A stretch of 64,000 nucleotides of DNA from a virus. Its lineage: Duplodnaviria; Heunggongvirae; Uroviricota; Caudoviricetes. This document shows positions 1 through 64,000 of the stretch, piece by piece; position 1 is the first letter of the stretch; each line of letters starts with the position of its first letter. Both the position numbers and the translations under genes were made by a program. Below the pieces are notes generated by a model. The model was not told where the DNA came from and ran no database searches. It worked only from the letters and a program-made list of their open reading frames with translations. The stretch lies in the IMG/VR virus record IMGVR_UViG_3300031555_002904; one strand, written 5' to 3'.

Positions 1-1200
1 GGCTCCATAAAAATAAAATGGATCAGTGGAAGTAAAACTGATTGAACCACTCATAGTACCGCCACTTAATGGTAATACTTGATCTAAATAAGCAATTTGA
101 TGATGATGGTTAAAAGTAGTACGATTTGAACCATTCGCAAAATATAATTTATCAAACTAATGACTATAATAAAAAGCACCAAAAGCAGCATCACTCTAAT
201 ACCAAGCAATACCTGTCATCCAACCGCTAACATCAGCACCAGCATTAGTAATTTCAGGTAAATTTTTATTACCATACAACATTCGCAAATGAAATTTTCC
301 TTCAGCCATGTCATAAAAATTATTATAATCATTAATACTACGAATTTCAACTGTAGCTGTAGTAGCTGACTAGCCAGACACATTAATATTCCAAGTACCA
401 GAAGCTCCTCCGCCTGTTAGAGTTGGAGAATATGAATTATAATTGCTACTATCTAATACTCTTTTCCAAGGCTTTCCCACGCAAGCGCTTGAGTTAGTTC
501 TATACCATAATCCGTTACTATCCTATACTCCAAACGCTAATTGACTAATCCAATCAGTATTACTTCCTGCTCCCCAAGCCATACTTAACCCATGTATCCA
601 TCCTGCAGCTCCACGAGGATTATCTTCTGCTGCGTGAATCATAGCAGCAGCAAAACCTTGTTTAGCAAGGTCATTAAAAGTTACAGTAGAAGAACCTCCC
701 ACATTATTTGAATTATATACTTTAATATAATTATTTGAACCAGATGCAGGACATGCCCAATTACTATAATTTGCAGAAGTTAAAATTGGTTTCCAATCAT
801 TCCATGTTGTAGTATTCTTTCTTGAGCGTACTGCCATTCCGCCACTACCAGCACCATCATCTATCCAAAGCTATGCTCCCCATCCTGATCCTTGCCCAAT
901 AGAGAGTACGGCACCATCATTTTTAAGTCCAGTAATATCACTTCCAATCCAAGTTAATTGCATTCCATTATTTAAAAAAGCATCAATATCAGCATCAGTA
1001 TTTAATTTTGTCGCATTTTTATTTAAAATAGAAGCTCGACCAACATTCATATTTGCTGGAGTAATATAATATATATAATTATCTGATCCAATACAAGCAA
1101 TTTTATTTACACTTGTTTTTGCCGTTGCTGCTGAAGTATATAGCCATTCTGATTTTAAATATTTTCCTTCAATATGGCCATCAACTTTTAACGTTCCCAT
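1..1200 (-). CDS. Tail fibre / receptor-binding protein A (runs off the window end; code 15)
   Basis: Track ORFs 871..1200 and 523..837 are one frame interrupted only by TAG (5 in window); the frame stays open to base 1. Starts MGTLKVDG after an AGAGAAAGGAG RBS; contains fibre motifs YSPTLTGGGASGTW and LPLSGGTMSG. Confidence 0.8.
391..445. repeat. 55-bp segment shared by fibre A (391-445) and fibre C (5741-5795)
   Basis: 51/55 identical; encodes NYN.YSPTLTGGGASGTW. Confidence 0.85.
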
Positions 1201-1256
1201 ATATAAAATCTCCTTTCTCTCAAAGAGTATAAATCTATTTCTATATTATATTATTT

Positions 1257-1328
1257 TTCCTAAAGCATTTTTTTTCTTCTGGCCAGAAGAAAAAAAAACT
1301 CATATATGATTTTTTATATATAATTAGA
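1257..1328. promoter_or_regulatory. Divergent putative late promoters centred on a 28-bp palindrome
   Basis: TTTTTTTCTTCTGGCCAGAAGAAAAAAA between back-to-back fibres A and B; carries the GGNC motif found upstream of other late units. Confidence 0.55.
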
Positions 1329-1370
1329 AATATAACTCTTTTTATTTTGAGAGAAAGGAGATTTTATATA

Positions 1371-3158
1371 ATGGGAAAATTATAGATTAATGGGGATTTG
1401 CTTCTTGCAGCTGGTAATGAAGATCGCTTTTTAACATTTAATTACACTGGTGGAACTGGATATGATTGGCGCATAGGTTATTTAGGATCTGGTGCAGGTA
1501 ATGAAAACTTTTTAGTATTTTAGAGCGATAAAGAAGGTAGCACCTTTTATAATGCTTTAAAATTTGGCTTAACTACATTAAATGCTGAGTTCGGTGGAAC
1601 TGTAACTGCTTCATCATTTATTGGTAATTTAAGTGGTAATGCGTCTACTGCTTCCAAGCTATCTGCGGCACGCACTTTCACTATTGGAGATAGTAGTAAA
1701 TCTTTTGATGGTAGCGGGAATGTGTCTTGGACATTAGCGGAGATAGGGGCTTCTGATAGGACTTTATTATTAGGTAATTCTAAAGCGATTTGGATTGATG
1801 GAAATGCAAACACTTATTATCCTGTTTATATTAATATGGGGCACGGTGGTATTTTATTTGGATGGGAGACTTTATCAATATCTCGCCGATATAATGACAG
1901 TGCGCCCAATAGCTGGAATACATCTACTCATAGGGGCGGTTTAACTTTTACACTGCGATGGAGTGGTGACTCAGGATGGGGCGGAAATGATCATAATATT
2001 ATGGTTGAAGAATTTAGTGAAACTTATTCTACAATGGTTGGTGGTATGACATTATCCGTTGATGGACTAATAGTTTGGTTGCGCGGCGGCGGAGCAAGAT
2101 ATTACTTGAGTAGTCCATATGGCTTAGCTGCTTATGCAACTGTTTATTATGACGGATATACTGCTGGTGATGGGCGCACCTATTCTGCACGCAGTTATAA
2201 TGCAGATACTGTAGCAAGTGAAATTCATTCAAAATGGCTTGTACGACCATGGGGAATATTTGCTGGAACCGCATCTAATGCTGATACTATTGATGGACAT
2301 CACTTTAACTGGGATGGCAAAGGTGGGCAGCCCACTTGGCTATGGGGCGCTAATGAATATGGTAATAGCTATGTGTATAATCCAGCTAATTTTAGTGTAA
2401 ATTATGCTAATAGTGCTGGAAGTGCAGGTAGCTCCACAACTACTTCTTATCCAGCGGGATTTGTTTAGAGGGCATCCACATCAGATTGGGGTACTGTGCG
2501 AACTGGCTTAATTACGGAGTGGGATGCTGGCCCAAACAGTAATAAAGGCGCAGTGGCTTTTATGGCATATCCGAGTGCGAATGAAGTTAGTGTTAAAATT
2601 GATGGTTATTTTTTCTAGAATGAAGGTAATAATAGGGTATTGGATATTGGAGATATTCCTGTTAACAGTGCTTCAGCATGGTTAAATACTTCTGGGTGGT
2701 ATAAAATCGCTACAGTAACTAAATACAGCGGAAATACTGGCCCTTTATCTGTATTATTAATTATTGGAAAGAACTATTCATATTCAACTAGTGATATGTT
2801 TACTATTTTAGTTCAAGGCGGTTATTATAATACATAGTTTATTCCTCTTGGACATTGTGATAATGGCCTTGATTGCTTTACTTATATTCGTTCCACTGGA
2901 GATGGGGCCGCAACTGGATTTGACATTGAAGTATATTTAAATACTCCTTCTGGAGGTAATAATTTTTATGTTAAAGCTGTTGCGCTAATCGGTAATGTTT
3001 CTTGTCATGCATTTGCCTCACCATCTGGGTCAGTAATGAAAACTTATCAAATTCAAAATTGTACCCATAATGGAACTTTTGGTACTACTGATCCAGCTTC
3101 TAATCCCTCTGCGATTCCTGGCTATGGTGAAACTGGTGCAATTTATTATAAAATTTAA
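1371..3158 (+). CDS. Tail fibre / receptor-binding protein B, 595 aa (code 15)
   Basis: ATG 1371 after AGAGAAAGGAG; 5 in-frame TAG join track ORFs 1722..2468 and 2640..2837; TAA at 3156-3158. G/S/N/W-rich, GNLSGNASTAS and NFSVNYANSAG shaft motifs, ends GAIYYKI. Confidence 0.82.
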
Positions 3159-3173
3159 TTAAATAAAAAAAAT

Positions 3174-3213
3174 AAAGGCGAGATATTGATTAATTTCAAT
3201 ATCTCGCCTTTTT
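3174..3213. terminator. Bidirectional intrinsic terminator
   Basis: Perfect stem AAAGGCGAGATATTGA-ttaatt-TCAATATCTCGCCTTT flanked by A and T runs, between convergent genes. Confidence 0.85.
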
Positions 3214-3222
3214 ATTGTTTAA

Positions 3223-3633
3223 TTAACAAACAGGAGTGATTTTATTCAAACTAACTTCTGCTTCAATCTTATTAGTGATATAAGCAGTTAAGTCGCCATA
3301 AATCTCACTTAAATATTTCTTTGCATCATCAGTTAATACTGTCATAACAGCATTAAATGTCAAATCAAAAGCTTCTTTTTGAGCTTCTTTAGTAAATGCA
3401 TTTTCCTTCTTTAATGCGTCAACATATGTCTGAGTAGTAGCAATAACACAAGCACAAATAGTATCATCGAGCATTGCGATGTATTTATCCGCAGTATCAT
3501 TATCAACCTTGTTTTGAATTTCTGCACTTTTTGCATTAATAAACTTTACCACATAGGCAGTTAATACACCTAATAGAGGAATAACACATACTTGTAAAAT
3601 TTCATATAATAATGGTAACCATTCCATAATCAA
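3223..3633 (-). CDS. Phage holin (LL-H-like)
   Basis: 136 aa, single N-terminal hydrophobic helix (ILQVCVIPLLGVLTAYVV) followed by a charged helical body ending ITNKIEAEV; no TAG. Confidence 0.7.
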   Translation of the reverse strand: MIMEWLPLLYEILQVCVIPLLGVLTAYVVKFINAKSAEIQNKVDNDTADKYIAMLDDTICACVIATTQTYVDALKKENAFTKEAQKEAFDLTFNAVMTVLTDDAKKYLSEIYGDLTAYITNKIEAEVSLNKITPVC

Positions 3634-3821
3634 TCTTCCTCTCCAGTATGATCAATGCCCATCAACTTATCTACACATTCAGTAAGGCTATTAATCATTT
3701 CTTGTAACCAATGGTCGCTTAAATCAGACCATTCTTTTACTTTTTTAATATAGGCGTCTTGCTCTTTAATTTGGCGCTCAAGTACTTCAATACGAGCTAA
3801 TAATTCTGCATTGGTAGGCAT
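3630..3821 (-). CDS. Small coiled-coil protein upstream of the holin
   Basis: 63-aa ORF with AAAGGAG RBS, overlapping the holin start. Confidence 0.65.
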   Translation of the reverse strand: MPTNAELLARIEVLERQIKEQDAYIKKVKEWSDLSDHWLQEMINSLTECVDKLMGIDHTGEED

Positions 3822-3918
3822 TTTTAATTCTCCTTTACTTCATTAAAATTCGGATTTTATTCCGTATTATTTATAAAATTTTAATATTAAATAACAAATG
3901 AGGTTTGACCAATTTAAA

Positions 3919-4512
3919 TTATCCGCCACACTATTTCCAATTAGTACCATCAACGCATATCCAAGGAATGCATTGTTTCCAATTAGTACCATCAACACAA
4001 ATCCAAGGTAATGCTCGTTGCCAGTTTGTCCCATCTGTATTTATCCATACCGTATTACCATCATAAGTTGCATAAATGCTACAGCTGGTCATAAGATAAC
4101 AAGACCATACTGCATCTGGATACCAAATATAAAAATAATAAGTAGTATTAGGTGATAACGATAAATTCTAAATATTAAAAGTTACTGTTGAAGTAGCCTA
4201 ATATACGGTTCTTGGAACAACTACTGTAGTTGTGCGAGTCTATTTTTTTAAAGTGTCAAAACTTGTAATTTTTGTAGATGTAATAAGTACATTATAAGTT
4301 TTCTAAGAAGTTGCTGAGCCGCTATATTTATCATAAGCATCAAAAGTAATGCTTAAGCTTGTTGTTTTGCCACTAGACGGAGTTACAAACGGAATACCGC
4401 AAGCATAAAAAACAGAGTATTCAGTTTCATATCCGAACCATCGCCGGTCATCTCTGCCATTAGAGTGACATGGAACATAATTATCTTGTTGTGCTATATT
4501 TCCACTTTGCAT
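3919..4512 (-). CDS. Small adhesin-like protein with three C-terminal Trp repeats, 197 aa (code 15)
   Basis: ATG 4512 (AAGGGAG RBS), 5 TAG, TAA 3919-3921; ends WINTDGTNWQRALP/WICVDGTNWKQCIP/WICVDGTNWKQCGG. Confidence 0.75.
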
Positions 4513-4525
4513 AATATTTACTCCC

Positions 4526-6601
4526 TTATCCAATAGTCTAATAATAAAGCGTGCCAACTCGAGCATTACCACTAGGTTGATTTGCACCAAAATTGTGACA
4601 AGTATCTCCAGCATTAACTTTAATACCTATTTCGTATCCAACATCAGAAGGAATAGTATCCCAAAATCCATAATTCTAAATAGAAGAATACCATTGATAA
4701 GATTCTAAAACAGTAATGTTTGCCTAAGAATAATTAACGTATTTCATCCACATGGTAAAATTACCAGTACTCTCATTATAATAGGCTTTAAAATCATCAA
4801 TTCCATAAGGGCAAGAGCCATTATAGTTTAAACTTCCAACAAGAGGGGCCAAACCAGCGCTATTAACATCTAAAGTTAGACTAAAAATTCCAGTGCCCTA
4901 ATATCTAGATGAAATTGCTAATACTAACCGAGCATTTCGCCATCCCCCAAGAGTCTCTTGGCAAATTTTTACCCATTTTCCATTGTGAGTGCCAGGTTCG
5001 CCCCACATCGCAGTGGTTGATGTAAGTCTATTAGCTGTAGAAGCCTATCCTGCCGTGGTAGCATAATTTGCGGTACCTGTAAAATAATTAGCATGAATAG
5101 TCGCATCACCATTTGGTCCTCCAAAAACAAATTTAGTTGGAATAGGTCTAGCATCTGTTGCACGATATCCCATATAAATTGTTGAATCTATATAGTTATT
5201 AGTGCCACCGAAATTAATTTCATTATTTTTCTCTGCTACAATACTCATAGTTCCATCACCTATGTTAATATGACTATGAGATTGTGGTTTAAAAGATTCT
5301 TCACTTATTTCAGTTGAATCACTTGGTAAAATTGTATTAAATTGTGCAGTATGAACCCAATTATTTACATATCTACCATTTAATAAAGAAACATCCCAAT
5401 AACCATAACTATTTCCACCATATACTGCAACATATAAATATAATCTATTATTTGTAGCATCTTTATATAAATAAAATGTTCGTTTTATTTTTCCTCCTAT
5501 TTGCACTCTAGAAGTAGAATAACCAAAACCACCATTAGTATCACTCTATACTGTAATTAAATCAGATGAAGAATGCTAATTTCCCCAAAAAGAACTGCTA
5601 ACGCATAACACCCAACTCTAAAATTCAGAACCAACTTGAAAATATCCAAGTTCTAAAATATGTGTATCAGCATCTGCGTAAAATCCTCCCCATGCTGTTC
5701 CATTATAAATAAGAGCTGATGCACCAGTAATGTTAATACCCCAAGTGCCAGAAGCTCCTCCGCCTGTTAAAGTTGGAGAGTATAAATTATAATTGGCAGA
5801 AGTTAGTAAAGTATGCCATGGAATATCAGTTAAAGTAGCATTAGGTTTTTGTATTCCTCTAATTGCAAATCCGTACTAACTACTTCCTGCAATTTGCATT
5901 TTACACACACCATCATGAAAATTTACACATCCGTAATATCCATCCCAGGGTTTTGCACCAGAAACTGTCACTTCATTTGATGCACGTACTTCAAAAAATC
6001 CGTTAAAAGTCAAATTATCAATATTATAAGAATTTCCAACATCTTCCCGAGTGAGTGTGTAGAAACCTCCATTATTAGGTGTTAAAATTTTATAATTAGT
6101 ACCATTTTTACGATGATATATATCAGTGTTATAGGTCTCAAGATAAATACTTTTTCCACTATTACCAGACCCGTAAACTGCCAAAAACAATCCATCTGAT
6201 GAATTAGCAGCTAAATATGCATCTGTATTAATGTTTGTAAATCTTAAAGCATATTCAGCTTTTAATATAGCAGAATCTCCATGAAAATTAATACCATAAA
6301 CATCAGCCCATCTAACAGTTGGTCCACCTAAATTATAAATGGCATCTCCTATTGGATAAAAAGTATTACTATTCATGCGAAAACGAGGTTCTGCCTAAGT
6401 GTAAAATACTAAATCATTATTATTCGCATAACCGCTGCTAGCCATTCCACCAATACCAGCCCATTTAACTGAACTATCACTAGCATTTAAAAATTTTATG
6501 CCTGGACCCCATCCAGTCGAATTGTAATTTAATGTTTGATGAAGTACCAAAGGCCAACTCTAACCATCGAGGTTAGATACATTAATTTTTAAAGCACCCA
6601 T
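4526..6601 (-). CDS. Tail fibre / receptor-binding protein C, 691 aa (code 15)
   Basis: ATG 6601; 11 TAG join track ORFs 5876..6376 and 5045..5506; TAA 4526-4528; starts MGALKIN, ends GTLYYQTIG. Confidence 0.82.
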
Positions 6602-6733
6602 ATAAAATCTTCCTTTCTCTCAAAAATAAAAAGAGTTAAATTCTATTTCTAATAAAATATGAAAAATCTCATGTATGTTTTTTTTTTTCTTTGGGCCAAA
6701 TAAATTTAATTATTCCGATCAGAGAAATTTGAG

Positions 6734-6762
6734 TTGATTTTTCAAAAAAATAATGGTATAAT
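6734..6762 (+). promoter_or_regulatory. sigmaA promoter at the start of the replication block (ancestral gyrB promoter)
   Basis: TTGATT-17 nt-TATAAT with extended -10 TG. Confidence 0.8.
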
Positions 6763-6805
6763 ATAACTACAAGAAAAATCTCAAGAAATTTGAAAGGAGA
6801 ACGAT

Positions 6806-7138
6806 ATGTCAGATTATGGCGTAAAAGACATAAAGACGCTTGAAGGCATCGAAGCGATTAGACTTCGTCCTGGTATGATAGATTATTGTATTGAGCATCA
6901 GTATGAACTTCCACGAAGATTACAATATTATGCTAAATATTATCCAAATGTATCATTTTCCCAAGCATTGGAGTTATATTCTTTGTCTGTTCGAGAGGTT
7001 ATTGTTCTTTTCCAAGCCAAACATTTATTTGACGCTTCTTTAAGTTTTGGTCGTGGTCTTATTTATGCAAGAGACAAATGGCTTGAAAAAATGTCCCAAG
7101 CAGAAAAAATTGCGGCCGCATACCTACTGGCGGAATAA
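6806..7138 (+). CDS. Chimeric ORF: original GyrB residues 1-24 fused to 86 unrelated residues
   Basis: MSDYGVKDIKTLEGIEAIRLRPGM matches the GyrB N-terminus, then diverges exactly where YIG is expected; strong AAAGGAG RBS. Confidence 0.75.
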   Translation: MSDYGVKDIKTLEGIEAIRLRPGMIDYCIEHQYELPRRLQYYAKYYPNVSFSQALELYSLSVREVIVLFQAKHLFDASLSFGRGLIYARDKWLEKMSQAEKIAAAYLLAE

Positions 7139-7185
7139 GGGTCAGTTTCACCGATTTCGTCCCGGCATTGGTCCGGAATGGAAAA

Positions 7186-7214
7186 TTGACTTTTATCAAT
7201 TTTTATGATATAAT
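7186..7214 (+). promoter_or_regulatory. sigmaA promoter for the GIY-YIG gene and the repaired gyrB
   Basis: TTGACT-17 nt-TATAAT with extended -10 TG. Confidence 0.85.
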
Positions 7215-7235
7215 AGAAAGGTAAGGTGAATTTCT

Positions 7236-7988
7236 ATGTATCAAATTTATAAAATAACTAATCAAAAAAATGGAATGGTCTATATTGGTTCATCAATTGA
7301 AGTTGAACGCAGATGGAGACAACATAAAGAAGCTTCCATTAATGAGAAAGACCATCATTATAATTATCCTTTAATGATTGCTTTTAGAGAGTTCGGTATT
7401 GATAATTTTACTTTTGAGATTATTGAAACTCTACCTTCTTGGGAAGAGATGATTGAAGCCGAACATAATTGGATTGTAAAAGAAGATTGTGTAAAACCAA
7501 AAGGCTACAATCAGACTGATAAAACTGATAGCCCAATGTTTGATCCCTCTATCGCAAAAAAAATGAGTGATACTAAACGAGTTAAATATGGTAAAAAAGT
7601 TTGTGAAATCTCTTCTAATAAAGAAATTGTCGGAGCATGGAATTCGTTAGCAGAAGCTGGTGAAAACACGGGTCTTGACCGATTTAAGATTAGTGATGTG
7701 TGCAATGGCCGACGTTTAACCACCGGAGGTAGAGTGTTTAGATTTACTGATGAAGAAGGTAATTTAATTGAACCTGAAATAAAAGTAAATAAAACTCAAA
7801 CCAGTAGAATTACAAAATCCAGTAGGAAAGTTGTAAAAATGAATGATAATAATGAAGAATTACAAGTTTATGATAGCGTAGCACGTGCGGCCGCAGATAA
7901 TAATTGCGACGCAAGTGCCATATCAAAAGTTTGTAACGGTTCAAGAAATAAATGTGGAGGTTTTAAATGGAAATACCTAACAATGTAA
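7236..7988 (+). CDS. GIY-YIG homing endonuclease with two C-terminal NUMOD1-like DNA-binding repeats
   Basis: YQIYKITN...VYIGSS...RWRQH N-terminus; repeats WNSLAEAG...ISDVCNG...GGRVF and YDSVARAA...ISKVCNG...GGFKW. Confidence 0.9.
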   Translation: MYQIYKITNQKNGMVYIGSSIEVERRWRQHKEASINEKDHHYNYPLMIAFREFGIDNFTFEIIETLPSWEEMIEAEHNWIVKEDCVKPKGYNQTDKTDSPMFDPSIAKKMSDTKRVKYGKKVCEISSNKEIVGAWNSLAEAGENTGLDRFKISDVCNGRRLTTGGRVFRFTDEEGNLIEPEIKVNKTQTSRITKSSRKVVKMNDNNEELQVYDSVARAAADNNCDASAISKVCNGSRNKCGGFKWKYLTM

Positions 7989-9886
7989 ATAATGCTGAAT
8001 ATGGCGTTAATCAAATTAAAACCTTGGAAGGAATTGAAGCAATTCGTCTTCGTGCGGGAATGTATATCGGAAGTGTTGGACCCGAAGGTGTCAGACACAT
8101 CACACTCGAAATCATTTCTAATGCAGTTGATGAATATTTAAATGGACATTGTACTCATTGCACCATTGACGTTGGAGAAGATGGCGTAATTTGTATTCAT
8201 GACAATGGTCGTGGCGTTCCTTTTGGCAAGGCTGAGGATGGTAGTGAAGTTTTAGTTAATGTTTATACCAAGCTTCATACTGGTGCAAAGTTTGATAGCT
8301 CTGGCAAGACTGGCTATAATACCTCCGGTGGTATGAATGGTGTCGGTGCTAAAGCAACAAATGCATTGTCTGAAATTTTTACTGTTGTATCTTATCGTGA
8401 CGGTAAAAAGGCTACAGCCGAATTTGCTCGTGGCGAGTTATTAAAATATAATGAAGTACAAGATCCCAATCAAAAAGTTACCGGCACAGCTATTATGTTT
8501 AAACCAGATGCCACCATTTTTAAAGAAGGCATTATGCTTGAATACGCTCCTCTCAAGAAGCAAATCCAAGAGTTAGCTTACTTATCTCCTGGCTTAGTAT
8601 TTGAACTAAACTATAAAGACACTAAAGAAACTATTACTTCTCAAAACGGTATTCGTGATTACATTAATGACCTAAACGATGGTAAAAATAAAGTAACTTC
8701 TGTATTCTATACTGAAAGTATGGAAGATAGAATTGGTGTAAAAATTGCTATGCAATATAATGATACTTATACTGATATGTATCGCTTATATACCAACTCC
8801 ATTCCCAATAGTGCGGGAACCCACTTGACCGGTTTCAGAACCGCGCTCACTTCTACAATCAACGAGTATGCTCGTGAAAAAAAGCTACTCAAAGAAAAAG
8901 ATGCCAATATTACTGGTGAAGAATTGAAGGAAGGTTTAGTTCTTGTCCTGTCCTTCATTATGCCTGACCCTGTTTTCTCCGGTCAGACAAAGGATGTTCT
9001 CTCCAGTAGTGAGGCTCGTACCGCAGTACAACGATTGACCGCAAGAGAAATTAAAGTTTGGCTTGATGCAAATCCAAAAGATGCCAAAGCAATCGTAGAT
9101 AAGGCTCTTCTGGCTCGTGCGGCCCGTGAAAAGGCAAAGAAAGCCAAGGAAACCGTGCGGAAGGTCGATAATAAGCGGCGTGTACTCTTACCTGATGTAT
9201 TGAGTGATGCCAACTCTAAGGATCGTCACCTCTGTGAAGTATTCCTCGTTGAGGGTAAATCCGCTGCCGGTACTACAATCGAAGCTCGTGACCGCAATAC
9301 CCAGGCTGTTTTCCAGCTTCGTGGTAAGATTTTGAATGTTTTGAAAACTGATTTACATAAGGCTCTTCAGAATAAGGAAATTAGCGGTATGATTGACGCC
9401 TTCGGTTTGGAAGTTAAAGATGGTAAGGTTATCGTTGATGAATCTAAGCTGAGATATGGCAAGATTATTATCACCGCGGATGCTGATGTCGACGGAAGCC
9501 ACATTCGAGTCCTGTTCCTTACATTCATTTGGAAATTCTGTCCCGAGCTTATTGAAAAGGGATATATTTATGCAGCAGTACCTCCTCTATATAAAGCAAC
9601 ATATGGTACCAATATCAAGTATCTCGTAAATGATGCTGCGCTCAATGAATTTAGAGCTGGTATGAAGAGATCTTTTGAGCTGGGTCGTATGAAAGGCTTA
9701 GGTGAGATGGACCCAGATGAAATGGCTGAAACTGTTATGAATGCTAAGACTCGTATTCTTAAACAGATTACTATGGAAGACGCAGCAGCAGTCGCGCAGA
9801 CATTTATGAGTTTAATGGGAGAGTCGGTTACGCCCAGAAAGAAGTTCATTGAAGAGAACTCTTGGAGGGCTAATATTGATGTCTGA
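7967..9886 (+). CDS. gyrB: DNA gyrase / type IIA topoisomerase subunit B
   Basis: EIISNAVDE, DNGRGVP, GGMNGVG (GHKL ATPase); VEGKSA, LRGKILN, DADVDG, KGLGEM (TOPRIM). Confidence 0.97.
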   Translation: MEIPNNVNNAEYGVNQIKTLEGIEAIRLRAGMYIGSVGPEGVRHITLEIISNAVDEYLNGHCTHCTIDVGEDGVICIHDNGRGVPFGKAEDGSEVLVNVYTKLHTGAKFDSSGKTGYNTSGGMNGVGAKATNALSEIFTVVSYRDGKKATAEFARGELLKYNEVQDPNQKVTGTAIMFKPDATIFKEGIMLEYAPLKKQIQELAYLSPGLVFELNYKDTKETITSQNGIRDYINDLNDGKNKVTSVFYTESMEDRIGVKIAMQYNDTYTDMYRLYTNSIPNSAGTHLTGFRTALTSTINEYAREKKLLKEKDANITGEELKEGLVLVLSFIMPDPVFSGQTKDVLSSSEARTAVQRLTAREIKVWLDANPKDAKAIVDKALLARAAREKAKKAKETVRKVDNKRRVLLPDVLSDANSKDRHLCEVFLVEGKSAAGTTIEARDRNTQAVFQLRGKILNVLKTDLHKALQNKEISGMIDAFGLEVKDGKVIVDESKLRYGKIIITADADVDGSHIRVLFLTFIWKFCPELIEKGYIYAAVPPLYKATYGTNIKYLVNDAALNEFRAGMKRSFELGRMKGLGEMDPDEMAETVMNAKTRILKQITMEDAAAVAQTFMSLMGESVTPRKKFIEENSWRANIDV

Positions 9887-10109
9887 GTATCATGGATACT
9901 GGTTTTATGGGTTGAGAAATGATGAAATTATCCAAGCAAAAGATTTAGCTGAAGAGTATTGTCTTTTGAATTGTCCCCAGGAATATGATGGGCCATTCAC
10001 ATATGAAGCATAGGTGATTCGTTATCGCCTTGCCAATCCAACCCTAAGTCGCGATTTCAATCAAATGCTAAAAGATATGGAGAAATTTTATTATGGCGAA
10101 TGTAATTAA
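9879..10109 (+). CDS. Hypothetical protein, 76 aa (code 15)
   Basis: ATG overlapping the gyrB stop; one TAG; TAA at 10107. Confidence 0.6.
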
Positions 10110-10329
10110 GATCGCACCTTGCGATACAGTTCTCGTCACTATTGGCAATGATGTTGATCTTGATGAATATAGAGCTATTGCCGATCGCTTCATCGAGAAT
10201 CTTCACACATAGAATGTAATTCTAATGCCAGAATATGCAGTAAAAGATATTACAGTATTCAAGCGTGAGCTTACTGGCACGAGTAATATGTTTTTGAATG
10301 GAGGATGCCTATATGAGTAGTCTTACTAA
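10093..10329 (+). CDS. Hypothetical protein, 78 aa (code 15); probable paralog of the next gene
   Basis: MANVIKIAPCDTVLVTIG..., two TAG, tightly packed between neighbours. Confidence 0.55.
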
Positions 10330-10717
10330 TGGCGAGTGGTATCCCGACGATCAAATTTATTACTTACCTACAAATAAAATTGGTATTGGTACAGTAGACT
10401 CTACCAAGGCTGTAATTGAACCATTTAAAGGATATGATATTCAAACCATTGAAGTCAAACCCAATGATGTACTTTTACTTCGCATTTCTGATAATTTAGA
10501 TTTGCATACCTGTGAAGAAATCCAGAGAGAGATGAATGAAACATTTCCCAATAATGTAACTTTATTGTGTAACGACCACATTTTCAAAGGTTTGACGATT
10601 TTGCGAGGCAACACTGCTAAGCGCATTGATGATACTGTGGATATTTACTCTGGAATCAATGTAGATAAATTATTTGACCATATAATGAAAGGACACCCCA
10701 ATGATTTTCTATACTGA
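10313..10717 (+). CDS. Hypothetical protein
   Basis: GGAGG RBS before ATG 10313; in frame with track ORF 10298..10717. Confidence 0.65.
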   Translation: MSSLTNGEWYPDDQIYYLPTNKIGIGTVDSTKAVIEPFKGYDIQTIEVKPNDVLLLRISDNLDLHTCEEIQREMNETFPNNVTLLCNDHIFKGLTILRGNTAKRIDDTVDIYSGINVDKLFDHIMKGHPNDFLY

Positions 10718-11186
10718 TGGAAGTTGTCTTGGAAATGGAAAAGCAAATGCGACTGGTGGATATGGTATTGTTGGCATTGACGACCAGGGTCAAGTTGCAT
10801 TTGTCAGATCCAAGAGATCAAATGACACAACCAATAATCGCGAAGAACTCAAAGCAATTTTATATGTAATGCTCAACTATGGCGAGAAGTGCGATGATTG
10901 GGGTCAGCCTCCGATCGTATATAGCGATTCCGCATACTGCGTCAATACATTTAACGAATGGATGTTCGGTTGGGCGAGAAAAGGCTGGATCAAAAGTGAC
11001 AAGAAAACCCCTGAGAATTTGGATTTGATTCAGGCTTATTACGATTGGTACAAACAGGGCTATCGTATTGATTTGAGAAAAATCAAAGGTCATGCAGGAC
11101 ATGAGTGGAACGAATTGGCAGACCAGTTAGCTACTGGATATATTTCGGAGGAAGAGGCTTATGCCACGTATAGCAACTTGGGATGA
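10701..11186 (+). CDS. rnhA: Ribonuclease HI
   Basis: YTDGS, TNNREEL, YSDSAY, KGHAG..NELAD.LA motifs. Confidence 0.95.
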   Translation: MIFYTDGSCLGNGKANATGGYGIVGIDDQGQVAFVRSKRSNDTTNNREELKAILYVMLNYGEKCDDWGQPPIVYSDSAYCVNTFNEWMFGWARKGWIKSDKKTPENLDLIQAYYDWYKQGYRIDLRKIKGHAGHEWNELADQLATGYISEEEAYATYSNLG

Positions 11187-11400
11187 GAAACTGCAATATG
11201 TCCGTCCCACCTATGATAAACATTTCAATTTTTTGACGCCAGAAGGAATCGAATATGTCGAAACTTCTGGCATCGATGCAGAAGAAATGGAAGTTAAAAT
11301 TGATATTTTGGCTTCAGAATTATGGTTTTGTCAGCATATGACTGACTATATTTCAAATCTTATAAAAGTACAACTAGAAGATGTAAAGGAGGATCCCTAA
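11161..11400 (+). CDS. Hypothetical protein
   Basis: 79-aa ORF with GGAAGAGG RBS, coupled to gyrA. Confidence 0.6.
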   Translation: MPRIATWDEKLQYVRPTYDKHFNFLTPEGIEYVETSGIDAEEMEVKIDILASELWFCQHMTDYISNLIKVQLEDVKEDP

Positions 11401-13775
11401 TGGGAGATATACTTCAAACACCTATTATCGAAGAAGTGGAACAAAGCTTCATTGATTATAGTATGAGCGTTATTACCGATCGTGCGATCCCCTCCGCAGA
11501 AGACGGTTTGAAACCTGTTGCTCGTCGTATCCTTTGGGATATGTTCGACAAAGGTTATATGAATAATAAAAAGTTTGTCAAGTGCGCGCAGCCGGTTGGC
11601 GATACGATGGGTCGCTTTCATCCGCACGGCGATAGCTCCATTTATGGCGCACTTGTATGGTTATCTCAACCTTGGAATATGAGATATCCTCTCATTACAT
11701 TCCACGGTAATAATGGTAGCCGAGATGGATATGAGCCTGCTGCATATCGTTATACAGAGTGTAAGTTATCCAAAGCTGGTGAAGAAATGCTTGCTGACAT
11801 CAAAAAGAACACTGTTGATTGGCGGTTAGCATATACTGATGTTGAGGACGAGCCTACATATCTCCCTGGTCGCATCCCCAATTTGATTGTCAATGGTACT
11901 TCCGGTATTGCCGTTGCAATGGCTTGTAGCTTTGCACCGCACAATATGAATGAGGTTATGGATGCAGCTTGCCATGTTTTGAATAACCCTAATTGCGATG
12001 TAAAAGACATTTTGAACTTCATCGCAGGACCCGATTTCCCAACCGGTGGCACAATCATTAACAAGGATGAGTTGCCCGCTGCATATCTGACTGGTAAGGG
12101 TCGTGCTCGTATTAGGGGTGAATATGTAGTCGAGTCTTTTAAATCTGGCGACCGTATTGTTTTCACCTCAATTCCTTATAAGGTTTCCAAAAAAGACCTA
12201 ATTGAGGATATTGACAAACTCTGTGAAGAAGGTAAAATTGAAGGTATTGTATCTATTCGTGATGAGAGTAATAAAGATGGTGTGCGTTTTGTAATCGAAT
12301 GCGCCAAAGGTGTATCTACTGAGCCCATTATCGCAAAACTCTTTAAACTCTCTCGCTTAGAGGACACATATAGCTTCAACCAGGTTGCTCTAGTAGATAA
12401 GAAGCCTCGTCTATTGAATATGAAGCAACTTTTGGAAATCTATATTGACCACCAGAAGGATGTTCTGTTGAGAAAAACTAAATATGAGGCTGATAAGATT
12501 GCCGACCGCATTCATATCTTAGAAGGCTTATTGAAGGCTTTAGAAGATATTGATAATGTGATTGCACTTATCAAGGGTTCAGAGAATGCGGCAGCCGCTA
12601 AGGTGGTACTCATGGCTAAGTACGGCCTGTCTGAGGCCCAGGCTAAGGCGATCTTAGACATGAAATTAGCTAAATTAGCTAAGTTAGAAAAAATTGAGAT
12701 TGAGAATGAGAAAGCTGAATTAGAAATTGAATTAGCCAGATTGAATACTATCTTGGCTAATCCTGTACCAGAGCTGGAAAATATTTTCAAATCTCTGAAA
12801 AAGACATATGGTGATGCTCGTCGTTCAACCATCACTCAAGTCGCAACCACCAAGGAAGAAAAAGAAATTGAGTTTGTTGAGCCGGAGAAGTGCGTTGTCA
12901 TTATGACAGAAGGCGGTCTCGTCAAGAGAATCTCTGCAACGAGCTTCCGCACCCAGAAGAGAAATGGAAAGGGCGTAAAAACCCAGGATGATATTACTCA
13001 TGCAGTAATTCGTACCAATACTATTGACTCTCTGATGATTTTCTCTGACAAGGGTAAGATGTATCGTCTACTTGTCAATGATGTTCCAGTAGGAACAAAT
13101 GTAAGCAAGGGTACTTCCATCAAGTCACTTATCAATATGGATATGGACGAACAACCTGCGGTCATGTACTCTATCTATCGTGATACTGATGCCGCATATG
13201 TTTTATTCGTAACTAAAAATGGATTAGTCAAGAAAACTTTTTTGGAAGAGTATATCAAGACTAAGAAAAAGACTGGAATTGCAGCTATTACTATCAAAGA
13301 TGGAGATGAGCTGGCCGCAGTTTCTCTCGTCAAAGACGAACAATTGATTTTGGTTACCAAGAATGGTATGGCTATTCGTTTCGATTCTAAGGAAGTAAGT
13401 CCTACCTCTCGTGCGACTTCTGGTGTAAAGGGTATTAATCTTGCTGAGGATGATACCATCGTAGCCGCATTGCCCGTACGCAACCAAGAGGACAAGTTGG
13501 CAATTTTCGCTTATGGTGGAATGGCAAAGAAAATTCCTCTTAGTGAGCTGCCTCTCCAAAAGAGAGCAGGTAAGGGCCTAATGTGCTATAAGCCTACTGA
13601 TTCTACAGGTGATGTGAGTGCGGCCACCCTAGTTGAAGATACTGATAGTGTCTTAATTTTGGGTGATAAGAGCAGCATCTGTATTGAAGCTGCTGAAATC
13701 CCGCTATTAAGTCGTCCTTCTGTGGGTAATTTAGTTATTAAAAATAGTAAAATCTTATCTGTAAGCAAGGTATGA
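11400..13775 (+). CDS. gyrA: DNA gyrase / type IIA topoisomerase subunit A
   Basis: DYSMSVI, DGLKPV.RR, FHPHGDSSIY, AAYRYTE (catalytic Tyr), GPDFPTG; C-terminal beta-pinwheel repeats with a QKRNGKG GyrA-box-like motif. Confidence 0.97.
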   Translation: MGDILQTPIIEEVEQSFIDYSMSVITDRAIPSAEDGLKPVARRILWDMFDKGYMNNKKFVKCAQPVGDTMGRFHPHGDSSIYGALVWLSQPWNMRYPLITFHGNNGSRDGYEPAAYRYTECKLSKAGEEMLADIKKNTVDWRLAYTDVEDEPTYLPGRIPNLIVNGTSGIAVAMACSFAPHNMNEVMDAACHVLNNPNCDVKDILNFIAGPDFPTGGTIINKDELPAAYLTGKGRARIRGEYVVESFKSGDRIVFTSIPYKVSKKDLIEDIDKLCEEGKIEGIVSIRDESNKDGVRFVIECAKGVSTEPIIAKLFKLSRLEDTYSFNQVALVDKKPRLLNMKQLLEIYIDHQKDVLLRKTKYEADKIADRIHILEGLLKALEDIDNVIALIKGSENAAAAKVVLMAKYGLSEAQAKAILDMKLAKLAKLEKIEIENEKAELEIELARLNTILANPVPELENIFKSLKKTYGDARRSTITQVATTKEEKEIEFVEPEKCVVIMTEGGLVKRISATSFRTQKRNGKGVKTQDDITHAVIRTNTIDSLMIFSDKGKMYRLLVNDVPVGTNVSKGTSIKSLINMDMDEQPAVMYSIYRDTDAAYVLFVTKNGLVKKTFLEEYIKTKKKTGIAAITIKDGDELAAVSLVKDEQLILVTKNGMAIRFDSKEVSPTSRATSGVKGINLAEDDTIVAALPVRNQEDKLAIFAYGGMAKKIPLSELPLQKRAGKGLMCYKPTDSTGDVSAATLVEDTDSVLILGDKSSICIEAAEIPLLSRPSVGNLVIKNSKILSVSKV

Positions 13776-14047
13776 AAACTATTTATTTGAGATTCAATAT
13801 GCCTAAAGTAGAGTCGGGACTAGAAATGTCTCGACTCTATGAGTGGTTTGGCGAACAGAATGATTGTATTCTAAAAATGAGCCACACTACTTTCAATTAT
13901 TTACTGAAAAGACTCAATATCAATCCAGATAGCCGAATACTAACTTTTGATGAACCATAGTTCGTGTTTGGGTATAGAGTAATTATAGACGAAGACATAA
14001 GATTTCTATATATTGACGTCTATGATTTCTATGAGTTGACAAAATGA
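13772..14047 (+). CDS. Hypothetical protein, 91 aa (code 15)
   Basis: Track ORF ends at TAG 13958; the frame continues to TGA 14045. Confidence 0.55.
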
Positions 14048-14064
14048 AAAAAATTTTCTATAAT
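14036..14064 (+). promoter_or_regulatory. sigmaA promoter (ligA)
   Basis: TTGACA-17-TATAAT. Confidence 0.85.
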
Positions 14065-14088
14065 ATATATGTAATTGAGGAGAAATAA

Positions 14089-16080
14089 ATGGATTGTATT
14101 TATGATAAAATTCGTTTTTTAGTACGATATTTAAATGATTGTACTAAAGCCTACGATGAAGGAAATCCAAAAATTACAGACGAAGAATGGGATAATAAAT
14201 ATTTTGAGTTGAAATCTTTAGAAGAAGAAACAGGATTAGTTTTATCTAATTCTCCTACTCAAACTATTACTTATGAAGTTGTAAATGCTTTATCCAAAAG
14301 CGAACATAATCATAAGATGTTATCTCTTGATAAAACCAAATCTCTTGATGAAGTTGCTTCCTTTGTTGGAAACAAAGAAATCTTGGCGATGCTAAAAATG
14401 GATGGTTTGACCTGTTCCTTGATGTATCGTGATGGAGAATTGGTGTCTGCGGAAACCCGAGGTAACGGTCTTGTAGGCGAGAACATTCTGCATAATGCAC
14501 GAGTGCTTCCGTCCGTTCCGTCAAGAATCCCCTATAAGGGCGATTTAGTCATTGATGGCGAGATTATTTGCACCTATACTAATTTCGAGCAATTCAGTAA
14601 TGACTATAAAAATCCTCGAAATTTTGCCGCAGGAAGTATTCGTCTTTTGGACGCTAAGGAGTGCGCCCGCCGCAATCTAACTTTTGTTGTATGGGATATT
14701 ATTACCCCTATGTATTTCGACAATGGAAATGAGTACAAACTAAATCAAAAACTTGATTATGTTGGTGCTTTTGGATTTACTCCAGTTCCATATGTCGGAT
14801 TACCGGCAAAAGACGCAGATGGTTTTGCTATTTCACTTGATGATGTAGTAGACCATTTGACCGAACAAGCCAAACAGCTCGGTTATCCGATCGATGGTGC
14901 GGTGTTTAAGTTCAATGATTGTGAATATGGTCGCTCTCTTGGTGAAACCGGGCATCATTTCAAAAATGCATTAGCATACAAATTCTACGATGAAACCTAT
15001 ACTACACGACTTTTGGATATTGAATGGACTATGGGTAGGACCGGAGTCCTTACGCCTGTCGCTGTCTTTGAGCCAATCGACGTAGATGGCTCTACCGTAG
15101 AAAGAGCAAGCCTACACAATATTAATATTATGGATGAAATTTTCGGACCAATGGGAGCATTTAGGTTCCAAGAGATCGAAGTTTTCAAGGCGAATATGAT
15201 TATTCCGCAGGTTAAATCTGCTAATCTAAATTGTTGTAGATATGAAGAATATTTACTTCGCATTCCAAAAGTATGTCCTGTGTGCGGTGGTGAGGTAAGA
15301 GCAAGAGTTACTCTTGATTCTATAATGCTCATATGTGCTAATCCAAGCTGTGATGGTAAACTAATCAATCGTCTTGATCATTTCTGCGGTAAAAAAGGTC
15401 TTGACATTAAGGGTATTTCTAAAGCTACTTTAGAAAAACTGATTGATTGGGGTTGGTTAGATAGTAATGCTGGTATTTTTGAATTAGCTCAATACAAGGA
15501 TGAATGGGTCAAAAAGCCTGGATTTGGTATCAAATCCGTCGAGAAGGTTTTGGATGCTATTAGTGCCAGTAGTGAATGTGAGTTACGTCAATTCATCGCT
15601 GCTCTCGGCATTCCGCTGATTGGATCAACGGCATCTAAAGATTTAGCTAAACACTTCAAGGATTGGCAGAGTTTCATGCAGGCTGTGGAGAGTAAGTTCC
15701 CGTTCTATGAACTGCCTAACTTTGGAGCTGAGATGCATTCCAGTATTCTCCATTTCGATTATAGTGAAGCAATATTTATTGCTAATAACTATATTCATTT
15801 CAAATCAATTGCGGAAGTCGCAGATCCGTCCGCTGGAGCGGATCTAACTGGTAAAGTTTTTGTAATTACTGGAAAACTCACTCATTTCAAGAATCGTGAT
15901 GAAATCAAGGCACGAATTGAGGCTCTTGGGGGAAAAGTGACTGGATCTGTTTCCAAGAACACTAATTACCTCATCAATAATGATGTGAATTCAACTTCCT
16001 CCAAGAACACGACCGCCAAGTCGTTGGGGATTCCAATCCTGTCCGAAGATGACTTCATTCAGACTTTTGGAATCATGTAA
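14089..16080 (+). CDS. ligA: NAD-dependent DNA ligase
   Basis: KMDGL adenylation motif, TRGNG, NPRNFAAGS, IDGAVFK, Cys4 Zn finger, HhH, C-terminal BRCT. Confidence 0.96.
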   Translation: MDCIYDKIRFLVRYLNDCTKAYDEGNPKITDEEWDNKYFELKSLEEETGLVLSNSPTQTITYEVVNALSKSEHNHKMLSLDKTKSLDEVASFVGNKEILAMLKMDGLTCSLMYRDGELVSAETRGNGLVGENILHNARVLPSVPSRIPYKGDLVIDGEIICTYTNFEQFSNDYKNPRNFAAGSIRLLDAKECARRNLTFVVWDIITPMYFDNGNEYKLNQKLDYVGAFGFTPVPYVGLPAKDADGFAISLDDVVDHLTEQAKQLGYPIDGAVFKFNDCEYGRSLGETGHHFKNALAYKFYDETYTTRLLDIEWTMGRTGVLTPVAVFEPIDVDGSTVERASLHNINIMDEIFGPMGAFRFQEIEVFKANMIIPQVKSANLNCCRYEEYLLRIPKVCPVCGGEVRARVTLDSIMLICANPSCDGKLINRLDHFCGKKGLDIKGISKATLEKLIDWGWLDSNAGIFELAQYKDEWVKKPGFGIKSVEKVLDAISASSECELRQFIAALGIPLIGSTASKDLAKHFKDWQSFMQAVESKFPFYELPNFGAEMHSSILHFDYSEAIFIANNYIHFKSIAEVADPSAGADLTGKVFVITGKLTHFKNRDEIKARIEALGGKVTGSVSKNTNYLINNDVNSTSSKNTTAKSLGIPILSEDDFIQTFGIM

Positions 16081-16109
16081 TTGACAAAAAGAAAAAAATT
16101 TTGTATAAT
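16081..16109 (+). promoter_or_regulatory. sigmaA promoter
   Basis: TTGACA-17-TATAAT. Confidence 0.85.
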
Positions 16110-16142
16110 AAAATCGTAAAGATTAAGGATGAAAATTTTCTG

Positions 16143-16334
16143 ATGAAACAAAAGGAAATCAAGAACCTCGCTCAGAAGATCGCTAAGTATGAGCGTATCA
16201 TCCAAACCAGCGATGATAAAAAATAGGTTCGACAAGCAGAAGAAGAAATTATGAAGTTGTCTAGTAGTGTTAGTAGTCTGGAAGACATGGTCGCTATTGA
16301 CGAACTCGTAATGGAAATGCTTGAAAAAAATTGA
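16143..16334 (+). CDS. Small helical protein, 63 aa (code 15)
   Basis: AAGGA RBS, one TAG, TGA stop, own promoter. Confidence 0.65.
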
Positions 16335-16343
16335 AAAAATTTC

Positions 16344-16372
16344 TTGACAAAAGAAAAATTTTTTGATATAAT
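16344..16372 (+). promoter_or_regulatory. sigmaA promoter
   Basis: TTGACA-17-TATAAT with extended TG. Confidence 0.85.
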
Positions 16373-16439
16373 ATTTACATAACCGAAGAGGTTAGAAAAA
16401 AATCCAAACAAAAAAATTTTTAGAAAGAGGTATTTTATT

Positions 16440-16715
16440 ATGGCTATGAAGGAAAATTCTAAGAGAGTTCTGAATTATTTGAAGGAGATCAACGGCGAGA
16501 ATGTTACCGCTGCTGACGTTGCTGCTACCCTGGGTCTGGAGAAGCGTTCTGTTGACGGTATCTTCACCAGCGCTATTCAGCGCAAGGGCTTGGGTGTTCG
16601 TACCCCCGCTGAGATCGAGCTGGAGGATGGCACTCACAAGCAGGTCAAGTTCCTGTCTCTGACTCCTGCAGGCATGGCTTTCGATCCTGACGCAACTGAA
16701 GAAGCTGCTGAGTAA
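16440..16715 (+). CDS. Winged-helix DNA-binding protein
   Basis: VTAADVAATLGLEKRSV HTH and LSLTPAG wing; codon bias of a highly expressed gene. Confidence 0.7.
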   Translation: MAMKENSKRVLNYLKEINGENVTAADVAATLGLEKRSVDGIFTSAIQRKGLGVRTPAEIELEDGTHKQVKFLSLTPAGMAFDPDATEEAAE

Positions 16716-16731
16716 TTTTGACATATACTAA

Positions 16732-16766
16732 GGGGTAAGATTGAAATATATCTTACCCCATTTTTT
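16732..16766 (+). terminator. Intrinsic terminator
   Basis: GGGGTAAGA...TCTTACCCC stem followed by T6. Confidence 0.8.
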
Positions 16767-16774
16767 CCATCATT

Positions 16775-17764
16775 ATGGAATGGTTGATTTTACTCGCCTC
16801 TGTGCTCGTTGCTGCCGGATTAGGCGGCTTTATCACATATCGACTGTTTAGATAGCGGCTATTTGCCGTCCAGGAGTTCGACAAGTCGATTGCTATGAAA
16901 AACGAGCAATTAAGAGAAGAAAATAAGATTTTAGAAGAGAATAATCAAGATTTATTCAATCAAAATGATTATCTAAAATCTGAAAAAATCAAGCTGGATA
17001 TTCAAAACCAATCTGCTAAAGAGTAGTTGGAGAGCCTCAATGGCAGTATCTCAGCTATGGAAAAGTAGGCTCAAGAGGCCGCTGAACTATTCTATGCGTC
17101 TCGTATGTAGGCTGCATAGGAGAAACTCGCGCAATCACTTCAAGAAGAAAACCAAAAATATCAAGATAATATAATTGGTTTTTAGACTGAATATGATAAA
17201 ACTGTTGCTGATATGTTAGAAGCTTTTCAAGAGTTATCTGATAATGTAGCTGTTATGCGAGCTACAAATGACGCCGCAGTTGCCGCAGCCAAGAGAGCCG
17301 CTGAAATGAAAGATTAGTAGGCTTTTTATCGCATTTAGTTATCTGACGCAGATATTCACGAAATTGAATTATTGCGATAGGTTGAACCCTATTTGCGAGA
17401 TAAGGAGCCTTTGAATAAAGTCATATGGAAATGCTATTACGAAAAACCAACCACCGACCTTATTGGTCGAGTAATTGGTACAGGAGTAAAAACTGGAATT
17501 TATAAAATTACAGAAATTGAAACTGGTAAATGCTATGTTGGTTAGGCTGCTAATTTAGCAGACCGTTGGAAATAGCATATTAAGCGTGGTGTAGGCGCAG
17601 AAACGCCAACCCGCAACAAACTCTATCCTGCAATGATTGCGGCCGGCCCAGAGAATTTCACTTTTGAGGTCGTCGAAATCTGCGATCGCTCTGCGCTCGA
17701 TGCGCGTGAGGACTACTGGCAGGATTATTTCAAGGCGAAAGAATTTGGATACAGTATAAAGTAA
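16775..17764 (+). CDS. Membrane-anchored coiled-coil protein with a C-terminal GIY-YIG nuclease domain, 329 aa (code 15; absent from the ORF track)
   Basis: N-terminal TM helix, long coiled coil, then GIYKITEIETGKCYVG*AANLADRWK*H; 12 in-frame TAG, no TAA/TGA until 17762. Confidence 0.85.
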
Positions 17765-17775
17765 GGAGAATAATT

Positions 17776-18054
17776 ATGTATAGAATTATTGATAGTCGTG
17801 GCTCCGGTAAGACCAGTAGATTGATGCTCTTGGCAAAAGAAACTGGTGCGAAAATCGCTTGTAGTAATCCTTCTGCTATGCGTCAAAAAGCATATGCATA
17901 TGGCATTACTGGAATTGATTTTATTCCATATAGCGACCTCTTCAATGGTGCTATCGACCCCGAAGATAAGGTTATGATTGACGAGATTGAAATTTTCGTT
18001 AGAGAATATATTGACGGACGCCTTACTGGATATACTCTGTCAGAGGATGATTGA
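17776..18054 (+). CDS. Small P-loop protein
   Basis: RGSGKT Walker A and VMIDE Walker B in only 92 aa. Confidence 0.6.
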   Translation: MYRIIDSRGSGKTSRLMLLAKETGAKIACSNPSAMRQKAYAYGITGIDFIPYSDLFNGAIDPEDKVMIDEIEIFVREYIDGRLTGYTLSEDD

Positions 18055-18055
18055 T

Positions 18056-18946
18056 ATGACAAAAGCAGATAAATATATGTATCATATGATTGTAGAAATT
18101 ATGCGTTATGGATATAAGGATATTAATCCTCGTCCTAAGTACGCAGACGGCACTCCCGCGCATACAATTTCTGTCAATCACACTTTTCGTAAATACGATT
18201 TGAGTAACGGAGAATTTCCGATCTGTACCCTCCGTCCGCAGGCTTGGAAAACTGGTATCAAAGAAATTTTTACCATTTACTAGAAGCCAACCAATGATAT
18301 CGCAACTATGCACGAAATGGGTGTGACTTGGTGGGATGAGTGGGACATCGGCGACGGCACTATCGGTCAGCGCTATGGTGCTACTGTAAGTCGTTATGAC
18401 CTTATTAATAATCTTATCAAAGATATTGAGAAAGACCCATATGGTCGTCGCAAAATTGTAAGCCTATGGCAGGAACAGGATTTACATGAGACTCCTGGCC
18501 TCGCCCCATGTGCCTTCCTTACCATTTGGAATGTGCGTGGCGAATATCTTGATATGATGCTGGTTCAGCGTAGTGGTGATATGCTTACTGCTTCTGGTCC
18601 AGGAGGTATCAACGAAATTCAGTATGCGGCATTGCTGATGATGATTGCGCGACACACAGGTTATAAGCCCGGTGTATTTAGCCATGTCGTTGCAAACGAG
18701 CAGATTTACGATCGTCATATGGATGCCGCTAAAGAGATGATGGCGCGTTACAGCGCTCGTGATCTCGAAGAACAATATGCTTGGGATGAAGGTTATCAAG
18801 ATAATACTAATGCTGAAATTTTCCAGCGTCCACGCATGGACCTCAATCCCGCAAAAACCAATTTCTACGATATGACTATCGAAGATTTTGAATTGACTGG
18901 TTATCATCCCACCAAACCTCAACTGAAACTGGAGCTGGGTATATGA
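18056..18946 (+). CDS. thyA: Thymidylate synthase, 296 aa (code 15)
   Basis: Fragments join through TAG 18281 (IFTIY*KPTND); PYGRR, LAPC catalytic motif, QRSGD, QIYDRH. Confidence 0.93.
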
Positions 18947-19437
18947 TTTCAGCAATTGTTGCAGTTGATAATAATTGGGGGATTGGATATAAAGGGGAAC
19001 TCTTGGAGCATTTACCTCCCGATATGAAGTATTTCAAAGAGCTTACTACTAGCCATGTTGTAGTAATGGGCCGTAAAACCTGGGATTCCCTACCCAATAA
19101 ACCACTCAAAGATAGACTCAATCTTGTTATTACTTCTGGTGAGCGCCAATATGCAGAAATGACTTGTTTTATTGGAATGGCTGAAGCAATGGCTCGTCTC
19201 GCTCATGTTGAAGATGATGAAGAATGGTTTATCATTGGTGGTGGCTCTATTTACGAGCAACTACTTCCTTTGTGTGACCGTGTTTATGTAACAAAAATTC
19301 TAAAAGACCATAAAGATGTAGATACCTATTTCCCAAATTTGGATAAAGATCCTAAATGGGAGGTCAGCACTTGTACTGAACTAAGAGAATACAAGGATAT
19401 TTACTATGCATTTCTGACTTATGACAGAATTAGTTGA
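18943..19437 (+). CDS. folA: Dihydrofolate reductase
   Basis: IVAVDNNWGIG, MGRKTW.SLP.KPL..R.N.V, IIGGG.IY, DTYFP. Confidence 0.95.
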   Translation: MISAIVAVDNNWGIGYKGELLEHLPPDMKYFKELTTSHVVVMGRKTWDSLPNKPLKDRLNLVITSGERQYAEMTCFIGMAEAMARLAHVEDDEEWFIIGGGSIYEQLLPLCDRVYVTKILKDHKDVDTYFPNLDKDPKWEVSTCTELREYKDIYYAFLTYDRIS

Positions 19438-19462
19438 TTTTTTGAAATAAATTTGTTATAAT
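19434..19462 (+). promoter_or_regulatory. sigmaA promoter
   Basis: TTGATT-17-TATAAT with extended TG. Confidence 0.75.
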
Positions 19463-19505
19463 ATATATACAAGGTAAAAATAAAGAAAGTGAGTTATGAA
19501 AAATA

Positions 19506-19868
19506 ATGAGCAAGAAACAAGAATTTATTAAATATGTCAATGAGTTGATGTACTATACGCGCAAGATGGATGCGCCCGTTATGAATGAAGAAGCAGAACT
19601 CTATTGGAATGCCTTCTGCGGCCTGGGCGAAGATGGCGAGAAGCCTATGTTTACCGATAATGGTAAGCTGATTATGGTATTCTTGCAGGAGCACCAGGAC
19701 ACTCCTATGTGGAAAGCAAGAGATATTGCCGAAGGTCTGTTTATTAGTTCTCGTGCAGTATCCGGTGCGATGCGTAAACTGGTTACTGATGGCTTCGTTG
19801 AGAAGGTCGGCCAGGACCCGGTCATTTATTCACTGACTGAAAATGGAAAGAATATTACTATTGAATAA
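19506..19868 (+). CDS. Winged-helix transcription regulator
   Basis: KARDIAEGLFISSRAVSGAMRKLVTDGFVEK...YSLTENG. Confidence 0.8.
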   Translation: MSKKQEFIKYVNELMYYTRKMDAPVMNEEAELYWNAFCGLGEDGEKPMFTDNGKLIMVFLQEHQDTPMWKARDIAEGLFISSRAVSGAMRKLVTDGFVEKVGQDPVIYSLTENGKNITIE

Positions 19869-19883
19869 GGAGATTTTTGTATA

Positions 19884-20825
19884 ATGAAAAAGACTATGAT
19901 CAATCAATCCCACATTGAAGGAATTTTATACGAGCACAGCCTGGAGGCCAAGGTTTCTGGCGATACTTCCAAGAACCCCGGCACTCCCTTCATCACTGGT
20001 ACTATCAGCATCGCAACTGATGATGCTATGACTAACATTGTGCCCGTTCATTTCACTTATGTGACTGCTACTTTTGGCTCTGGTAAGCCTAACGATACTT
20101 ACACCACTCTGAATAACATCGTGAATGGTACTTTCGGTACTTACATGAAGGATGGCGCCGATAAGGCTGTCAAGCTTCGTGTTGACTCTGCTTTGGGTCT
20201 GAACGAGTTCTATACTGACCGCAACGGTAAGGAAGAGCTGGTTTCCGCTAAGCGCAACGAGGGTGGTTTCGTTCATAAGGTTGATACTTTGGACGAAGAC
20301 GAGAAGGTTCGTAACACCTTCAAGGCTGATATGGTTATCACCACTGCTACTTTGGTAGAGGGCGATCCCGAGAAGAATACTGTTGACAAGGTAATTGTCA
20401 AGGGTGCTATTTTCGACTTCCGTAAGAGCCTGCTTCCCGTTGAGTTCAGCGCTACTAATAAGAACGCTATGAACTACTTCCTTGGTCTGGGAGCTTCCAT
20501 TAAGAACCCTGTTTTCACCTGCGTATGGGGTCGTCAGGTATCTGAGACCATCGTTCGCCAGATCGTAACTGAGTCTGCTTTCGGTGAGGACGAAGTTCGT
20601 GAAGTAAAGAACACTCGTCGTGATTTCGTTATCACTGGCGCCGCTAAGGAGCCTTATGTATGGGATGACGAGGGCTCTATCACTGCTGCTGAGCTGAATG
20701 AAGCTATCCAGAAGCGTGAGGTTGATTTGGCTGCAATGAAGCAGCGTCAGGATGAGTACCGTGCTTCTAAGAACCGTATCACTCCTGCCAATGCAGCTCC
20801 CGCACAGGGCGGATTCAATTTCTAA
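19884..20825 (+). CDS. Probable single-stranded DNA-binding protein (tandem OB folds)
   Basis: Beta-rich, flexible tail ending GGFNF, strong expression bias, next to an AAA recombinase gene. Confidence 0.65.
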   Translation: MKKTMINQSHIEGILYEHSLEAKVSGDTSKNPGTPFITGTISIATDDAMTNIVPVHFTYVTATFGSGKPNDTYTTLNNIVNGTFGTYMKDGADKAVKLRVDSALGLNEFYTDRNGKEELVSAKRNEGGFVHKVDTLDEDEKVRNTFKADMVITTATLVEGDPEKNTVDKVIVKGAIFDFRKSLLPVEFSATNKNAMNYFLGLGASIKNPVFTCVWGRQVSETIVRQIVTESAFGEDEVREVKNTRRDFVITGAAKEPYVWDDEGSITAAELNEAIQKREVDLAAMKQRQDEYRASKNRITPANAAPAQGGFNF

Positions 20826-20851
20826 TTTGAATCCAAGAGGAGGACATAAAC

Positions 20852-21823
20852 ATGGCAATTGATTTGTTGGCTTTACAGCCTCATAAAGTTTCTCGTGACC
20901 TTAGTGGTTACATCACATATATCTACGGCGCTCCTAAGTGCGGCAAGACCACTCTTGCCGCCCAGATGGAGAAGCCTTTGCTTCTCGCCTTCGAGCCTGG
21001 TTACCACGCTCTGCCTGGCGTAATGGCACAGGATGTTACTTCCTGGGCTGAAATGAAGCAGGTTTATCGTCAGTTGAAAATGCCTGAGGTCCAGGCTATG
21101 TATCGTTGTGTTATTATCGACACTATCGACATCGCTGCTGACCGTTGCAAGAAGTATATCTGCAATCAGAATGGTATCGAGGACTTGGGCGATCTGGGTT
21201 ATGGTAAGGGTTGGACCAAGTTTAAAGAAGAGTTCAACGAAGTCTTCCGTGGTTTGACTCAGCTCGGCTATGCTGTGTTCTTTATCGGGCACGAAAAGCT
21301 GGAAGTTGTCGACAATCCCGATGGCACTAAGACTACTAAGATTCGTCCTCAGTTGAGCAACTCCACCAAGACTGTTATCGCTGGTATGGCTGACATTTAT
21401 GGTTATGCCCACCAGAAGGCAGCTGGTGAGATGTCTGTTCTGACTCTGCGTGATGGTTCCGGTATCATTGAGTGCGGCTGCCGCTTCAAGTATATGCCCG
21501 TTGAAATTGTTATGAGTTACAAGAACCTCGTCAATGCTTTGAATGAAGCTATTGATAAGGAAGCTGAGGAGACTAATAATATGTTCGTTACTAACGAGCG
21601 CATTGTGGCTCCTACTGAGATATCTTATGACTATGATGCTCTGATGGCTGAATTCCAGGATCTGGTAGGCCAGTTGATGAGCCGTGGCACTACCAACGGC
21701 CCCAAGATTACTGCTATTGTTGAGAAGTATCTGGGTAAGGGCAAGAAGGTTAGCGACACCATTCCTGAGCAGGCTGAATTCGTAAGTCTGATCGTAAGCG
21801 ACATCAAAGCTGACCTCATGTAA
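20852..21823 (+). CDS. AAA_24 / Sak4-like recombination ATPase
   Basis: YIYGAPKCGKTT, VIIDTID, GYGKG, FFIGHE. Confidence 0.85.
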   Translation: MAIDLLALQPHKVSRDLSGYITYIYGAPKCGKTTLAAQMEKPLLLAFEPGYHALPGVMAQDVTSWAEMKQVYRQLKMPEVQAMYRCVIIDTIDIAADRCKKYICNQNGIEDLGDLGYGKGWTKFKEEFNEVFRGLTQLGYAVFFIGHEKLEVVDNPDGTKTTKIRPQLSNSTKTVIAGMADIYGYAHQKAAGEMSVLTLRDGSGIIECGCRFKYMPVEIVMSYKNLVNALNEAIDKEAEETNNMFVTNERIVAPTEISYDYDALMAEFQDLVGQLMSRGTTNGPKITAIVEKYLGKGKKVSDTIPEQAEFVSLIVSDIKADLM

Positions 21824-21831
21824 GAATTTGT

Positions 21832-21868
21832 ATCAGGTCGGGGCGTTCCGCTCCGACTTGATTTTTTT
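21832..21868 (+). terminator. Intrinsic terminator overlapping the -35 of the next sigmaA promoter (TTGATT 21858, TATAAT 21881)
   Basis: ATCAGGTCGGGGCG-ttc-CGCTCCGACTTGAT followed by a T run. Confidence 0.75.
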
Positions 21869-21919
21869 ATAATTTTTTGGTATAATATAGTATAAGAAAA
21901 TTGAGAAAGGAGCATCATA

Positions 21920-22582
21920 GTGGCACACATAGTAACTTGCCCGTATTGTAAAATAAGATTCGATCGTGATAAGGAAGAATATGCCCTTGTCTCTGCGCGT
22001 CGATACGCCCACGCCGCATGTATGCTTCGTGAAGCAGAAAAAGACCCGAATTATGTAAAGAAAGAAATTATTGATCCAAACGATAATGTAGTTTGTGCTT
22101 ATTGTAAAAAGCCAATGTCTAAAAAAGACGAAGATTGTGTTATGGTTGGCAATAATAAGTACGTGCATAAAGCGTGTCAAGAGTTGGAAGAGCATCGAGA
22201 AAAAACAGATAGAGAAAAACTGGAAGAATATATCAAAGAATTATTCCAAGTTTCATATATCGAGCCTCGTGTCAAAGCACAAATCAAGAAGTATGTAGAA
22301 GAATATAATTACACATATTCTGGTATGCAAAAAGCCTTATATTATCACTATGAAATAAAAGGTGGGGATAAATCCAAAGCCAATGGTGGCATTGGTATTG
22401 TTCCATATGTATATCAAAATGCTTATAACTATTTCTATGAATTGTGGTTAGCTCAACAGAAGAATAAAGATGTGCAAATTGAATTATATCAGCCGAGAGT
22501 CAAGGAAATTGTCATTCCTCGACCCGAGCGTAAAGTAAAAAAACGTCCATTATTTACATTTTTGGACGAGGAAGGGGAATGA
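21920..22582 (+). CDS. Double zinc-finger protein, possible helicase loader/initiator
   Basis: Two CxxC...HxxC units; coupled to dnaB. Confidence 0.6.
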   Translation: MAHIVTCPYCKIRFDRDKEEYALVSARRYAHAACMLREAEKDPNYVKKEIIDPNDNVVCAYCKKPMSKKDEDCVMVGNNKYVHKACQELEEHREKTDREKLEEYIKELFQVSYIEPRVKAQIKKYVEEYNYTYSGMQKALYYHYEIKGGDKSKANGGIGIVPYVYQNAYNYFYELWLAQQKNKDVQIELYQPRVKEIVIPRPERKVKKRPLFTFLDEEGE

Positions 22583-22585
22583 TGA

Positions 22586-25218
22586 ATGGCGTCTAAATAC
22601 GTCGATACAACAGCTATAATGTAGGTTATTGGCTGTGTTTTCAATACTCCTCAACTTTTGGAAATTACTGATAGGTATTCAATCGTTGATGAAGATTTCG
22701 CCGATCCGTTTCACAAAACGATTTTCGGTGCAATTTATAAAATCCATGAGTTAGGTGCGAATAAAATTACATTAGAAAGCATTTCTGATTTCTTCGCATC
22801 TCGACCCAAGAGCGCGGCTGTATATAAGCAAGGGAAGGGCGAAGAATGGCTACTCAAGGTATCTGAGAGTAGTATTCCATCAGCCTTCGATTATTATTAC
22901 GGTCGTTTGAAAAAATTCTCTCTATTGAGAGCATTTGATAACTGCGGCATTGATGTTACTGACATTTATGACCCAGATAATATTTTGGATGTAAAGAAGA
23001 AACAACTTCAAGAGGATCAATTAGATAATTCTTCACTGGAACAGATTGCTGATATTGTCGATGCGAAGATTGATAATATTAGATTGCAATATGTTGATGA
23101 TGCTTTTGGTGAAGCTCAACAAGCCGGTGAAGGTATTTTTGATTTGATTGAGAAATTCAAACAGCATCCAGAAGTCGGTGTACCTCTATATGGTCCGCTA
23201 ATCAATACAGTTACTCGAGGCGCAAGACTGAAGAAATTTTACTTGCGGTCTGCGGCTACTGGTATCGGTAAGACCCGTTCAATGATTGCGGATTGCTGCT
23301 ACATCGGCTGCAATAAGATATATGATGAAACATTTGGTTGGATTGGCAGCGGTCCTGCAGAGCCAGTCTTATTTATCACGACCGAGCAGGAGCTTGAAGA
23401 AATCCAAACTATGATGTTGGCATTTTTATCAAATGTAAATGAGGAACATATTCTAAATGGTGAGTATGGTGAGGGTGAGGAAGAGCGTGTTATGCAGGCT
23501 GCTAAACTCTTGAAAGAAAGTCCTATTTATGTTGAAGAATTACCAGATTTCTCATTGAAAGATGTAGAAGATAAGATAAAGAAAAATATTCGTGAGCACG
23601 ATGTAAAATATGTGTTCAACCCTATTAAAAGGGTGTTGGGACAATGAAACACTTTTCCGCTAATCAGCGGGGTACCTGCGGCGGGCCCGGTCAAAGACCG
23701 GCGAACCGAGCAACCGCAAGTGCTAACGGGGAACCCTAAACAGTAATGCATGGGAATCCCGTGGGAAACTTTGGACGGAACTAGTCAATTGAGCTTTGAC
23801 TTCTTTCATACTATAATGAAAGGAGTGGTTCTATGGGAATTATTTATTGTTTTACAAATAATGTAAATGGTAAAAAATATATCGGACAATCCATTAGCAA
23901 AGGTAATGCTCGATATAATAATCATAAAAGCAGTTATAAAAATCCAGATGATTGTGAATATGAATCTCCACTTCATCGAGCATTCCGCAAACACGGATTT
24001 GAAAATTTTACTTATGAAGTATTAGCACAAGATGTTGAAAATATTGATTTATTAAATCAATTAGAAATTCAATATATTCAACAATATAATTGTCAAATAC
24101 CAAATGGTTATAATATTGAACCCGGCGGTAAAAATTGTGCTAAACCCAAAACAATAGAGCATAGAAAGAAAGAAATTTGGGCTCAAGCGAAATTGACAGA
24201 AGAAGAAGTTATTGAATTAAGAAAGGCATATCAAAGAAAAGAAAGTCCTACTAAAATATATAAAGAAAAGTATGAAGATATAATGCATTATAATTCTTTT
24301 CTAAATATTTGGTCTGGACGAAGATATGCTCTTATTATGCCAGAAGTATTTGAAAATGGACGTCATACAAAACTCAATGCTGAAACTGTAAAACTTATTA
24401 GAAAGGATAGAGAAGAAACAAATCTTTCTTATGATAAGTTAGCAGAGAAGTATGGCATTTCAAAAGGCACTATTGCTGACATAATCAAAAAACGAACTTG
24501 GAAAGATGTCTAAAGAACCTGTATCGACTATCCCCCAGGCCTTCTGGGCGGGGGAGTAGGGGTGCTATTGATACGCACTTGGATTTTAGGAAACGAAGTC
24601 CATTAAATGCCGAAACGGTGTCCTGCGGGACCCGGTCAGCCGTTCGCTGAACCGGGGCGACCGCAGTAAAAGATAGTCAGCGCTTATAGAAATATAAGAG
24701 TCCGTTGCCACGATTATATTCATACGAGTTTGAAAATTTTGGAAGAAATCACTAAGCGTTCTGGTGGTGTCAAACTGAGAGAAGATAATATCTTGTTTAT
24801 GTTATCTACTCGATTGAAAGATATCTGCAACCAACATGGTGTGTTTATCATGTCAGCCACTCAGTTGAACGGTGATTACCAGGATAGTAAAACTCCAGAC
24901 CAGAACTTACTGCGTGGTGCGAAAGCTATCGCAGATAAGATTGACTATGGCTCCATTCTTCTTTCTGTAAAAGATGATGATTTGGTAGCCTTAGAAAATA
25001 TATTATCCTCTAATATTTTTGAAAGACCTACAATTAAGATGTCAATTTACAAAAATAGACGAGGTAGATATAAGGGCGTAATTTTATGGTGTAAGGCAGA
25101 TTTGGGCGTGTGTCGTATTAAACCAATGTTCTGCACTACCTATGATTATGAAATGGTGAGTATTGACGATGTTCGTATTAGAATTGACGAAGAATCAGCC
25201 TTCGAGTGCGAAGAGTAA
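22586..25218 (+). CDS. dnaB: Replicative DNA helicase, 513 aa; join(22586..23616,24708..25218) (code 15)
   Basis: ATG 22586, TAG at codon 13; SAATGIGKT Walker A; splicing restores KYVFHDYIH (Walker B); exon 2 has ATQLN and RGAKAIADKID. Confidence 0.9.
23617..24707 (+). mobile_element. Group I self-splicing intron in dnaB
   Basis: Exon 1 ends in U, which can form a U-G pair in P1 (TGTT|C with GGACA); intron ends in G; P7 GACTATC/GATAGTC; P4-like ACGGGGAA/AATCCCGT; P6a CTTTGGAC/GTCTAAAG encloses the ORF; removal restores the frame. Confidence 0.88.
23833..24513 (+). CDS. Intron-encoded GIY-YIG homing endonuclease with C-terminal HTH repeats
   Basis: GIIYCFTN..NGKKYIGQS, E..YI, NGYN; C-terminal LSYDKLAEKYGISKGTIADI. 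Confidence 0.9.
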   Translation: MGIIYCFTNNVNGKKYIGQSISKGNARYNNHKSSYKNPDDCEYESPLHRAFRKHGFENFTYEVLAQDVENIDLLNQLEIQYIQQYNCQIPNGYNIEPGGKNCAKPKTIEHRKKEIWAQAKLTEEEVIELRKAYQRKESPTKIYKEKYEDIMHYNSFLNIWSGRRYALIMPEVFENGRHTKLNAETVKLIRKDREETNLSYDKLAEKYGISKGTIADIIKKRTWKDV

Positions 25219-25294
25219 TCGAGGGCTGAGAGCAAAAGCTAATTTGTTACATGATTCCGATTTTGGAATTGTAAATAAGAAGGAGATAAATGAA

Positions 25295-25612
25295 ATGGCT
25301 GATTTTGTAAAAAACGATAAGAGAAATAACAACAACGGTAAGAAGAACTTCAATCGCAACAACAACCGCCCCAATAACAAGCCTAACAATGGTTTTACCG
25401 GCAAGAAGCGTGACACTGTGCCCGCTCCCGATGTTTGCGCCGGCACCGTCGAGTACAAGATGGGTAAGCTGATGGCTGATGAAATCCTCAAGGCTGCCAA
25501 GGGTAAGAGTGGCAAGTTACCCAAGCCCGCACATGAGATTCTGTGCGATTATGTAAATACTCAGATGGGTCTGAAAGGATACTGCGTCAAGGTTCTTGTT
25601 GATATCAACTAA
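25295..25612 (+). CDS. Small basic protein with an Asn/Lys/Arg-rich N-terminus
   Basis: AAGGAG RBS; KNDKRNNNNGKKNFNRNNNRPNNKPNNG; highly-expressed codon bias. Confidence 0.7.
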   Translation: MADFVKNDKRNNNNGKKNFNRNNNRPNNKPNNGFTGKKRDTVPAPDVCAGTVEYKMGKLMADEILKAAKGKSGKLPKPAHEILCDYVNTQMGLKGYCVKVLVDIN

Positions 25613-26715
25613 TGTTGGTATTTGATAAAACCAAAATCCGTGAGGCTCTCACCGACGAAAATGTATTCGATTTACTTCAAGAATGGGGCGGAGATCCGAG
25701 TCGAGACACATTCGGCTTCGTCTCCGCTACCATCTGTCACAACCCTCCTGGTGAAGGTAGTAGAAAGCTATATTACTATGAAAACACCGGCTTGTTCCGC
25801 TGCTACACTGGCTGCGATAGTTATTTCGATATTTTCGAGTTGACAGCCAAGGTCGCTCAGATTCAATGGCATAGAGAGTTCGACCTAAATGACGCAGTAA
25901 GGTGGATCGCTCAAAGATTTGGATTTTCTGGCGACCATGAAAATAGACCAGAAGATGAAGATTTAGACGATTGGAAATACCTAGCTAACTACGAGCGAAT
26001 TCAAGATATTGAGGTGAAGGATAACTCGGTTATCCTAAAAGAATATGAAAATGGTATATTGGAACGCTTCAACTACTCGCTGAAGATAGGTCCCTGGTTG
26101 CGAGAGGGTATTACTCAGGCCGCATTAGACCAAGCAAAAATTGGTTTTTATCCAGGAGGCGACCAAATCACAATTCCGCATTTCGATAAAGATGGTCGAT
26201 TTGTGGGACTGCGCGGACGCACCCTGTGTGCGGAAGAGGGCGAGCGTTTTGGTAAGTATAGACCGATGCGTATAAACGGACAATTATATAATCATCCTCT
26301 TGGAATGAACTTATATAACTTTAATAACAGTCGTAAGAATATTGGTGTTATGAAAAAAGCGATTATTTTTGAAGGAGAAAAATCTTGTCTGTTATATCAA
26401 TCATATTTCGGATTAGAAAATGATATATCGGTTGCGTGTTGCGGTTCAAGCGTATCGGCTTGTCAGATTCAAATGCTCTTAGACGCTGGCGCAGAAGAGA
26501 TTATAATTGCGTTTGATCGCCAGTTCCAAGAAATTGGTGATGAAGAATTCAAGCATTTGAAAATGAATTTATTGCGATTAAGAACAAAATATAAGAACTA
26601 TGCAACAATATCTTTTATATTCGATAAAAATAAAATTACAGGATACAAGGACTCGCCGATCGACTGCGGGCCGCAAGTATTCCTGCAACTATTCAAAGAG
26701 AGGATAGTGTTGTAA
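25612..26715 (+). CDS. dnaG: DNA primase
   Basis: CH..P.......LYYY...GLF.CY..C Zn finger; ITIPHFD..GRFVG.RGR; IFEGEKS and IAFD TOPRIM motifs. Confidence 0.9.
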   Translation: MLVFDKTKIREALTDENVFDLLQEWGGDPSRDTFGFVSATICHNPPGEGSRKLYYYENTGLFRCYTGCDSYFDIFELTAKVAQIQWHREFDLNDAVRWIAQRFGFSGDHENRPEDEDLDDWKYLANYERIQDIEVKDNSVILKEYENGILERFNYSLKIGPWLREGITQAALDQAKIGFYPGGDQITIPHFDKDGRFVGLRGRTLCAEEGERFGKYRPMRINGQLYNHPLGMNLYNFNNSRKNIGVMKKAIIFEGEKSCLLYQSYFGLENDISVACCGSSVSACQIQMLLDAGAEEIIIAFDRQFQEIGDEEFKHLKMNLLRLRTKYKNYATISFIFDKNKITGYKDSPIDCGPQVFLQLFKERIVL

Positions 26716-27035
26716 TGTACGACCTAAATGAAGTATTCAAAAATGGTCCATAGGACATTCAAGAGCGCATGGATGTAATTGCTAATACCATTGACGGTAT
26801 TATGAAATTGCAAAGTGAGCTTCAAGCGCTAGGCTATTGGTGTCCTCACTGTCAGAGATGGTATTATCAAGATGATTGTGGACTTCGAGAAAAAACATAT
26901 ACTAAACTCATTTGTACTAATCCCTTCCAAGGATATTTAGATCCTTATGAGTATGAAGAGCGTACAGTTCACGACTGGTATGATATTTGCCCCGAAGGCC
27001 ATGAAATTAGTAGTAAACCGAGGTTCCAGCTATGA
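26715..27035 (+). CDS. Zn-ribbon-like hypothetical protein, 106 aa (code 15)
   Basis: ATG 26715, one TAG, CPHC and further Cys/His. Confidence 0.55.
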
Positions 27036-27388
27036 GAGGAATTATTTGGGCCTATGAAAGTGATGGGGCGAATGAAAAATTACTTGAAATTGAAGAGCAG
27101 TATGCTCGAATGGATATTAAACCAATAAGACGAGTAATTAGTAAATCTGCAGGCTCTTGGATTTTATTCGATAATGATGATATTTGGAGAGTTGTGCGCG
27201 CCTCGGATAGCGGACGAGGTCACTCGGCAAATGTGTCTTATATCGACCGCCGCATTTCTCAAGAAGCAATCAACACCATTATTAAGCCAGCAACTAAGGC
27301 TATGCCTTATCAATCATTTCGTTTTTATCTTCCTTCCTCTTATGACTGGACGAGAGAGGATGAAGAAATTGAAGCAAAATTCATATAA
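27032..27388 (+). CDS. Hypothetical protein
   Basis: 118 aa, overlapping start/stop, GAGG RBS. Confidence 0.6.
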   Translation: MRGIIWAYESDGANEKLLEIEEQYARMDIKPIRRVISKSAGSWILFDNDDIWRVVRASDSGRGHSANVSYIDRRISQEAINTIIKPATKAMPYQSFRFYLPSSYDWTREDEEIEAKFI

Positions 27389-27429
27389 TAAGTTAGTGGT
27401 GATCTACATGAAAGGAGGTTGAATACTTT

Positions 27430-29169
27430 ATGGAGTATCAACTTATTGTACCTAATATCCCGCTGGAGAAATAGCTAACAGCGGTCGAATAGGTACTTGC
27501 CAACCGGGGCATTGTACCGGCGAATGTAGAACACTATCTACATACTACTGATGCAGATATTTTAGACCCAAAAATTCTTATGAATATCCAAGAGGGTGTA
27601 AAACTTCTCATCAAACATATCGCACAAAATGACAAAGTTCTAATTCAGATTGATAGCGACTGTGATGGTTATACAAGTGCGGCCGCCCTTATCAACTATC
27701 TGAATTGTCTATTCCCCGGTTTTGTGTAGAACAATGTATATTATCGTATCCATACGGGGAAACAGCACGGCATTATTCTTGATACTGTTCCCGCAGATGT
27801 CAAGTTAGTGATTGCGCCCGACTCAAGTTCCAATGATTATGAAGAGCATAAGACATTGGCTGAAAAAGGCGTGGATGTGCTGGTAATTGACCACCACGAA
27901 GCAGATAGTATCTCAGAACACGCCTGTATTATCAACAATCAGCTGTGTGATTATCCCACTAAGTCTTTGTCTGGTGTCGGAATGGTATATAAATTCTGTT
28001 CCTATATCGACGAGCTTATGAATGTTGATTATGCAGATCAGTTTTTAGATTTGGTCGCACTCGGAATGGTGGCCGACATGATGGATCTACGCGATTTTGA
28101 AACGAGACACCTTATCACGCGAGGACTCGAGAATATTCGCAATCCATACTTCAAGGGAATGGTAGACAAACAAGCATATTCGTTGAAAGACGGTATCAGT
28201 CCTATTGGAGTAGCTTTTTATATTGCTCCCTATGTAAATGCCACGATAAGAATGGGAACGCAGGAAGAAAAGCTCATGCTATTCGAGTCTATGCTTGACT
28301 ATCGGGGATATGAACTAGTCCCATCAACCAAAAGAGGATGTAAGGGTCAGCAGGAGACGAGAGTAGAACAGGCTTGTCGTAATTGCACTAACATCAAAAA
28401 TAGGCAAACAAAAGCAAGAGACGCAGCCTTGGAGACAATTGAACGCATAATCAAAGAGAAAAATCTGTTAGAGAATAAGATTTTGGCTATCAAATTAGAT
28501 ACTTTTGCGGCCGATAAAAACCTTACTGGTTTGATTGCAAACCAGCTAATGGCGAAATATCAACGCCCAGTACTTCTACTTAATAAGACAGAAGATGGCT
28601 GGGAGGGTTCAGGAAGAGGATACGATAAATCGAAATTTGATAACCTCCGTGAGTTTTTGAAAGATAGTGAATTGGTAATGTATGCAGAAGGTCACGCCAA
28701 CGCATTGGGTGTTGGTATCACTGATGCAAACTTTACTCAATTTGTAAATTACTCCAATCACGCTTTGGCAGATTTTGACTTTACCCCTTGTTATAAGGTT
28801 GATTTCATTTTCCACGGTGATGATTTCAGAGGAAAAGACATTGTGGAAATTGCTGAACTCAAATCTTTATGGGGCCAAGGAGTAGATGAACCTCTGGTTG
28901 CCATCGAACATATCAATCTACATAAAGATAATATTGTTCTTATGTCACCAGACAAGAGTCCTACTCTAAAGATAACCTTACCAAATGGTACGAGTTTAAT
29001 CAAATTCAAGTCGTCACAAGAGGAGTATGAAAAATTACACTCTGAAACTGGTTGTATAACCATCAATGTTGTGGGCAAGTGTGAACGCAACATATGGAAT
29101 GGTATTGTAAGTCCACAAATTATTATTGAAGATTACGAAATTGTAGGAGAACAGAAATACTATTTCTAA
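27430..29169 (+). CDS. recJ: RecJ-like ssDNA exonuclease, 579 aa (code 15)
   Basis: VLANRGI, DSDCDG, APD, IDHH, ADMM, GSGRG, GHANA.G DHH/DHHA1 motifs; TAG at codons 15, 21 and 100. Confidence 0.92.
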
Positions 29170-29202
29170 TTGACGGCCTGATAGTAATATTAGGAGGAAA
29201 TT

Positions 29203-30093
29203 ATGAAACAGAAAATTATCGGTGTATTGTTGATTATAGCCATGTTTATTAGCACTCTAAGTGTTATTGCATATGCAGCAGGTACTGTGGTCGCAGACAC
29301 CAATCCAGTTGCTACTTTTTCGGAAGATTACATCCCTTCTGAGACTACCACCTTTCCAGTAGATACTGAGTCTACTGAACCAGAAGAGGTAGTTATTGTA
29401 TTAGATACCGTGGAGTTCAAGCGTGTTGAACCTACTACATATGATGAAGCTACTTCTCTATTGGAAGAAGCTATTGCTCGCCAGGAGCTTACTGAAACCA
29501 TCTATCAAGGTTTCCTAACTCTCGGTTATGCGGACGACCATCCCGCAGTAGTATTAGCTAAAACCGATATTGAAAATGCAACAATTGAAGTTGAGTATTA
29601 CCAAGAGCAATTCTCAATTTGGGAAGAGAAACTCAAATGGGAGAAGCGTGCGGCCGAGTATCCAGTTGCTACTCAAGTCTGGCTCTATATGAAGAATGAG
29701 CTGGGTTATAGTGATACTGTGTGCGCCGGTATTATGGGTAATATGATGGCTGAGTGCGGCGGTTGCTGGACTTCCGATCTCGATTGGGACGTACATAGCT
29801 CAAGTGGTTTCGGTATGATTCAGTGGCTAGGCGGCCGCAAGCGTCAACTATTTTCAATTTACGGAGAAAATCCAAGTATTGAAGATCAGCTCAATTTTAT
29901 GCACGATGAGTTGCACGGCACTGATGGAGTTACCAAACAAGTTACAAATTGGCAACTCGAGCAAATCATGGAAGCCGACACTCCGGAAGAATGTGCCTAC
30001 GCCTTCGCTTGTTATTTCGAGCGTTGTGGTGAAGGACATAGAGCGCCTCGTAGAGGATACGCAAGACGAGCTTACGAGTATTTCGTAGGGTAA
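29203..30093 (+). CDS. Secreted lysozyme-fold cell-wall hydrolase (phage tail lysozyme-like domain)
   Basis: Signal peptide ending AYA-A, acidic linker/coiled coil, AGIMGNMMAE..., GFGMIQW.GGR, FA..FER, R..YA. Confidence 0.8.
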   Translation: MKQKIIGVLLIIAMFISTLSVIAYAAGTVVADTNPVATFSEDYIPSETTTFPVDTESTEPEEVVIVLDTVEFKRVEPTTYDEATSLLEEAIARQELTETIYQGFLTLGYADDHPAVVLAKTDIENATIEVEYYQEQFSIWEEKLKWEKRAAEYPVATQVWLYMKNELGYSDTVCAGIMGNMMAECGGCWTSDLDWDVHSSSGFGMIQWLGGRKRQLFSIYGENPSIEDQLNFMHDELHGTDGVTKQVTNWQLEQIMEADTPEECAYAFACYFERCGEGHRAPRRGYARRAYEYFVG

Positions 30094-30100
30094 GTAAATA

Positions 30101-30139
30101 GGTTATATAGGGGTTCGCCCCTATATAACCCTTATTTTT
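30101..30139 (+). terminator. Intrinsic terminator
   Basis: GGTTATATAGGGG-TTCG-CCCCTATATAACC followed by a T-rich tail. Confidence 0.85.
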
Positions 30140-30158
30140 GTTTATAGGAGATGGAAAG

Positions 30159-30602
30159 ATGGCAGTTTTGAAATAGATACAAAATGATATTATGCTAAAC
30201 TTACCAAGCGTATCAGACGCTACAATAAGTTTGAGTTCAGTGGTGGCCCAAGTCGGCTGTACCACATAGCAAATGACAGAAGCTCTGCGTAAGTTATCAG
30301 AGTTGATGCAACAGATGGATTGGGCGACTACTGAAATCACTGCCATAAAGGATTCAATGAGTGATTTGAGGTATGATGTGGATTGTGCGGATGCCGCTAA
30401 TAGCGCTCGGACAGACTTGGTAGAAATGCAAATAGACGAGCTCCGATCGGCATTGGACGCCAAGACCGAAAACTCAAATCAAAAAGGCGGTTTAGAAATT
30501 TCAAATCGAATTGTTCCCAGTGAGGATTTTCTTATTTTGGGAGATATTGGTTGGTCTGATGATATTATAAACTTAGACAAGACCAATATGTTTTTGAATT
30601 GA
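30159..30602 (+). CDS. Coiled-coil hypothetical protein, 147 aa (code 15)
   Basis: Extends track ORF 30273..30602 upstream through two TAG to ATG 30159. Confidence 0.55.
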
Positions 30603-30627
30603 TTTATATAAAATATTTTGGTATAAT
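30599..30627 (+). promoter_or_regulatory. sigmaA promoter
   Basis: TTGATT-17-TATAAT with extended TG. Confidence 0.75.
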
Positions 30628-30650
30628 AAAAATAAAAAGGTGAGAATAAA

Positions 30651-30938
30651 ATGACGGATTACGCAAAAAGTCTGAAAGAAAAATTGGATATTGTAAGATT
30701 ACCAAGAGAAGATTTCGATGAATTGGTAAAAGACCGTTTAGATTTTGGATTTGATAGTATCTATTTTAGATATGCCGAAGTCTGTGATGAATTGGCTGCG
30801 TATATGTCTAGAGCCGATCATATTGACCCCGTTGACGCGCGTCGGCGTATGAATGGTCGTAAGCAGCATTTTTATATGACATTAGAACAGCTGGTTCACG
30901 CCCATCCAAAGGAGGATGAAAATGGTACTTACTGCTAA
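30651..30938 (+). CDS. Hypothetical protein
   Basis: 95-aa ORF directly after the promoter, AAGGTG RBS. Confidence 0.6.
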   Translation: MTDYAKSLKEKLDIVRLPREDFDELVKDRLDFGFDSIYFRYAEVCDELAAYMSRADHIDPVDARRRMNGRKQHFYMTLEQLVHAHPKEDENGTYC

Positions 30939-32097
30939 ATAGGAAGAGGGATTAAAGATTGCGGTCGCCCGCTATAAGAACAATGAACCCTGGACCTGTA
31001 TCGCCGGTTACGCTGGTACTGGTAAGAGTACACTTGTGAAGTTTATCGTTGCAGCGCTGGGTCTATATCCCGCAGAGGTTTGTTATATCGCATTCACAGG
31101 CAAGGCCGCAAAGGTTTTGCGTGAAAAAGGATGCGAGAATGCCATGACCGCACACAGACTGTTATATCAGTCCTATCCTCGCAATGATGGAACATTCTAT
31201 CACAAACCTCGTAGACCTCTGGACTATCCATATAAGTTGATTGTTGTCGATGAAATTTCAATGCTTCCAAAAGAGATTTGGGATTTGTTGACTTCACATC
31301 GTATTCATGTTATTGCTCTTGGCGACCCCGGCCAGCTTCCTCCTATTGGTGAGTCTAATGGAGTGCTCGACCATCCGCACATTTTCTTGGATGAGATTAT
31401 GCGCCAAGCCCAGGAGAGTGAAATCATTCGTTTGACTATGGATATTCGAGACGGCAAACCTCTCGAACTCTTCCGAGGAAACGAAGTGCAAATCATTGAT
31501 AAGAAAGATGTTGTGTCTGGTATGTATACTTGGGCCGACCAGATCCTTGTAGCAAAGAATGAGACACGCCGTACGGTAAATCATCTTATGCGTAAGTATT
31601 TACATGACATTGACGATCCGACTCCAATAGTAGGAGATAAGGTTATTTGTTTGCGGAATGACTGGGATCATCCGAGTGAAGCGGGCGATGTAATGGTGAA
31701 TGGCACTATTGGCACACTTACTAAGATTGATTTGTTGAATAACAATCCTTATTTGCGGCCGATGATGGTTTGCGATTTTTGGTCTGATGATTATTCAGAC
31801 GATGATGTTGAAAACTCTCCACAGGATTTGATTTTCCGTGGTGTAAATATGGATTACAGATTACTCACTACTGGTGAGCCGACCGTAACCGCGCAGAACT
31901 GGAAGCGCTTCCCTAAGATTTGGCGCCCCCGTGAATTCGACTATGGTTATTGTATTACTACCCATAAGGCGCAGGGTAGTGAATATGATAAAGTTCTTGT
32001 TTTTGAAGAATTTTTGCGTGGTGGACACCATGCAGAGTGGCTATATACAGCTGCTACGCGCGCCAAAGAAAAGCTCGTTATCGTGCGAGATAGTTGA
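30922..32097 (+). CDS. RecD2/Dda-like SF1B helicase, 391 aa (code 15)
   Basis: MVLTAK*EEG (LTxxQ motif), AGYAGTGKS, FTGKAA, VDEISM, GDPGQL, YCITTHKAQGSEY, LYTA.TRA. Confidence 0.92.
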
Positions 32098-32122
32098 CAA
32101 TAGAGAAAAAAATTGGTATAAT
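32094..32122 (+). promoter_or_regulatory. sigmaA promoter (dnaE)
   Basis: TTGACA-17-TATAAT with extended TG. Confidence 0.85.
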
Positions 32123-32157
32123 ATAGTATAAGAAATCAAATTGAAAGGGATAATCGA

Positions 32158-35100
32158 ATGGGAACATATTTCAATATTCACAACCATACAATGTATTCGA
32201 ATATCCGCTTACTCGATTGTATCAATAGACCTAAGGACCTCATTGACAAAGCAATTGAATTGGGTCTTTCCGGCATTGCGATTACAGACCACGAATGTCT
32301 ATCCGGACATATGGAAGTCAATCAGTATGCTTAGAAGATAAAGGAGAAGTATCCCGATTTTGTAATTGTTTTAGGCAATGAGGTTTATTTAGTAGATAAA
32401 CGAGAGAGTGGTATCAAATATTATCACTTTATTCTAACTGCCAAGGATGAAATCGGACACAAGGCTCTGCGTGAATTGAGCTCAACTGCTTGGTATCATT
32501 CCTATGTCGATCGAGGTATGGAGCGCGTGCCCATTACCAAAGACGAATTGGCAACCATTATGGCGAAGTATAAGGGGCATGTAATTGCTTCAACCGCCTG
32601 TATGGGTGGCGAGTTATCCACCGCCGCATACAACATGGCCTGCGCTGAAAATGTCAATGATAAGATTTCCGCAGGAGTGTTTTATAATCAAATTTGCGAT
32701 TTCATCAAGTATTGTCTTGATGTGTTCGGTAATGATTTCTATATTGAATGTGCGCCTTCAACCGCTGAGGATCAATGTATCACCAACCGCAAGTTATATC
32801 GTATTGCAAAAGCATATGATATTCCTTTGATTGTTGGTACTGACTCTCACTATCTCACCAAGGAAGATAGATACGTCCATAAGTCTTATCTAAATTCTAA
32901 GGGCGGCGAGCGTGAGGTTGATAGTTTCTATGAGTTTGCTCATTTGATGTCATATGATGAAGTTTATAAACTATTGCATCATTGCTTTGGAAATGATTAT
33001 ATTGTCACTGAAATCTTAGAAAACTCTCGTAAATTGGGTGAACAATATACTTCATACTCTTTAGAGCGTAAACAGATGATTCCTAAGATTCCTCTGCCAA
33101 CTCATTCTGAACGAGAAATTCAAGAGTACATTCCATATGAAATCGATTGGAACCTAAATAAGTTCTATCCATGTTTAGCGCATTTGTTAGTTGATGGTAA
33201 CGTCCAAGAGAGATATTGGCTATATGAGTGCGCGAAGAGCCTAAATGAAAAAGGCTTACAAGATAAAGTTGAATATTGGCAGAGATTAGAAACCGAAGCT
33301 GATGTTATTTTAGATATTGGAGAGAAATTAGATGACTGTCTATTCGCCTATTTCAACACCTTCAAGCATTACATCGACCTATTCTGGGAGTGTGGCTCAA
33401 TTGTTGGCCCAGGTCGAGGCTCGGCCACAGGATTTTTGTCTAACTACCTCTTGGGCATCACGCAGCTCGACCCCATCAGATGGAATCTACCTTACTGGCG
33501 TTTCCTTAATAAGGAGAGAGCCGAGTTGCCCGATATTGACATTGACCTCGCTCCATCAAAACGACCCGCAATTTTTGAAGCAATTCGTAAAGAGCGTGGA
33601 GAGTTGGGACTTATCCAGGTCGCAACCTTCGGAACAGAAGGAACGAAATCAGCTGTACTCACGGCTTGCCGCGGTTATCGAAGCGAGGATTTCCCAGATG
33701 GAATCGATGTCGATCAAGCCCAGTACATGTCTTCTCTAATCCCCCAAGAGCGTGGATTCTTATGGCCGATTAGTGATGTTATCAACGGCAATGAGGAGAA
33801 AGATAGAAAACCCGTTGCTCCATTCATTCGAGAAGTAAATAACTATCCTGGTCTATTGGCTATTATTCAGTCAATTGAAGGACTAGTAAATAAGCGTTCT
33901 TCTCACGCTTCGGGTGTTATCTTATATGGTAGTGACCCGTTTGAAACTGCGGCATTTATGAGAACTCCAAGTGGAGATTTGATTACCTGCTATGACCTGC
34001 ATAAAGCAGAGGCCGCAGGTGATACCAAGTATGACTTCTTGGTAACTGAAATTTCAGATAAGATTATCAAATGTTTTGAATTACTTACCGCAGATAAAGT
34101 AATTGAAGATATTGGTTTGCGTAATCTATATAATAAGTATATTCATCCAGAAGTGATTGATACAACTGATCCCCGCATTTGGGAGCATCTTGCGGCCGGT
34201 GATGTTCTGGATGTGTTCCAGTTCAGCACTGGCGTTGGATTAGCTATTGCAAAAAAGTTGAAACCAAAGAATCCTATGGAGATGACTGCGGCGAACGCAA
34301 TGATGAGACTTATGTCTGAAAAAGGCAAGGAATCTCAGCAAGATAGATATGTTCGTATCCAAAAGCGAGGATTGGAAGAATTTGATCGAGAAATGCACGA
34401 AGCTGGTCTGGATCAAAATATGATTGCGCTAATGCATAAGCATTGTGACCAATACTGGGGTTGTTGTGCTATCCAGGAGCAGATGATGGAATTACTTATG
34501 GATGTTGCAAATTTCACATTAGGTGAAGCCAATAATGCGAGAAAGATTGTTGGTAAGAAGCAAATGAGTAAGATTCCGGAATTGCGCGAACAGGTCTATA
34601 GTAAATTTGACCGGGTTCAGTCGGCAAATTATTTCTGGGAAAATGCAATTGCACCCCAGTTAGGATATGCATTTAGTCTGAACCACTCTCTGCCTTATTC
34701 TTTTGTTGGTATTCAATCAATTTACTTTGTTATGAATTTCAATCCAATTTATTGGAATACTGCTTGTTTGATTGTAAACAGTGGTGCAACTGATGAAGAA
34801 GCAGGAGGTTCAACTGATTATGGAAAAATTGCCAAAGCAATCGGTGATATCACTGGTGCAGGAATTAAAGTTAGCTTGGCAAACATTAATAAATCAGATT
34901 TTGGATTTGCTCCAGATGTAGAAAATAATCGAATTCTTTTTGGATTGAAAGGTATGTTGAATGTGGGCGATGATTTGATTGCCAGCATTATTGAAAACAG
35001 ACCTTATAGCTCTCCAAAAGATTTCTTGAATAGAGTTAGACCCAGTAAGCAAGCTATGATTGCCCTTATCAAGGGTGGCGCATTTGACGATATGGAAGAG

Positions 35101-36051
35101 CGTCAATTTGTAATGGCTTGGTATATCTGGGAGACTTGTGATAAGAAGAGTCGTATCACCTTACAAAATATGGGTGGACTTATCAAGCACGGATTATTGC
35201 CTGAAAAAACTGAAGAGCAAATTCTCGCTCGTCGAGTATATGAGTTCAATAGATATTTGAAGGCAATTACTAAGGCTGATAAGTATGCTTATAAGGATAT
35301 GTATAGTCTTGATACGAGAGCAATCGCTTTCTTGCAGGAGATTGATTGCGAAAATCTTATGACAACAGATAATGTGTCTTGGTATATAAAAACTAAGGCT
35401 TGGGATAATGTATACCAGAAGCATATGGATGTATTCAGAAAGTGGATCGCCGCAGAAAAAGATACAATCTTAAATGCGCTGAATACAGAAATCTTCATGG
35501 AAGATTGGAATAAATATGCGAAGGGTACTATCTCTGCGTGGGAGATGGAAGTCTTGTGCTTCTATTATCATGACCACGAATTGCAAAATGTCAATAATGA
35601 TAAATATGGCTTTGTTGATTTCAACCTATTGCCAGAAGATCCGATCATTGAAAAGACATTCCATAAGGGAGGCAAAGACATTCATATCTTTCATTTGAAT
35701 CGTATTTGCGGAACTTGTATTGCAAAGAATAAGACTAAGAGTACAGTTACCATTTTGACAACAACAGGTGTTGTAAATGTCAAATTCAGAAAAGAATATT
35801 TTGCGATGTTCGATAAGCAGATCTCCGAGCGTGGCGCAGATGGCGTCAAGCACGTCGTTGAGAAGAGTTGGTTCAACCGCGGTAATATGATCGTCGTAAC
35901 GGGAATCCGCAGCGGTGATGATTTTGTTTCTAAGAAGTATGCTTCTACTGGCGGACATCAGCTATATCGTATCAATGAGATCTTGGATAATGGTGACTTA
36001 GTATTACAAGATAGTCGTTATCAAGGAGGCACTGCAGAAGATGTTGACTAA
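32158..36051 (+). CDS. dnaE: DNA polymerase III alpha subunit, 1297 aa (code 15)
   Basis: PHP motifs HNHT.YS and AITDH lie upstream of the TAG at codon 59; GPGRGSA, PDIDID, SSHASGV, YAFSLNHS. Confidence 0.96.
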
Positions 36052-36262
36052 GAGATATGTAAAAAAAGCATATGTATTAGAAGCGTTCTGCGATAAGTGT
36101 GGTAGTAAAATGGTGAGCACGGGGATGGTATATTCTACCTACCCCGAGCAATACCCATTCCGTTGCAGTAACCCCGACTGCGATGGTCGTGCTACCTTCT
36201 GGGCGCATGAAGTCCCCGGAAAAATTCAATATGAGTTTGAGGAGGACAATGAAAATGTATAA
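36041..36262 (+). CDS. Zn-ribbon protein
   Basis: CDKC...CSNPDC, 73 aa. Confidence 0.6.
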   Translation: MLTKRYVKKAYVLEAFCDKCGSKMVSTGMVYSTYPEQYPFRCSNPDCDGRATFWAHEVPGKIQYEFEEDNENV

Positions 36263-36842
36263 AATAGTTCTTTTTATGGGTAAAGGCGGCGCTGGTAAAG
36301 ACTCATTGATGAAATAGGTATTAAAATTACTCGCTGAAAAGAAAATTATTTCTGAGGTCCACGAGATCGTAAGCTGTACCAGTAGACCAATGCGAGAGGG
36401 CGAAGCTCACGGCATCAATTACTATTACTATCATCCCGATGATTTTGCAATGAAAATTATGAATGATGAAATGTTGGAATTTACTAATTTCAACAATTGG
36501 TGGTATGGTACTAGTTATGAGTCTGTACGCAGCGATGGCATTATCAATATCGGTGTTTTCAATCCTGCGGGTGTGCGGCAGTTGCTTGACCGGCCGGATT
36601 GTGAAGTCACTGTTTATTGGGTAACTGTTTCTGATAAACAGCGCTTATATCGTCAGCTTAGTCGAGAGGAAAATCCCGACGTTAAAGAGATTGTTCGTCG
36701 CTTCAATGCTGATGAAGAAGATTTTGCTGATATTGATTTTGACTACACCGAAGTTGTCAACGAGACTTTTGACGATTTCTATGCGAACGCCGAGCAGATT
36801 GCAGGCCAGATCGAGGACATGCTCGCGCAAGGACGACATTGA
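36255..36842 (+). CDS. gmk: Guanylate kinase-like protein, 195 aa (code 15)
   Basis: GKGGAGKD P-loop, TAG at codon 21, SCTSRPMREGE..G..YYY, WWYGT. Confidence 0.88.
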
Positions 36843-36860
36843 TTAATAGATCAAGATAAA

Positions 36861-36908
36861 ACGCTATATTTTGTAGAGAGTTTTTACGCTCTCCACAAGA
36901 TATAGTAT
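36861..36908 (+). promoter_or_regulatory. Tandem NrdR-box-like operators upstream of nrdD
   Basis: ACGCTATATTTTGTAG (36861) and CCACAAGATATAGTAT (36893) resemble acaCwAtATaTwGwgt; starts are 32 bp apart. Confidence 0.7.
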
Positions 36909-36929
36909 TTTATAATGGAGGTAATTAGT

Positions 36930-39134
36930 ATGCATGTAATTAAAAGAGATGGTACAAGAGTTCTATTCAATCCCGATAAGATTGTAAATGCCATCAATAA
37001 GGCTATGATTAGCGCATACGGCTCCGTGTATGAATCCGATACTGCTGAAGAAATCGCAGATCTAATTGGTAGTCGCGGTGTCGATATGTCCGTCGAACAA
37101 ATTCAAGACTTGGTTGAAGGATATTTGATGAAGAGTGAATATCCAGAAGTTGCCAAGGCTTACATTTTATATCGTGACGAGCGCAGTAAGGCTCGTATGC
37201 GTCAAAGTAAATTATTAAAGGCAGTTATGCGTAGAACTGAAGCTACTGCTGTTGAAAATTCCAATGCGAATGTTGATGAGAAGAGCTTCTCCGGTCGTGA
37301 GAAGGAAGCTTCCGCAGACATTTAGAAGATAATTGCGTTGGATTATACTCTATCCCCCGAAGTAGCGCAAGCTCATAAGGATATGTTGTTATATCAACAC
37401 GATAATGAGAAAACAAATATTGGCGAACATAACTGCTTGTTCGTTGATTTCAAAAAGATTTTTACTGATGGTTTCGTAACTCGCAACGGCGATGTGCGTC
37501 CACCATCAAAATATGATACTGCTTGTCAGCAATATGCAGTTATTTTCCAATGCCAGTCCCAGGTTCAATTTGGTGGCGTTGGTACAGTCCATGCTGACTA
37601 TGACTTGGCTCCATATGTTGCCAAGAGCTTCTACAAGCATATGCGTAACTACTTCACTGATGTTGAAGGCTTGTCTAAGGAAGATGCTGAAATTGTATTA
37701 AAGGCTAAGTATGAGCCTTGCGTAATTGACAATGAAGCAATTAAGGATACTCCTGCTTATAAGTTTGCTATGCGTCAGCTAGAGCGTGAAGGTATCCAGG
37801 CAAGTGAAGCTTTGTATCATAACTTAAATACTCTGGAGTCTCGTGCGGGTAGCCAGGTTCCTTTCACTTCTATCAACTTCGGTCGTGACACTTCTACCGA
37901 GGGTCGTTTTGTAAGTGAGAAGATGTTAAGAGCTTCTTTATCTGGCGTTGGTAAGCACCATTTAACTCCTATCTTCCCAATTAGTATTTTCCAGTATAAA
38001 CAAGGATGTAATGCTAATCCAGAAGATCCAAACTACGATTTGAAGCAATTAGCTATCGAATCTTTGAGTAAGAGAATTTATCCTAACTTCGTCAACTGCG
38101 ATTTTTCACAGGCGCACGAAGATCCTAATGATCCCGACACATACTTCGCCACAATGGGCTGCCGCACAATGTTAGGTTATGACCGTCATACTGATTCCTA
38201 CAACCGCGTTGGTCGTGGTAACCTGTGCCCCAATACTATGATTTTACCAAAGTTAGGTATCGAATATGGTATCTGTTTAGGTAAGCGTGAGACCCCGGAT
38301 TTAGATGGCTTCTGGTCTGCATTCGAGGATTTATTGATGTTATGCGAACAGGGTCTTTTGGAGCGTTTTGATATTATGGTAAATCAGCCTCCTGAGGCTG
38401 GTCCTTTCATGTATCAAAATGGTACTATGAAAGACGCCCAGAAATGCCGAGTATCTAACTACGAAGCATTGAAGCACGGAACTTTGGCTATGGGTTACAT
38501 TGGTATTGCCGAAATGTGTCAAGCATTGTTTGGTAAGAATCATGCCGAAGATCCAAAAGTACACGAGTTCGCTTTGAAGGTTGTAAAGCGTATCAATGAA
38601 TATGCTAAGGAAGCTTCTGAGCGTCATGATTTGAACTTCTCTTGCTACGCTACCCCCGCGGAAGGTCTATGCCACACCGCTGCAAAGGCTCTGCGTAAGC
38701 AATATGGAGTTATTCCTAATGTTACCGACCATGAGTTCTTAACCAATAGCCACCATGTACCCGTATGGCATGAGATTAGTATCTTCGATAAGCTTGCGGT
38801 TGAGGCTCCATTCTGTAAGTATCCTACTGGTGGATGTATTACTTATGTCGAGCTTGATAGCACTTTCGTAAAGAATACCAAGGCTATCGAACAGATTATT
38901 GATTATGCTTTCAAGGAGTTAGATATTCCTTATTTAGCATTCAATTTCCCCATTGACTCCTGCTTAGATTGCGGCTTCTAGGGTGAGTTCAATGATGCTT
39001 GTCCCGAGTGTGGCAGCCACAATATTCAGCAGTTGCGTCGTGTAACTGGTTATTTGACTACTGACTATCGCCATTTCAACAAGGGAAAACAGTCAGAGGT
39101 CGAACATAGAGTCAAACATTCACAATTTTCCTAA
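36930..39134 (+). CDS. nrdD: Anaerobic (class III) ribonucleotide reductase, 734 aa (code 15)
   Basis: ATP cone VIKRDG, NANVD, MGCRT, TPAEG, TNSHH, CLDCGF*GEFNDACPECGS, RRVTGYL glycyl-radical motif; two TAG. Confidence 0.96.
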
Positions 39135-39183
39135 TTGTAGCTAACTACGAATTAGCTACGCTATTAGAAAGGAGTAAGTTCGT

Positions 39184-39666
39184 ATGAATTACAGTGGTCT
39201 CATTTTGAATGATATTACTGCGGCCCCCGGTCTTTGTGTGAGCTTTTTCGTACAGGGATGTCCCCACAGATGTAAGGGTTGTCACAACCCAGAGACTTGG
39301 GAGTTTGGTCGAGGCAAAGAATTTACTTCTGACACCCTAAATCAAATTATTACCGGCCTCACCGCCCAAGGTATCCAGCGTGATCTGTGTATCATGGGCG
39401 GCGAGCCTCTTTGTGACGAAAACGCCTTTCTTACCTATTTAGTCATCAAAGAGGTCAAAGATAAGGTGCCAGGAGTCAAGGTGTATATATGGAGCGGATA
39501 TACCTATGAAGAATTACAACATCGCAACCATCCGCAAGTGCGCGGAGCGTTAGAATTAGCTGATGTTTTAATTGATGGTCCATATATTGAAGAAGAGCGA
39601 GATATTACACTGAATATGAGAGGCTCACGAAATCAGCGTATTATTGACTTATCCGAAAAAAAATGA
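39184..39666 (+). CDS. nrdG: Class III RNR activase (radical SAM)
   Basis: GCPHRCKGCHN, GGEP, DVLIDG.Y, RGS.NQ. Confidence 0.95.
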   Translation: MNYSGLILNDITAAPGLCVSFFVQGCPHRCKGCHNPETWEFGRGKEFTSDTLNQIITGLTAQGIQRDLCIMGGEPLCDENAFLTYLVIKEVKDKVPGVKVYIWSGYTYEELQHRNHPQVRGALELADVLIDGPYIEEERDITLNMRGSRNQRIIDLSEKK

Positions 39667-39672
39667 TATAAT
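39644..39672 (+). promoter_or_regulatory. sigmaA promoter
   Basis: TTGACT-17-TATAAT with extended TG. Confidence 0.8.
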
Positions 39673-39705
39673 ATTTATATAAATGAGATAAAGGAGGGTT
39701 ATAAT

Positions 39706-40200
39706 TTGGGTAAACAAAAAATCAAAAAGATGGATTTGTCTCAAGTGAATTTTATTCCCATTGAAGGTGAAATTATGCAAAATGCTACTGATGGCAAATA
39801 TTACATCTGGCATAATGATAATTGGCATGAATTCAAAATGGAAAGTTCTGGTGTAGAAATGGGACTTTACGATATGAATAAGCAAATTATTGCACAGCTA
39901 CCCGATTTGACCGACTGGGATCGAGTGTCTGAAACTTTGACAAAGTTTGACACTGATTGGCATAATGATTATTATATGCTTTACGGTAAGGAGATTTCTT
40001 ATTTCACTGTATTTAAGATTAAAGAGCATATCGCATTTGCTCGTGAAGTAGTTGATGTAATTCAAAATATTGGTATAGTGAAAGCGATCGATTTAACTGA
40101 AGCTACTGATGCTATTGAAGTTTGGGTTATATATGAGAATGAACCCACTTGCTTATACCTATTCCCCTATGACATGGGAATTGTACAGGTTGGTGAGTGA
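39706..40200 (+). CDS. Hypothetical phage protein
   Basis: 164 aa, AAGGAGG RBS. Confidence 0.7.
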   Translation: MGKQKIKKMDLSQVNFIPIEGEIMQNATDGKYYIWHNDNWHEFKMESSGVEMGLYDMNKQIIAQLPDLTDWDRVSETLTKFDTDWHNDYYMLYGKEISYFTVFKIKEHIAFAREVVDVIQNIGIVKAIDLTEATDAIEVWVIYENEPTCLYLFPYDMGIVQVGE

Positions 40201-40202
40201 TT

Positions 40203-40661
40203 GTGGCTGAAACAAAAACAATTACAACTTACGATGGTGTTAAGTATTAGAAAGTAACTCTTGAAGAAATTGGCAATACTGGACACTATAAAGAAATTAA
40301 TCGTTCTACTAGTTCAATTTTAGGTCTCTTAGATGATATAAAAGAATTAGAATAGGCAAAGATTAATATTAATAATTTTAAAGTTCGAAATGGTACCATA
40401 TACATTTTAACTGATTCTATTATGACCGGTTTAAATGCAAAATATTATTATATATTTACTTCTATTGCAATACATTATCCGAAAGACTATAATACTCTCG
40501 CAGATGGTGTTATTAAAGCATTAGAAGAATTAGGATATGTTCGTGAAATTATATATAATAACGAAGAAATTATATTTACATTAATTTCTAAACAAGATGA
40601 AAAAGAGTTGGTACTTTATTTACGTCCCATTGCAAATGATGTAAAAGTTGTTGGAGGATAA
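40203..40661 (+). CDS. Hypothetical protein, 152 aa (code 15); probable paralog of the previous gene
   Basis: GTG 40203 through two TAG into track ORF 40422..40661. Confidence 0.6.
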
Positions 40662-40662
40662 G

Positions 40663-40932
40663 ATGAAAAAAATATATTGTGATTTACATATTTTTGACTT
40701 AAGTCAAAAAATTTATGTATATGATACTGAAACTGGTAGTTTAGAATGTGTTGCTATTGCTACTATTGAAGAGTTACCAGAAGTAATCAATGCGGTATGT
40801 GCGGAAACCGGTATTCCGAATGTACATCTAGGCGGCAATCTATCTTACGCTCACATGGTGTCAGAAGACATTTTGGCGTATTCTAAAATGAATTATAGTC
40901 ATAAAAATAATATTGTGATTGAGGTAAAATAA
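40663..40932 (+). CDS. Hypothetical protein
   Basis: GGAGG RBS, ATG 40663. Confidence 0.6.
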   Translation: MKKIYCDLHIFDLSQKIYVYDTETGSLECVAIATIEELPEVINAVCAETGIPNVHLGGNLSYAHMVSEDILAYSKMNYSHKNNIVIEVK

Positions 40933-40933
40933 T

Positions 40934-41176
40934 ATGAGATATTTATTGAAAGCTGTTGATACTTACAGAGTACCCGATGAGGCAGCTGTAGAAGTCCTGC
41001 ATGAAGAGCTTCTAAACGATCCCGCATTTGATCTTGTTGGCTTCAGTTATAAAGTGAAGTAGATCAAAGCTAAGGGTGAAGTTATTGAGGAATATATGGT
41101 CGTGCAAGCCACCAAGGTTTTTACGGCAGAGAAAGACCCTGAAGATGTCTTCACTGTGAGTTACGAGAGGGGCTAA
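40934..41176 (+). CDS. Hypothetical protein, 80 aa (code 15)
   Basis: GAGG RBS, one TAG, TAA 41174; fills the gap before dUTPase. Confidence 0.65.
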
Positions 41177-41180
41177 GAAT

Positions 41181-41720
41181 ATGGCAAAGTTCGAGAAAGT
41201 ATCCCGTTATGCAGACAAAGAAATCGTAATGCCCGTGCGCAAGACCAGTCAATCCGCAGGATATGACCTGGTCGCCGCAGAGGATTATATTATTCCTTCC
41301 GTATTTCAACTTGCTGGAGAAGCTGAGGAAGTATGGACTGTCGGGGAAGAAGAGTATGTTACTCTCGATCAAATGGCTGAGTTTACTAAGTTGACTAAGT
41401 ATAGACCCACTTTAGTTTCTACTGGAATGAAGTGTAAGCTCGATCCTGGCACCTTCTTGCAGTTGAGTGTACGCAGTTCTTCTCCTTTGAAATACTGGCT
41501 TATGCTTGCTAATGGAGTTGGCATTATTGATGCTGACTATTATAACAATCCCGATAATGAGGGTGAAATTTTCTTACAGATTTATAATCTATCTCCCTTC
41601 AATATTCAAATCCATGAAGGCGAAGCAATTGGACAGGGTATTATCTTACCCTATGGCGTAACTGAAGACGATGTGTCTTCTGGTGAACGCGTCGGCGGCT
41701 TCGGATCTACCAATGGCTAA
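41181..41720 (+). CDS. dut: Trimeric dUTPase
   Basis: SAGYDL, RSS, GIIDADY, GQG, R.GGFGST. Confidence 0.95.
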   Translation: MAKFEKVSRYADKEIVMPVRKTSQSAGYDLVAAEDYIIPSVFQLAGEAEEVWTVGEEEYVTLDQMAEFTKLTKYRPTLVSTGMKCKLDPGTFLQLSVRSSSPLKYWLMLANGVGIIDADYYNNPDNEGEIFLQIYNLSPFNIQIHEGEAIGQGIILPYGVTEDDVSSGERVGGFGSTNG

Positions 41721-42207
41721 AATTTTAGCATTAGATCAATCTTCCCGCACTACTGGATATACCGTTCTTGATGACGGAAAAATTGTAAAGGTTAGTCATT
41801 TTGAATGTATCGGTGACGACCTTGGTGATAGATTATTACAGCTAAGAAAAAAAGTGCTTGAATTAATTGATACATATGACATTGATGAAGTTGTATTTGA
41901 AGATATTCAATTGCAAGATGTAAATGGCAGTAAAGAAAAAGGTGTTAAAACATTTAAAATTTTAGCAGAAGCTTTCGGAGTAGTTCACGAGACATTAACA
42001 GAAATTAAAATGCCATATAGTATCGCTATGCCAATTCAATGGAAGGCTCATTTCAAGATTGCTGGAAAAGGCCGTCCGCAAGAAAAGAAAATGGCACAAG
42101 CATATGTTTTAAAAGAATACGGAATTAAATGCACCGAAGACGAGGCTGACTCACTTTGTATTGCGTTGTATTACTATGACATAAGTAATGTCTTCGATTG
42201 GTCCTAA
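41713..42207 (+). CDS. ruvC: RuvC-like Holliday junction resolvase
   Basis: ILALDQS...TGY, VVFE, DEADS catalytic pattern. Confidence 0.8.
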   Translation: MAKILALDQSSRTTGYTVLDDGKIVKVSHFECIGDDLGDRLLQLRKKVLELIDTYDIDEVVFEDIQLQDVNGSKEKGVKTFKILAEAFGVVHETLTEIKMPYSIAMPIQWKAHFKIAGKGRPQEKKMAQAYVLKEYGIKCTEDEADSLCIALYYYDISNVFDWS

Positions 42208-42273
42208 TGAGATAATCCCCCTATCTGCTTCTTTAGTATCGTTAGAGAAGTAGAAAGGGGGATAAAGTTTTTT

Positions 42274-42714
42274 ATGGAAGCTTTATTAGCAGAATGGGGT
42301 TTAGAGATCTTATTTGCTTTGATTAGTGCAGCCGTTATGGGCTGGGCCAAGTGGCATGGTGATAAACTGAAAAAAGAATTACAAAGTGCCAAAGATTTGG
42401 CTGCTGAAAAAGAAAAGAAAGAGATTGAAAACTCTATTGAAATCAAATTAGAACCAATTTATGAAGAGCTGGAAGAAATCAGAAAGCATATTCGAGATGC
42501 AAAGAATATTGAGCAATCTCATATGAATCTAATTATTGCCTCTTATCGTTTCCGTTTAGTTCAGTTATGTAAAGGATTCTTGGCTCAAGGATATATTACA
42601 ATGGAGCAAAGAACTCAATTAGATGAATTCTATAAATTATATACCGGATTAGGTGGCAACGGATAGGCAAAGATTTATTATGAACAATGTATTCAATTAC
42701 CTCCCAGACCCTAA
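42274..42714 (+). CDS. Membrane-anchored phage protein with an LGGNG motif, 146 aa (code 15); possibly lysis-associated
   Basis: N-terminal TM helix, coiled coil, Y..LGGNG*AKIYY..C..LP C-terminus. Confidence 0.65.
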
Positions 42715-42720
42715 AATAGC

Positions 42721-42770
42721 AAAAAGGGCGAGACATTGAAATTAATCAATGTCTCGCCCTTATTTTTTTT
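42721..42770. terminator. Bidirectional terminator
   Basis: AAGGGCGAGACATTGA-aattaa-TCAATGTCTCGCCCTT between convergent genes. Confidence 0.85.
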
Positions 42771-42775
42771 TATAA

Positions 42776-44512
42776 TTAAATTTTATAATAAATAGTACCG
42801 ACAGGTAAAGAAGTTGATGTTGGAGCACTAGTACCATAATTTGTTGTAACAACATAGTTAAAATAACCGTATGTAGCGAACATCTTCCAAAATAAATAGT
42901 CAGAAGCTCCAATTTGATCATAATTACTTTTAGGTGGTCGAATAACAGAACTATCATTACCAGGGGTAATAATAGTTCCACTCATTGTACCACCACTCAG
43001 CGGAAGATATGAATGAGAATGAGAAGCTAATGCAAAAGCAGAAGCATGGTTTCCATCCAAGGTATCAGCATTACCTGCGCCTGAAGCATAATCAACATTA
43101 CAATACAAATGAGACTTAGATCCGCTATGGAATACAGAAGTGCTCGTTGTAGGTGCCACTGTCTATCCATTATAATCTGTTGATGACGTTCTCAACGATA
43201 TAGATGCATCTGCCCAGTCACAAATAAATCTATAAGATCCTCCACCCCGTACATAAAAAACAGCTAAACTTGCATTACTTAATTGTCCCGCAAAATAAGC
43301 AGGTTTCACATTAGCAAAGCTATAATCATCTTGACGAAGTAAATATCTAAATGGACTAACTGTTCCCCATCCTGCCTAAATAATTTCTACATCAATATTA
43401 GAAGTAAATCCTCTATTGTGCGTACTCCAAGAAGGTCTTGTACTACTATTTAATTGTACTGCCAATTTAATTCTATTTAAACCATTTGCTGGTAAAGAAA
43501 TTACTACTGGATAATAAGTATTTACATCCAAACTAGCTGCACTAATCCACATGTCTGTCTACCGAGCCAAAGAACTTGAAGATGGAAAATTACCGGTGGT
43601 TAAAACAGTAGATCCCTACCAAGTAAGGCTAGAAGAGCCGATAGCCAAACCATCACTATTAGAAGAACTTAATCCCTTTCCCGCAGTAATGACGACATAT
43701 TCATCTCCACTATTATCAGTATTTGCGTTAATATATAAAGTACCATAACAAGCTAATCTTCCGTAAGATAAAGACATTGGAGTGCTTGCGGAAACAGATA
43801 CTGACCCCGCTGGAAAATTAATCGCTGCAGCTCCAGTTAATGTACCTCCGCTTAATGGTAAATAGCTATGTGTATGTGATGCAGGGGCGCACCAAGACGC
43901 ATAATTAGAGCTAGTTAATATAGTCTATTGTTCATAATTACCATACTAGATACCAACATAATAAGGAGTATTATAATGAGCTACATAAAAGCCTCCATAC
44001 GGAGTGGAATCATATCCGCTAATAAAATATCCCATATACATACTACCATTATTATAAGCTGAAGAATAATATGTTAAGAACTCATCTTTTGGGGTTGAAT
44101 TTTTATAAGTATCAAATGCGGCTTTTAAGGCTAAGCTATGGCTATCACCACTAATATTGTATTTATTAAGCAATCTGCTTGCAGTATCAGCATTACCACT
44201 TAAATTTCCATGAAATGTAGTTGCATATATACTAGACCACTTATGCGTTGAATCACCTAATGTAACGGTGTTATTTTTTGTAGGAATTAACGATGTAGTA
44301 GAAAGTTCAATGCCATCAGAATAGCCTAAAGTTCCATTGTTTGGTCTAAAATAAATTTTATTACTGGAATAAATACCAAAATTTTTTGAACCACAACCAA
44401 TTCGTACATCAGTTCCAAAAGCAATAGAAGGTGTGGTGTAAGCATCTGTGCCACTTTTTAAAGTAAGTAAATCCTAAATATTTACACTACCATTAACTTT
44501 CAAAGTTCCCAT
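42776..44512 (-). CDS. Tail fibre / receptor-binding protein D, 578 aa (code 15)
   Basis: ATG 44512, 7 TAG join track ORFs 43946..44173 and 42776..43159; starts MGTLKVNG, two HSYLPLSGGT repeats, ends VGTIYYKI. Confidence 0.82.
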
Positions 44513-44675
44513 ATATTAAAATCTCCTTTCTCTCAAAATAAAAAGAGTTATATTTCTATATAATATTAAATTTTTTATTATTATTCTTTCTTATTTTAGG
44601 CCAAAATATAATAATAATTTATTTAGATTTTTTATATCTATATAGATAAAATGAGAAAAAGGAGGAAAGATATCT

Positions 44676-45257
44676 ATGGGATGGTCTATTGTAAGCACCG
44701 AAGGTCACGGTTGTAATTTTAGTTATTGGGTTCCCGCAGCCGGTTCTACCACTCGTGGACAAATGATTGTCTATTACAATGACACTGGCAAGCCAGTAAA
44801 AATTAATAGTTGTTTTATGTATTTTAGTACTGGTAGCGGCACATATGGAGGTATGACAGGTAATGGTAATACATATTATATCACAGCTTCCATTACGGAT
44901 AGTACAGGTAAAACTGTTAGCTCTAGTGAAATTACAATAAATAATATTAGTTATAATTCCACTTATGACAATATGAAAAAATGTGAATGGACTTTTAATG
45001 ATATTGTTTTAGTTAATCCAGGAGCAACTGTATATGTACAAATGACATTTAGAATACCCAATTGGAGTACTGCTGTTTTGTGCGCCGGTACTTGGGGAAC
45101 TTCATATTATGGAGGATCAGTGAGCGACGCAGGAGCTGTACGTATTTGGAATGGTTCTTCTTGGGTTAGTGCAATTCCCTATATTTGGAATGGTTCATCA
45201 TGGATATAGGCAATGCCCTATGTTTGGAATGGCTCATCGTGGGTGCCTTCATCATAA
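44676..45257 (+). CDS. Small adhesin-like protein with three C-terminal Trp repeats, 193 aa (code 15)
   Basis: Ends RIWNGSSWVSAIP/YIWNGSSWI*AMP/YVWNGSSWVPSS; TAA 45255. Confidence 0.75.
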
Positions 45258-45263
45258 AAAAAA

Positions 45264-45302
45264 TAAAGGCTAGTTATGAAATTAATCATAACTAGCCTTT
45301 TT
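45264..45302. terminator. Bidirectional terminator
   Basis: AAAGGCTAGTTATGA-aattaa-TCATAACTAGCCTTT. Confidence 0.85.
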
Positions 45303-45614
45303 TTATTTCATTTTGATTCCATTATAAATTGCATTCGTTTCTAACAATATATCCTCTCCATACTATGACATCAATTCTGCCACTAACTCTTCCTCGCTAT
45401 AGGACAAGTCAATCATGTAACTATACATAAATGCGTGTACGATTTCGTGACATAAGACCTCTTTTAAAAGTTGAGGGGAAAGGGTCTTATCAACGCAAAT
45501 AGTCTGAGTGACTTTATCACAGACTCCAAGAGCATGAGTTTTCCACGGAGTTAGTAACAAAGGATGTGCTGGCGAGACCAATCGGACTCGCCAGACAACT
45601 CCATTGATAATCAT
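45303..45614 (-). CDS. HExxH zincin-like metallopeptidase, 103 aa (code 15); cassette gene 6
   Basis: LCHEIVHAF...EE; reads through TAG 45363 to TAA 45303. Confidence 0.75.
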
Positions 45615-46249
45615 TTCATCTGACCGATCTTAGAAGCCAGTGCGGTAATTTTCTTCTCAAGATACTGCTTTTCTTCTGGAGAGGCATCTGCAATCATTTC
45701 AGTAATGTCTTGAGACAACTCCTGCATATACTTCTCCAATTCACGTAATTGAGAAGCTTTATCTCGTTTCATTTCCTTGGCTTCCATATACATTCTGCGA
45801 CTATTGTAACTGCGGCCTTCGCGCTCGTCGCGCCACATAGGCCCGTCATAGTAGTTACGACCATTGGAACTATTAGTACCACTCATGTCGCCAGAATCAG
45901 CGTAATTCTGGGTACCACCCATATGATTCTGACCACCATCGGCATAGAAAGTGCCATCTGCGCGACGATTACGACCGCCATCCGCATACATTGCAGGATA
46001 GCCACCACTATAATACATGCGATCATCCTCAGGCTTCTGATGATGGTCGCCATTTTTCATTTTCATTTCTTTGCCTTGATGATTCATCGCTTCAGTAACA
46101 GTGCAATAGTAGATAGCTTCTTCCAAATCCTTAATCATATCAATAGCTTCTCCAAGCTCTTCGGTATCTACTTCGCTAAGGTTACATAATTGATTTTCAA
46201 CTACACAAATTAATGAATCTTTCATCCATTTTAATTTTTCATGGCTCAT
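45611..46249 (-). CDS. Helical protein with a central G/Y/R/D-rich disordered linker; cassette gene 5
   Basis: EELGEAIDMIKDL N-terminal helices, RRADGTF, C-terminal ELEKYMQELSQDITEMI helices. Confidence 0.75.
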   Translation of the reverse strand: MSHEKLKWMKDSLICVVENQLCNLSEVDTEELGEAIDMIKDLEEAIYYCTVTEAMNHQGKEMKMKNGDHHQKPEDDRMYYSGGYPAMYADGGRNRRADGTFYADGGQNHMGGTQNYADSGDMSGTNSSNGRNYYDGPMWRDEREGRSYNSRRMYMEAKEMKRDKASQLRELEKYMQELSQDITEMIADASPEEKQYLEKKITALASKIGQMK

Positions 46250-46263
46250 ACAGTCACCCCTCC

Positions 46264-46686
46264 TTATGCTTCACGAGTAACAATTAAGTTCGCATTTTGA
46301 ACAACTACTGCGTCAGTAGATGTATTCTTCACGCTAACACTAACGCAACATCCGCGAGGAACGTCAATAAATACACTTGACTTCACATTGAAGAACTGTT
46401 CAACTGCGGCGGGGGTAATAATCATAGTAGTAGCAGGAACGGGCTCACCATCAATAGCAATAGCCAAAGAGATTGGGCCGACAGTTCCATCTGTGGGAAC
46501 AGCAATATTGCCGCCAAAAGTCACCATAAAACGAGCGCGGCACTGGGAGTTGGTGACTCCGCGAAGAGTCACCAAACCAGAATCGTCTCTATGACCTATG
46601 GACATATTGCCACAAATAACGGTGTCTGTGAAATAAACATTTTGATTTGCTGGGACAGTCTATACAGCATTAGCAATAATTTCCAT
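46264..46686 (-). CDS. Beta-rich protein resembling the BclA C-terminal (C1q/TNF-like) domain, 140 aa (code 15); cassette gene 4
   Basis: ATG 46686 (AAGGAGG), one TAG; alternating beta strands, ends NANLIVTREA. Confidence 0.6.
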
Positions 46687-46702
46687 AAATCAGACCTCCT
46701 TA

Positions 46703-47410
46703 TCAGAATGCGCCGCAGCCACCATAATAGGTATTGCAGCAGTAGGGATTAGGTACAGTATAGGCGGGAACGGGGCATGGACGCAATTCGTTTACTAAGT
46801 AAGCGTTCTGTGCGGCCTGAGATGCGGCAAAGCGCAAGCCCTGATTCTCTGCCTGCAAGGTAGCGATCTTATCATTAGTCAAGAAGTCTAAGATAGAGCG
46901 TACGCCTGCATTGTTGGCATCAATAATATCACGAGTGCTATCAGCAATAGCGCGACGAGTGTCGCAAGCTTGAGTTGCTAAATTGTAATTGGTGTCTGCG
47001 AAGCCACGCTCAATTGCGCGACCGGTCTCGCAGCAACAATCACTAATCTGATGAGCAATAGTATTGAAACCATTCTGCATATTATAGCCAAGAGTGCAAA
47101 CAGCAGTATCTACGCCATGGAAGCCACTCATAATAGAGTTATTCAAAGCGTAAGTGCTATCTGCCAAGCCATAAGTCTGATTATCCAATTTGGAAATCAA
47201 AGTCTGCTGATCGACAGCTGCTCTTACATCAGCCTGGGTTGCGGGAACGCCTTCTACGCCTCCGCCAAAGCCGCCGAATCCACCGCGGCCCCAACCAGCA
47301 AATAAGAACAATAAAATGATCCACCAGCCATTATCACCGAACATACCGTCACCATTGCGGCCAGTTACAGCGGCGATGTCAGATAAATTGTAACCTTTTC
47401 CATTAAACAT
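46703..47410 (-). CDS. Gly-rich membrane-segment / coiled-coil / Cys-rich protein; cassette gene 3
   Basis: GWWIILLFLFAGWGRGGFGGFGGG, ISDCCCE, PCPVPAY.VPNPYCC. Confidence 0.75.
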   Translation of the reverse strand: MFNGKGYNLSDIAAVTGRNGDGMFGDNGWWIILLFLFAGWGRGGFGGFGGGVEGVPATQADVRAAVDQQTLISKLDNQTYGLADSTYALNNSIMSGFHGVDTAVCTLGYNMQNGFNTIAHQISDCCCETGRAIERGFADTNYNLATQACDTRRAIADSTRDIIDANNAGVRSILDFLTNDKIATLQAENQGLRFAASQAAQNAYLVNELRPCPVPAYTVPNPYCCNTYYGGCGAF

Positions 47411-47430
47411 AATTTTTTCCTCCTTAAATT

Positions 47431-47685
47431 TTAGTTGTTGTAGCCTAATGCACGTTTGAAGGCTTCAAATTCAGAGTCGAAATCCTAACCGCCCTATTGA
47501 GCGTAAATATTGCGAACTACTTTCTCTAGTTCCGCAGTGCGACCCTGTTGAGCTAAACTCAGGAGATTTCTTCCGAGGGGATTATTGTAGGCCTGACCCT
47601 AAAGCACGGATAACATTAACTATTGAGGGTTTTTACCAGACCTAATCATTGAAATTAAAACATTGGGATCTACTGGATACATCAT
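47431..47685 (-). CDS. Small helical protein, 84 aa (code 15; absent from the track); cassette gene 2
   Basis: AAGGAGG RBS, 4 TAG, TAA 47431. Confidence 0.7.
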
Positions 47686-47695
47686 TCATACCTCC

Positions 47696-48139
47696 TTAGA
47701 ATGATAAAAGTTCTACTTTCTCTTTTTGCGGGGCGGGTGCGGCCGGCTCGGTTGGCTTCTGGGGCAATAATTGCGCCAGGACCCGCTCAAACTCTTCTCG
47801 CGTAACAAATTTCTCAACGGATGGAACTAAGCTGCTTTTTTCTTCTTCAACGGGCATTTCCCTTAATTCATATACATATAGTGAAGCAGTGCCATCCATA
47901 TTTATTTGTTTTGTGTAGATTCGTTTGTTCGCCAAATCTGGGAAGTAGAATACAGAACCATCGAAATCAATAGAGGTTGCACGGGCCTCTTCCAATGAGC
48001 TAACTAATCTACCTTTTAAATTTACTTGCGGCGGCGCCTGCCGTAAGTAATTCGGTACTTGGTACATTGGTTGCTATTGGGTGATTTGCTGGGTCTGTTG
48101 CACGGGTTGCTGTGGATAATAATTATAGTTTGAATACAT
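47696..48139 (-). CDS. Protein with a Q/P/Y-rich N-terminus, 147 aa (code 15); cassette gene 1
   Basis: ATG 48139 after GGAGAGGAG; YYPQQPVQQTQQITQ*QP. Confidence 0.75.
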
Positions 48140-48313
48140 ATGTAAGGTCTCCTCTCCATACAAAAAATTTTCTTATCCATCCCCTCATAGTATTATGAAA
48201 ATTAGGATGGGAAAATTACCCTCTTTTGTCCAAACGTCCACCACTTCGGGACCTTAAGAGGTTTTTTAGGAAACCTAAAAAATATGTTTTTAGGTATTTT
48301 TAATTAAAACAAA

Positions 48314-48348
48314 AAAAGCGAGATAGATAAAATATCTATCTCGCTTTA
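48314..48348. terminator. Intrinsic terminator
   Basis: AAAGCGAGATAGAT-aaa-ATATCTATCTCGCTTT-type stem directly after the 48358 stop. Confidence 0.75.
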
Positions 48349-48357
48349 AAAATTATA

Positions 48358-50559
48358 TTAAGGGAAACTAATAGTTAAAGTATCTGTACTTGCATCATAA
48401 GTAAATGTCGCACAGTCAGTAGTAGAACCAGCAGCAGAAACTTTCATACCATCACCAAAAGTTTTTACACCTTTAAATGTCTATGTACTTGTAGTTACTG
48501 CACCGGAATAACTATAAGAAGCATTTGGAATCTACGCTGCAGTACCAGTAATACCATTAACGGTAGTGCTTAAAGTGGGACCATTTGTAGTGCCATTTGT
48601 CCAAGTATTAGACACTCCGCCAATGATAGTGGCCGTATCTGTGGTACCACCCACAGTAATAGACATTGTATTATCACTTGCACTATCAGCACCACTGAAT
48701 GCGGTCAATAGAGACGAGTAAGCGCCAGCCGCAGTTACCACACCATCAAGTAAATAAACAGGTTGTGTTGCGCTACCGACATTAGCAGTAGATGGAGTAA
48801 GAGTACCATTACTCATATACATTAATTGAGTACTGGTGGCAACACTACTAGTAGAAGCAGTAATAACACCATCTAATAAATAAACAGGTCTTGTTCCATT
48901 ACCCTCATTTGCATCAGAAGCAGTTAATTTACCACTAGCTAAATACATTAGTTGCTTTGAACCAGCAACTCCTGAAGTAGATTTGGTTAATGTACCACTA
49001 GCTAAATATATCAGTTCAGTGCCTGAGGCGACATCAGAAGTTGATTCAGTAATCGCACCGCTAGACAAATGTATTAATTTAACGCCAGAACCTTTGGTTG
49101 CGGCAGAGGCAGTTAATAAACCATCTTTCAAATACATTAACTTAATATCGCTAGCGATATCAGTTGTAGTATCTGCAACAACTTGACCAGCCGCAGATAC
49201 AGAAATTAGTCGACCAGAACCACCTTGTGCGGAATTTTCAGTATGATAAACTAATTCACCAGAAGCTGCTGGTAAAGATACGGTGTATGTTGAAGTGCTA
49301 TTGGACTAATTTGGACGAATAGTAGTTGATCCAGTATTATCTCCGTATAATAAAATACGACCTTCCTTATTCCCTGCAAGACCGACTTTAGTGCTATTAC
49401 CTAAATATAAATAAGATTTTCCCGCAGTCGTCGAGGTAGTACCATTCTAATGATATAATCTAAATCCATCATTGTAGCCATAAGCCGCGTCAAATACCGA
49501 CATAGAGGTCTAAAATGGAATATACCAAGTTTGAGCAGTTGTATTATTGACTTCACCGGTTCGTACCATAATCATACCACCGCTACTTGGCAATGTATAC
49601 GTACCAGTGCCAACAGCAGATAATGAAGCATAGCCTGTTCCATATGCTAATCTTAGCATACCATCCTTATCACCTAGAGAAGTTCCATCTCCAGTATTAC
49701 CAATAGTTAGAATAGCGTTTCCTTTATCTTCATAGCTGATATTTGTTTCAGTTTCACTAGACTATATAATTAATTTATTTTCTGCCCCATAGACATTTAA
49801 ATGCTAAACATGAATCTAATTCCAAAGCTTATAATCACTAGAGCTAGTATAATAACCTAAGCTATAACTACCGCTTGTTCTAGGATAAATGCTAGAAGCA
49901 TATGTTGTGCTCATAAATGTTTTTTCGCCGGTAAATGTTTGTCCATCAGTAGTAACAATACCAGAAATAGAATCACTAGCTTTTGGAATTGCAACGCCAG
50001 CAAATTTTACTTCAGCACCTTCTTTAGTATTAAATGTAAAATTAAAAATAGGTCCTGCAGTAGAACCATTAGTCCAACTCATTGTTGGTTTTACATAAGC
50101 TGGAGCTTTATTTGCGCCAGTAGATACAAGAATATAACCATTGGTAGTCGGAGATAATGTAGAAATTGCTCCTGTCGTACTAGAAACATTACCATATAGA
50201 ATTGCACCTTTAGGAATAGATGTTACGCCACTACCACCCTAAGCGACGGGTAATATACCAAATTTTGGCTTATTGCTTGTAGAATCAGTATAAAATGCAC
50301 CAGAAGTGGGAGCTGCATAAGTAGTATCGTAACTACCATTACCGCGCAGAAGAACTGAATAAGCCGCGGCATTTGTTAAATCAACACCCAATCCACCATT
50401 GCGAAGATCAGCTAACTTTGGCACAATATTATTTCCATTTAAATATATATAAGCACGACCATCAGTGTCAGTCGCAAAATAAATGGTACCATCTTCTTTT
50501 GTAGTAATATTATTATAATTACTAATGGTACCAGTTTTTAATTTTAAATCTGTAGCCAT
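48358..50559 (-). CDS. Tail fibre/spike-like protein, 733 aa, with 21-aa tandem repeats (code 15)
   Basis: 9 TAG join track ORFs 50239..50559, 49816..50082 and 48532..49137; repeats of the type TASTSSVATSTQLMYMSNGTL. Confidence 0.78.
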
Positions 50560-50694
50560 TTAAAAATGTTCTCCTTTCCTCATATATTTTTTTCATCTAT
50601 ACATTATGAAAAACTTCATAGAACATTTATATTATTTTGGCCTCAATAAAAAAAATGGAGGATATAATTTTTACAATTACATCCTCCATGTAAA

Positions 50695-51312
50695 TTAATC
50701 AAGAATAGTCCAATAGACAGCCTTAACAGGATCTTCTAATCTTTTTAAACGATCATCTAAATCTTGATATTGACTAGCATTTAATAAATAGCTACTATCC
50801 ATTTTTTTAACTTCCATACCTGCTAATATTTCACTACGTGCGGGAATGGTATTTAAACTATAAGTTAAAACTTTTTTAGTTCCACCATTTTCTTCATCAG
50901 GAACTTCTCCAACTTTATAAAATTGAATTGCAAATTCAACTTTACCTTTTTTTACTGCTACATTAGCATCTAAACACCAAGGAAGTAACATTTTTTGTTC
51001 ATTGGCATATGTATAGATATCATAAAAAGGTACATGATAAATACGAGAAATCCCTGCTGTAAGATTAGTATATGTTACTACACAGCATGTAGTAGCTAAG
51101 TCCATATAATCAACAAATCTATCAACAATAAAATATATAGTTTCAGATTTATGGTCTTTTTCTACAGATAAGAATTTTGGTGCGTCCACCTCACGAGTGG
51201 ACGCATCAATATTATAAATATTTTCTGCAGAGGGTAGCATGGCATAGATTGGAGGATTAGCATTATTTACTAAATGAAGATTGCTATTGTACTCTTCATA
51301 GGTAGTAATCAT
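50695..51312 (-). CDS. Baseplate upper-protein (BppU-like) domain protein
   Basis: FIVDRFVDYMDL, LLPW, G.VEFAIQFY pattern shared with the N-terminus of the adjacent gene. Confidence 0.6.
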   Translation of the reverse strand: MITTYEEYNSNLHLVNNANPPIYAMLPSAENIYNIDASTREVDAPKFLSVEKDHKSETIYFIVDRFVDYMDLATTCCVVTYTNLTAGISRIYHVPFYDIYTYANEQKMLLPWCLDANVAVKKGKVEFAIQFYKVGEVPDEENGGTKKVLTYSLNTIPARSEILAGMEVKKMDSSYLLNASQYQDLDDRLKRLEDPVKAVYWTILD

Positions 51313-51333
51313 ATGATATTACCCCCTATCTTA

Positions 51334-53244
51334 TTAAGCAATAGTAAATGTATTATAAGAAGAACTCTTTACTTTGGCAGTTGCTCCCTGAATAGTATTA
51401 ATAATATCGCAAAAATAAGTATATTTAGCACCATCAGCAACGCATCGAACTTTAATTTCGCCACTATTTAAATTAGTTCCAACTTCTAATAAAGTATTAG
51501 AGCCAATATCTTTGGCAGTTAATTGACGAGGGTTGGTATCAGGTTCTTGAACATACCAAACATAAGTTAAACCTTCAGATAAAAGTCCTAATTCAGCAGC
51601 GTTATCTAAATCAGTTTCAACTTTTAAATTAATAATGTTACCGAACTTATATACATCAAACATAGTACCGCCATCCGCCAATGATGGTAATTCTGTATAA
51701 TCAGTTGCAGTTTCTAATTTATAAGACATTTTCTGAATAACGGGTTCAGCAGGCAGCATAGTAACTTTACAAATATTACTTTCTTCACTTTCAATCTTAC
51801 GATTTAAACGAGCAACGGGAACAACTTTATACCAGCCTGCCTCAGCAGCACTATAAGTGGCGCTTTCTGCTCCAGGGATAGCTTCACCGAAATCGCCATC
51901 TGCACCAGCAGTGCTCTTATACCAGGCGTAGGTGATAGTAGGATTATTACCATCTGCTTTTAATTCAATTGCTAAATCTGCCTTAGGAGCTTGGCCTGCG
52001 GCAGGGGCTACTGCGAACTCATGAGCTTTTAAATCTTTTGTATAAACCATAGCATTTGGAGCAGGAACGATACAATGAGTGCTGGGAACAGGATTTACAG
52101 AGTTAGTACCAATGGTATTTACCGCTTCAACCCAATACTCACCAACTACATCAACTTCGCTATCTTCAAAAGATAAAGACGTGACAATTTCATATAGTTC
52201 TGCATCTGCGGCAGGTGGCCAATCACCAGTATATAGAGTATAACTTGCAGCTTCATCACTACCAGTTTTTACCCAATACTTATCTAAACCTTTTTTGTTA
52301 GTAACTACACCGTTTTCATCGGTGATTAAATCAACTTTAACATAGTCAGTTAATTTCACTTCATAAACTCCGTCTCCACCAACAACCTCTCGCTTTTCAG
52401 TAGAGCCAGAAGGAATGTAGAACCACTTATAAGTAATATCGCCTAAATCAGAAGTTACGGCCTAAGCTTCAAATTTAAGTTCATTTGTGTCAAGATCAAT
52501 AGCAGCATATTTATCCAAATCAATGCCACCATTTACTTCTGTAAAAAATGGGGATACAGGAGTAATATAAGCAGGATTTTGACTGTTTTTAACAAAAGAC
52601 TTAAATTCATTATAATCATTCTCATGAATATGCTTAGGATTAATAACATTTAAGCCATCCTTAACTGTTAAAGTAGCTGGTAAAGTGTTTAACAAATAAT
52701 CAAATTTATTAGCTTCCGTTTCACTTGGAACAAAGAAACGAATAGCGAATTTAATTGGGCCAGGATATTTAGTAATATTCTCAACTAAAGGCCAACCGAA
52801 ACGGATTTTACCTTCTTCACTTTCTAAATCAATTAATTGGATATGAGAAATACCTTCTTCATTGTTGGCATTCACCCATTGAATAGCAATATTAGCTTCT
52901 GCCAAATCCTTATAATCAAAATATCTGTCAATTACAAAAGTAGCAATCTCGCAATAATTATCTCCTTTAACGGCGCCACATTTAGCGAACTCAGCAGGAA
53001 TAGTAACAGATCTTGCATTTGCATTAACAGCGAAAGGTGCTTCATCCAAAGGTAACAACATATACATTGGCTTATTAGTTTCTAATAAATCACCCATATG
53101 GGCAAAATATTGATCCAAACTGGTAAAACGACCGCCCGCCTCGACCTTGCCTAATTTTACTAAATCATCATAAGCCTTAGAAAATAACTTGGCATATTTT
53201 TCCCATAGTTCAACGGATGAATTTTTATTCAAAATAGTAACCAC
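51334..53244 (-). CDS. BppU-like plus Ig-like domain structural protein, 636 aa (code 15)
   Basis: Two track ORFs joined by one TAG (52462); IDRYFDYKDL; ITYAWYK and YWVEAVN Ig-like strands. Confidence 0.7.
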
Positions 53245-53324
53245 GTTATATACCTTCCTTTCTATAAATGAAATCCAAGAGGAAGTTTCCTTCCTCTTGG
53301 ATTATAAAAAATTTTCAAATAAGA

Positions 53325-53537
53325 TTAGTCAACAATACCCCGAACTTCTTCGGTCCAATTATCGACTTCATCGGCAGGAACAACAATGGAAGACACTTTA
53401 CGCTCTCCATCTGTTAAATATTTATCGCCATCAGCTCGAAGCTCAATTAATTCCAAATGATCAATTCCAGGCAATAAGACTGGTGAAGTAATAGTTCCAT
53501 TATAGCCGATATATTTATATAATTTCTATTTTGTCAT
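53325..53537 (-). CDS. Small protein, 70 aa (code 15), possible tail assembly chaperone
   Basis: GGAGG RBS, TAG at codon 4, directly follows the giant gene. Confidence 0.6.
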
Positions 53538-53540
53538 AGA

Positions 53541-56500
53541 TTATACCTCCCCAGTATAATTATACTCAATATTAGCCAATCCAAGAGCAGAGGGGCCGTT
53601 AATTGCAACATCTGTCCATCCAGTAGGAGCTTCTGCAAATGAAGTATAGGCAGTTATATTAGATCCATAAGACATAAAAGCATTTGCTTCAATGGATGTA
53701 ACAGTATCCCAAATAAAGATACTCTTAATAGAAGAATGAGCACCAGTTAAACCCGCATTAGCGAAAGCATAAGTACCAATATAACTTAATCCAGAAGAGG
53801 ATCCAATTTCATTAGCTTGCTTACCAAAATTCGTAATTTGAATATTAGGACATTGCATGAATGCTGCCATTTCTATTTTTGTAATATTATCTGGTAAGGC
53901 AGATAATGTTACATTCTTTCCTGCTCCATAGAAGCTACTATCTTTTACAATAGTCAATTTAGAAGGTAAATTGGCAACATATAGAGCCTTAGTGTTATAG
54001 AAAGCACGCGTTCCAATATACACAAGATTATCACTCAAATGTCCTACGATACCATCTTTCGCATATTGCTCACTTACATGTTCCAATCCTTGAACACCAT
54101 TAAAAGCACTGTCTCTAATATACATAACTGACTCTGGTAAATATACACCTTTTAATTTAATATCAGCGCTATGCATATCAGTTTTAAATGCCTCAGTACC
54201 AACTTCATAGAAGAAAATGTTATCCATAAAGAAAATACCAGTAGCTCTTAAAGCGCTAGTAAAATATCCCATAGAAACAATAGGTAAGCCATTATGGGTT
54301 GCAGGAATAGTAATTTTACCCTTTAAATCATAGGCACTACTTGTTCTAATCTAATAACCTTCTACGTTATTTACAGTAACAGGTCCAATAAATTCAAAAT
54401 ATTTTTCATCAGTTGCTTTACTATAAACATTCTCTTGAACAAAGACAGCATAGAAGTTTCTATTTTCAATGGCTTTTACTGCCGTTACATCAATTACCAA
54501 CTTGGCGGCCGCCTCCTCAGAAGGCGCCACAGGGTTAGTTTGATATTTATCAGACCAGCCATAGAATGCCAAACGCTCTGTTAATGGCAATGATTCTTCA
54601 TCCGCCTCTCTACTTGGTACTTCAGCAGGCTCATAGAAATATTGACCATAAATGACTGTTGGCTTTTCTCCCAATTCAACATCACCATTATAGAATGTTG
54701 CAGTGTAGCTATCCCAATCAAATACTGCATATAAAATATGAGTCATTTTAGAGGTGCTAAATGTTAAAGCTTCAATTTCTTCATTACTTAAAACTTCTCC
54801 ATCTTCAGTTAGGCTCCAACCCTTAAAGTAGTGATGTAGTCTAGACGGATTTGCTTTAATATCTGTCACTTTAATAGGAGTAGTTGAACTCTTATCATAC
54901 TTTACAGATTGCAATTCAATAGTTTGTTTTGTACCTGCCTCTGCATCAGTAACAATTTCAACCATTTTTAGAGTATATGCAGGATCAACATTCGCAACAA
55001 AAATATTTAAATCGGGATAATAAGTATCCATAATCTATTTAATTTCAAATTCAGAAATTTTTGAAGTACTTGGGTTATTAATAAAAATATCACCAGATAA
55101 ATATGGATAAGTTGGACGGTCATCACCATATTCAGTAATATCTCTAAAATAGTTAGTATCACGATTTGCCAAATTCTCTTCGCCAATAAATAAGTTAATT
55201 AAACTTAAATCAGTTAAGCAATCTTGATCATTTAAAGCATCAGGCAATACTTCATATACCAAAGCATTTAATGTATTTTGATCCCAATCAGCATCTGTGG
55301 GAGTATAAGGAACAAATGTAGAATTCTCAGTTTTTAAAACATAAGATTTCTCATTATTTTTAGCTACTCCAGATTCAACTAATTTATAAGGAGACCATAA
55401 AACTTTTTCTAATGCTATAGAAATATTCTTTTGAGCATTGGTAAATTCAGCAGAGGTCTGCATAGTTTTCTTAATATCAACTAAATTTTTCATTAATTGA
55501 TAAGAACTATATCCCATATTGCCGCCAACAACTTGCAATTTTTCAATACCAGTAGAAGCATTTAAATTACCTGTGGAAGTGATACCAGGAATATAAAGAC
55601 CAGGTACAAAATTACCCTTAGCATCTTTCCAATCGCTCTCACCTTGAATTAAACCTTTTAATTTAATTGGCTCAATAAATGTCAAGTGTGCGATTGTATT
55701 AGGCAAGTGTACAATCTCCATTTGACCACCGTCCGCAAATGATACACCAGTAATAGTTGTTCCAAGAGCACGGAACTCTTTTAATTTTTCTGCACCAGTA
55801 ACATCAATAGCGCCAGTTAAAGATTGAACATTGGTTAAAATTACTTGCTCAAGTAGAGCTTTTGTATTCTCGTTAGGAGTACCATCTGGATTTAAAGCAC
55901 TAGCACCTAAAGTAAAGACTTTTAAAATACCATTATAAAAACCAGGAGTATCATTACCCACGCGTACGTCTCTTAAGCGCTTTAAAGCAGTTAAATACAA
56001 TTCATCAGGATACTTTAAACTCAAATCTCCAAGAGAAGAAATGTATTCGCCACCGCCAATATAGAATAACTGTTGAGTTAAACCTTTATAAGTTTCAACA
56101 GCAGTTTGTTTTTCCGCAGTTAGTTGTAATTTATTTGGATTTTTTCCATCCCACTTCTGTGGGAATGTCATCATAGTTTTATCAAACCATAAAGAATTGT
56201 ACTATTGTAAATATGGAGTAACTTCAAAAGTTAAATCCGCATCAAGTGGATGTGGATAAGTATATTGTTCAAAACCTGTATCTTCAGCAGTAATCTCTCG
56301 ATTTAAGTATTTATCAGAAGTACCACCATAGTTGGCATTACAACGAATCTGTAATTGAGAAACTGCGCCCTCATAAGCATAAGTATCTCCCAACCATTTA
56401 CTATCAATATAATTAAATCTATTTCTCAAGAATAAATCTCGATGTAATTGACGACTACCCTATAAACAATAGAAGCGCTTACCCTCATCTTTAGATATAG

Positions 56501-59500
56501 TGCCACTAGTATTAATGTAACCACTAAAAGTAGGAGCAATATATTTCCAATATTGATCAACATTAATAATATTAACGGGACGATGACCCATCATAGCGTA
56601 AGATCCACTTACATTGGCATCATAGTCATAATAACCTTTTAATTTTTCATATTTTAAGCCATTCTTGCGAATATCTTGATAGTAAGATTTTGCAGTATCT
56701 AAGAAACATTTTTCAAAATTATACCACAATACACTACCTGCGGTAGAGAAAATACCACCTTCGGTATTAACAATAGGAGATGGTTCGACATCATATTCCC
56801 AAGAAGGTACACCTGAATTATTAACACCTAATTGAGTATCAATATCGTAGAAGATAGGATACCAGATATAATTACCACCGACCTCTTGAGGTCCCCATGT
56901 AGCCAACATCATATTCTTACCACGAGAGTCATATAATAGTAACATTTCAGTCATAATAAAATAGATTGCACAATATTCCTAATCAAACCATTTATCAAAT
57001 TCATTAGCAAACTTGGCTAAACGATATTCAGCACTGTCTGTCGTATAAGTCTAACCACCAGCAGTATAAGGTTCAATAGGTTCATTGGTTGGTGCCAAAG
57101 AATTGGTAGATTCTAACCACTCAGCCACTTTACGTAGGTTATCATATTTACTCAATAAGAAAGTGTTAATTTCAGTCTAAGTTTTATTAGCAAAATCATT
57201 TTTCTTATCCAGAGCGTCATCAATATCATCTTCATCAACGTGATAACGATATTCAAAATCATTTAATACAGCCAATTTACCCTCATCATCTACTTCATCA
57301 AAATTAGTGACTGTAAATGATGTGCGGCCGCCTTGGTTATTTAGTAGCTCCCAGCATTCAGCAACATCTTTAAAAGTTTTGCCTTCAACATAAGGATGAG
57401 CAGTTTCATCTTCAAATCCAATAACATTATTACAACCTTTATCAAGATTATAATTGTAACGACCAATAAATTCATAGCTGCCATCTGCTTTCTTTTGGAA
57501 AACAATCATTGGGAAACCATAAACCGTAGTGCGGCGATCAGTTACATCAATATCAGGATCATAATCTTGCAAAGGATGTTTACTATATAAAGTCTTAACA
57601 AAACTAGCATAGCCCGTATTATGAGTCATAGAACTTTCCATATAATCGGCTTTCCAAGTAAATGTAGTTTCAGAGTAATGATTATCCATATAGAATCCTT
57701 TATACTCTACTCCTTCATACTCGTTCTTTTCACCGATTTCTTTACCTGCAAGAGGGCCATCAGTATATTTCCAAGAATTATCATCCTTCTTCTTGAATTT
57801 ACCTTTATAATTACGACGAGGATAACCTTGAGAAGATGTTCCTTGAACGTCAAACTCAATATTAGTAGCTGTATAACTAGGACATCCCATTAAGTATTGC
57901 GCACCAGTAATTAATTTATTTTTATAGGCATAATCCAAAGAAGGGTTGACGAAAGTTACATTAACTTTCTTTTTACCACCTTTAATATAAGGTAATAAAT
58001 CCTCGGTTTTATCTACACATTCCAACACTGCATAAGCCTATAATGGACTTTCTGGATGTGCATCATTATAATCTCTCATCTTAGTATAACTAATTGATGG
58101 GATATTATCTTTAAATTCAATAATTTGGTTCATATCATATAGCTCAGCGCTATTTTGATCGGCAATATAATTATGAACCACATCAGCGCTTGATAAAGCA
58201 GCCTAATAAATACGAACTTTATATAAATCAACATCACAATAATTTGAGTTAATTACTAAAGTTTTTACGCCACTAGCAAAAGAATCACTAGTTTTATCAT
58301 AATTAATAATAGAACTCATAATGCCATTAATATACATATAAATCAAAGGATATTGATTGGTTGCAGCAGCTTTTTCAGCAACAAAACTTACAGTTAAAAT
58401 TTCGTCTTCTTTATAACGACCAGAAGCAATAACCTGCTTAGATTTAAAGAAACCTTCTTGAGTTCCTAAGCACATGCCAATTTCATTATCATAATAATTG
58501 CACCATACACCGTCAGTAGATTTAACAGTTTTAGTAACTTTAACTTCTACAGTATTGCCTTCTGCGTCTTTAATTTCCTCAGAAGTAACCTCAATTAAAT
58601 TTTCATACTTTTGGACATTTCTTAATTTGAATTGAATTTCAAAAGTTAAGTTAGTATCCAAATCACGAGTATTCATAACACTAACAGGAATTTCAATGGA
58701 AGCACCATTACTAATTCTTAATACTGAATCCCCAGTAGCCAAATCATTAACCCAACCATTGTTATACCAGTTAAAATTATTAAACTTAACAACAGACTTT
58801 GTTCCATCACTACGTTCAAAGAACCAGGTTTGGCGTTCAGTCTCGTTTTCTGAATTACTTCTACCAACAGAAGTTAGATTTAAATATAAATCACTAGTTA
58901 AAATATCTAAATCTCGTAATTCATCTTCTTCTACATACAAAGATACGCTAGCAGAGGTAGTGCCACACATTAAAGTAAATGTATTTTCGCCCACCTCATA
59001 ATTGGAAATATTCCAATTTAACCAGGTAGTTTCACTATGAGCGATATTATCCAAGCTAGCAATCTCATTATTATTAATCCATCTACGAATTGAAGTACGA
59101 TCAGGAGATGCTGGATCATAAACCATATATTGGATATTTAGTTTATCATGGTTAGTAATTTTCTCTGGGACATTATTAAACCAAATAACAGGAGCATCAT
59201 TATTAGGTTCCAAAAAGACAATTTGATAAATCAAAGGTTTTGTTGCAATAGTGGTAACACCAGTATTATAAGTTAACTCAGCCTTCAATGTGTAAACACC
59301 ATGTTTCTTTTTTGGAATAGTTACAGACATAGATTGTTCATTATCTGTTGCAAGTAAATCCTTACAGGCGCTCTCTTCCAAAACATCATCAATATATACA
59401 TTTAATCTTTTCTTTACTGTGCCTACTGGAATAAAATGAAAACTCATATCAGAGTTATAGGCATATTTTAAAGGATTGAAATTAGAACTTTCTTTTAATG

Positions 59501-60218
59501 CTAATTCAATACAAGAAATTGAACCATATTGTAGTTGATTGGTACCAGAGTTGCTACCAATTGCCTCTACGACTAATGTATTCTAACCTTTACCAAGCAC
59601 ACTACCCAGATCAAAATTATGAGTTTCTCCTGAACGGACAGAAAAGGAATAAGTGTTAGATTGTTCTGTTGCGACATTGGTAACATGATAATTTAAAATT
59701 AAAACAGAATCATGTGAAGCACCGACAGAAAAATGTATAAACTATGGCTATTCAAAAATGTAGGTTTGCGCATTGGGAGCAGTACCTTCACAAGCCAATT
59801 CTACATATTTACCATCGCCAGTGTCTCCACCGCCGCCACCACCAGAACCCCCTCCGCCGCCAGTTCCACTAACAGCAATACGACTACATTTCAAAATACC
59901 AGCACTTTTATTATAAGAACGAACTTTATAGAAAGTACCATTAGAATTGATAATTAAGTCGTCTTTTTTAGGAGAAGCGTCTTGATCTTCTAAATCAGCA
60001 AAATAAATGATATAACTTAAATCAGTTAAATCTTGACTAACACTTGCGGCAGTTGCATATAGAACAGAAACTCCACCACCACCAACTGGAATACGCTCAC
60101 TCGCGGTATCCAAAAACATTTCACCAGTGTCAGTAGCAAAATATAAATTACCTTCAATAATTGCCTATGCTTGAATAGTATCACGCTTACCCTAAATAGG
60201 AATGAAAGGTGTATTCAT
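53541..60218 (-). CDS. Giant structural protein, 2225 aa: LamG-like domain, CotH-like kinase domain, InlB-B-like repeats, BspA-type LRR (code 15)
   Basis: Eight track ORFs share one frame separated only by TAG (14 by my count); QGTSSQGYPRRNYK, KADYMESS..HN, DSRGKN, PIFYDID; FKGWS and FYGWS; I...AF LRR repeats. Confidence 0.8.
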
Positions 60219-60368
60219 ATGAAGTGTTCTCCTTTCTCTCAAATAATTTTTTTTGTATAAAAGAAAAAAGGGACGAAAGAGATAACTCTTTCGCCCCTTA
60301 AGCCTTTATATTTTATCTCTCATAGAGATTTCAATTTTTTTATAAATTAATGATTATTTTTTGTCCAA

Positions 60369-62735
60369 TTAAGTAGCTGGATCAAAACTATCCCAAACCA
60401 TATTAATGGTCATAGTGTTGCCAGAAGCCTCAATAGTCAAATTAGAAGAAGCAGAAGTCACAGTAATCTGACCTAAGTCACCTGCAGTACCATTACCATT
60501 CAAAGAAGTTAAGTTAATATTGGCAGAAGCTGTACCAGCAACATCAGCTACACTCAACTTACCCTGCAATTCTGCCTTATAACCAGACTGAACATGGACC
60601 CACTCAATATCAGCAGCGGCCAAAACACCCTCAGTTTCAACAGCGTCTTCTTTAGCAGTGGCAATTAACAAATCACCAGCATAGCACTTTACTGCAGCAG
60701 TACTAGAATTATTGTCCAAATCCAGATTTAAAGCTAAATTAGATTCAGCAACAACATAAGTGTCACCAATATGAGCATCTTTTACTTTTACAGCATCCCA
60801 CTCATCAGCAGTAGAAATACCATCAATATAAGTTAAAGAATTAGCTGCATTAATTTTTCTTTCAATTTCAGCATTTAAATCAGTTCTTAATTGAGTATCA
60901 GCAGCTTCGCGATCTTCAATTTCTTTATCAAGATCAGCCTGCTTAGCATAAGTAGAAGCAGCATTCTGCAAAGCAAGAATATCAGTACCATGAGTCTTAA
61001 TAGTACCCTCAGCAGTACTTAAACGAGATTCTACATTAGCATTAGTAGTAGCCTGATCAGAATCCACTTTCTTCAAAGCATCAATTTCATCATTGATATC
61101 ATTGATTGCGCCCTCATTGGCAGCGGCTTTAGCAGCAGCACCATCAGCAACACCACTTACTGCGCTAATCTCATTAGCATTTGCAAGAGTCTTTTCATCG
61201 ACTTCTTTAATAGCACCATAAACAGTAGAACCAGCAGTGCCCTTAGTGCCAATATTTTGATTAATTAAATCAATAGCAGCAGCATTGTTAGCAGTCTCTG
61301 CATATAAACCAGAAGCAGCAGTGCTTCCAGACTTTGGAGCACCAACGGCAGTTTCTAAATTACCAACCTTAGTACTCAAACCATTAACAGTACTTTGATC
61401 AGCCTTGCCGCTTAAAGTGTTATTAATAGTAACAATATCAGCCTTAGCTTGATTTGCAACAGTCTCAGTAGCCTTCAAACGGCCCTTAATACTATCAGCT
61501 TTTTCATCATTACCAATAGCATTTTCATTAGCTTGTACTCGGCCTTCTAAAGCTTCGATATCAGCATCAACTAAAGTGTCTTTTGCTTGTAATTGAGCAA
61601 TATCATATTTTACTGTACCTGCGGTATTGGCATCACCAATCGCACCATTAGCAGCAGCTGCAGAATTGGCAGCATTTAAAATATCTTGTCTAATAGTTGG
61701 TAATTCATCATTAATTGCTTTTACATCAGCTTTAATCTCGGTATCAGCATTCTCTAACTTTTGAATTCTAGTTTCATGATCAGTCTTGGCAGTTTCCAAA
61801 GGAGTCAAACGACTCTTTACGCCAGCCAAGCCATCTTCTCCCTGCAAAGCCTCAATAGCTGCATTAGTAGTGGTATCAGCAGCCTTTAACTTAACAATAT
61901 CCTCAGCATTAGTGTTTGCTTTATTTTCTACTGCAGTAGTTCTAGAAGCCAAGCCATCAATGCGACTATTAGCAGTAGCGATGCTACCGTTTTCACCATC
62001 AATAGCGTCCAAACGAGTCTCATGGTCGTCTACACTATCCTGTAAGCTATTTAACCAAGGATAAACAGCAGCCTCACCTTCAGCACGAGTGCCCATGTTG
62101 GTTTCTAATGTAGTAACACGACCCTCATGATCTAAGATATCAGTAGCAGCATCAGTTTTCCAAGACTCTAAAGCTTCAATACGGTCAACCAAACCACCTT
62201 CATCATCTAAGCGGCCAACTAAAGTATTTAACTGCTCAGTCAAAGAGGCGCCTTCGCCACTTCCTAGACCTGTTAATTCATTTAATGCATCGACAGCATC
62301 TTGCAAATCTCTCAACCATACAAAAGCAGCTTTTTCGTCAGTTTCCTTGGTACCAACTTCGCCGCGCAAACCACTAATAGCATTAGCATTAGCAGTAATG
62401 TTGCCAGACAATTCAGCAGATTTAGCAGTAAATTCTGCTGCAGTAACGTTAATAACCAAGAACTTATCTGTAGAATCATCCCAACGGATTAAAGCACCCT
62501 GATCCGCAATGTAATAAATTACATCAGTAGAATAAGGTGGCTTAGTTGCTTCAGCAAAAGCAGTAGTACTTTCATAGAACTGAACAACACCTTGAATTCT
62601 CTTAGGAGCTTTTTCTGCGTCTACGCCTAAATATAAAGAGCCCTCATCTTTAGTGAAATAAATTGCACCAACTTCAGAAGTAGTCATTTTGACTAGATTT
62701 TCATGAGAACCCCATTTAAAATTCAAATTAGCCAT
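60369..62735 (-). CDS. Long coiled-coil tail/whisker-like structural protein
   Basis: 788 aa, heptad-rich A/D/T/N/E body, GAIYFTKDEGSLYLG N-terminus; no TAG. Confidence 0.7.
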   Translation of the reverse strand: MANLNFKWGSHENLVKMTTSEVGAIYFTKDEGSLYLGVDAEKAPKRIQGVVQFYESTTAFAEATKPPYSTDVIYYIADQGALIRWDDSTDKFLVINVTAAEFTAKSAELSGNITANANAISGLRGEVGTKETDEKAAFVWLRDLQDAVDALNELTGLGSGEGASLTEQLNTLVGRLDDEGGLVDRIEALESWKTDAATDILDHEGRVTTLETNMGTRAEGEAAVYPWLNSLQDSVDDHETRLDAIDGENGSIATANSRIDGLASRTTAVENKANTNAEDIVKLKAADTTTNAAIEALQGEDGLAGVKSRLTPLETAKTDHETRIQKLENADTEIKADVKAINDELPTIRQDILNAANSAAAANGAIGDANTAGTVKYDIAQLQAKDTLVDADIEALEGRVQANENAIGNDEKADSIKGRLKATETVANQAKADIVTINNTLSGKADQSTVNGLSTKVGNLETAVGAPKSGSTAASGLYAETANNAAAIDLINQNIGTKGTAGSTVYGAIKEVDEKTLANANEISAVSGVADGAAAKAAANEGAINDINDEIDALKKVDSDQATTNANVESRLSTAEGTIKTHGTDILALQNAASTYAKQADLDKEIEDREAADTQLRTDLNAEIERKINAANSLTYIDGISTADEWDAVKVKDAHIGDTYVVAESNLALNLDLDNNSSTAAVKCYAGDLLIATAKEDAVETEGVLAAADIEWVHVQSGYKAELQGKLSVADVAGTASANINLTSLNGNGTAGDLGQITVTSASSNLTIEASGNTMTINMVWDSFDPAT

Positions 62736-62755
62736 TATATTACTCTCCTTTTAAA

Positions 62756-64000
62756 TTAATTAGTTAATCCGTGCCAAGTTAAACGATCTTCAATTGCTGT
62801 AAATCTATTATTAGCAGCGGATACGTGATCATTAATAGAAGTTTCTAAAGCACTTACTTTACTGCTCACCGCAGTGACAGTAGAAGCATCAGCTTTAAGT
62901 GCTAAAACCTCATCAAGACCAGTAACTTTTGAATAATCAATTGCCTTAATAGACAAATGACCATCTTCAACATTTAATTGATTAGTGTCAACGGTTTTAA
63001 TAAACAAAGCATCTAATAGCTTATTATACATTTCATCAGTTAAATTGTTTTCAGAAAGTCCAGGGGTGGTAGCAGCATTTTTATTTAACCAATCCTCCAA
63101 GCCTTGAACATTCTCAACATTAACTGTACCAGAAATACCAACATTACCAGTCTCTTCATCAATAACTAGCTTTGCTAATTTTCCCTAATCAGTAGGACTT
63201 AATAAAGTCCAACCTTCGATCTTATCAACCTTACTATTTAAAGTATCTTGTAACCCAGTAACTTTATTGATAGTAAAAGGTTTTAAAGTTAATTGTCTAT
63301 CAATACCTTCTTCACTAACAACTTCAAAATCATTAGATACAGAATTGATAATATTTTTTTCTGCATTTACATTAACAGCTTCTAATTTTTCAGCTTCAGC
63401 AGCTGTAATTAAACGTTCACCATCCGCTTTATCAACCTTTTTGTTTAAGTCACTCTTCTTAGCATAATCAGTTAAATCGACTTCCCAAGAACCAACTTTT
63501 TCAACCACTTGAGTACCAGCAATGGTGACAACCATATACTCATCATACTTATCAGTATCAAAAATTTCATCGGCAGGTACCATAAAAATATATTGTTCAG
63601 CATCAGCATTTTCAGCCATATACTGTTCAATATCTGCTACACTACCAACAATCTTTCTCTTTAAATGAGCAGCTGCCGCAATCTTCGCGTCGGTTTCAGC
63701 CTTAGTATAAGCATCAACAGGAGCTTTCCAAGAGATTGAGCCATCAGATGCAACAGTTAATACCGTACCTGCGGCCGCTCCTTCTAATCCCTTTAAACTT
63801 AGTTCGCCAGTTTCAGAATCAACTACAAAAGCTTTATCATCAATAACTAAAACGAACTCTTCTACAGACTCCCCCGCAATAGGAGCTAAACTATTATCGG
63901 GCTGAATTACATATAAAGTAGCTTTATTATCTTCAACTACTACTAAAGTCTGACCATAATAATAAACAGACTCAGAGCTTCCAACCTCTTTTGCCAATGC
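62756..64000 (-). CDS. Structural tail protein (5' end outside the window; code 15)
   Basis: Track ORFs 63185..63997 and 62756..63100 are joined by TAG 63185; I.KV.GL...L..K repeats; DKYDEYM...EKVG motif. Confidence 0.7.

Follow-up and report, generated by a model that had tools for sequence, protein, structure and literature searches.

In-frame TAG read as glutamine in a fragment of a large animal-gut phage

Are the TAG triplets that interrupt many genes in this stretch of phage DNA stops or sense codons and, if the latter, which residue do they specify and how might they be decoded? The window (the whole stretch analysed, 64 kb) covers part of the genome of a large phage found in the faeces of ruminants and other animals. 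Faecal runs X1-X6 contain the phage at full word share, and none of the sequencing runs listed with it was an RNA run. The phage contig measures 73.9 kb, is 41% complete and carries no terminase; the full genome probably reaches 150-200 kb or more. Twenty kilobases of the window had no megablast match among GenBank phages, a tblastn search of GenBank phages with a 2233-residue marker protein returned unrelated records (the best 27% identical across 59% of the query), an IMG/VR single-protein scan with the same protein found nothing, and an Rfam search of the window yielded nothing meaningful. As a whole, the data are best explained by a large animal-gut phage which reads TAG as glutamine (code 15), and we regard this explanation as very likely.

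In-frame TAGs number 91 and are found in 25 of the window's 53 ORFs. Frames are broken by TAG alone, never by TAA or TGA. ORFs of at least 300 residues cover 0.39 of the window under code 11 and 0.70 when TAG is treated as sense, far above the controls in which TGA (0.43) or TAA (0.48) is freed instead; the comparison of coding densities proposed in an earlier note on this DNA favours recoding, with a pattern stronger than chance would give. The same note held that no gene requires TAG as its stop. This is true of all 52 complete ORFs, which end in TAA (36) or TGA (16), while two genes, at 3919-4671 and 4526-6601, are ambiguous: in each the last TAG sits three codons ahead of a TAA and, judged on sequence alone, may be the true stop.

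The late genes include the following.

1..6601, both strands: TAG-rich cassette of four tail-fibre-like genes, at 1-1200 (minus), 1347-3158 (plus), 3919-4671 (minus) and 4526-6601 (minus); 27 TAGs in all
42776..44512, minus strand: 578-residue tail-fibre-like protein; 7 TAGs
48358..50559, minus strand: 733-residue fibre-like late protein; 9 TAGs
53541..60242, minus strand: 2233-residue virion (tail-associated) protein with C-terminal BspA-type LRR; 14 in-frame TAGs
60369..62735, minus strand: 788-residue late fibrous protein; 22 Gln codons, no TAG

The 6.7-kb frame at 53541-60242, described earlier as eight joined collinear fragments, is real, the number of fragments being only approximate: code 11 cuts it into 15 pieces, seven of them at least 100 residues long. 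Its product has 1186 full-length homologues, and its matches to Pfam LRR_5 and to PHROG families cross several TAGs. In the fibre cassette, the tandem repeat at 3919-4020 is present as reported, with a unit of 13 residues and two minus-strand copies which read AAT TGG AAA CAA TG and AAT TGG AAA TAG TG. The N-terminal motif MGxLK(V/I)NG of the 578-residue protein is common to the cassette paralogues, and the nearest relatives, L127-L129, lack the stretch from -298 to 7996 in window numbering.

The replication and early genes are comparatively poor in TAG.

6806..16080, plus strand: TAG-free early genes for a GIY-YIG endonuclease, GyrB, RNase H, GyrA and NAD-dependent DNA ligase
16775..17764, plus strand: GIY-YIG nuclease of 329 residues, with a membrane anchor and a Q/E-rich coiled coil; 12 TAGs
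17978..18946, plus strand: thymidylate synthase ThyA; one TAG, at codon 102 (IY-TAG-KP)
22586-23647 and 24730-25218, plus strand: replicative helicase DnaB in two ORFs; TAG at codon 13 of the first
27430..29169, plus strand: RecJ-like DHH exonuclease; TAGs at codons 15, 21 and 100
30916..32097, plus strand: RecD/Dda-like SF1 helicase; TAG at codon 9 (LTAK-TAG-EE)
32158..36051, plus strand: DNA polymerase III alpha, DnaE/YorL-like; one TAG, at codon 59, in the PHP domain
36183-36842: guanylate-kinase-family gene, among the replication genes that would need one to three read-throughs
36915..39134, plus strand: anaerobic ribonucleotide reductase NrdD; TAGs at codons 137 and 689

Reading through the TAGs restores full-length, collinear proteins in the conserved genes of the window, and all five motifs quoted in the earlier note, from the helicase, the GIY-YIG nuclease (two), ThyA and NrdD, were recovered at in-frame TAGs. 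In the nuclease these fall at codons 257 (YVG-TAG-A) and 267 (RWK-TAG-H), and at both positions the two GIY-YIG genes of the window that lack TAG use an ordinary Gln codon (YIGQS, RWRQH). The alignment of ThyA to PDB 1b02/1bko crosses the TAG, opposite which these structures have Gln. NrdD, aligned over residues 7-735 to PDB 8p23, has codon 689 (CLDCGF-TAG-GEF) within its C-terminal Cys4 zinc site; the two closest solved structures have Glu opposite the TAG, and a near relative, L120, has CAG at this codon. The earliest code-11 start of the helicase falls past the Walker A motif, and its PDB alignment begins just past the TAG, a codon which we take to match the Gln of the 'LTEGQ' motif in T4 Dda. 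The nearest DnaE is of the SPbeta YorL type (39-40% identity). Between the two DnaB ORFs lies a GIY-YIG endonuclease gene without TAG (23833-24513), and an Rfam search of this gap for intron RNA families at a relaxed threshold gave nothing meaningful.

That the TAGs might be real stops, and the genes pseudogenes, split genes or products of misassembly, is suggested by the fragmentation of these genes under code 11. Against this, the frames are interrupted by TAG and by no other stop, homologues are collinear over the TAGs, and essential genes, dnaE, nrdD and thyA among them, would be broken. The TAGs also recur in independent assemblies, one of which (L121) shares 28 of 34. Bovine and sheep runs, some of which lack contig cover over parts of the gene, place 36 of their 40 listed differences on third codon positions of the single 6.7-kb frame, the signature of one translated ORF. 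This pattern, together with exchanges between TAG and CAA, refutes the real-stop reading as far as sequence can tell, and we consider its chances negligible.

A count of Gln at TAG columns of protein alignments was dropped as circular, the database homologues having been translated with TAG as Gln, and a codon-level comparison of the window with relatives L119, L001, L120, L122 and L003, which is independent of database translations, was used instead. Window TAGs faced CAA or CAG in 60 of 120 comparisons, much as the window's ordinary Gln codons do (53% conserved), whereas its Lys, Glu, Asn and Tyr codons faced Gln at 0-5%. The log-likelihood of the TAG residue was -246 for Gln and -384 for Lys, the runner-up, a gap of about 138 units. 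In L119 the orthologue of the 2233-residue gene is 81% identical and free of TAG, with CAA or CAG in place of 12 of the 14 TAGs; the TAGs at codons 1261 and 1347 are matched by CAA or CAG in all relatives, at positions where 120 homologues invariably have Gln. Near-identical strains exchange TAG for CAA or CAG, as at codon 735 of this gene, which is TAG in the window and CAA in a sheep-gut strain (run X13). The assignment of TAG to Gln, as made in the earlier note, is therefore upheld by the codon-level test, by invariant columns and by substitution in an independent strain; the effect is genuine and has good support.

A sense codon for some other residue (Lys or pyrrolysine, Tyr, Ser, Trp or Leu) would draw on several observations. 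After Gln the best fit is Lys, and relatives have Lys (AAA/AAG), Asn (AAT) or Glu opposite some TAGs; the window's true Gln codons spread similarly. ARAGORN labels the CUA tRNAs of relatives 'Pyl' by anticodon alone, and the suppressor tRNAs of two relatives have a long variable arm like those of Ser, Leu and Tyr tRNAs. A point against the Gln reading is that the overall sequence of the relatives' suppressors is not clearly closest to tRNA-Gln. The residue test favoured Gln in relatives G001 and G005 and, on the 17 columns of G004, left Ser and Gln unseparated. Given the likelihood gap, the parity of TAG with true Gln codons, the two Gln-invariant columns and the exchanges between strains, we judge another residue very improbable; pyrrolysine decoding is not supported by the TAG columns, which behave as Gln.

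A decoder was sought on the phage's own contig and in its relatives. The 73.9-kb contig contained no tRNA, release-factor or GlnRS/GluRS gene. All seven TAG-recoded relatives examined (84-100% complete) carry tRNA(CUA) within tRNA arrays: G001, G004, G005, G006, G007 (two copies), G008 and G009. That of G006 is situated some 35 kb upstream of phoH. The standard-code relative G003 has neither tRNA(CUA) nor RF2. RF2, with the SPF motif, occurs in one of the seven recoded relatives, G001, and release-factor genes are absent from G003-G009; no GlnRS or GluRS gene was found in the five records searched for them (G000, G001, G006-G008). By analogy with these relatives, we infer that a suppressor tRNA probably lies elsewhere in the phage's genome, where the earlier note had supposed such a tRNA and/or release-factor manipulation to be encoded. 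The suppressor might instead be supplied by the host or a co-infecting element, TAG being read as Gln all the same. Many recoded phages have been published without a detectable suppressor tRNA (bioRxiv 10.1101/2021.08.26.457843), and the contig, too, is without one; it is, however, less than half complete, and all seven near-complete recoded relatives have the tRNA, so that we find a borrowed suppressor improbable.

Under the preferred reading, TAG would be decoded by a Gln-charged tRNA(CUA) that the phage itself encodes in the 59% of its genome not on the contig; this tRNA would compete with host RF1, and RF2 in some relatives would keep termination at TAA and TGA free of RF1. The distribution of TAG bears on how such a system might be used. 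TAG density is 7.2 per 1000 codons in late genes and 1.5 in early genes, a roughly fivefold difference (Fisher p = 8e-13). TAG is enriched in tail and other late genes, yet replication genes also have some, and a rule by which early genes are standard and late genes recoded is not strictly valid. The highest density of all (36.5 per 1000 codons) belongs to the 12-TAG GIY-YIG gene within the TAG-poor replication block, and the TAG-free 788-residue protein makes TAG use uneven inside the late module. A high number of TAGs per tail-fibre gene is a feature which fits a graded timer of translation. Counting TAG as Gln raises the Gln content of late genes from 2.2% to 2.9%, compared with 3.1-3.3% in early genes. 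A specific substitution of TAG for CAG in late genes (Spearman -0.60) was considered and largely rejected because late GC3 is low (0.22 vs 0.37) and G-ending two-fold codons all fall alike.

If full-length products of the late genes rich in TAG, and of the nuclease packed with it, appear only once the suppressor is abundant, recoding could act as a translational timer. Since dnaE, nrdD, thyA, dnaB, recJ, the recD-like gene and the guanylate-kinase-family gene would each need one to three read-throughs, suppression would have to work already before or during replication. That the number and position of TAGs form a graded timer and not a simple early/late switch is a tentative idea, to which we give a small chance. 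Among genes that have one, two or three TAGs, for the most part replication genes, 9 of 22 TAGs fall in the first 30 codons, compared with 15 of 193 ordinary Gln codons. No such 5' enrichment was seen in the late genes of four relatives (odds ratio 0.82), so that only the low-TAG genes of the window show the bias. Start-codon choice may be partly responsible for it; six of the nine sites are independently supported. Were the timer graded, 5'-proximal TAGs would abort translation cheaply until some suppressor tRNA exists, and the membrane-anchored nuclease would be made only at the strongest suppression.

Recoding of TAG to Gln in gut phages is already published, and the phage matches the code-15 description. 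By description only, it most closely matches the 'Agate' clade, whose genomes measure 154 +/- 27 kb (Borges et al., bioRxiv 10.1101/2021.08.26.457843). Shared features are an animal-gut origin (the window's relatives measure 154-240 kb), recoded structural modules that are scattered along the genome while replication genes vary in their use of the codon, a tRNA(CUA) in the relatives with RF2 in few members, and the presence of codes 11, 15 and 4 within one clade; 85 loci of the window's clade comprise 51 with TAG, 4 with TGA and 30 intact. Unlike Agate, the window's replicative polymerase, NrdD, ThyA and DnaB need read-through too, and one early-block nuclease gene tops TAG density. In TAG-recoded crAss-like phages, metaproteomics has given the only direct experimental proof of phage code 15 (Peters et al. 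2022, PMC9523058). There, too, TAG stands for Gln and is found chiefly in late structural proteins, but the window's lineage and replication module (DnaE, gyrase, NAD-dependent ligase) differ. phAss-1 and the proposed Phassvirus group (PMC10607447) are likewise large gut phages with TAG in many characteristic ORFs, and phAss-1 has suppressor tRNA genes, yet the megablast and tblastn searches of GenBank phages detected no similarity to the window's phage. Lak megaphages (~550 kb, Prevotella hosts, code 15 with RF2; bioRxiv 10.1101/2021.08.26.457843) share TAG-to-Gln reading, tRNA arrays and, in some genomes, RF2. In contrast, the window's relatives are much smaller, and an endolysin just outside the window, with SH3b and amidase domains and four or five TAGs depending on the chosen start, hints at a Gram-positive host.

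The window is thus a fresh example of a documented gut-phage habit; the phenomenon itself is not new, and the phage adds nothing new in principle to what was learned of code 15 in 2014-2022. Its significance is more practical. Code-11 annotation is wrong for this record and for many relatives, as the splitting of the 2233-residue virion protein illustrates. The lineage is a large, apparently common phage group of ruminant and other animal guts with no close GenBank phage. In it, TAG-recoded, TGA-recoded and standard-code members lie close together and one 81%-identical orthologue has lost every TAG, which makes the group a good natural series for following the spread of a code change across a genome.

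Under the standard code the window is fragmented, and reading TAG as sense restores long collinear ORFs. Cover by stop-to-stop ORFs of at least 300 amino acids rises from 0.39 under code 11 to 0.70 with TAG as sense, as against 0.43 and 0.48 when TGA or TAA, respectively, is freed instead. In-frame TAGs number 91, spread over 25 of 53 window ORFs, and the complete ORFs stop at TAA (36) or TGA (16) and at no other codon. Fourteen TAGs lie in a single 6.7-kb frame (53541-60242, minus strand) encoding a 2233-residue tail-associated virion protein. The earlier note had argued for TAG-to-Gln recoding from TAG-interrupted motifs and from a tandem repeat pairing CAA with TAG; each quoted motif was found in the gene to which it had been ascribed, and the repeat pair is real. 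The interruption of genes by in-frame TAG is confirmed, and its reading as recoding to Gln is supported.

Among 120 full-length homologues of the 2233-residue protein, TAG columns 1261 and 1347 hold Gln without exception, and Gln predominates at 165 and 1022. As proof such a count is circular, since these database homologues were already translated with TAG as Gln, and we therefore compared codons in the DNA of six relatives, pooling counts over five. Columns 1261 and 1347 are CAA or CAG in the relatives. Where window TAGs stand opposite a non-TAG codon in the pooled five, that codon is CAA or CAG in 60 of 120 cases; Gln codons of the window are themselves conserved at 53%, while its Lys, Glu, Asn and Tyr codons stand opposite Gln at only 0-5%. 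An empirical substitution-profile likelihood favours Gln (-246) over the next best residue, Lys (-384), and the same residue test favoured Gln again in two related genomes, G001 and G005. One orthologue (locus L119), 81% identical and free of TAG, carries CAA or CAG at 12 of the 14 window TAG sites, which implies fast turnover between TAG and CAA. Codon 689 of nrdD is CAG in another relative (L120) and lies opposite Glu in distant solved structures, the thyA TAG aligns with a Gln of B. subtilis ThyA, and two TAG-free GIY-YIG genes of the window use ordinary Gln codons at the positions (YIGQS, RWRQH) that are TAG in the recoded GIY-YIG gene.

Assembly error would also produce interrupted genes, and contigs from other sequencing runs argue against it. 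Of 34 TAGs aligned to a 99%-identical contig of a different run, 28 are kept there, and three of the remaining six sites have CAA or CAG. When contigs from four runs were compared along the 6.7-kb gene, 36 of 40 differences listed for the bovine and sheep variants fell at third codon positions of one long frame, and codon 735, TAG in the window, was CAA in a sheep run. At the level of sequence, this is the pattern of a single translated ORF under purifying selection. Across 85 loci of one lineage (L004-L082, L119-L122), the gene of about 2300 codons is TAG-broken in 51, TGA-broken in four and intact in 30.

The TAGs are distributed unevenly among genes, with late and early densities differing strongly (Fisher p = 8e-13).

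TAG usage by gene group (TAG per 1000 codons; TAG as share of Gln codons)
Late/tail genes: 7.2; 25%
Replication and nucleotide-metabolism genes: 1.5; 5%
GIY-YIG gene, 16775-17764: 36.5; 48%

Counting TAG as Gln raises the Gln content of late genes from 2.2% to 2.9%, near the 3.1-3.3% of early genes. Low CAG in TAG-rich genes was considered as a Gln-specific effect and largely rejected, as it belongs to the general low GC3 of late genes. No TAG occurs in gyrB, gyrA, ligA, DHFR, RNase H, the AAA_24 gene, both free-standing endonuclease genes or the probable primase gene (25612-26715). One to three read-throughs each lie inside conserved domains of dnaE (PHP domain), nrdD, thyA, dnaB, the recJ-like and recD-like genes and the guanylate-kinase gene; in the recD-like helicase, code 11 offers no start codon until after the Walker A motif. 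Suppression would therefore be needed for replication too.

Further features of the window
16775-17764: gene whose product combines a membrane anchor, a coiled coil and a GIY-YIG nuclease, within the TAG-poor replication block; 12 TAGs among 25 Gln codons, the window's highest density
60369-62735: 788-residue late fibrous protein that differs from its neighbours in lacking TAG altogether (22 Gln codons, with CAG making up a high share); it could have been acquired recently, or may be required before suppression becomes strong
22586-25218: dnaB as a pair of ORFs flanking a GIY-YIG endonuclease gene that lacks TAG; a search of the gap detected neither a group I intron nor any other Rfam family, and dnaB may be a split gene or hold an undetected intron
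About 1-7996 (starting at -298, in the flank): 8.3-kb block between endolysin and gyrB, comprising one GIY-YIG endonuclease gene, two small ORFs and four tail-fibre-like genes that are rich in TAG and low in GC; the nearest relatives, L127 (about 83% nucleotide identity), L128 and L129, have about 160 nt in its place, and the block resembles an inserted receptor-binding cassette

Where a gene has only one to three TAGs, these tend to sit early: 9 of 22 fall within the first 30 codons (codons 9-30), whereas the figure for ordinary Gln codons is 15 of 193 (odds ratio 8, p = 1e-4, with few sites and start-codon choice as a risk). The genes concerned are recD-like, dnaB, recJ-like, 46264-46686, 26715-27035, 30138-30602, 40197-40661 and 47696-48163. 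Six of the nine sites have independent backing as coding, in the form of orthologue codons, domain matches or tight gene packing. Late genes of four relatives do not show the bias. Given the few sites and the start-codon risk, a graded 'gate' model of TAG placement strikes us as improbable.

The window corresponds to positions 4553-68552, read on the minus strand, of a 73,884-base linear IMG/VR record. This record is a fragment of a larger phage: its completeness is 41% (CheckV), it has no terminal repeat, and inspection of its ORFs revealed no gene for terminase, portal or capsid. The DNA is present in sequencing runs from animal faeces and bovine-gut and sheep-gut metagenomes. No close GenBank phage was found for the window, the closest DnaE match being SPbeta YorL (39-40% identity). 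Four independent contigs (the record's left end, L127, L128 and L129) all stop 0.8-1.1 kb upstream of phoH, which may mark the end of the genome, a repeat or a variable site; one other contig continues past this point into an NAD-salvage cluster (NAPRTase, NAD synthase, NADAR, NMNAT-like, SPFH).

The 41%-complete contig carries no tRNA, release factor or GlnRS/GluRS gene. Relatives found through the 2233-residue marker and PhoH are 154-240 kb long, several with terminal repeats, and bear arrays of 13-38 tRNAs. Seven TAG-recoded genomes (G001, G004-G009) encode tRNA(CUA), G007 twice, and among them G001 alone has RF2 (SPF and GGQ motifs); the standard-code G003 has neither. The suppressors of G007-G009 are 75 nt long with a mismatched 1-72 pair and G73, features that resemble GlnRS identity elements, while overall sequence typing assigned no clear type to those of G001, G004 and G005. 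The mechanism, extended to the window's phage from tRNA(CUA) genes seen only in relatives, would most likely be a Gln-charged phage tRNA(CUA) that outcompetes RF1. The tRNA(CUA) genes of G001 (L113:11061-11151, 91 nt) and G004 (L115:5450-5548, 99 nt) have an enlarged variable region in which seven nucleotides reproduce a Gln anticodon loop exactly: CUCUGAA is the loop of tRNA-Gln(CUG) in G005, and CUUUGAC that of G004's own tRNA-Gln(UUG). The G001 array also includes a tmRNA gene (L113:10465-10813, ARAGORN; tag peptide AKPYRLAA) about 250 nt before tRNA(CUA).

Published TAG-to-Gln gut phages show late-gene bias, suppressor tRNAs, occasional RF2 and close relatives with differing codes (Borges et al., bioRxiv 10.1101/2021.08.26.457843), and metaproteomics has confirmed the reassignment in crAss-like phages (Peters et al. 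2022, PMC9523058). Compared by description alone, 'Agate' (154 +/- 27 kb; codes 11, 15 and 4 in one clade; RF2 in two members; cattle and pig samples; bioRxiv 10.1101/2021.08.26.457843) best fits the window's lineage, which is likewise mixed in code by its marker gene. The phenomenon itself is already published, and the window's phage adds one more TAG-to-Gln gut phage to those described.

Follow-up and report, generated by a model that had tools for sequence, protein, structure and literature searches.

A homing-endonuclease gene lies inserted 72 bases into the gyrB gene of a gut phage, which raises the question of how an essential gene can remain unbroken by such an insertion. We studied this locus in a window of 64,000 nucleotides of a Caudoviricetes genome (IMG/VR record IMGVR_UViG_3300031555_002904); all features described below are on the + strand.

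Organization of the interrupted gyrB region

Along the window, a 24-codon gyrB start is followed by a GIY-YIG/NUMOD endonuclease gene and then by a full gyrB. A first-pass annotation, made from the letters of the sequence, had proposed that an element interrupts gyrB between the codons for PGM and YIG, bringing a substitute for the 5' end. All the elements of this arrangement, the gyrB stub, the endonuclease gene and a complete gyrB, were found where that annotation had placed them, and the insert has the 1185 bp that it had reported (6878-8062). The proposed cut directly before YIG was borne out by the alignments to endonuclease-free relatives, all of which stop exactly at 6877, homology being regained within gyrB. 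The essential gene is thus unbroken because the cassette brings its own replacement gene start. Contigs of the public run X6 matched positions 6790-7628, 7599-7718 and 7689-8400 of the window without mismatch, and the stub/endonuclease/gyrB design was found again in independent assemblies, ruling out an assembly artefact. A blastn search of the GenBank phage collection gave zero match to 6400-8500, and tblastn revealed there only relatives of <43% identity at most.

The gyrB stub (6806-6877) consists of the recipient's original first 24 codons and is a remnant of the insertion. Its protein sequence is 100% identical to the gyrB starts of seven loci (L001, L018, L020, L025, L042-44), and 59/63 nt are shared with L001, an endonuclease-free relative. 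The identity extends upstream: over 6724-6877 the window shares 88-90% identity with the promoter and gene start of L001 and of L004, also endonuclease-free. This region includes a native gyrB promoter-like site (6734-6762, TTGATT-17-TATAAT with TG, 10/12 matches), now predicted to drive the stub chimera. No terminator was detected on the + strand up to 8200, and transcription from the predicted native promoter probably runs on into the cassette.

The stub opens a chimeric ORF of 110 aa (6806-7138, stop TAA) that begins with MSDYGVKDIKTLEGIEAIRLRPGM, then departs from GyrB into a helical domain and ends with the tail AAAYLLAE. The same junction between stub and domain (…GGTATG joined to ATAGATT…) is present in L096 / P0001. 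The stub is now only an expression leader for whichever ORF follows, here a captured helical small-protein domain. For annotation, this explains the small "GyrB N-terminus" chimeric ORFs of large animal-gut phages, which are not to be taken for gyrase regulators.

A captured small-protein domain

The 86-codon extension noted in the first pass is indeed present in the ORF 6806-7138, but it proved to be more than a mere extension, namely a well-folded domain under purifying selection (dN/dS = 0.22 against the L096 copy). The filler proper (6878-7111, ~78 codons) is an internal segment of a small helical phage protein, in frame with the stub, and lacks the first ~5 codons and the C-terminus of its parent. 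Searching 1.84 billion representatives with phmmer yielded 45 matches at E<=1e-3, mostly free-standing proteins of 85-110 aa. AlphaFold predicted four helices with a mean pLDDT of 96.1. Captured in frame, the filler is a helical domain from a family of small phage proteins that is widespread. Neither the 86-aa segment nor 32 family members gave a Pfam or PHROG match, and Foldseek found no PDB fold match for the domain at E<=0.001. That the gene for the helical domain regularly precedes gyrB was rejected as a general rule, only one of six contexts (L103) agreeing with it.

Fillers differ between composites and are mutually unrelated; none of the fetched loci has a relative of the L093 filler, and the L116 and L117 composites lack a filler altogether. 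A single stub-fused filler type accounts for 15 protein clusters, the membership of one of these being 218. The segments at this position come from the interior of unrelated small phage genes and are in frame at both ends; besides the helical domain of the window they include a zinc ribbon and other ORFs elsewhere.

The endonuclease cassette

To the right of the filler begins the constant left end of the cassette (7112-7235). It starts with GCGGCCGC and codes for the tail AAAxLLAE and its stop codon, which are followed by a leader, a promoter and an RBS. This left end is kept in the window and in L110, L114, L115, L093, L116 and L117, the DNA to its left differing among them; the tail itself is conserved in the window, L110, L114, L116 and L117. 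The second promoter claimed in the first pass was recovered within this segment, upstream of the endonuclease gene, as a promoter-like site with TG and 11/12 matches (7186-7214).

The endonuclease gene (7236-7988) is free-standing and encodes 250 aa with NUMOD-like DNA-binding repeats. Pfam identified a GIY-YIG domain (PF01541, 1.6e-13) and, in two stretches of the C-terminal region, the I-HmuI NUMOD-like domain PF22083 (3.8e-12); the PHROG matches, 314 and 7168, are homing endonucleases. In an alignment with the catalytic domain of I-TevI (1MK0/1LN0; E 7e-9), the protein has the GIY-YIG catalytic residues Y5, Y16, R26, E76 and N92 all in place. R26 and E76 fill the columns of I-TevI R27 and E75, which we take to be the sites mutated in 1MK0/1LN0. 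The gene is full length and its catalytic motif intact. Homologues with 62-84% identity are located ahead of gyrB in 17 other loci. Contigs from the RNA libraries X19 and X20 span the endonuclease gene and its overlap with gyrB; we left them out of the evidence because such contigs can show neither transcription nor ends nor strand.

A replacement start for a hybrid gyrB

The element-borne gyrB start (7956-8062) comprises a GGAGG at 7956-7960, an ATG at 7967 and 32 codons ending in RLRAGM. The ATG lies inside the 3' end of the endonuclease gene, with an overlap of 22 nt, and the same overlap and restart layout was observed in L002, L003 and L109-L116. As had been reported, the two GyrB N-termini are identical at 18/22 positions in protein; their DNA is identical at 46/63, with a longest common exact run of 8 nt. 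The second copy had been described as recoded. Its DNA does differ from that of the stub, but the difference is the ordinary divergence of a foreign allele, since copy 2 is identical to L003 at 63/63 nt and is as diverged from the stub as from the alleles of other phages, no more.

From this start runs a gyrB of 639 aa (7967-9886, stop TGA), a hybrid of the cassette's 5' end and the recipient's body. Its product has all four GyrB domains in Pfam (HATPase_c, DNA_gyraseB, Toprim, GyrB_C) and matches PHROG 543 at 5e-148, and we predict that it is functional. The gene is kept intact because translation restarts inside the cassette.

Comparison with two relatives located the right boundary of the foreign DNA. 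Between 7864 and about 8082, where there are 4 mismatches, L003 matches the window at 98%; beyond this the mismatches climb and identity falls to ~72%. The reverse was observed with L001, for which identity is 73% before 8083, where mismatches are dense, and 95% just after, where they are sparse. Donor-like DNA thus ends between 8081 and 8097, within a co-conversion tract and right-hand crossover zone at 8063-8097. Judged by these alignments, the insert is foreign DNA. Its cassette is much younger than its two backbones, since the cassette is 98% and the backbone ~72% identical to L003.

Occupied and empty alleles

The same design of stub, filler, endonuclease gene and full gyrB was found in at least eight further metagenomic loci (L034/L117, L093+L002, L109, L110, L111, L112, L114, L115, L116). 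The arrangement is a member of a widespread family and not a one-off. Junction-pattern matches in the viral contigs L106-L108 and a leader-pattern match in L095 were discarded as chance, none of them encoding any part of it. Element-free relatives had been predicted to read ...RLRPGMYIG, and this is what they read. Several occupied alleles could be paired with near-isogenic empty ones at 95-98% identity (L111/L112/L113 with L039, L117 with L077, L120 with L017, L119 with L022, L118 with L012). In every such pair the foreign DNA stops 2-23 nt beyond the PGM-YIG junction. Presence/absence polymorphism at a single site and co-conversion of flanking DNA are therefore both seen for this element. 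The endonuclease genes of L045, L049 and L121 are degraded.

The left break is variable, its extremes being 63 nt ahead of the junction and 3 nt past it. In the composites it follows CCCG, GGTAT, GGTATG or GGTATGTAT, and the break positions are clustered within about 10 nt. In the L045/L118-121 type it falls at codon ~5, the 74-aa upstream ORF starting with gyrB's own MATTT. The view that this type is stubless was rejected, as that ORF carries the first 4-5 codons of gyrB. Such variability fits illegitimate joining after resection of variable extent at a single break site.

The window's own backbone has no available relative above about 83% DNA identity, so that for this exact phage the comparison of empty with occupied alleles is based on L001 and on a contig of the DNA run X7. 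The latter is an empty allele with the stub region joined to the gyrB body in L001-like letters (11 mismatches in 104 nt), and is accompanied in the same run by 100%-identical pieces of the element.

Substitutions at the insertion site

All 18 distinct gyrB copies linked to an endonuclease are substituted in the motif RPGMYIG, and the substitution follows the three endonuclease clades, giving RAGMYIG, RPGMYVG or RPGMFIG. Unlinked alleles have the consensus RPGMYIG in about 61/75 cases, RAG or YVG being already present in some of them (L004-6, L009-11, L077). The association is phylogenetically weak, because three endonuclease clades amount to few independent events. The predicted cleavage position and a putative immunity of copy 2 are deduced from the boundaries described above and from the linked substitutions. 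The putative cleavage resistance, if real, more likely rests on the clade-linked P>A, I>V or Y>F change near the junction.

A model for insertion, and its alternatives

We consider it highly probable that the element is an intron-less, intein-less homing cassette that arose from one-sided repair of a double-strand break. Such a cassette would comprise a constant leader coding for the AAAxLLAE tail, its own promoter, the GIY-YIG/NUMOD endonuclease gene, an internal RBS and start codon, and the foreign first ~32 codons of gyrB. The endonuclease would cut an endonuclease-free gyrB at or beside the PGM-YIG codons, and the right end of the break would be repaired by homologous recombination with the donor gyrB, with a crossover 2-36 nt beyond the junction. 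On first entry into a backbone without homology to the DNA ahead of the endonuclease gene, joining of the left end would be illegitimate, and the promoter, RBS and first 24 codons of the recipient would be stranded as the stub; this one-sided origin is what the junctions suggest. Once formed, the composite would have homology on both sides, in the stub and in the gyrB body, and could home like an intron. The constant left end with its varying fillers lies outside the predictions of a simple one-sided-repair model.

The same junctions might also be a passive recombination scar between diverged phages, in which the gyrB start was duplicated and an endonuclease gene trapped without spreading itself. 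An illegitimate left junction, heterogeneous fillers, the degraded genes mentioned above and the stub-domain fusion retained in L096 without an endonuclease gene would all be compatible with such a scar. However, a single gyrB site receives the same cassette in many backbones, with tight right boundaries and near-isogenic empty partners. The contrast between cassette and backbone identity to L003, the intact endonuclease gene of the window and the spread of a single stub-fused filler type over 15 protein clusters also speak against passive trapping, which we regard as improbable. A further alternative makes the chimera itself the selected unit, a neo-protein of GyrB arm and helical domain that might, for instance, dock to the GyrB ATPase domain, with the endonuclease incidental. 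This would account for the low dN/dS of the domain, for in-frame fusions across several independent filler types and for the persistence of the domain in L096, which has lost the endonuclease gene as well as the original gyrB. Yet in L096 and P0051 the passenger domain was kept, whereas the stub has decayed at positions where genuine GyrB does not vary, fillers are unrelated to each other or absent (L116, L117), and free-standing family members have no GyrB arm, only one of the six contexts examined adjoining gyrB. We hold this alternative to be very improbable.

Phage endonuclease genes are commonly housed in group I introns, and, as in some intron ORFs, the stub ORF continues the reading frame of the upstream exon. 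On this reading the 1185 nt would be a degenerate or unusual self-splicing element, either a group I/II intron or a bypass element, whose removal at the RNA or translation level connects the first start with YIG. In agreement with the absence of a group I core noted in the first pass, Rfam gave no Intron_gpI/gpII match at E<=10 over 6000-10500, the matches at this threshold being CRISPR repeat, miRNA and snoRNA families at chance level, and 0/6 related loci (L034, L042, L045, L072, L077, L103) had an Rfam intron at gathering score. Just 74 nt follow the endonuclease stop, all coding for the duplicated GyrB start; the 5' part of the insert is a folded protein domain and a promoter-like site, its flanks being coding or promoter DNA; and the Shine-Dalgarno sequence and ATG belong to copy 2 itself. 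A conserved RNA core is not possible, because other composites have different fillers or none. The joined forms in X7 and X20 are empty alleles and not spliced products, because their letters match other alleles. The RNA-library contigs over the cassette are compatible with rare splicing; self-splicing as an explanation of the insert nevertheless appears extremely improbable. The description of the element as intein-less was upheld by Pfam, with no intein/Hint domain in the 110-aa ORF or the GyrB N-terminus. A split intein "fractured gene" (PMC2677866) was rejected as the second ORF is a full duplicate N-terminus and not an IntC.

Returning to the homing cassette, it would offer a third way for a homing endonuclease to reside inside an essential phage gene, besides self-splicing introns or inteins and gene splitting, in that the 5' end of the gene is replaced and translation restarted from signals within the endonuclease gene. 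The occupied/empty pairs, the three clade-linked substitutions and the series of left breakpoints make target recognition, immunity and one-sided repair directly testable. More tentatively, the stranded stub, with its strong native promoter, its RBS and its 24 codons, might combine with the constant tail into a capture-and-expression slot for small genes, a proposal that we ourselves find rather doubtful. If it were true, slot segments would travel between phages with the endonuclease cassette, and the homing element would be a small natural gene drive for cargo rather than a pure parasite.

Relation to known systems

The replacement-start trick is known from fungal mitochondria and phage T4, but is new in its present form. 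The MobA / gene 60 cassette of the topoisomerase II large-subunit gene in T4-like phages (doi 10.1101/2022.08.31.505936; PMC2988022) is likewise a free-standing endonuclease cassette that has repeatedly entered a type II topoisomerase gene of phages at one site, with slight variation in the exact point. Both add an in-frame tail to the upstream ORF, have ORFs overlapping the endonuclease gene out of frame, and have lost the endonuclease gene or let it decay in some lineages. Both also encode a diverged homologue of the host segment that they displace (HomR); here copy 2 (7967-8062), which replaces stub codons 1-24, is such a replacement segment of the MobA type. The endonuclease is HNH there and GIY-YIG here, and the site lies in the Toprim domain there and at codon 24 here. 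Two working subunits result there, whereas here gyrB is a single 639-aa ORF and the upstream stub, dropped as gyrase, serves unrelated small ORFs as a leader. The 50-nt bypass is unnecessary here because the cassette substitutes for the complete upstream portion of the gene and translation begins anew.

In fungal mitochondrial mORFs with a foreign gene terminus (atp6 of Allomyces macrogynus; atp6, atp9, cox2 and nad3 of Glomus; PMC3630166), an endonuclease ORF is likewise accompanied in its spread by a foreign, diverged version of a host-gene terminus, and the displaced native terminus persists as a remnant. There too the copies are alike in protein and diverged in DNA, and no splicing is needed. 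The mitochondrial elements replace the 3' end in an organelle, whereas the element described here is the mirror image in a phage and replaces the 5' end, and must therefore also bring a promoter, an RBS and a start codon. Its remnant, in addition, retains the native signals for expression, and its translation product is a chimera. Being 5'-mirrored and in a phage, the cassette is an analogue of the mORFs in design and not their homologue.

Intron-less homing is otherwise represented by the T4 seg/mob endonucleases, and split genes by Aeh1 nrdA/mobE and T4 39/60 (PMC2988022). With seg/mob the element shares a free-standing GIY-YIG endonuclease with an I-TevI-like catalytic domain and a modular DNA-binding tail, spread via break repair with co-conversion of flanking markers, and presence/absence polymorphism among related phages. 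However, seg/mob genes are normally intergenic and cut at a distance, whereas this element lies inside a coding region and its boundaries put the break a few nucleotides from the insertion point, as for intron-encoded enzymes. As far as the account in PMC2988022 goes, illegitimate repair was obtained in experiments on T4 intron homing in which homology was present on one side only (Parker, Belisle & Belfort 1999), with junctions formed after variable resection on the far side, which matches the variable left and fixed right boundaries observed here. Those products came, by that account, from a laboratory construct, whereas the ones described here are natural, recurrent and apparently propagating.

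Structure of the interrupted gyrB locus

The window derives from a 73.9-kb IMG/VR fragment, ~41% complete, whose source is a large phage of the animal gut. An ORF starting at 6806, whose protein begins MSDYGVKDIKTLEGIEAIRLRPGM, is preceded by an RBS and a good promoter-like site (6734-6762). Its similarity to GyrB ends after codon 24 (the stub, 6806-6877); 86 further codons follow before the TAA stop (7136-7138). Next come another promoter-like site (7186-7214), stronger than the first, and a GIY-YIG/NUMOD endonuclease gene of 250 aa (7236-7988). The last codons of this gene contain both a GGAGG (7956-7960) and the start codon (ATG, 7967) of a complete gyrB encoding 639 aa. The N-terminus of the latter repeats the GyrB start (EYGVNQIKTLEGIEAIRLRAGM, then YIG...); this replacement start (7967-8062) is called copy 2. 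The two N-termini are identical at 18/22 residues and 46/63 nt, with a longest exact run of 8 nt in common, and the mere 74 nt separating the endonuclease stop from the junction all encode the duplicate gyrB start. All elements listed by the first-pass annotation (stub ORF, promoters, GIY-YIG gene and second GyrB N-terminus) were recovered at these positions.

A further sequencing run, X6, which carried no flag as a possible source, gave contigs that matched 6790-7628, 7599-7718 and 7689-8400 with zero mismatches. Since they bridge both junctions, and the same architecture occurs in independent assemblies, the locus structure is not an assembly artefact. Summed contig depth rose 10-30 fold over the stub promoter region (6692-6819) in all four runs mapped, and many loose contig ends lay at 6730-6774. 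This promoter module has no repeat elsewhere inside the window; it seems to be common to many contigs in those samples.

Donor and recipient DNA

Eighty related gyrB loci (L numbers) were retrieved from viral metagenome contigs. Most contain a plain gyrB beginning ...RLRPGMYIG, as had been predicted for element-free relatives, and seven carry the exact 24 stub residues. Alignments of the window DNA to endonuclease-free relatives (L001, L004, L018 and others) all stopped at 6877 and resumed within gyrB. L003, whose contig starts in the 3' end of the endonuclease gene, matched the window at 98% identity between 7864 and ~8082 and at ~72% thereafter, whereas L001 gave the reverse pattern (73% up to 8083, 95% just past it). 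Hence the insert, with ~20-35 nt of gyrB beyond the PGM/YIG junction, is recently shared donor-type DNA, and the stub and gyrB body are part of an L001-like backbone. The DNA run X7 contained an empty allele, with the stub region joined straight to the gyrB body in L001-like letters, alongside element pieces at 100% identity.

The second gyrB start had initially been described as recoded. Because copy 2 is identical to L003 (63/63 nt) and no more diverged from the stub than from other phages' alleles, we ascribe its differences to ordinary allelic divergence instead.

A family of elements with a fixed right and a variable left boundary

Pooling the first scan with a metagenome scan that used an alignment of three endonucleases yielded 17 other loci in which an endonuclease homologue (62-84% identity) is encoded immediately before gyrB. 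The stub was present at every such locus whose upstream DNA was available (L034/L117, L093 joined to L002, L109-L112 and L114-L116). Near-isogenic occupied and empty loci could be paired at 95-98% identity: L111, L112 and L113 with L039, and also L117/L077, L120/L017, L119/L022 and L118/L012. In every pair the foreign tract stops 2-23 nt past the PGM/YIG junction. The left break varies, falling after CCCG in L116, after GGTAT in L110, L114 and L117, after GGTATG in the window, L109, L111 and L112, after GGTATGTAT in L093 and L115, and at ~codon 5 in the L045/L049/L118-121 type. In this last type homology to the empty partner ends 13 nt into gyrB, and the 'upstream' 74-aa ORF opens with gyrB's own MATTT.

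The first 47 endonuclease residues are 100% identical in three cassettes (window 7236-7376; L002:70-210; L034:5191-5331) that are otherwise 72-78% identical, with divergence concentrated in the C-terminal DNA-binding part. Such a pattern points to recombination at the 5' end, or to strong constraint there.

Filler segments between stub and cassette

The 86-codon extension noted in the first-pass annotation is present, and is more than an extension: it is a real protein domain. A phmmer search of 1.84 billion representatives returned 45 relatives at E<=1e-3, mostly free-standing phage proteins of 85-110 aa with the common motif QYxLP...YPxVTW...LSFGRG, and AlphaFold gave a confident model of four helices (mean pLDDT 96.1). 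No match was found in Pfam, PHROG or PDB. In the window copy, the stub stands in for the family's first ~5 residues, and the cassette tail, from GCGGCCGC at 7112, takes the place of the domain's own C-terminus. This 8-bp GC palindrome is found at two places (7112-7119 and 7889-7896) in an AT-rich stretch of under 800 bp; the first of them sits where filler and cassette meet, and five other composites conserve it.

Different fillers occupy the same spot elsewhere: a zinc-ribbon segment in L110 and L114, a 60-aa ORF in L111 and L112, separate small ORFs in L109, L093 and L115, and none in L116 and L117. The zinc-ribbon filler is found in 15 stub-fused protein clusters, one of 218 members, and has a free-standing relative (protein P0060) with its own termini. 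Among the fillers are segments from the interior of unrelated genes, fused in frame with both stub and tail.

The identical stub-domain junction is present in protein P0001 of L096 (L096:5001-10345), a 195.7-kb phage in which the endonuclease gene is absent. Downstream of this ORF lie a terminator, RNase H, a divergent gyrB (39% identical), gyrA and ligase. In this relative both the endonuclease gene and the original gyrB have been lost; the divergent gyrB lies between RNase H and gyrA, and looks like a xenologue that displaced an essential gene. The passenger domain is kept, with the stub only as its leader, because the L096 stub has acquired five changes at residues invariant in real GyrB and the helical domain shows a dN/dS of 0.22 between L096 and the window. 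Where divergence from the window begins, the L096 domain gene has GCGGCCACA, suggestive of a microhomology join.

Proposed mechanism of insertion and putative target-site immunity

An intron, an intein or a bypass was rejected as explanation of the insert. In agreement with the first-pass annotation, which saw no group I core, Rfam detected no group I or II intron over 6000-10500 at E<=10, nor any intron at gathering score in six related loci, and Pfam found no Hint domain in the 110-aa stub ORF or the GyrB N-terminus. In its 5' part the insert holds a protein domain and a promoter, its 3' 74 nt code for the duplicate start, and no shared RNA core is possible since other composites have a different filler or none. 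Contigs of runs X7 and X20 that skip the insert are empty alleles and were rejected as spliced products, since their joint carries other alleles' letters.

The locus is very probably a homing-endonuclease cassette replacing the gyrB start; its origin specifically by one-sided illegitimate repair is somewhat favoured. Because the right boundary is fixed and homologous and the left variable and illegitimate, we infer a double-strand break at or beside ATG/TAT in gyrB. Variable resection would then be followed by one-sided repair, homologous on the right and illegitimate on the left. T4 intron homing with limited exon homology offers an experimentally described case of one-sided double-strand-break repair after variable resection (summarised in PMC2988022).

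Each of the 18 distinct gyrB copies linked to an endonuclease has a substitution in RPGMYIG, a motif otherwise conserved, and which one it has depends on the endonuclease clade: RAGMYIG in the window, L003 and L109-113, RPGMYVG in L002 and L114-116, and RPGMFIG in L034/L117, L045, L049 and L118-121. Among unlinked alleles ~61/75 have the consensus. Over only three clades, the pattern fits a putative target-site immunity. Some unlinked alleles carry RAG or YVG; these could be naturally resistant, or bear the traces of an earlier occupancy.

The closest known system, the MobA/gene 60 cassette found in T4-like phages (doi 10.1101/2022.08.31.505936), likewise targets this enzyme class, adds an in-frame tail, carries its own homologous replacement segment and has overlapping ORFs; its insertion point also varies slightly, and some lineages have lost the endonuclease. 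It differs in its HNH enzyme, split gene and required translational bypass. In fungal mitochondria, mORFs apply the same design to gene 3' ends (PMC3630166). The window element is a 5'-end version of that design in a phage, so promoter, RBS and start codon have to come with it; unlike the mORFs, it leaves an expressed stub behind.

Other endonuclease genes and insertions

Many relatives have gyrB interrupted a second or third time by other GIY-YIG genes, after ~residue 517 and ~residue 583 (between RMKG and LGEM), as in L112:3349-6309, L113:852-3650 and L103:4288-8285, and also in L037, L039-L045, L047-L050 and L076-L080. Here gyrB is truly split, resembling T4 39/60: ORF1 gains a ~20-aa tail (YEEVWPLPTFPLIGGVANW), and ORF2 opens with a new, short N-terminus and duplicates 8-9 residues. 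No intron was detected by Rfam at gathering score. The window's own gyrB is unbroken at both sites.

The same genome encodes two more GIY-YIG relatives (38% identity over the catalytic domain), at ~23842-24117 (G000:C1:44436-44711) and ~17498-17686 (G000:C1:50867-51055), the latter with two in-frame TAG codons. The stub ORF, endonuclease gene and gyrB all stop at TAA or TGA. In L072:5001-7183 the gyrB match is ~290 bp longer than expected, indicating an insertion there.

Follow-up and report, generated by a model that had tools for sequence, protein, structure and literature searches.

A widespread, terminator-bounded six-gene cassette of gut phages that may act at the membrane late in infection

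The described systems closest to the locus examined here belong to phage lysis, phage accessory genes, small metallopeptidases and the surfaces of bacterial spores. The T4 holin T, a class III holin whose antiholins RI and RIII are linked to lysis inhibition, combines a short cytoplasmic head, one transmembrane segment and a large Cys-bearing domain, with small regulators binding both ends. Insertions such as lambda lom/bor and those of the HK97 type are phage morons, for which the slot after the lysis genes is a classic position. In recoded phages, the reading of TAG as Gln is a late state. The metallopeptidase MJ1213 is a protein that we take to be the minigluzincin projannalysin. On spores, F-BclA forms the tip of F-ENA appendages, in a study that makes no mention of phages (PMC12357932). 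Here, we analyze a gene cassette in a 64,000-nucleotide stretch of caudoviricete phage DNA (IMG/VR record IMGVR_UViG_3300031555_002904; henceforth termed the window), compare it with related loci and known systems, and weigh what it may do.

Six co-oriented, tightly packed genes, p1 to p6, occupy positions 45303-48139 of the minus strand when open reading frames are read with TAG as Gln (Table 1), with gaps between consecutive genes of 10, 20, 16, 14 and -4 nt. They form one terminator-bounded operon, the lower hairpin of which is common to the cassette and the convergent gene 44676-45257. At 0.433, the GC content of the cassette exceeds that of the two flanking fibre genes (0.375 and 0.352) and of the window (0.379). 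A scan of the leader strand for sigma-70-like promoters, including position 48232, passed no site, and the leader has no second copy within the window that would mark it as a repeated promoter unit of the phage; it may contain a phage-specific late promoter. A preliminary description made from the letters had proposed a six-gene operon between an upstream and a bidirectional downstream terminator, GC-richer than the adjoining fibres and encoding a Q/P/Y-rich protein, a small protein with four TAG codons, a helical protein with a disordered G/Y/R linker and an HExxH peptidase. The packed minus-strand genes and both strong terminators bear this layout out, the GC difference holds, and the four proteins correspond to p1, p2, p5 and p6, the last as a putative minimal zincin judged by its sequence. 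Of the features proposed there, the late-type promoter at 48232 alone stays putative.

Table 1. Cassette genes and bordering elements in the window, from the upper to the lower edge.
Feature	Position	Strand	Description
Upstream intrinsic terminator	48315..48347	-	15-bp stem, 3-nt loop, T-run; ends upstream fibre gene, upper cassette edge
Leader	48140..48314	-	176-nt; GGAGAGGAG ribosome-binding site at 48149-48157
p1	47696-48139	-	147 aa; ATG start behind GGAGAGGAG ribosome-binding site; 1 in-frame TAG
p2	47431-47685	-	84 aa, Gln-rich; 4 in-frame TAGs
p3	46703-47410	-	235 aa; no TAG; 9 Cys
p4	46264-46686	-	140-aa beta protein; 1 in-frame TAG
p5	45611-46249	-	212 aa; low-complexity linker flanked by helical N- and C-terminal parts
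p6	45303-45614	-	103 aa; HExxH; 1 in-frame TAG; start overlaps p5 end by 4 nt
Bidirectional terminator	45265..45300	.	Perfect 15-bp stem, T-runs on both strands; lower cassette edge

The recoding on which these frames depend is real, because the flanking fibre genes turn into continuous open reading frames with 7 and 9 in-frame TAGs once TAG is read as Gln. The cassette contains seven such codons in total, one of which, in p2, pairs with a Gln of a TAG-free homologue in the alignment, and recoded relatives carry 6-16 TAGs within their cassette genes. Since TAG acts as a stop in a standard-code cell, the in-frame codons tie translation to lytic growth: the cassette is translated only after the phage reads TAG as Gln.

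p3 was present in all 113 related loci, matches phrog_16490 at 1.3e-47 and belongs to a family of 3,137 clusters at 50% identity, almost all of them unnamed. Its short N-terminus is followed by a Gly-flanked hydrophobic helix at about residues 29-40 and by a helical region carrying a CCC motif at 125-127 that is invariant in the alignment; further motifs are AENQ..ASQ.AQN, CP.PAY and a Cys/Gly tail. Every p3 lineage has one strongly hydrophobic Trp/Ile/Leu/Phe core, some 12-15 residues long and bordered by Gly runs; in p3 itself the 19-residue hydropathy maximum is only 1.33 and the flanking charge is ambiguous for topology. Searches against Pfam holin families gave no match at E values up to 1, and the PHROG matches were all to families of unknown function. 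The monomer model consists of one long helix (residues 68-209) at a mean pLDDT of 53.6, too poor for fold searches. When three copies of p3 residues 100-235 were modelled with three copies of p4 (L082 pair), the complex scored 0.00, which speaks neither for nor against binding, and the p3 tail type showed no co-variation with a p4 or p4b partner (Fisher p = 0.30).

The slot behind p3 holds either p4 or, in 52 of the 113 loci, an unrelated Cys-rich protein, p4b. p4 (phrog_20016 at 1.5e-55; family HMM 8.1e-63) has a conserved CC at 113-114 and no Gly-X-Y repeats; about 25 residues precede its beta domain, and a terminal position on a stalk is plausible for the protein. PF18573 (BclA_C, C1q/TNF-like) was matched by 4 of 31 scanned proteins from this slot, the best at E 7.9e-8, whereas the window's own p4 matched nothing in Pfam at E up to 1, so that the tie to BclA_C runs through relatives; the earlier label of a BclA-C-like protein thus suits the family and finds no Pfam match in the window's copy.

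At the upstream end of the operon, p1 (phrog_21718 at 9.5e-10; family HMM 2.7e-24; 110 of 113 loci) joins a Q/P/Y-rich N-terminus to a small core of one helix and three strands and a C-terminal helix. The core of a p1 homologue was predicted with a pLDDT above 90. It has no solved relative (best PDB Foldseek E 0.11; best VIA Z 3.9), and its strong structural matches are all uncharacterised phage or prophage proteins. p2, found in 108 of 113 loci (family HMM 5.3e-8) and probably helical, had no match in Pfam or PHROG. The linker of p5, residues 56-160, is rich in G, M, D, R, Y and N; this protein has more than 5,000 homologues and occurs in 80 loci, and an Atlas lead to DUF7841 at 0.85 was not confirmed by hhalign. 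p6 was present in 41 of the 113 loci. Across ten sequences of its family H56, E57, H60, E75 and E76 are invariant, corresponding to an HExxH motif and a downstream acidic pair. It matches phrog_1233 at 4.7e-13 and phrog_87, labelled 'metallo-protease', at 1e-3, while its Pfam matches are weak and below cut-off (DUF6782, 18.9 bits against 27; M78, 16.3 bits against 22; SprT, also weak). PDB matches span E 0.05-0.08, with the 110-aa MJ1213 as the best, itself weak at E 0.05.

The order p1, p2, p3, p4 or p4b, p5, p6 is collinear in 112 of the 113 loci, with p1-p2-p3-(p4 or p4b) as a fixed core and p5 and p6 as frequent additions. We therefore consider it very probable that the cassette is one instance of a very widespread accessory module, self-contained, dispensable and borne by thousands of gut and rumen phages; the recurrence in gut Firmicutes phages suggested in the preliminary description is far exceeded, and the synteny it proposed to check is kept. 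Most carriers are phages of Clostridia, and Butyrivibrio phage Ceridwen carries p1-p2-p3-p4 plus p5. Dispensability follows from sibling C. perfringens phages with and without the cassette: XP41-N3 has p1-p4b, where phiCP39-O has an unrelated 1.4 kb without any HMM match, between flanks that are 90-97% identical. Within the window's own phage lineage the cassette is never missing and always closes the structural block; relatives sought through the neighbouring gene 50695-51312 were not found.

Beyond Firmicutes, p3 homologues were identified in one cultured phage of Bacteroides uniformis, two viruses of Methanomassiliicoccales and over a dozen crAss-like genomes. Sharing of the whole module across phyla was considered and dropped, as profiles of Firmicutes p1, p4, p5 and p6 compared with Bacteroides-phage neighbours at probabilities under 1%, with an exception of about 15% around the HExxH motif. 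Judged by sequence profiles, p3 alone is demonstrably common to Firmicutes, Bacteroides and archaeal viruses. No standard capsid, tail, lysis or replication family was found among the cassette proteins in Pfam or PHROGs, in agreement with the preliminary description, and a pooled PHROG scan returned families of unknown function only, save the peptidase labels of p6. PADLOC, with E up to 0.01, matched none of its families to eight cassette proteins chosen as representatives.

Where recognisable genes surround the cassette, lysis genes are frequent. In Suoliviridae crAss-like genomes the p3-type gene is preceded by a holin gene and by a LysB-like gene; cr1_1 and cr273_1 also encode an endolysin 2-3 kb downstream of it. 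Across 34 non-redundant loci of the Firmicutes type, the two closest large open reading frames upstream were compared, and cell-wall hydrolase domains led the recognisable families with about 10-12 matches; the cassettes of Ceridwen, Dulem virus 33 and XP41-N3 come after the lysis genes. Because the cassette lies in or beside lysis modules, we tentatively favour a membrane-seated complex that would assist or time lysis and egress as an optional extra, without being the holin itself. All six proteins would be made in the cytoplasm late in infection, the location being proposed because p1, p2, p4, p5 and p6 have no export signal. p3 would enter the cytoplasmic membrane via its Gly-flanked hydrophobic helix, and its cysteines (CCC and the Cys tail) together with its short N-terminus would seat the BclA-like or Cys-rich partner, p1, p2 and p5. 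p6 may trim or release a component, and the complex would work at the membrane as the infection cycle closes. The presence of p3 in viruses whose hosts are monoderm, diderm or archaeal suggests a shared target, such as the cytoplasmic membrane. Against a lysis role, carrier phages encode separate holins and endolysins, which led us to reject the cassette as sole holin, and we know of no precedent in lysis systems for a putative jelly roll of BclA type, a G/R/Y-rich linker protein or a zincin-like protein. As the post-lysis slot is also a moron slot, adjacency may reflect just a permissive site, and other loci have the cassette beside integrases, within head modules or between fibres. The lack of a Pfam holin match, the low hydropathy maximum and the ambiguous topology of p3 count against this role too, as does the finding that p3 alone is demonstrably shared with Bacteroides and archaeal viruses. 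A defence system was rejected in view of the PADLOC result and TAG-gated translation.

The main rival to a lysis and egress helper is a virion appendage or decoration, a reading that we hold to be unlikely and that places the proteins on the particle. p3 would form an oligomeric helical stalk and p4 or p4b a distal knob, comparable by analogy with the BclA-type domains that tip spore fibres, while p1, p2, p5 and p6 would act as assembly factors; the hydrophobic N-terminus of p3 would be buried in the particle or later enter a target membrane, and the conserved cysteines would be reduced in the anoxic gut and cross-linked once in air. Several genomic settings fit an appendage: the cassette lies between tail fibres in the window, the head module of Dulem virus 35 contains it, a minor-capsid gene precedes it in two non-redundant loci, p3 adjoins tail proteins in each of the two archaeal viruses, and crAss-like genomes encode Mtd-type tail proteins a few genes upstream of p3. 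The C-terminal coil of a Bacteroides-phage neighbour also matches phrog_473, 'virion structural protein', at 1.4e-8. Absence of export signals is expected of cytoplasmic assembly, late translation given the TAG codons agrees with an appendage, and independence from the host domain suits a function facing the environment. In favour, too, all 50 INPHARED records with a p3 match are viruses that either were sampled from gut, faeces or sewage or infect strictly anaerobic gut hosts. However, the genome position varies widely and the cassette is dispensable, no virion family was matched in Pfam or PHROGs, and a strongly hydrophobic, Gly-flanked helix would be unusual in a soluble fibre. Our literature search found no paper describing the cassette and no virion proteome of a carrier phage or listing cassette proteins.

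That the cassette acts instead from the prophage, as a lysogenic-conversion moron whose membrane-anchored complex would alter the host surface or block superinfecting phages, appears improbable. Its own terminators and its GC content unlike the surroundings are typical enough for such a reading, and in temperate phages it adjoins the integrase or excisionase or comes after the lysis genes. At an Anaerotruncus prophage locus, contigs from RNA libraries cover the cassette at 95-99% identity in four runs of one study, but these runs were picked with the cassette sequence, and the contigs give neither timing nor level and leave uncovered flanks uninterpretable. The in-frame TAGs of the window phage and about a dozen recoded relatives would halt translation in the standard code, the cassette keeps one place throughout the window's lineage, closing the structural block, PADLOC gave no matches, and the presumed partners have no export signals. 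Far less probable still, and close to negligible, is the function put forward in the preliminary description, a spore-coat or exosporium modification or shell that would aid phage persistence in sporulating hosts. The reach of the p4 family to BclA_C, the Cys-rich, Gly/Tyr-rich and Gln-rich compositions reminiscent of spore-coat proteins and the prevalence of Clostridia phages among carriers had made it attractive. The host range, which the preliminary description had itself named as a test, contradicts it, as carriers are not confined to phages of spore-formers: the cassette occurs in a phage of Butyrivibrio fibrisolvens, to our knowledge a non-sporulating species, and p3 in phages of Bacteroides, crAss-like phages and viruses of methanogenic Methanomassiliicoccales. 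In addition, the cassette has no collagen-like stalk, the six proteins and 31 p4 or p4b proteins matched none of the ExsFA/BxpB, ExsY/CotY, DUF3992 and DUF4183 families nor any ENA family (Pfam, E up to 1), and the TAG codons bind translation to lytic growth.

Because p3 crosses into crAss-like phages and archaeal viruses, its function appears independent of any particular cell envelope. The most ambitious reading, in our view unlikely, is a previously undescribed, host-domain-independent phage machine, in which a membrane-inserting helical protein with an invariant CCC and interchangeable Cys-rich knobs, linked through thiols or metal, would control when or how completely release takes place or would harden particles leaving the anoxic gut. 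Horizontal transfer would spread it among viruses that infect Clostridia, Bacteroidota and methanogenic archaea. Among phages of the dominant gut Firmicutes, the gene order of the module is fixed; finding its role would annotate thousands of 'hypothetical' genes together and could expose an unrecognised step of late infection or particle survival in gut phages. It can be tested in cultured carrier phages of C. perfringens, Butyrivibrio and, for p3, Bacteroides uniformis, and with natural siblings that have no cassette.

No described system matches the cassette, and each of the closest shares a part of it. The T4 holin T is analogous to p3 and its cassette in predicted layout, small accompanying proteins, late expression and frequent adjacency to lysis genes; unlike T, p3 has no Pfam holin match and its carriers have separate holins, and in place of RI and RIII the partners are a putative jelly roll, a low-complexity protein and a zincin-like protein. 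Spanins, whether i-spanin/o-spanin pairs or unimolecular, resemble p3 in its N-terminal hydrophobic anchor, its Cys-bearing helical domain and its position near holin and endolysin genes in crAss-like phages. The p3 family, however, extends to single-membrane Clostridia phages and archaeal viruses, and no cassette member has a lipobox or lipoprotein signal, so that a spanin was rejected given monoderm and archaeal hosts and no lipoprotein partner; cr116_1 is read as having its own lipoprotein-plus-transmembrane spanin upstream of its holin. Like the minimal zincins (MJ1213, SprT, ImmA/IrrE M78 and DUF6782), p6 is small, at about 105 aa, and combines an invariant HExxH with a pair of acidic residues further downstream, yet it stays below all family thresholds, and unlike ImmA/ImmR it has no paired HTH repressor. 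With the BclA C-terminal domain p4 shares a small, beta-rich build and PF18573 matches in some family members, but p4 stands alone, without collagen-like repeats or an exosporium leader, half of the cassettes have the Cys-rich p4b instead, and the hosts include non-sporulating organisms. Morons share its autonomy, bounding terminators, odd GC content, variable sites and presence or absence between siblings; the cassette differs from them in having six genes in strictly conserved order, fixed throughout the window's lineage, with in-frame TAGs and translated late, not from the prophage state.

Allowing TAG raised long-ORF coverage of the window from 46.6 to 62.9 kb and restored the fragmented fibre genes to ORFs of 578 and 733 amino acids with 7 and 9 in-frame TAGs; the source is a large gut phage in which TAG is a sense codon. 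With TAG read as glutamine, the cassette resolves into six co-oriented minus-strand genes, p1–p6, spaced by gaps of 10, 20, 16, 14 and −4 nt. These genes carry seven in-frame TAGs, four of them within the 84-codon p2, where one aligns to a glutamine of a TAG-free homologue. GC content is 0.433 in the cassette versus 0.375 and 0.352 in the two fibres. The preliminary description of a GC-richer six-gene operon, bounded by two terminators and with four TAGs in its second gene, thus stands. Its late-type promoter was not recovered, as a sigma-70-like promoter scan of the 176-nt leader, a sequence that occurs once in the window, returned no passing site.

Features of the cassette and its surroundings, genes under the TAG=Q reading, with occurrence among 113 compared loci
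Feature	Coordinates	Strand	Loci (of 113)	Remark
Strong terminator	48347-48315	-		3' of upstream fibre gene
p1	47696-48139	-	110	
p2	47431-47685	-	108	
p3	46703-47410	-	113	
p4	46264-46686	-	59	
p4b			52	unrelated Cys-rich alternative in the p4 slot
p5	45611-46249	-	80	
p6	45303-45614	-	41	
Bidirectional hairpin	45265-45300	both		perfect 15 bp, 3' of p6
193-aa gene	44676-45257	+		convergent, inserted after p6, extra relative to ten relatives
Second fibre, 578 aa	42776-44512	-		7 TAGs, inserted after cassette, extra relative to ten relatives
146-aa TM/coiled-coil gene	42274-42714	+		adjoins cassette in 11 loci of the lineage

Using p3 as bait, we collected 73 loci from bacterial genomes and 80 viral contigs, then searched 161 loci with one profile HMM per member; 113 of them had sufficient flanking DNA for counting presence and order. 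Gene order was collinear in all but one (112/113). The six genes are a module, and the previously suggested recurrence of similar clusters in gut Firmicutes phages is borne out. At least 8,000 relatives of p3 and more than 5,000 of p5 exist among 5.8 billion proteins searched, nearly all without a name and, among the matches listed, none with a Pfam domain. A full profile search with p3 yielded 3,137 clusters (50% identity); each of the top 150 is a stand-alone protein, 127-340 aa in length.

Several variations on this arrangement were observed. The substitute p4b (L011:6985-7374, L028:6800-7231 and 50 further loci) has ~135 aa and ~12 cysteines, matches no Pfam family and starts with a CxxxCxxC motif, a spacing typical of 4Fe-4S binding sites. 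Just 5' of p1, at least 21 loci (L057:4632-5018 and 20 others) encode a conserved ~129-aa protein (cluster 10) without a Pfam match, which may be a seventh, optional module member and whose GDC motif may mark a papain-like cysteine peptidase. In Dulem virus 33, an opposite-strand endonuclease gene lies between p2 and p3 (L007:7073-7624), with all members retained.

The N-terminus of p1 is rich in Q/P/Y; a homologue is predicted to fold into a small helix-plus-three-strand core (pLDDT >90) followed by a C-terminal helix, for which structure comparison found no solved relative. The small, Gln-rich p2 had no match in the databases searched. In alignments, the core protein p3 has a short N-terminus, a Trp/Ile/Leu/Phe core bracketed by glycine runs, an invariant CCC triplet, AENQ..ASQ.AQN and CP.PAY motifs and a Cys/Gly tail; modelled singly, it forms one long helix at low confidence. 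We assigned p4 to phrog_20016. Its proposed likeness to BclA-C holds for relatives, as 4 of 31 scanned +1-slot proteins reach Pfam BclA_C (best E 7.9e-8), but not for the window's own p4, which has no Pfam match. Helical ends flank a G/R/Y/D/M-rich linker in p5. The HExxH noted in the 103-aa p6 is invariant across the family alignment, together with a downstream EE pair, and all peptidase matches are sub-threshold. No N-terminal export signal was found in p1, p2, p4, p5 or p6. PADLOC gave no match, PHROGs gave families of unknown function only, apart from peptidase labels for p6, and the literature searched does not mention the cassette.

The cassette site differs among phage groups: in Ceridwen, Dulem virus 33 and XP41-N3 it follows the lysis genes, in Dulem virus 35 it lies within the head module, at some loci it adjoins a Tn916-type integrase and excisionase, and in the window it lies between fibres. 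Within the window's lineage (p3 50-85% identical, dUTPase 34-80%) the site is constant: the cassette occupies the distal end of the structural block and is convergent with a TM/coiled-coil gene, RuvC and dUTPase, which in ten relatives directly follow p6. The 146-aa product, in which a TM helix at the N-terminus is combined with a coiled coil, may serve as another holin-like protein or as a lysis regulator; a homologue has no Pfam match. The C. perfringens phage XP41-N3 carries p1-p4b, while its sibling phiCP39-O, with flanks 90-97% identical, has an unrelated 1.4 kb in its place that no cassette HMM matches. The cassette is dispensable.

Carriers are mostly phages or prophages of Clostridia. 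The proposed spore-coat or exosporium role nevertheless fails the host-range test set beforehand, because Butyrivibrio phage Ceridwen carries p1-p2-p3-p4 and p5, and homologues of p3 are encoded by a cultured Bacteroides uniformis phage, by over 12 crAss-like genomes (crAss001 is absent from the matches) and by two viruses assigned to Methanomassiliicoccales. Beside p3, Bacteroides phages encode Cys-containing beta, beta-plus-coil, R/D/Y-rich and HExxH proteins. We initially considered these a diverged whole module and dropped this reading since profile comparisons with the cassette families did not support homology; by sequence, cross-phylum sharing is demonstrable for p3 only. A diversity-generating retroelement, its reverse transcriptase beside a tail protein (Mtd-type in crAss records), lies a few genes 5' of the p3-type gene in both crAss-like phages and a Methanomassiliicoccales virus (L164, vir215; L167 and L168, cr52_1 and cr53_1).

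As main rival to a role in lysis, a virion stalk-and-knob appendage would fit the adjoining fibre and tail genes and the environment-wide distribution; we consider it unlikely. Lysogenic conversion appears more doubtful still: integrase-proximal sites favour it, but it conflicts with the TAG codons. At an Anaerotruncus prophage locus, the cassette is covered by contigs from RNA libraries (four runs, all of a single study), which places it in those libraries but says nothing on timing. One matching contig turns to unlike sequence near position 8100 of L028; a near-identical cassette in that sample therefore has a different downstream context.

Lysis is the strongest contextual signal. Among crAss-like genomes, those of Suoliviridae have the p3-type gene 3' of a holin and a LysB-like gene, with an endolysin 2-3 kb downstream in cr1_1 and cr273_1, and among 34 non-redundant loci sampled, cell-wall hydrolases are the commonest recognisable family in the two nearest large upstream ORFs. 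Just 5' of the cr116_1 holin, a 135-aa protein recorded as hypothetical (L002:3340-3747) has a lipoprotein signal, with Cys as the last residue of the lipobox, and a C-terminal TM helix, the layout of a unimolecular spanin. Tentatively, we favour a complex seated in the membrane by the hydrophobic helix of p3 that would assist or time lysis or egress, given the lysis-gene context, the helix itself, translation that is TAG-gated and late, and a host range suggestive of a universal target. Against this lysis role, carrier phages have their own holins, the partner set has to our knowledge no precedent in lysis systems, and the slot after lysis genes is also the usual moron slot.
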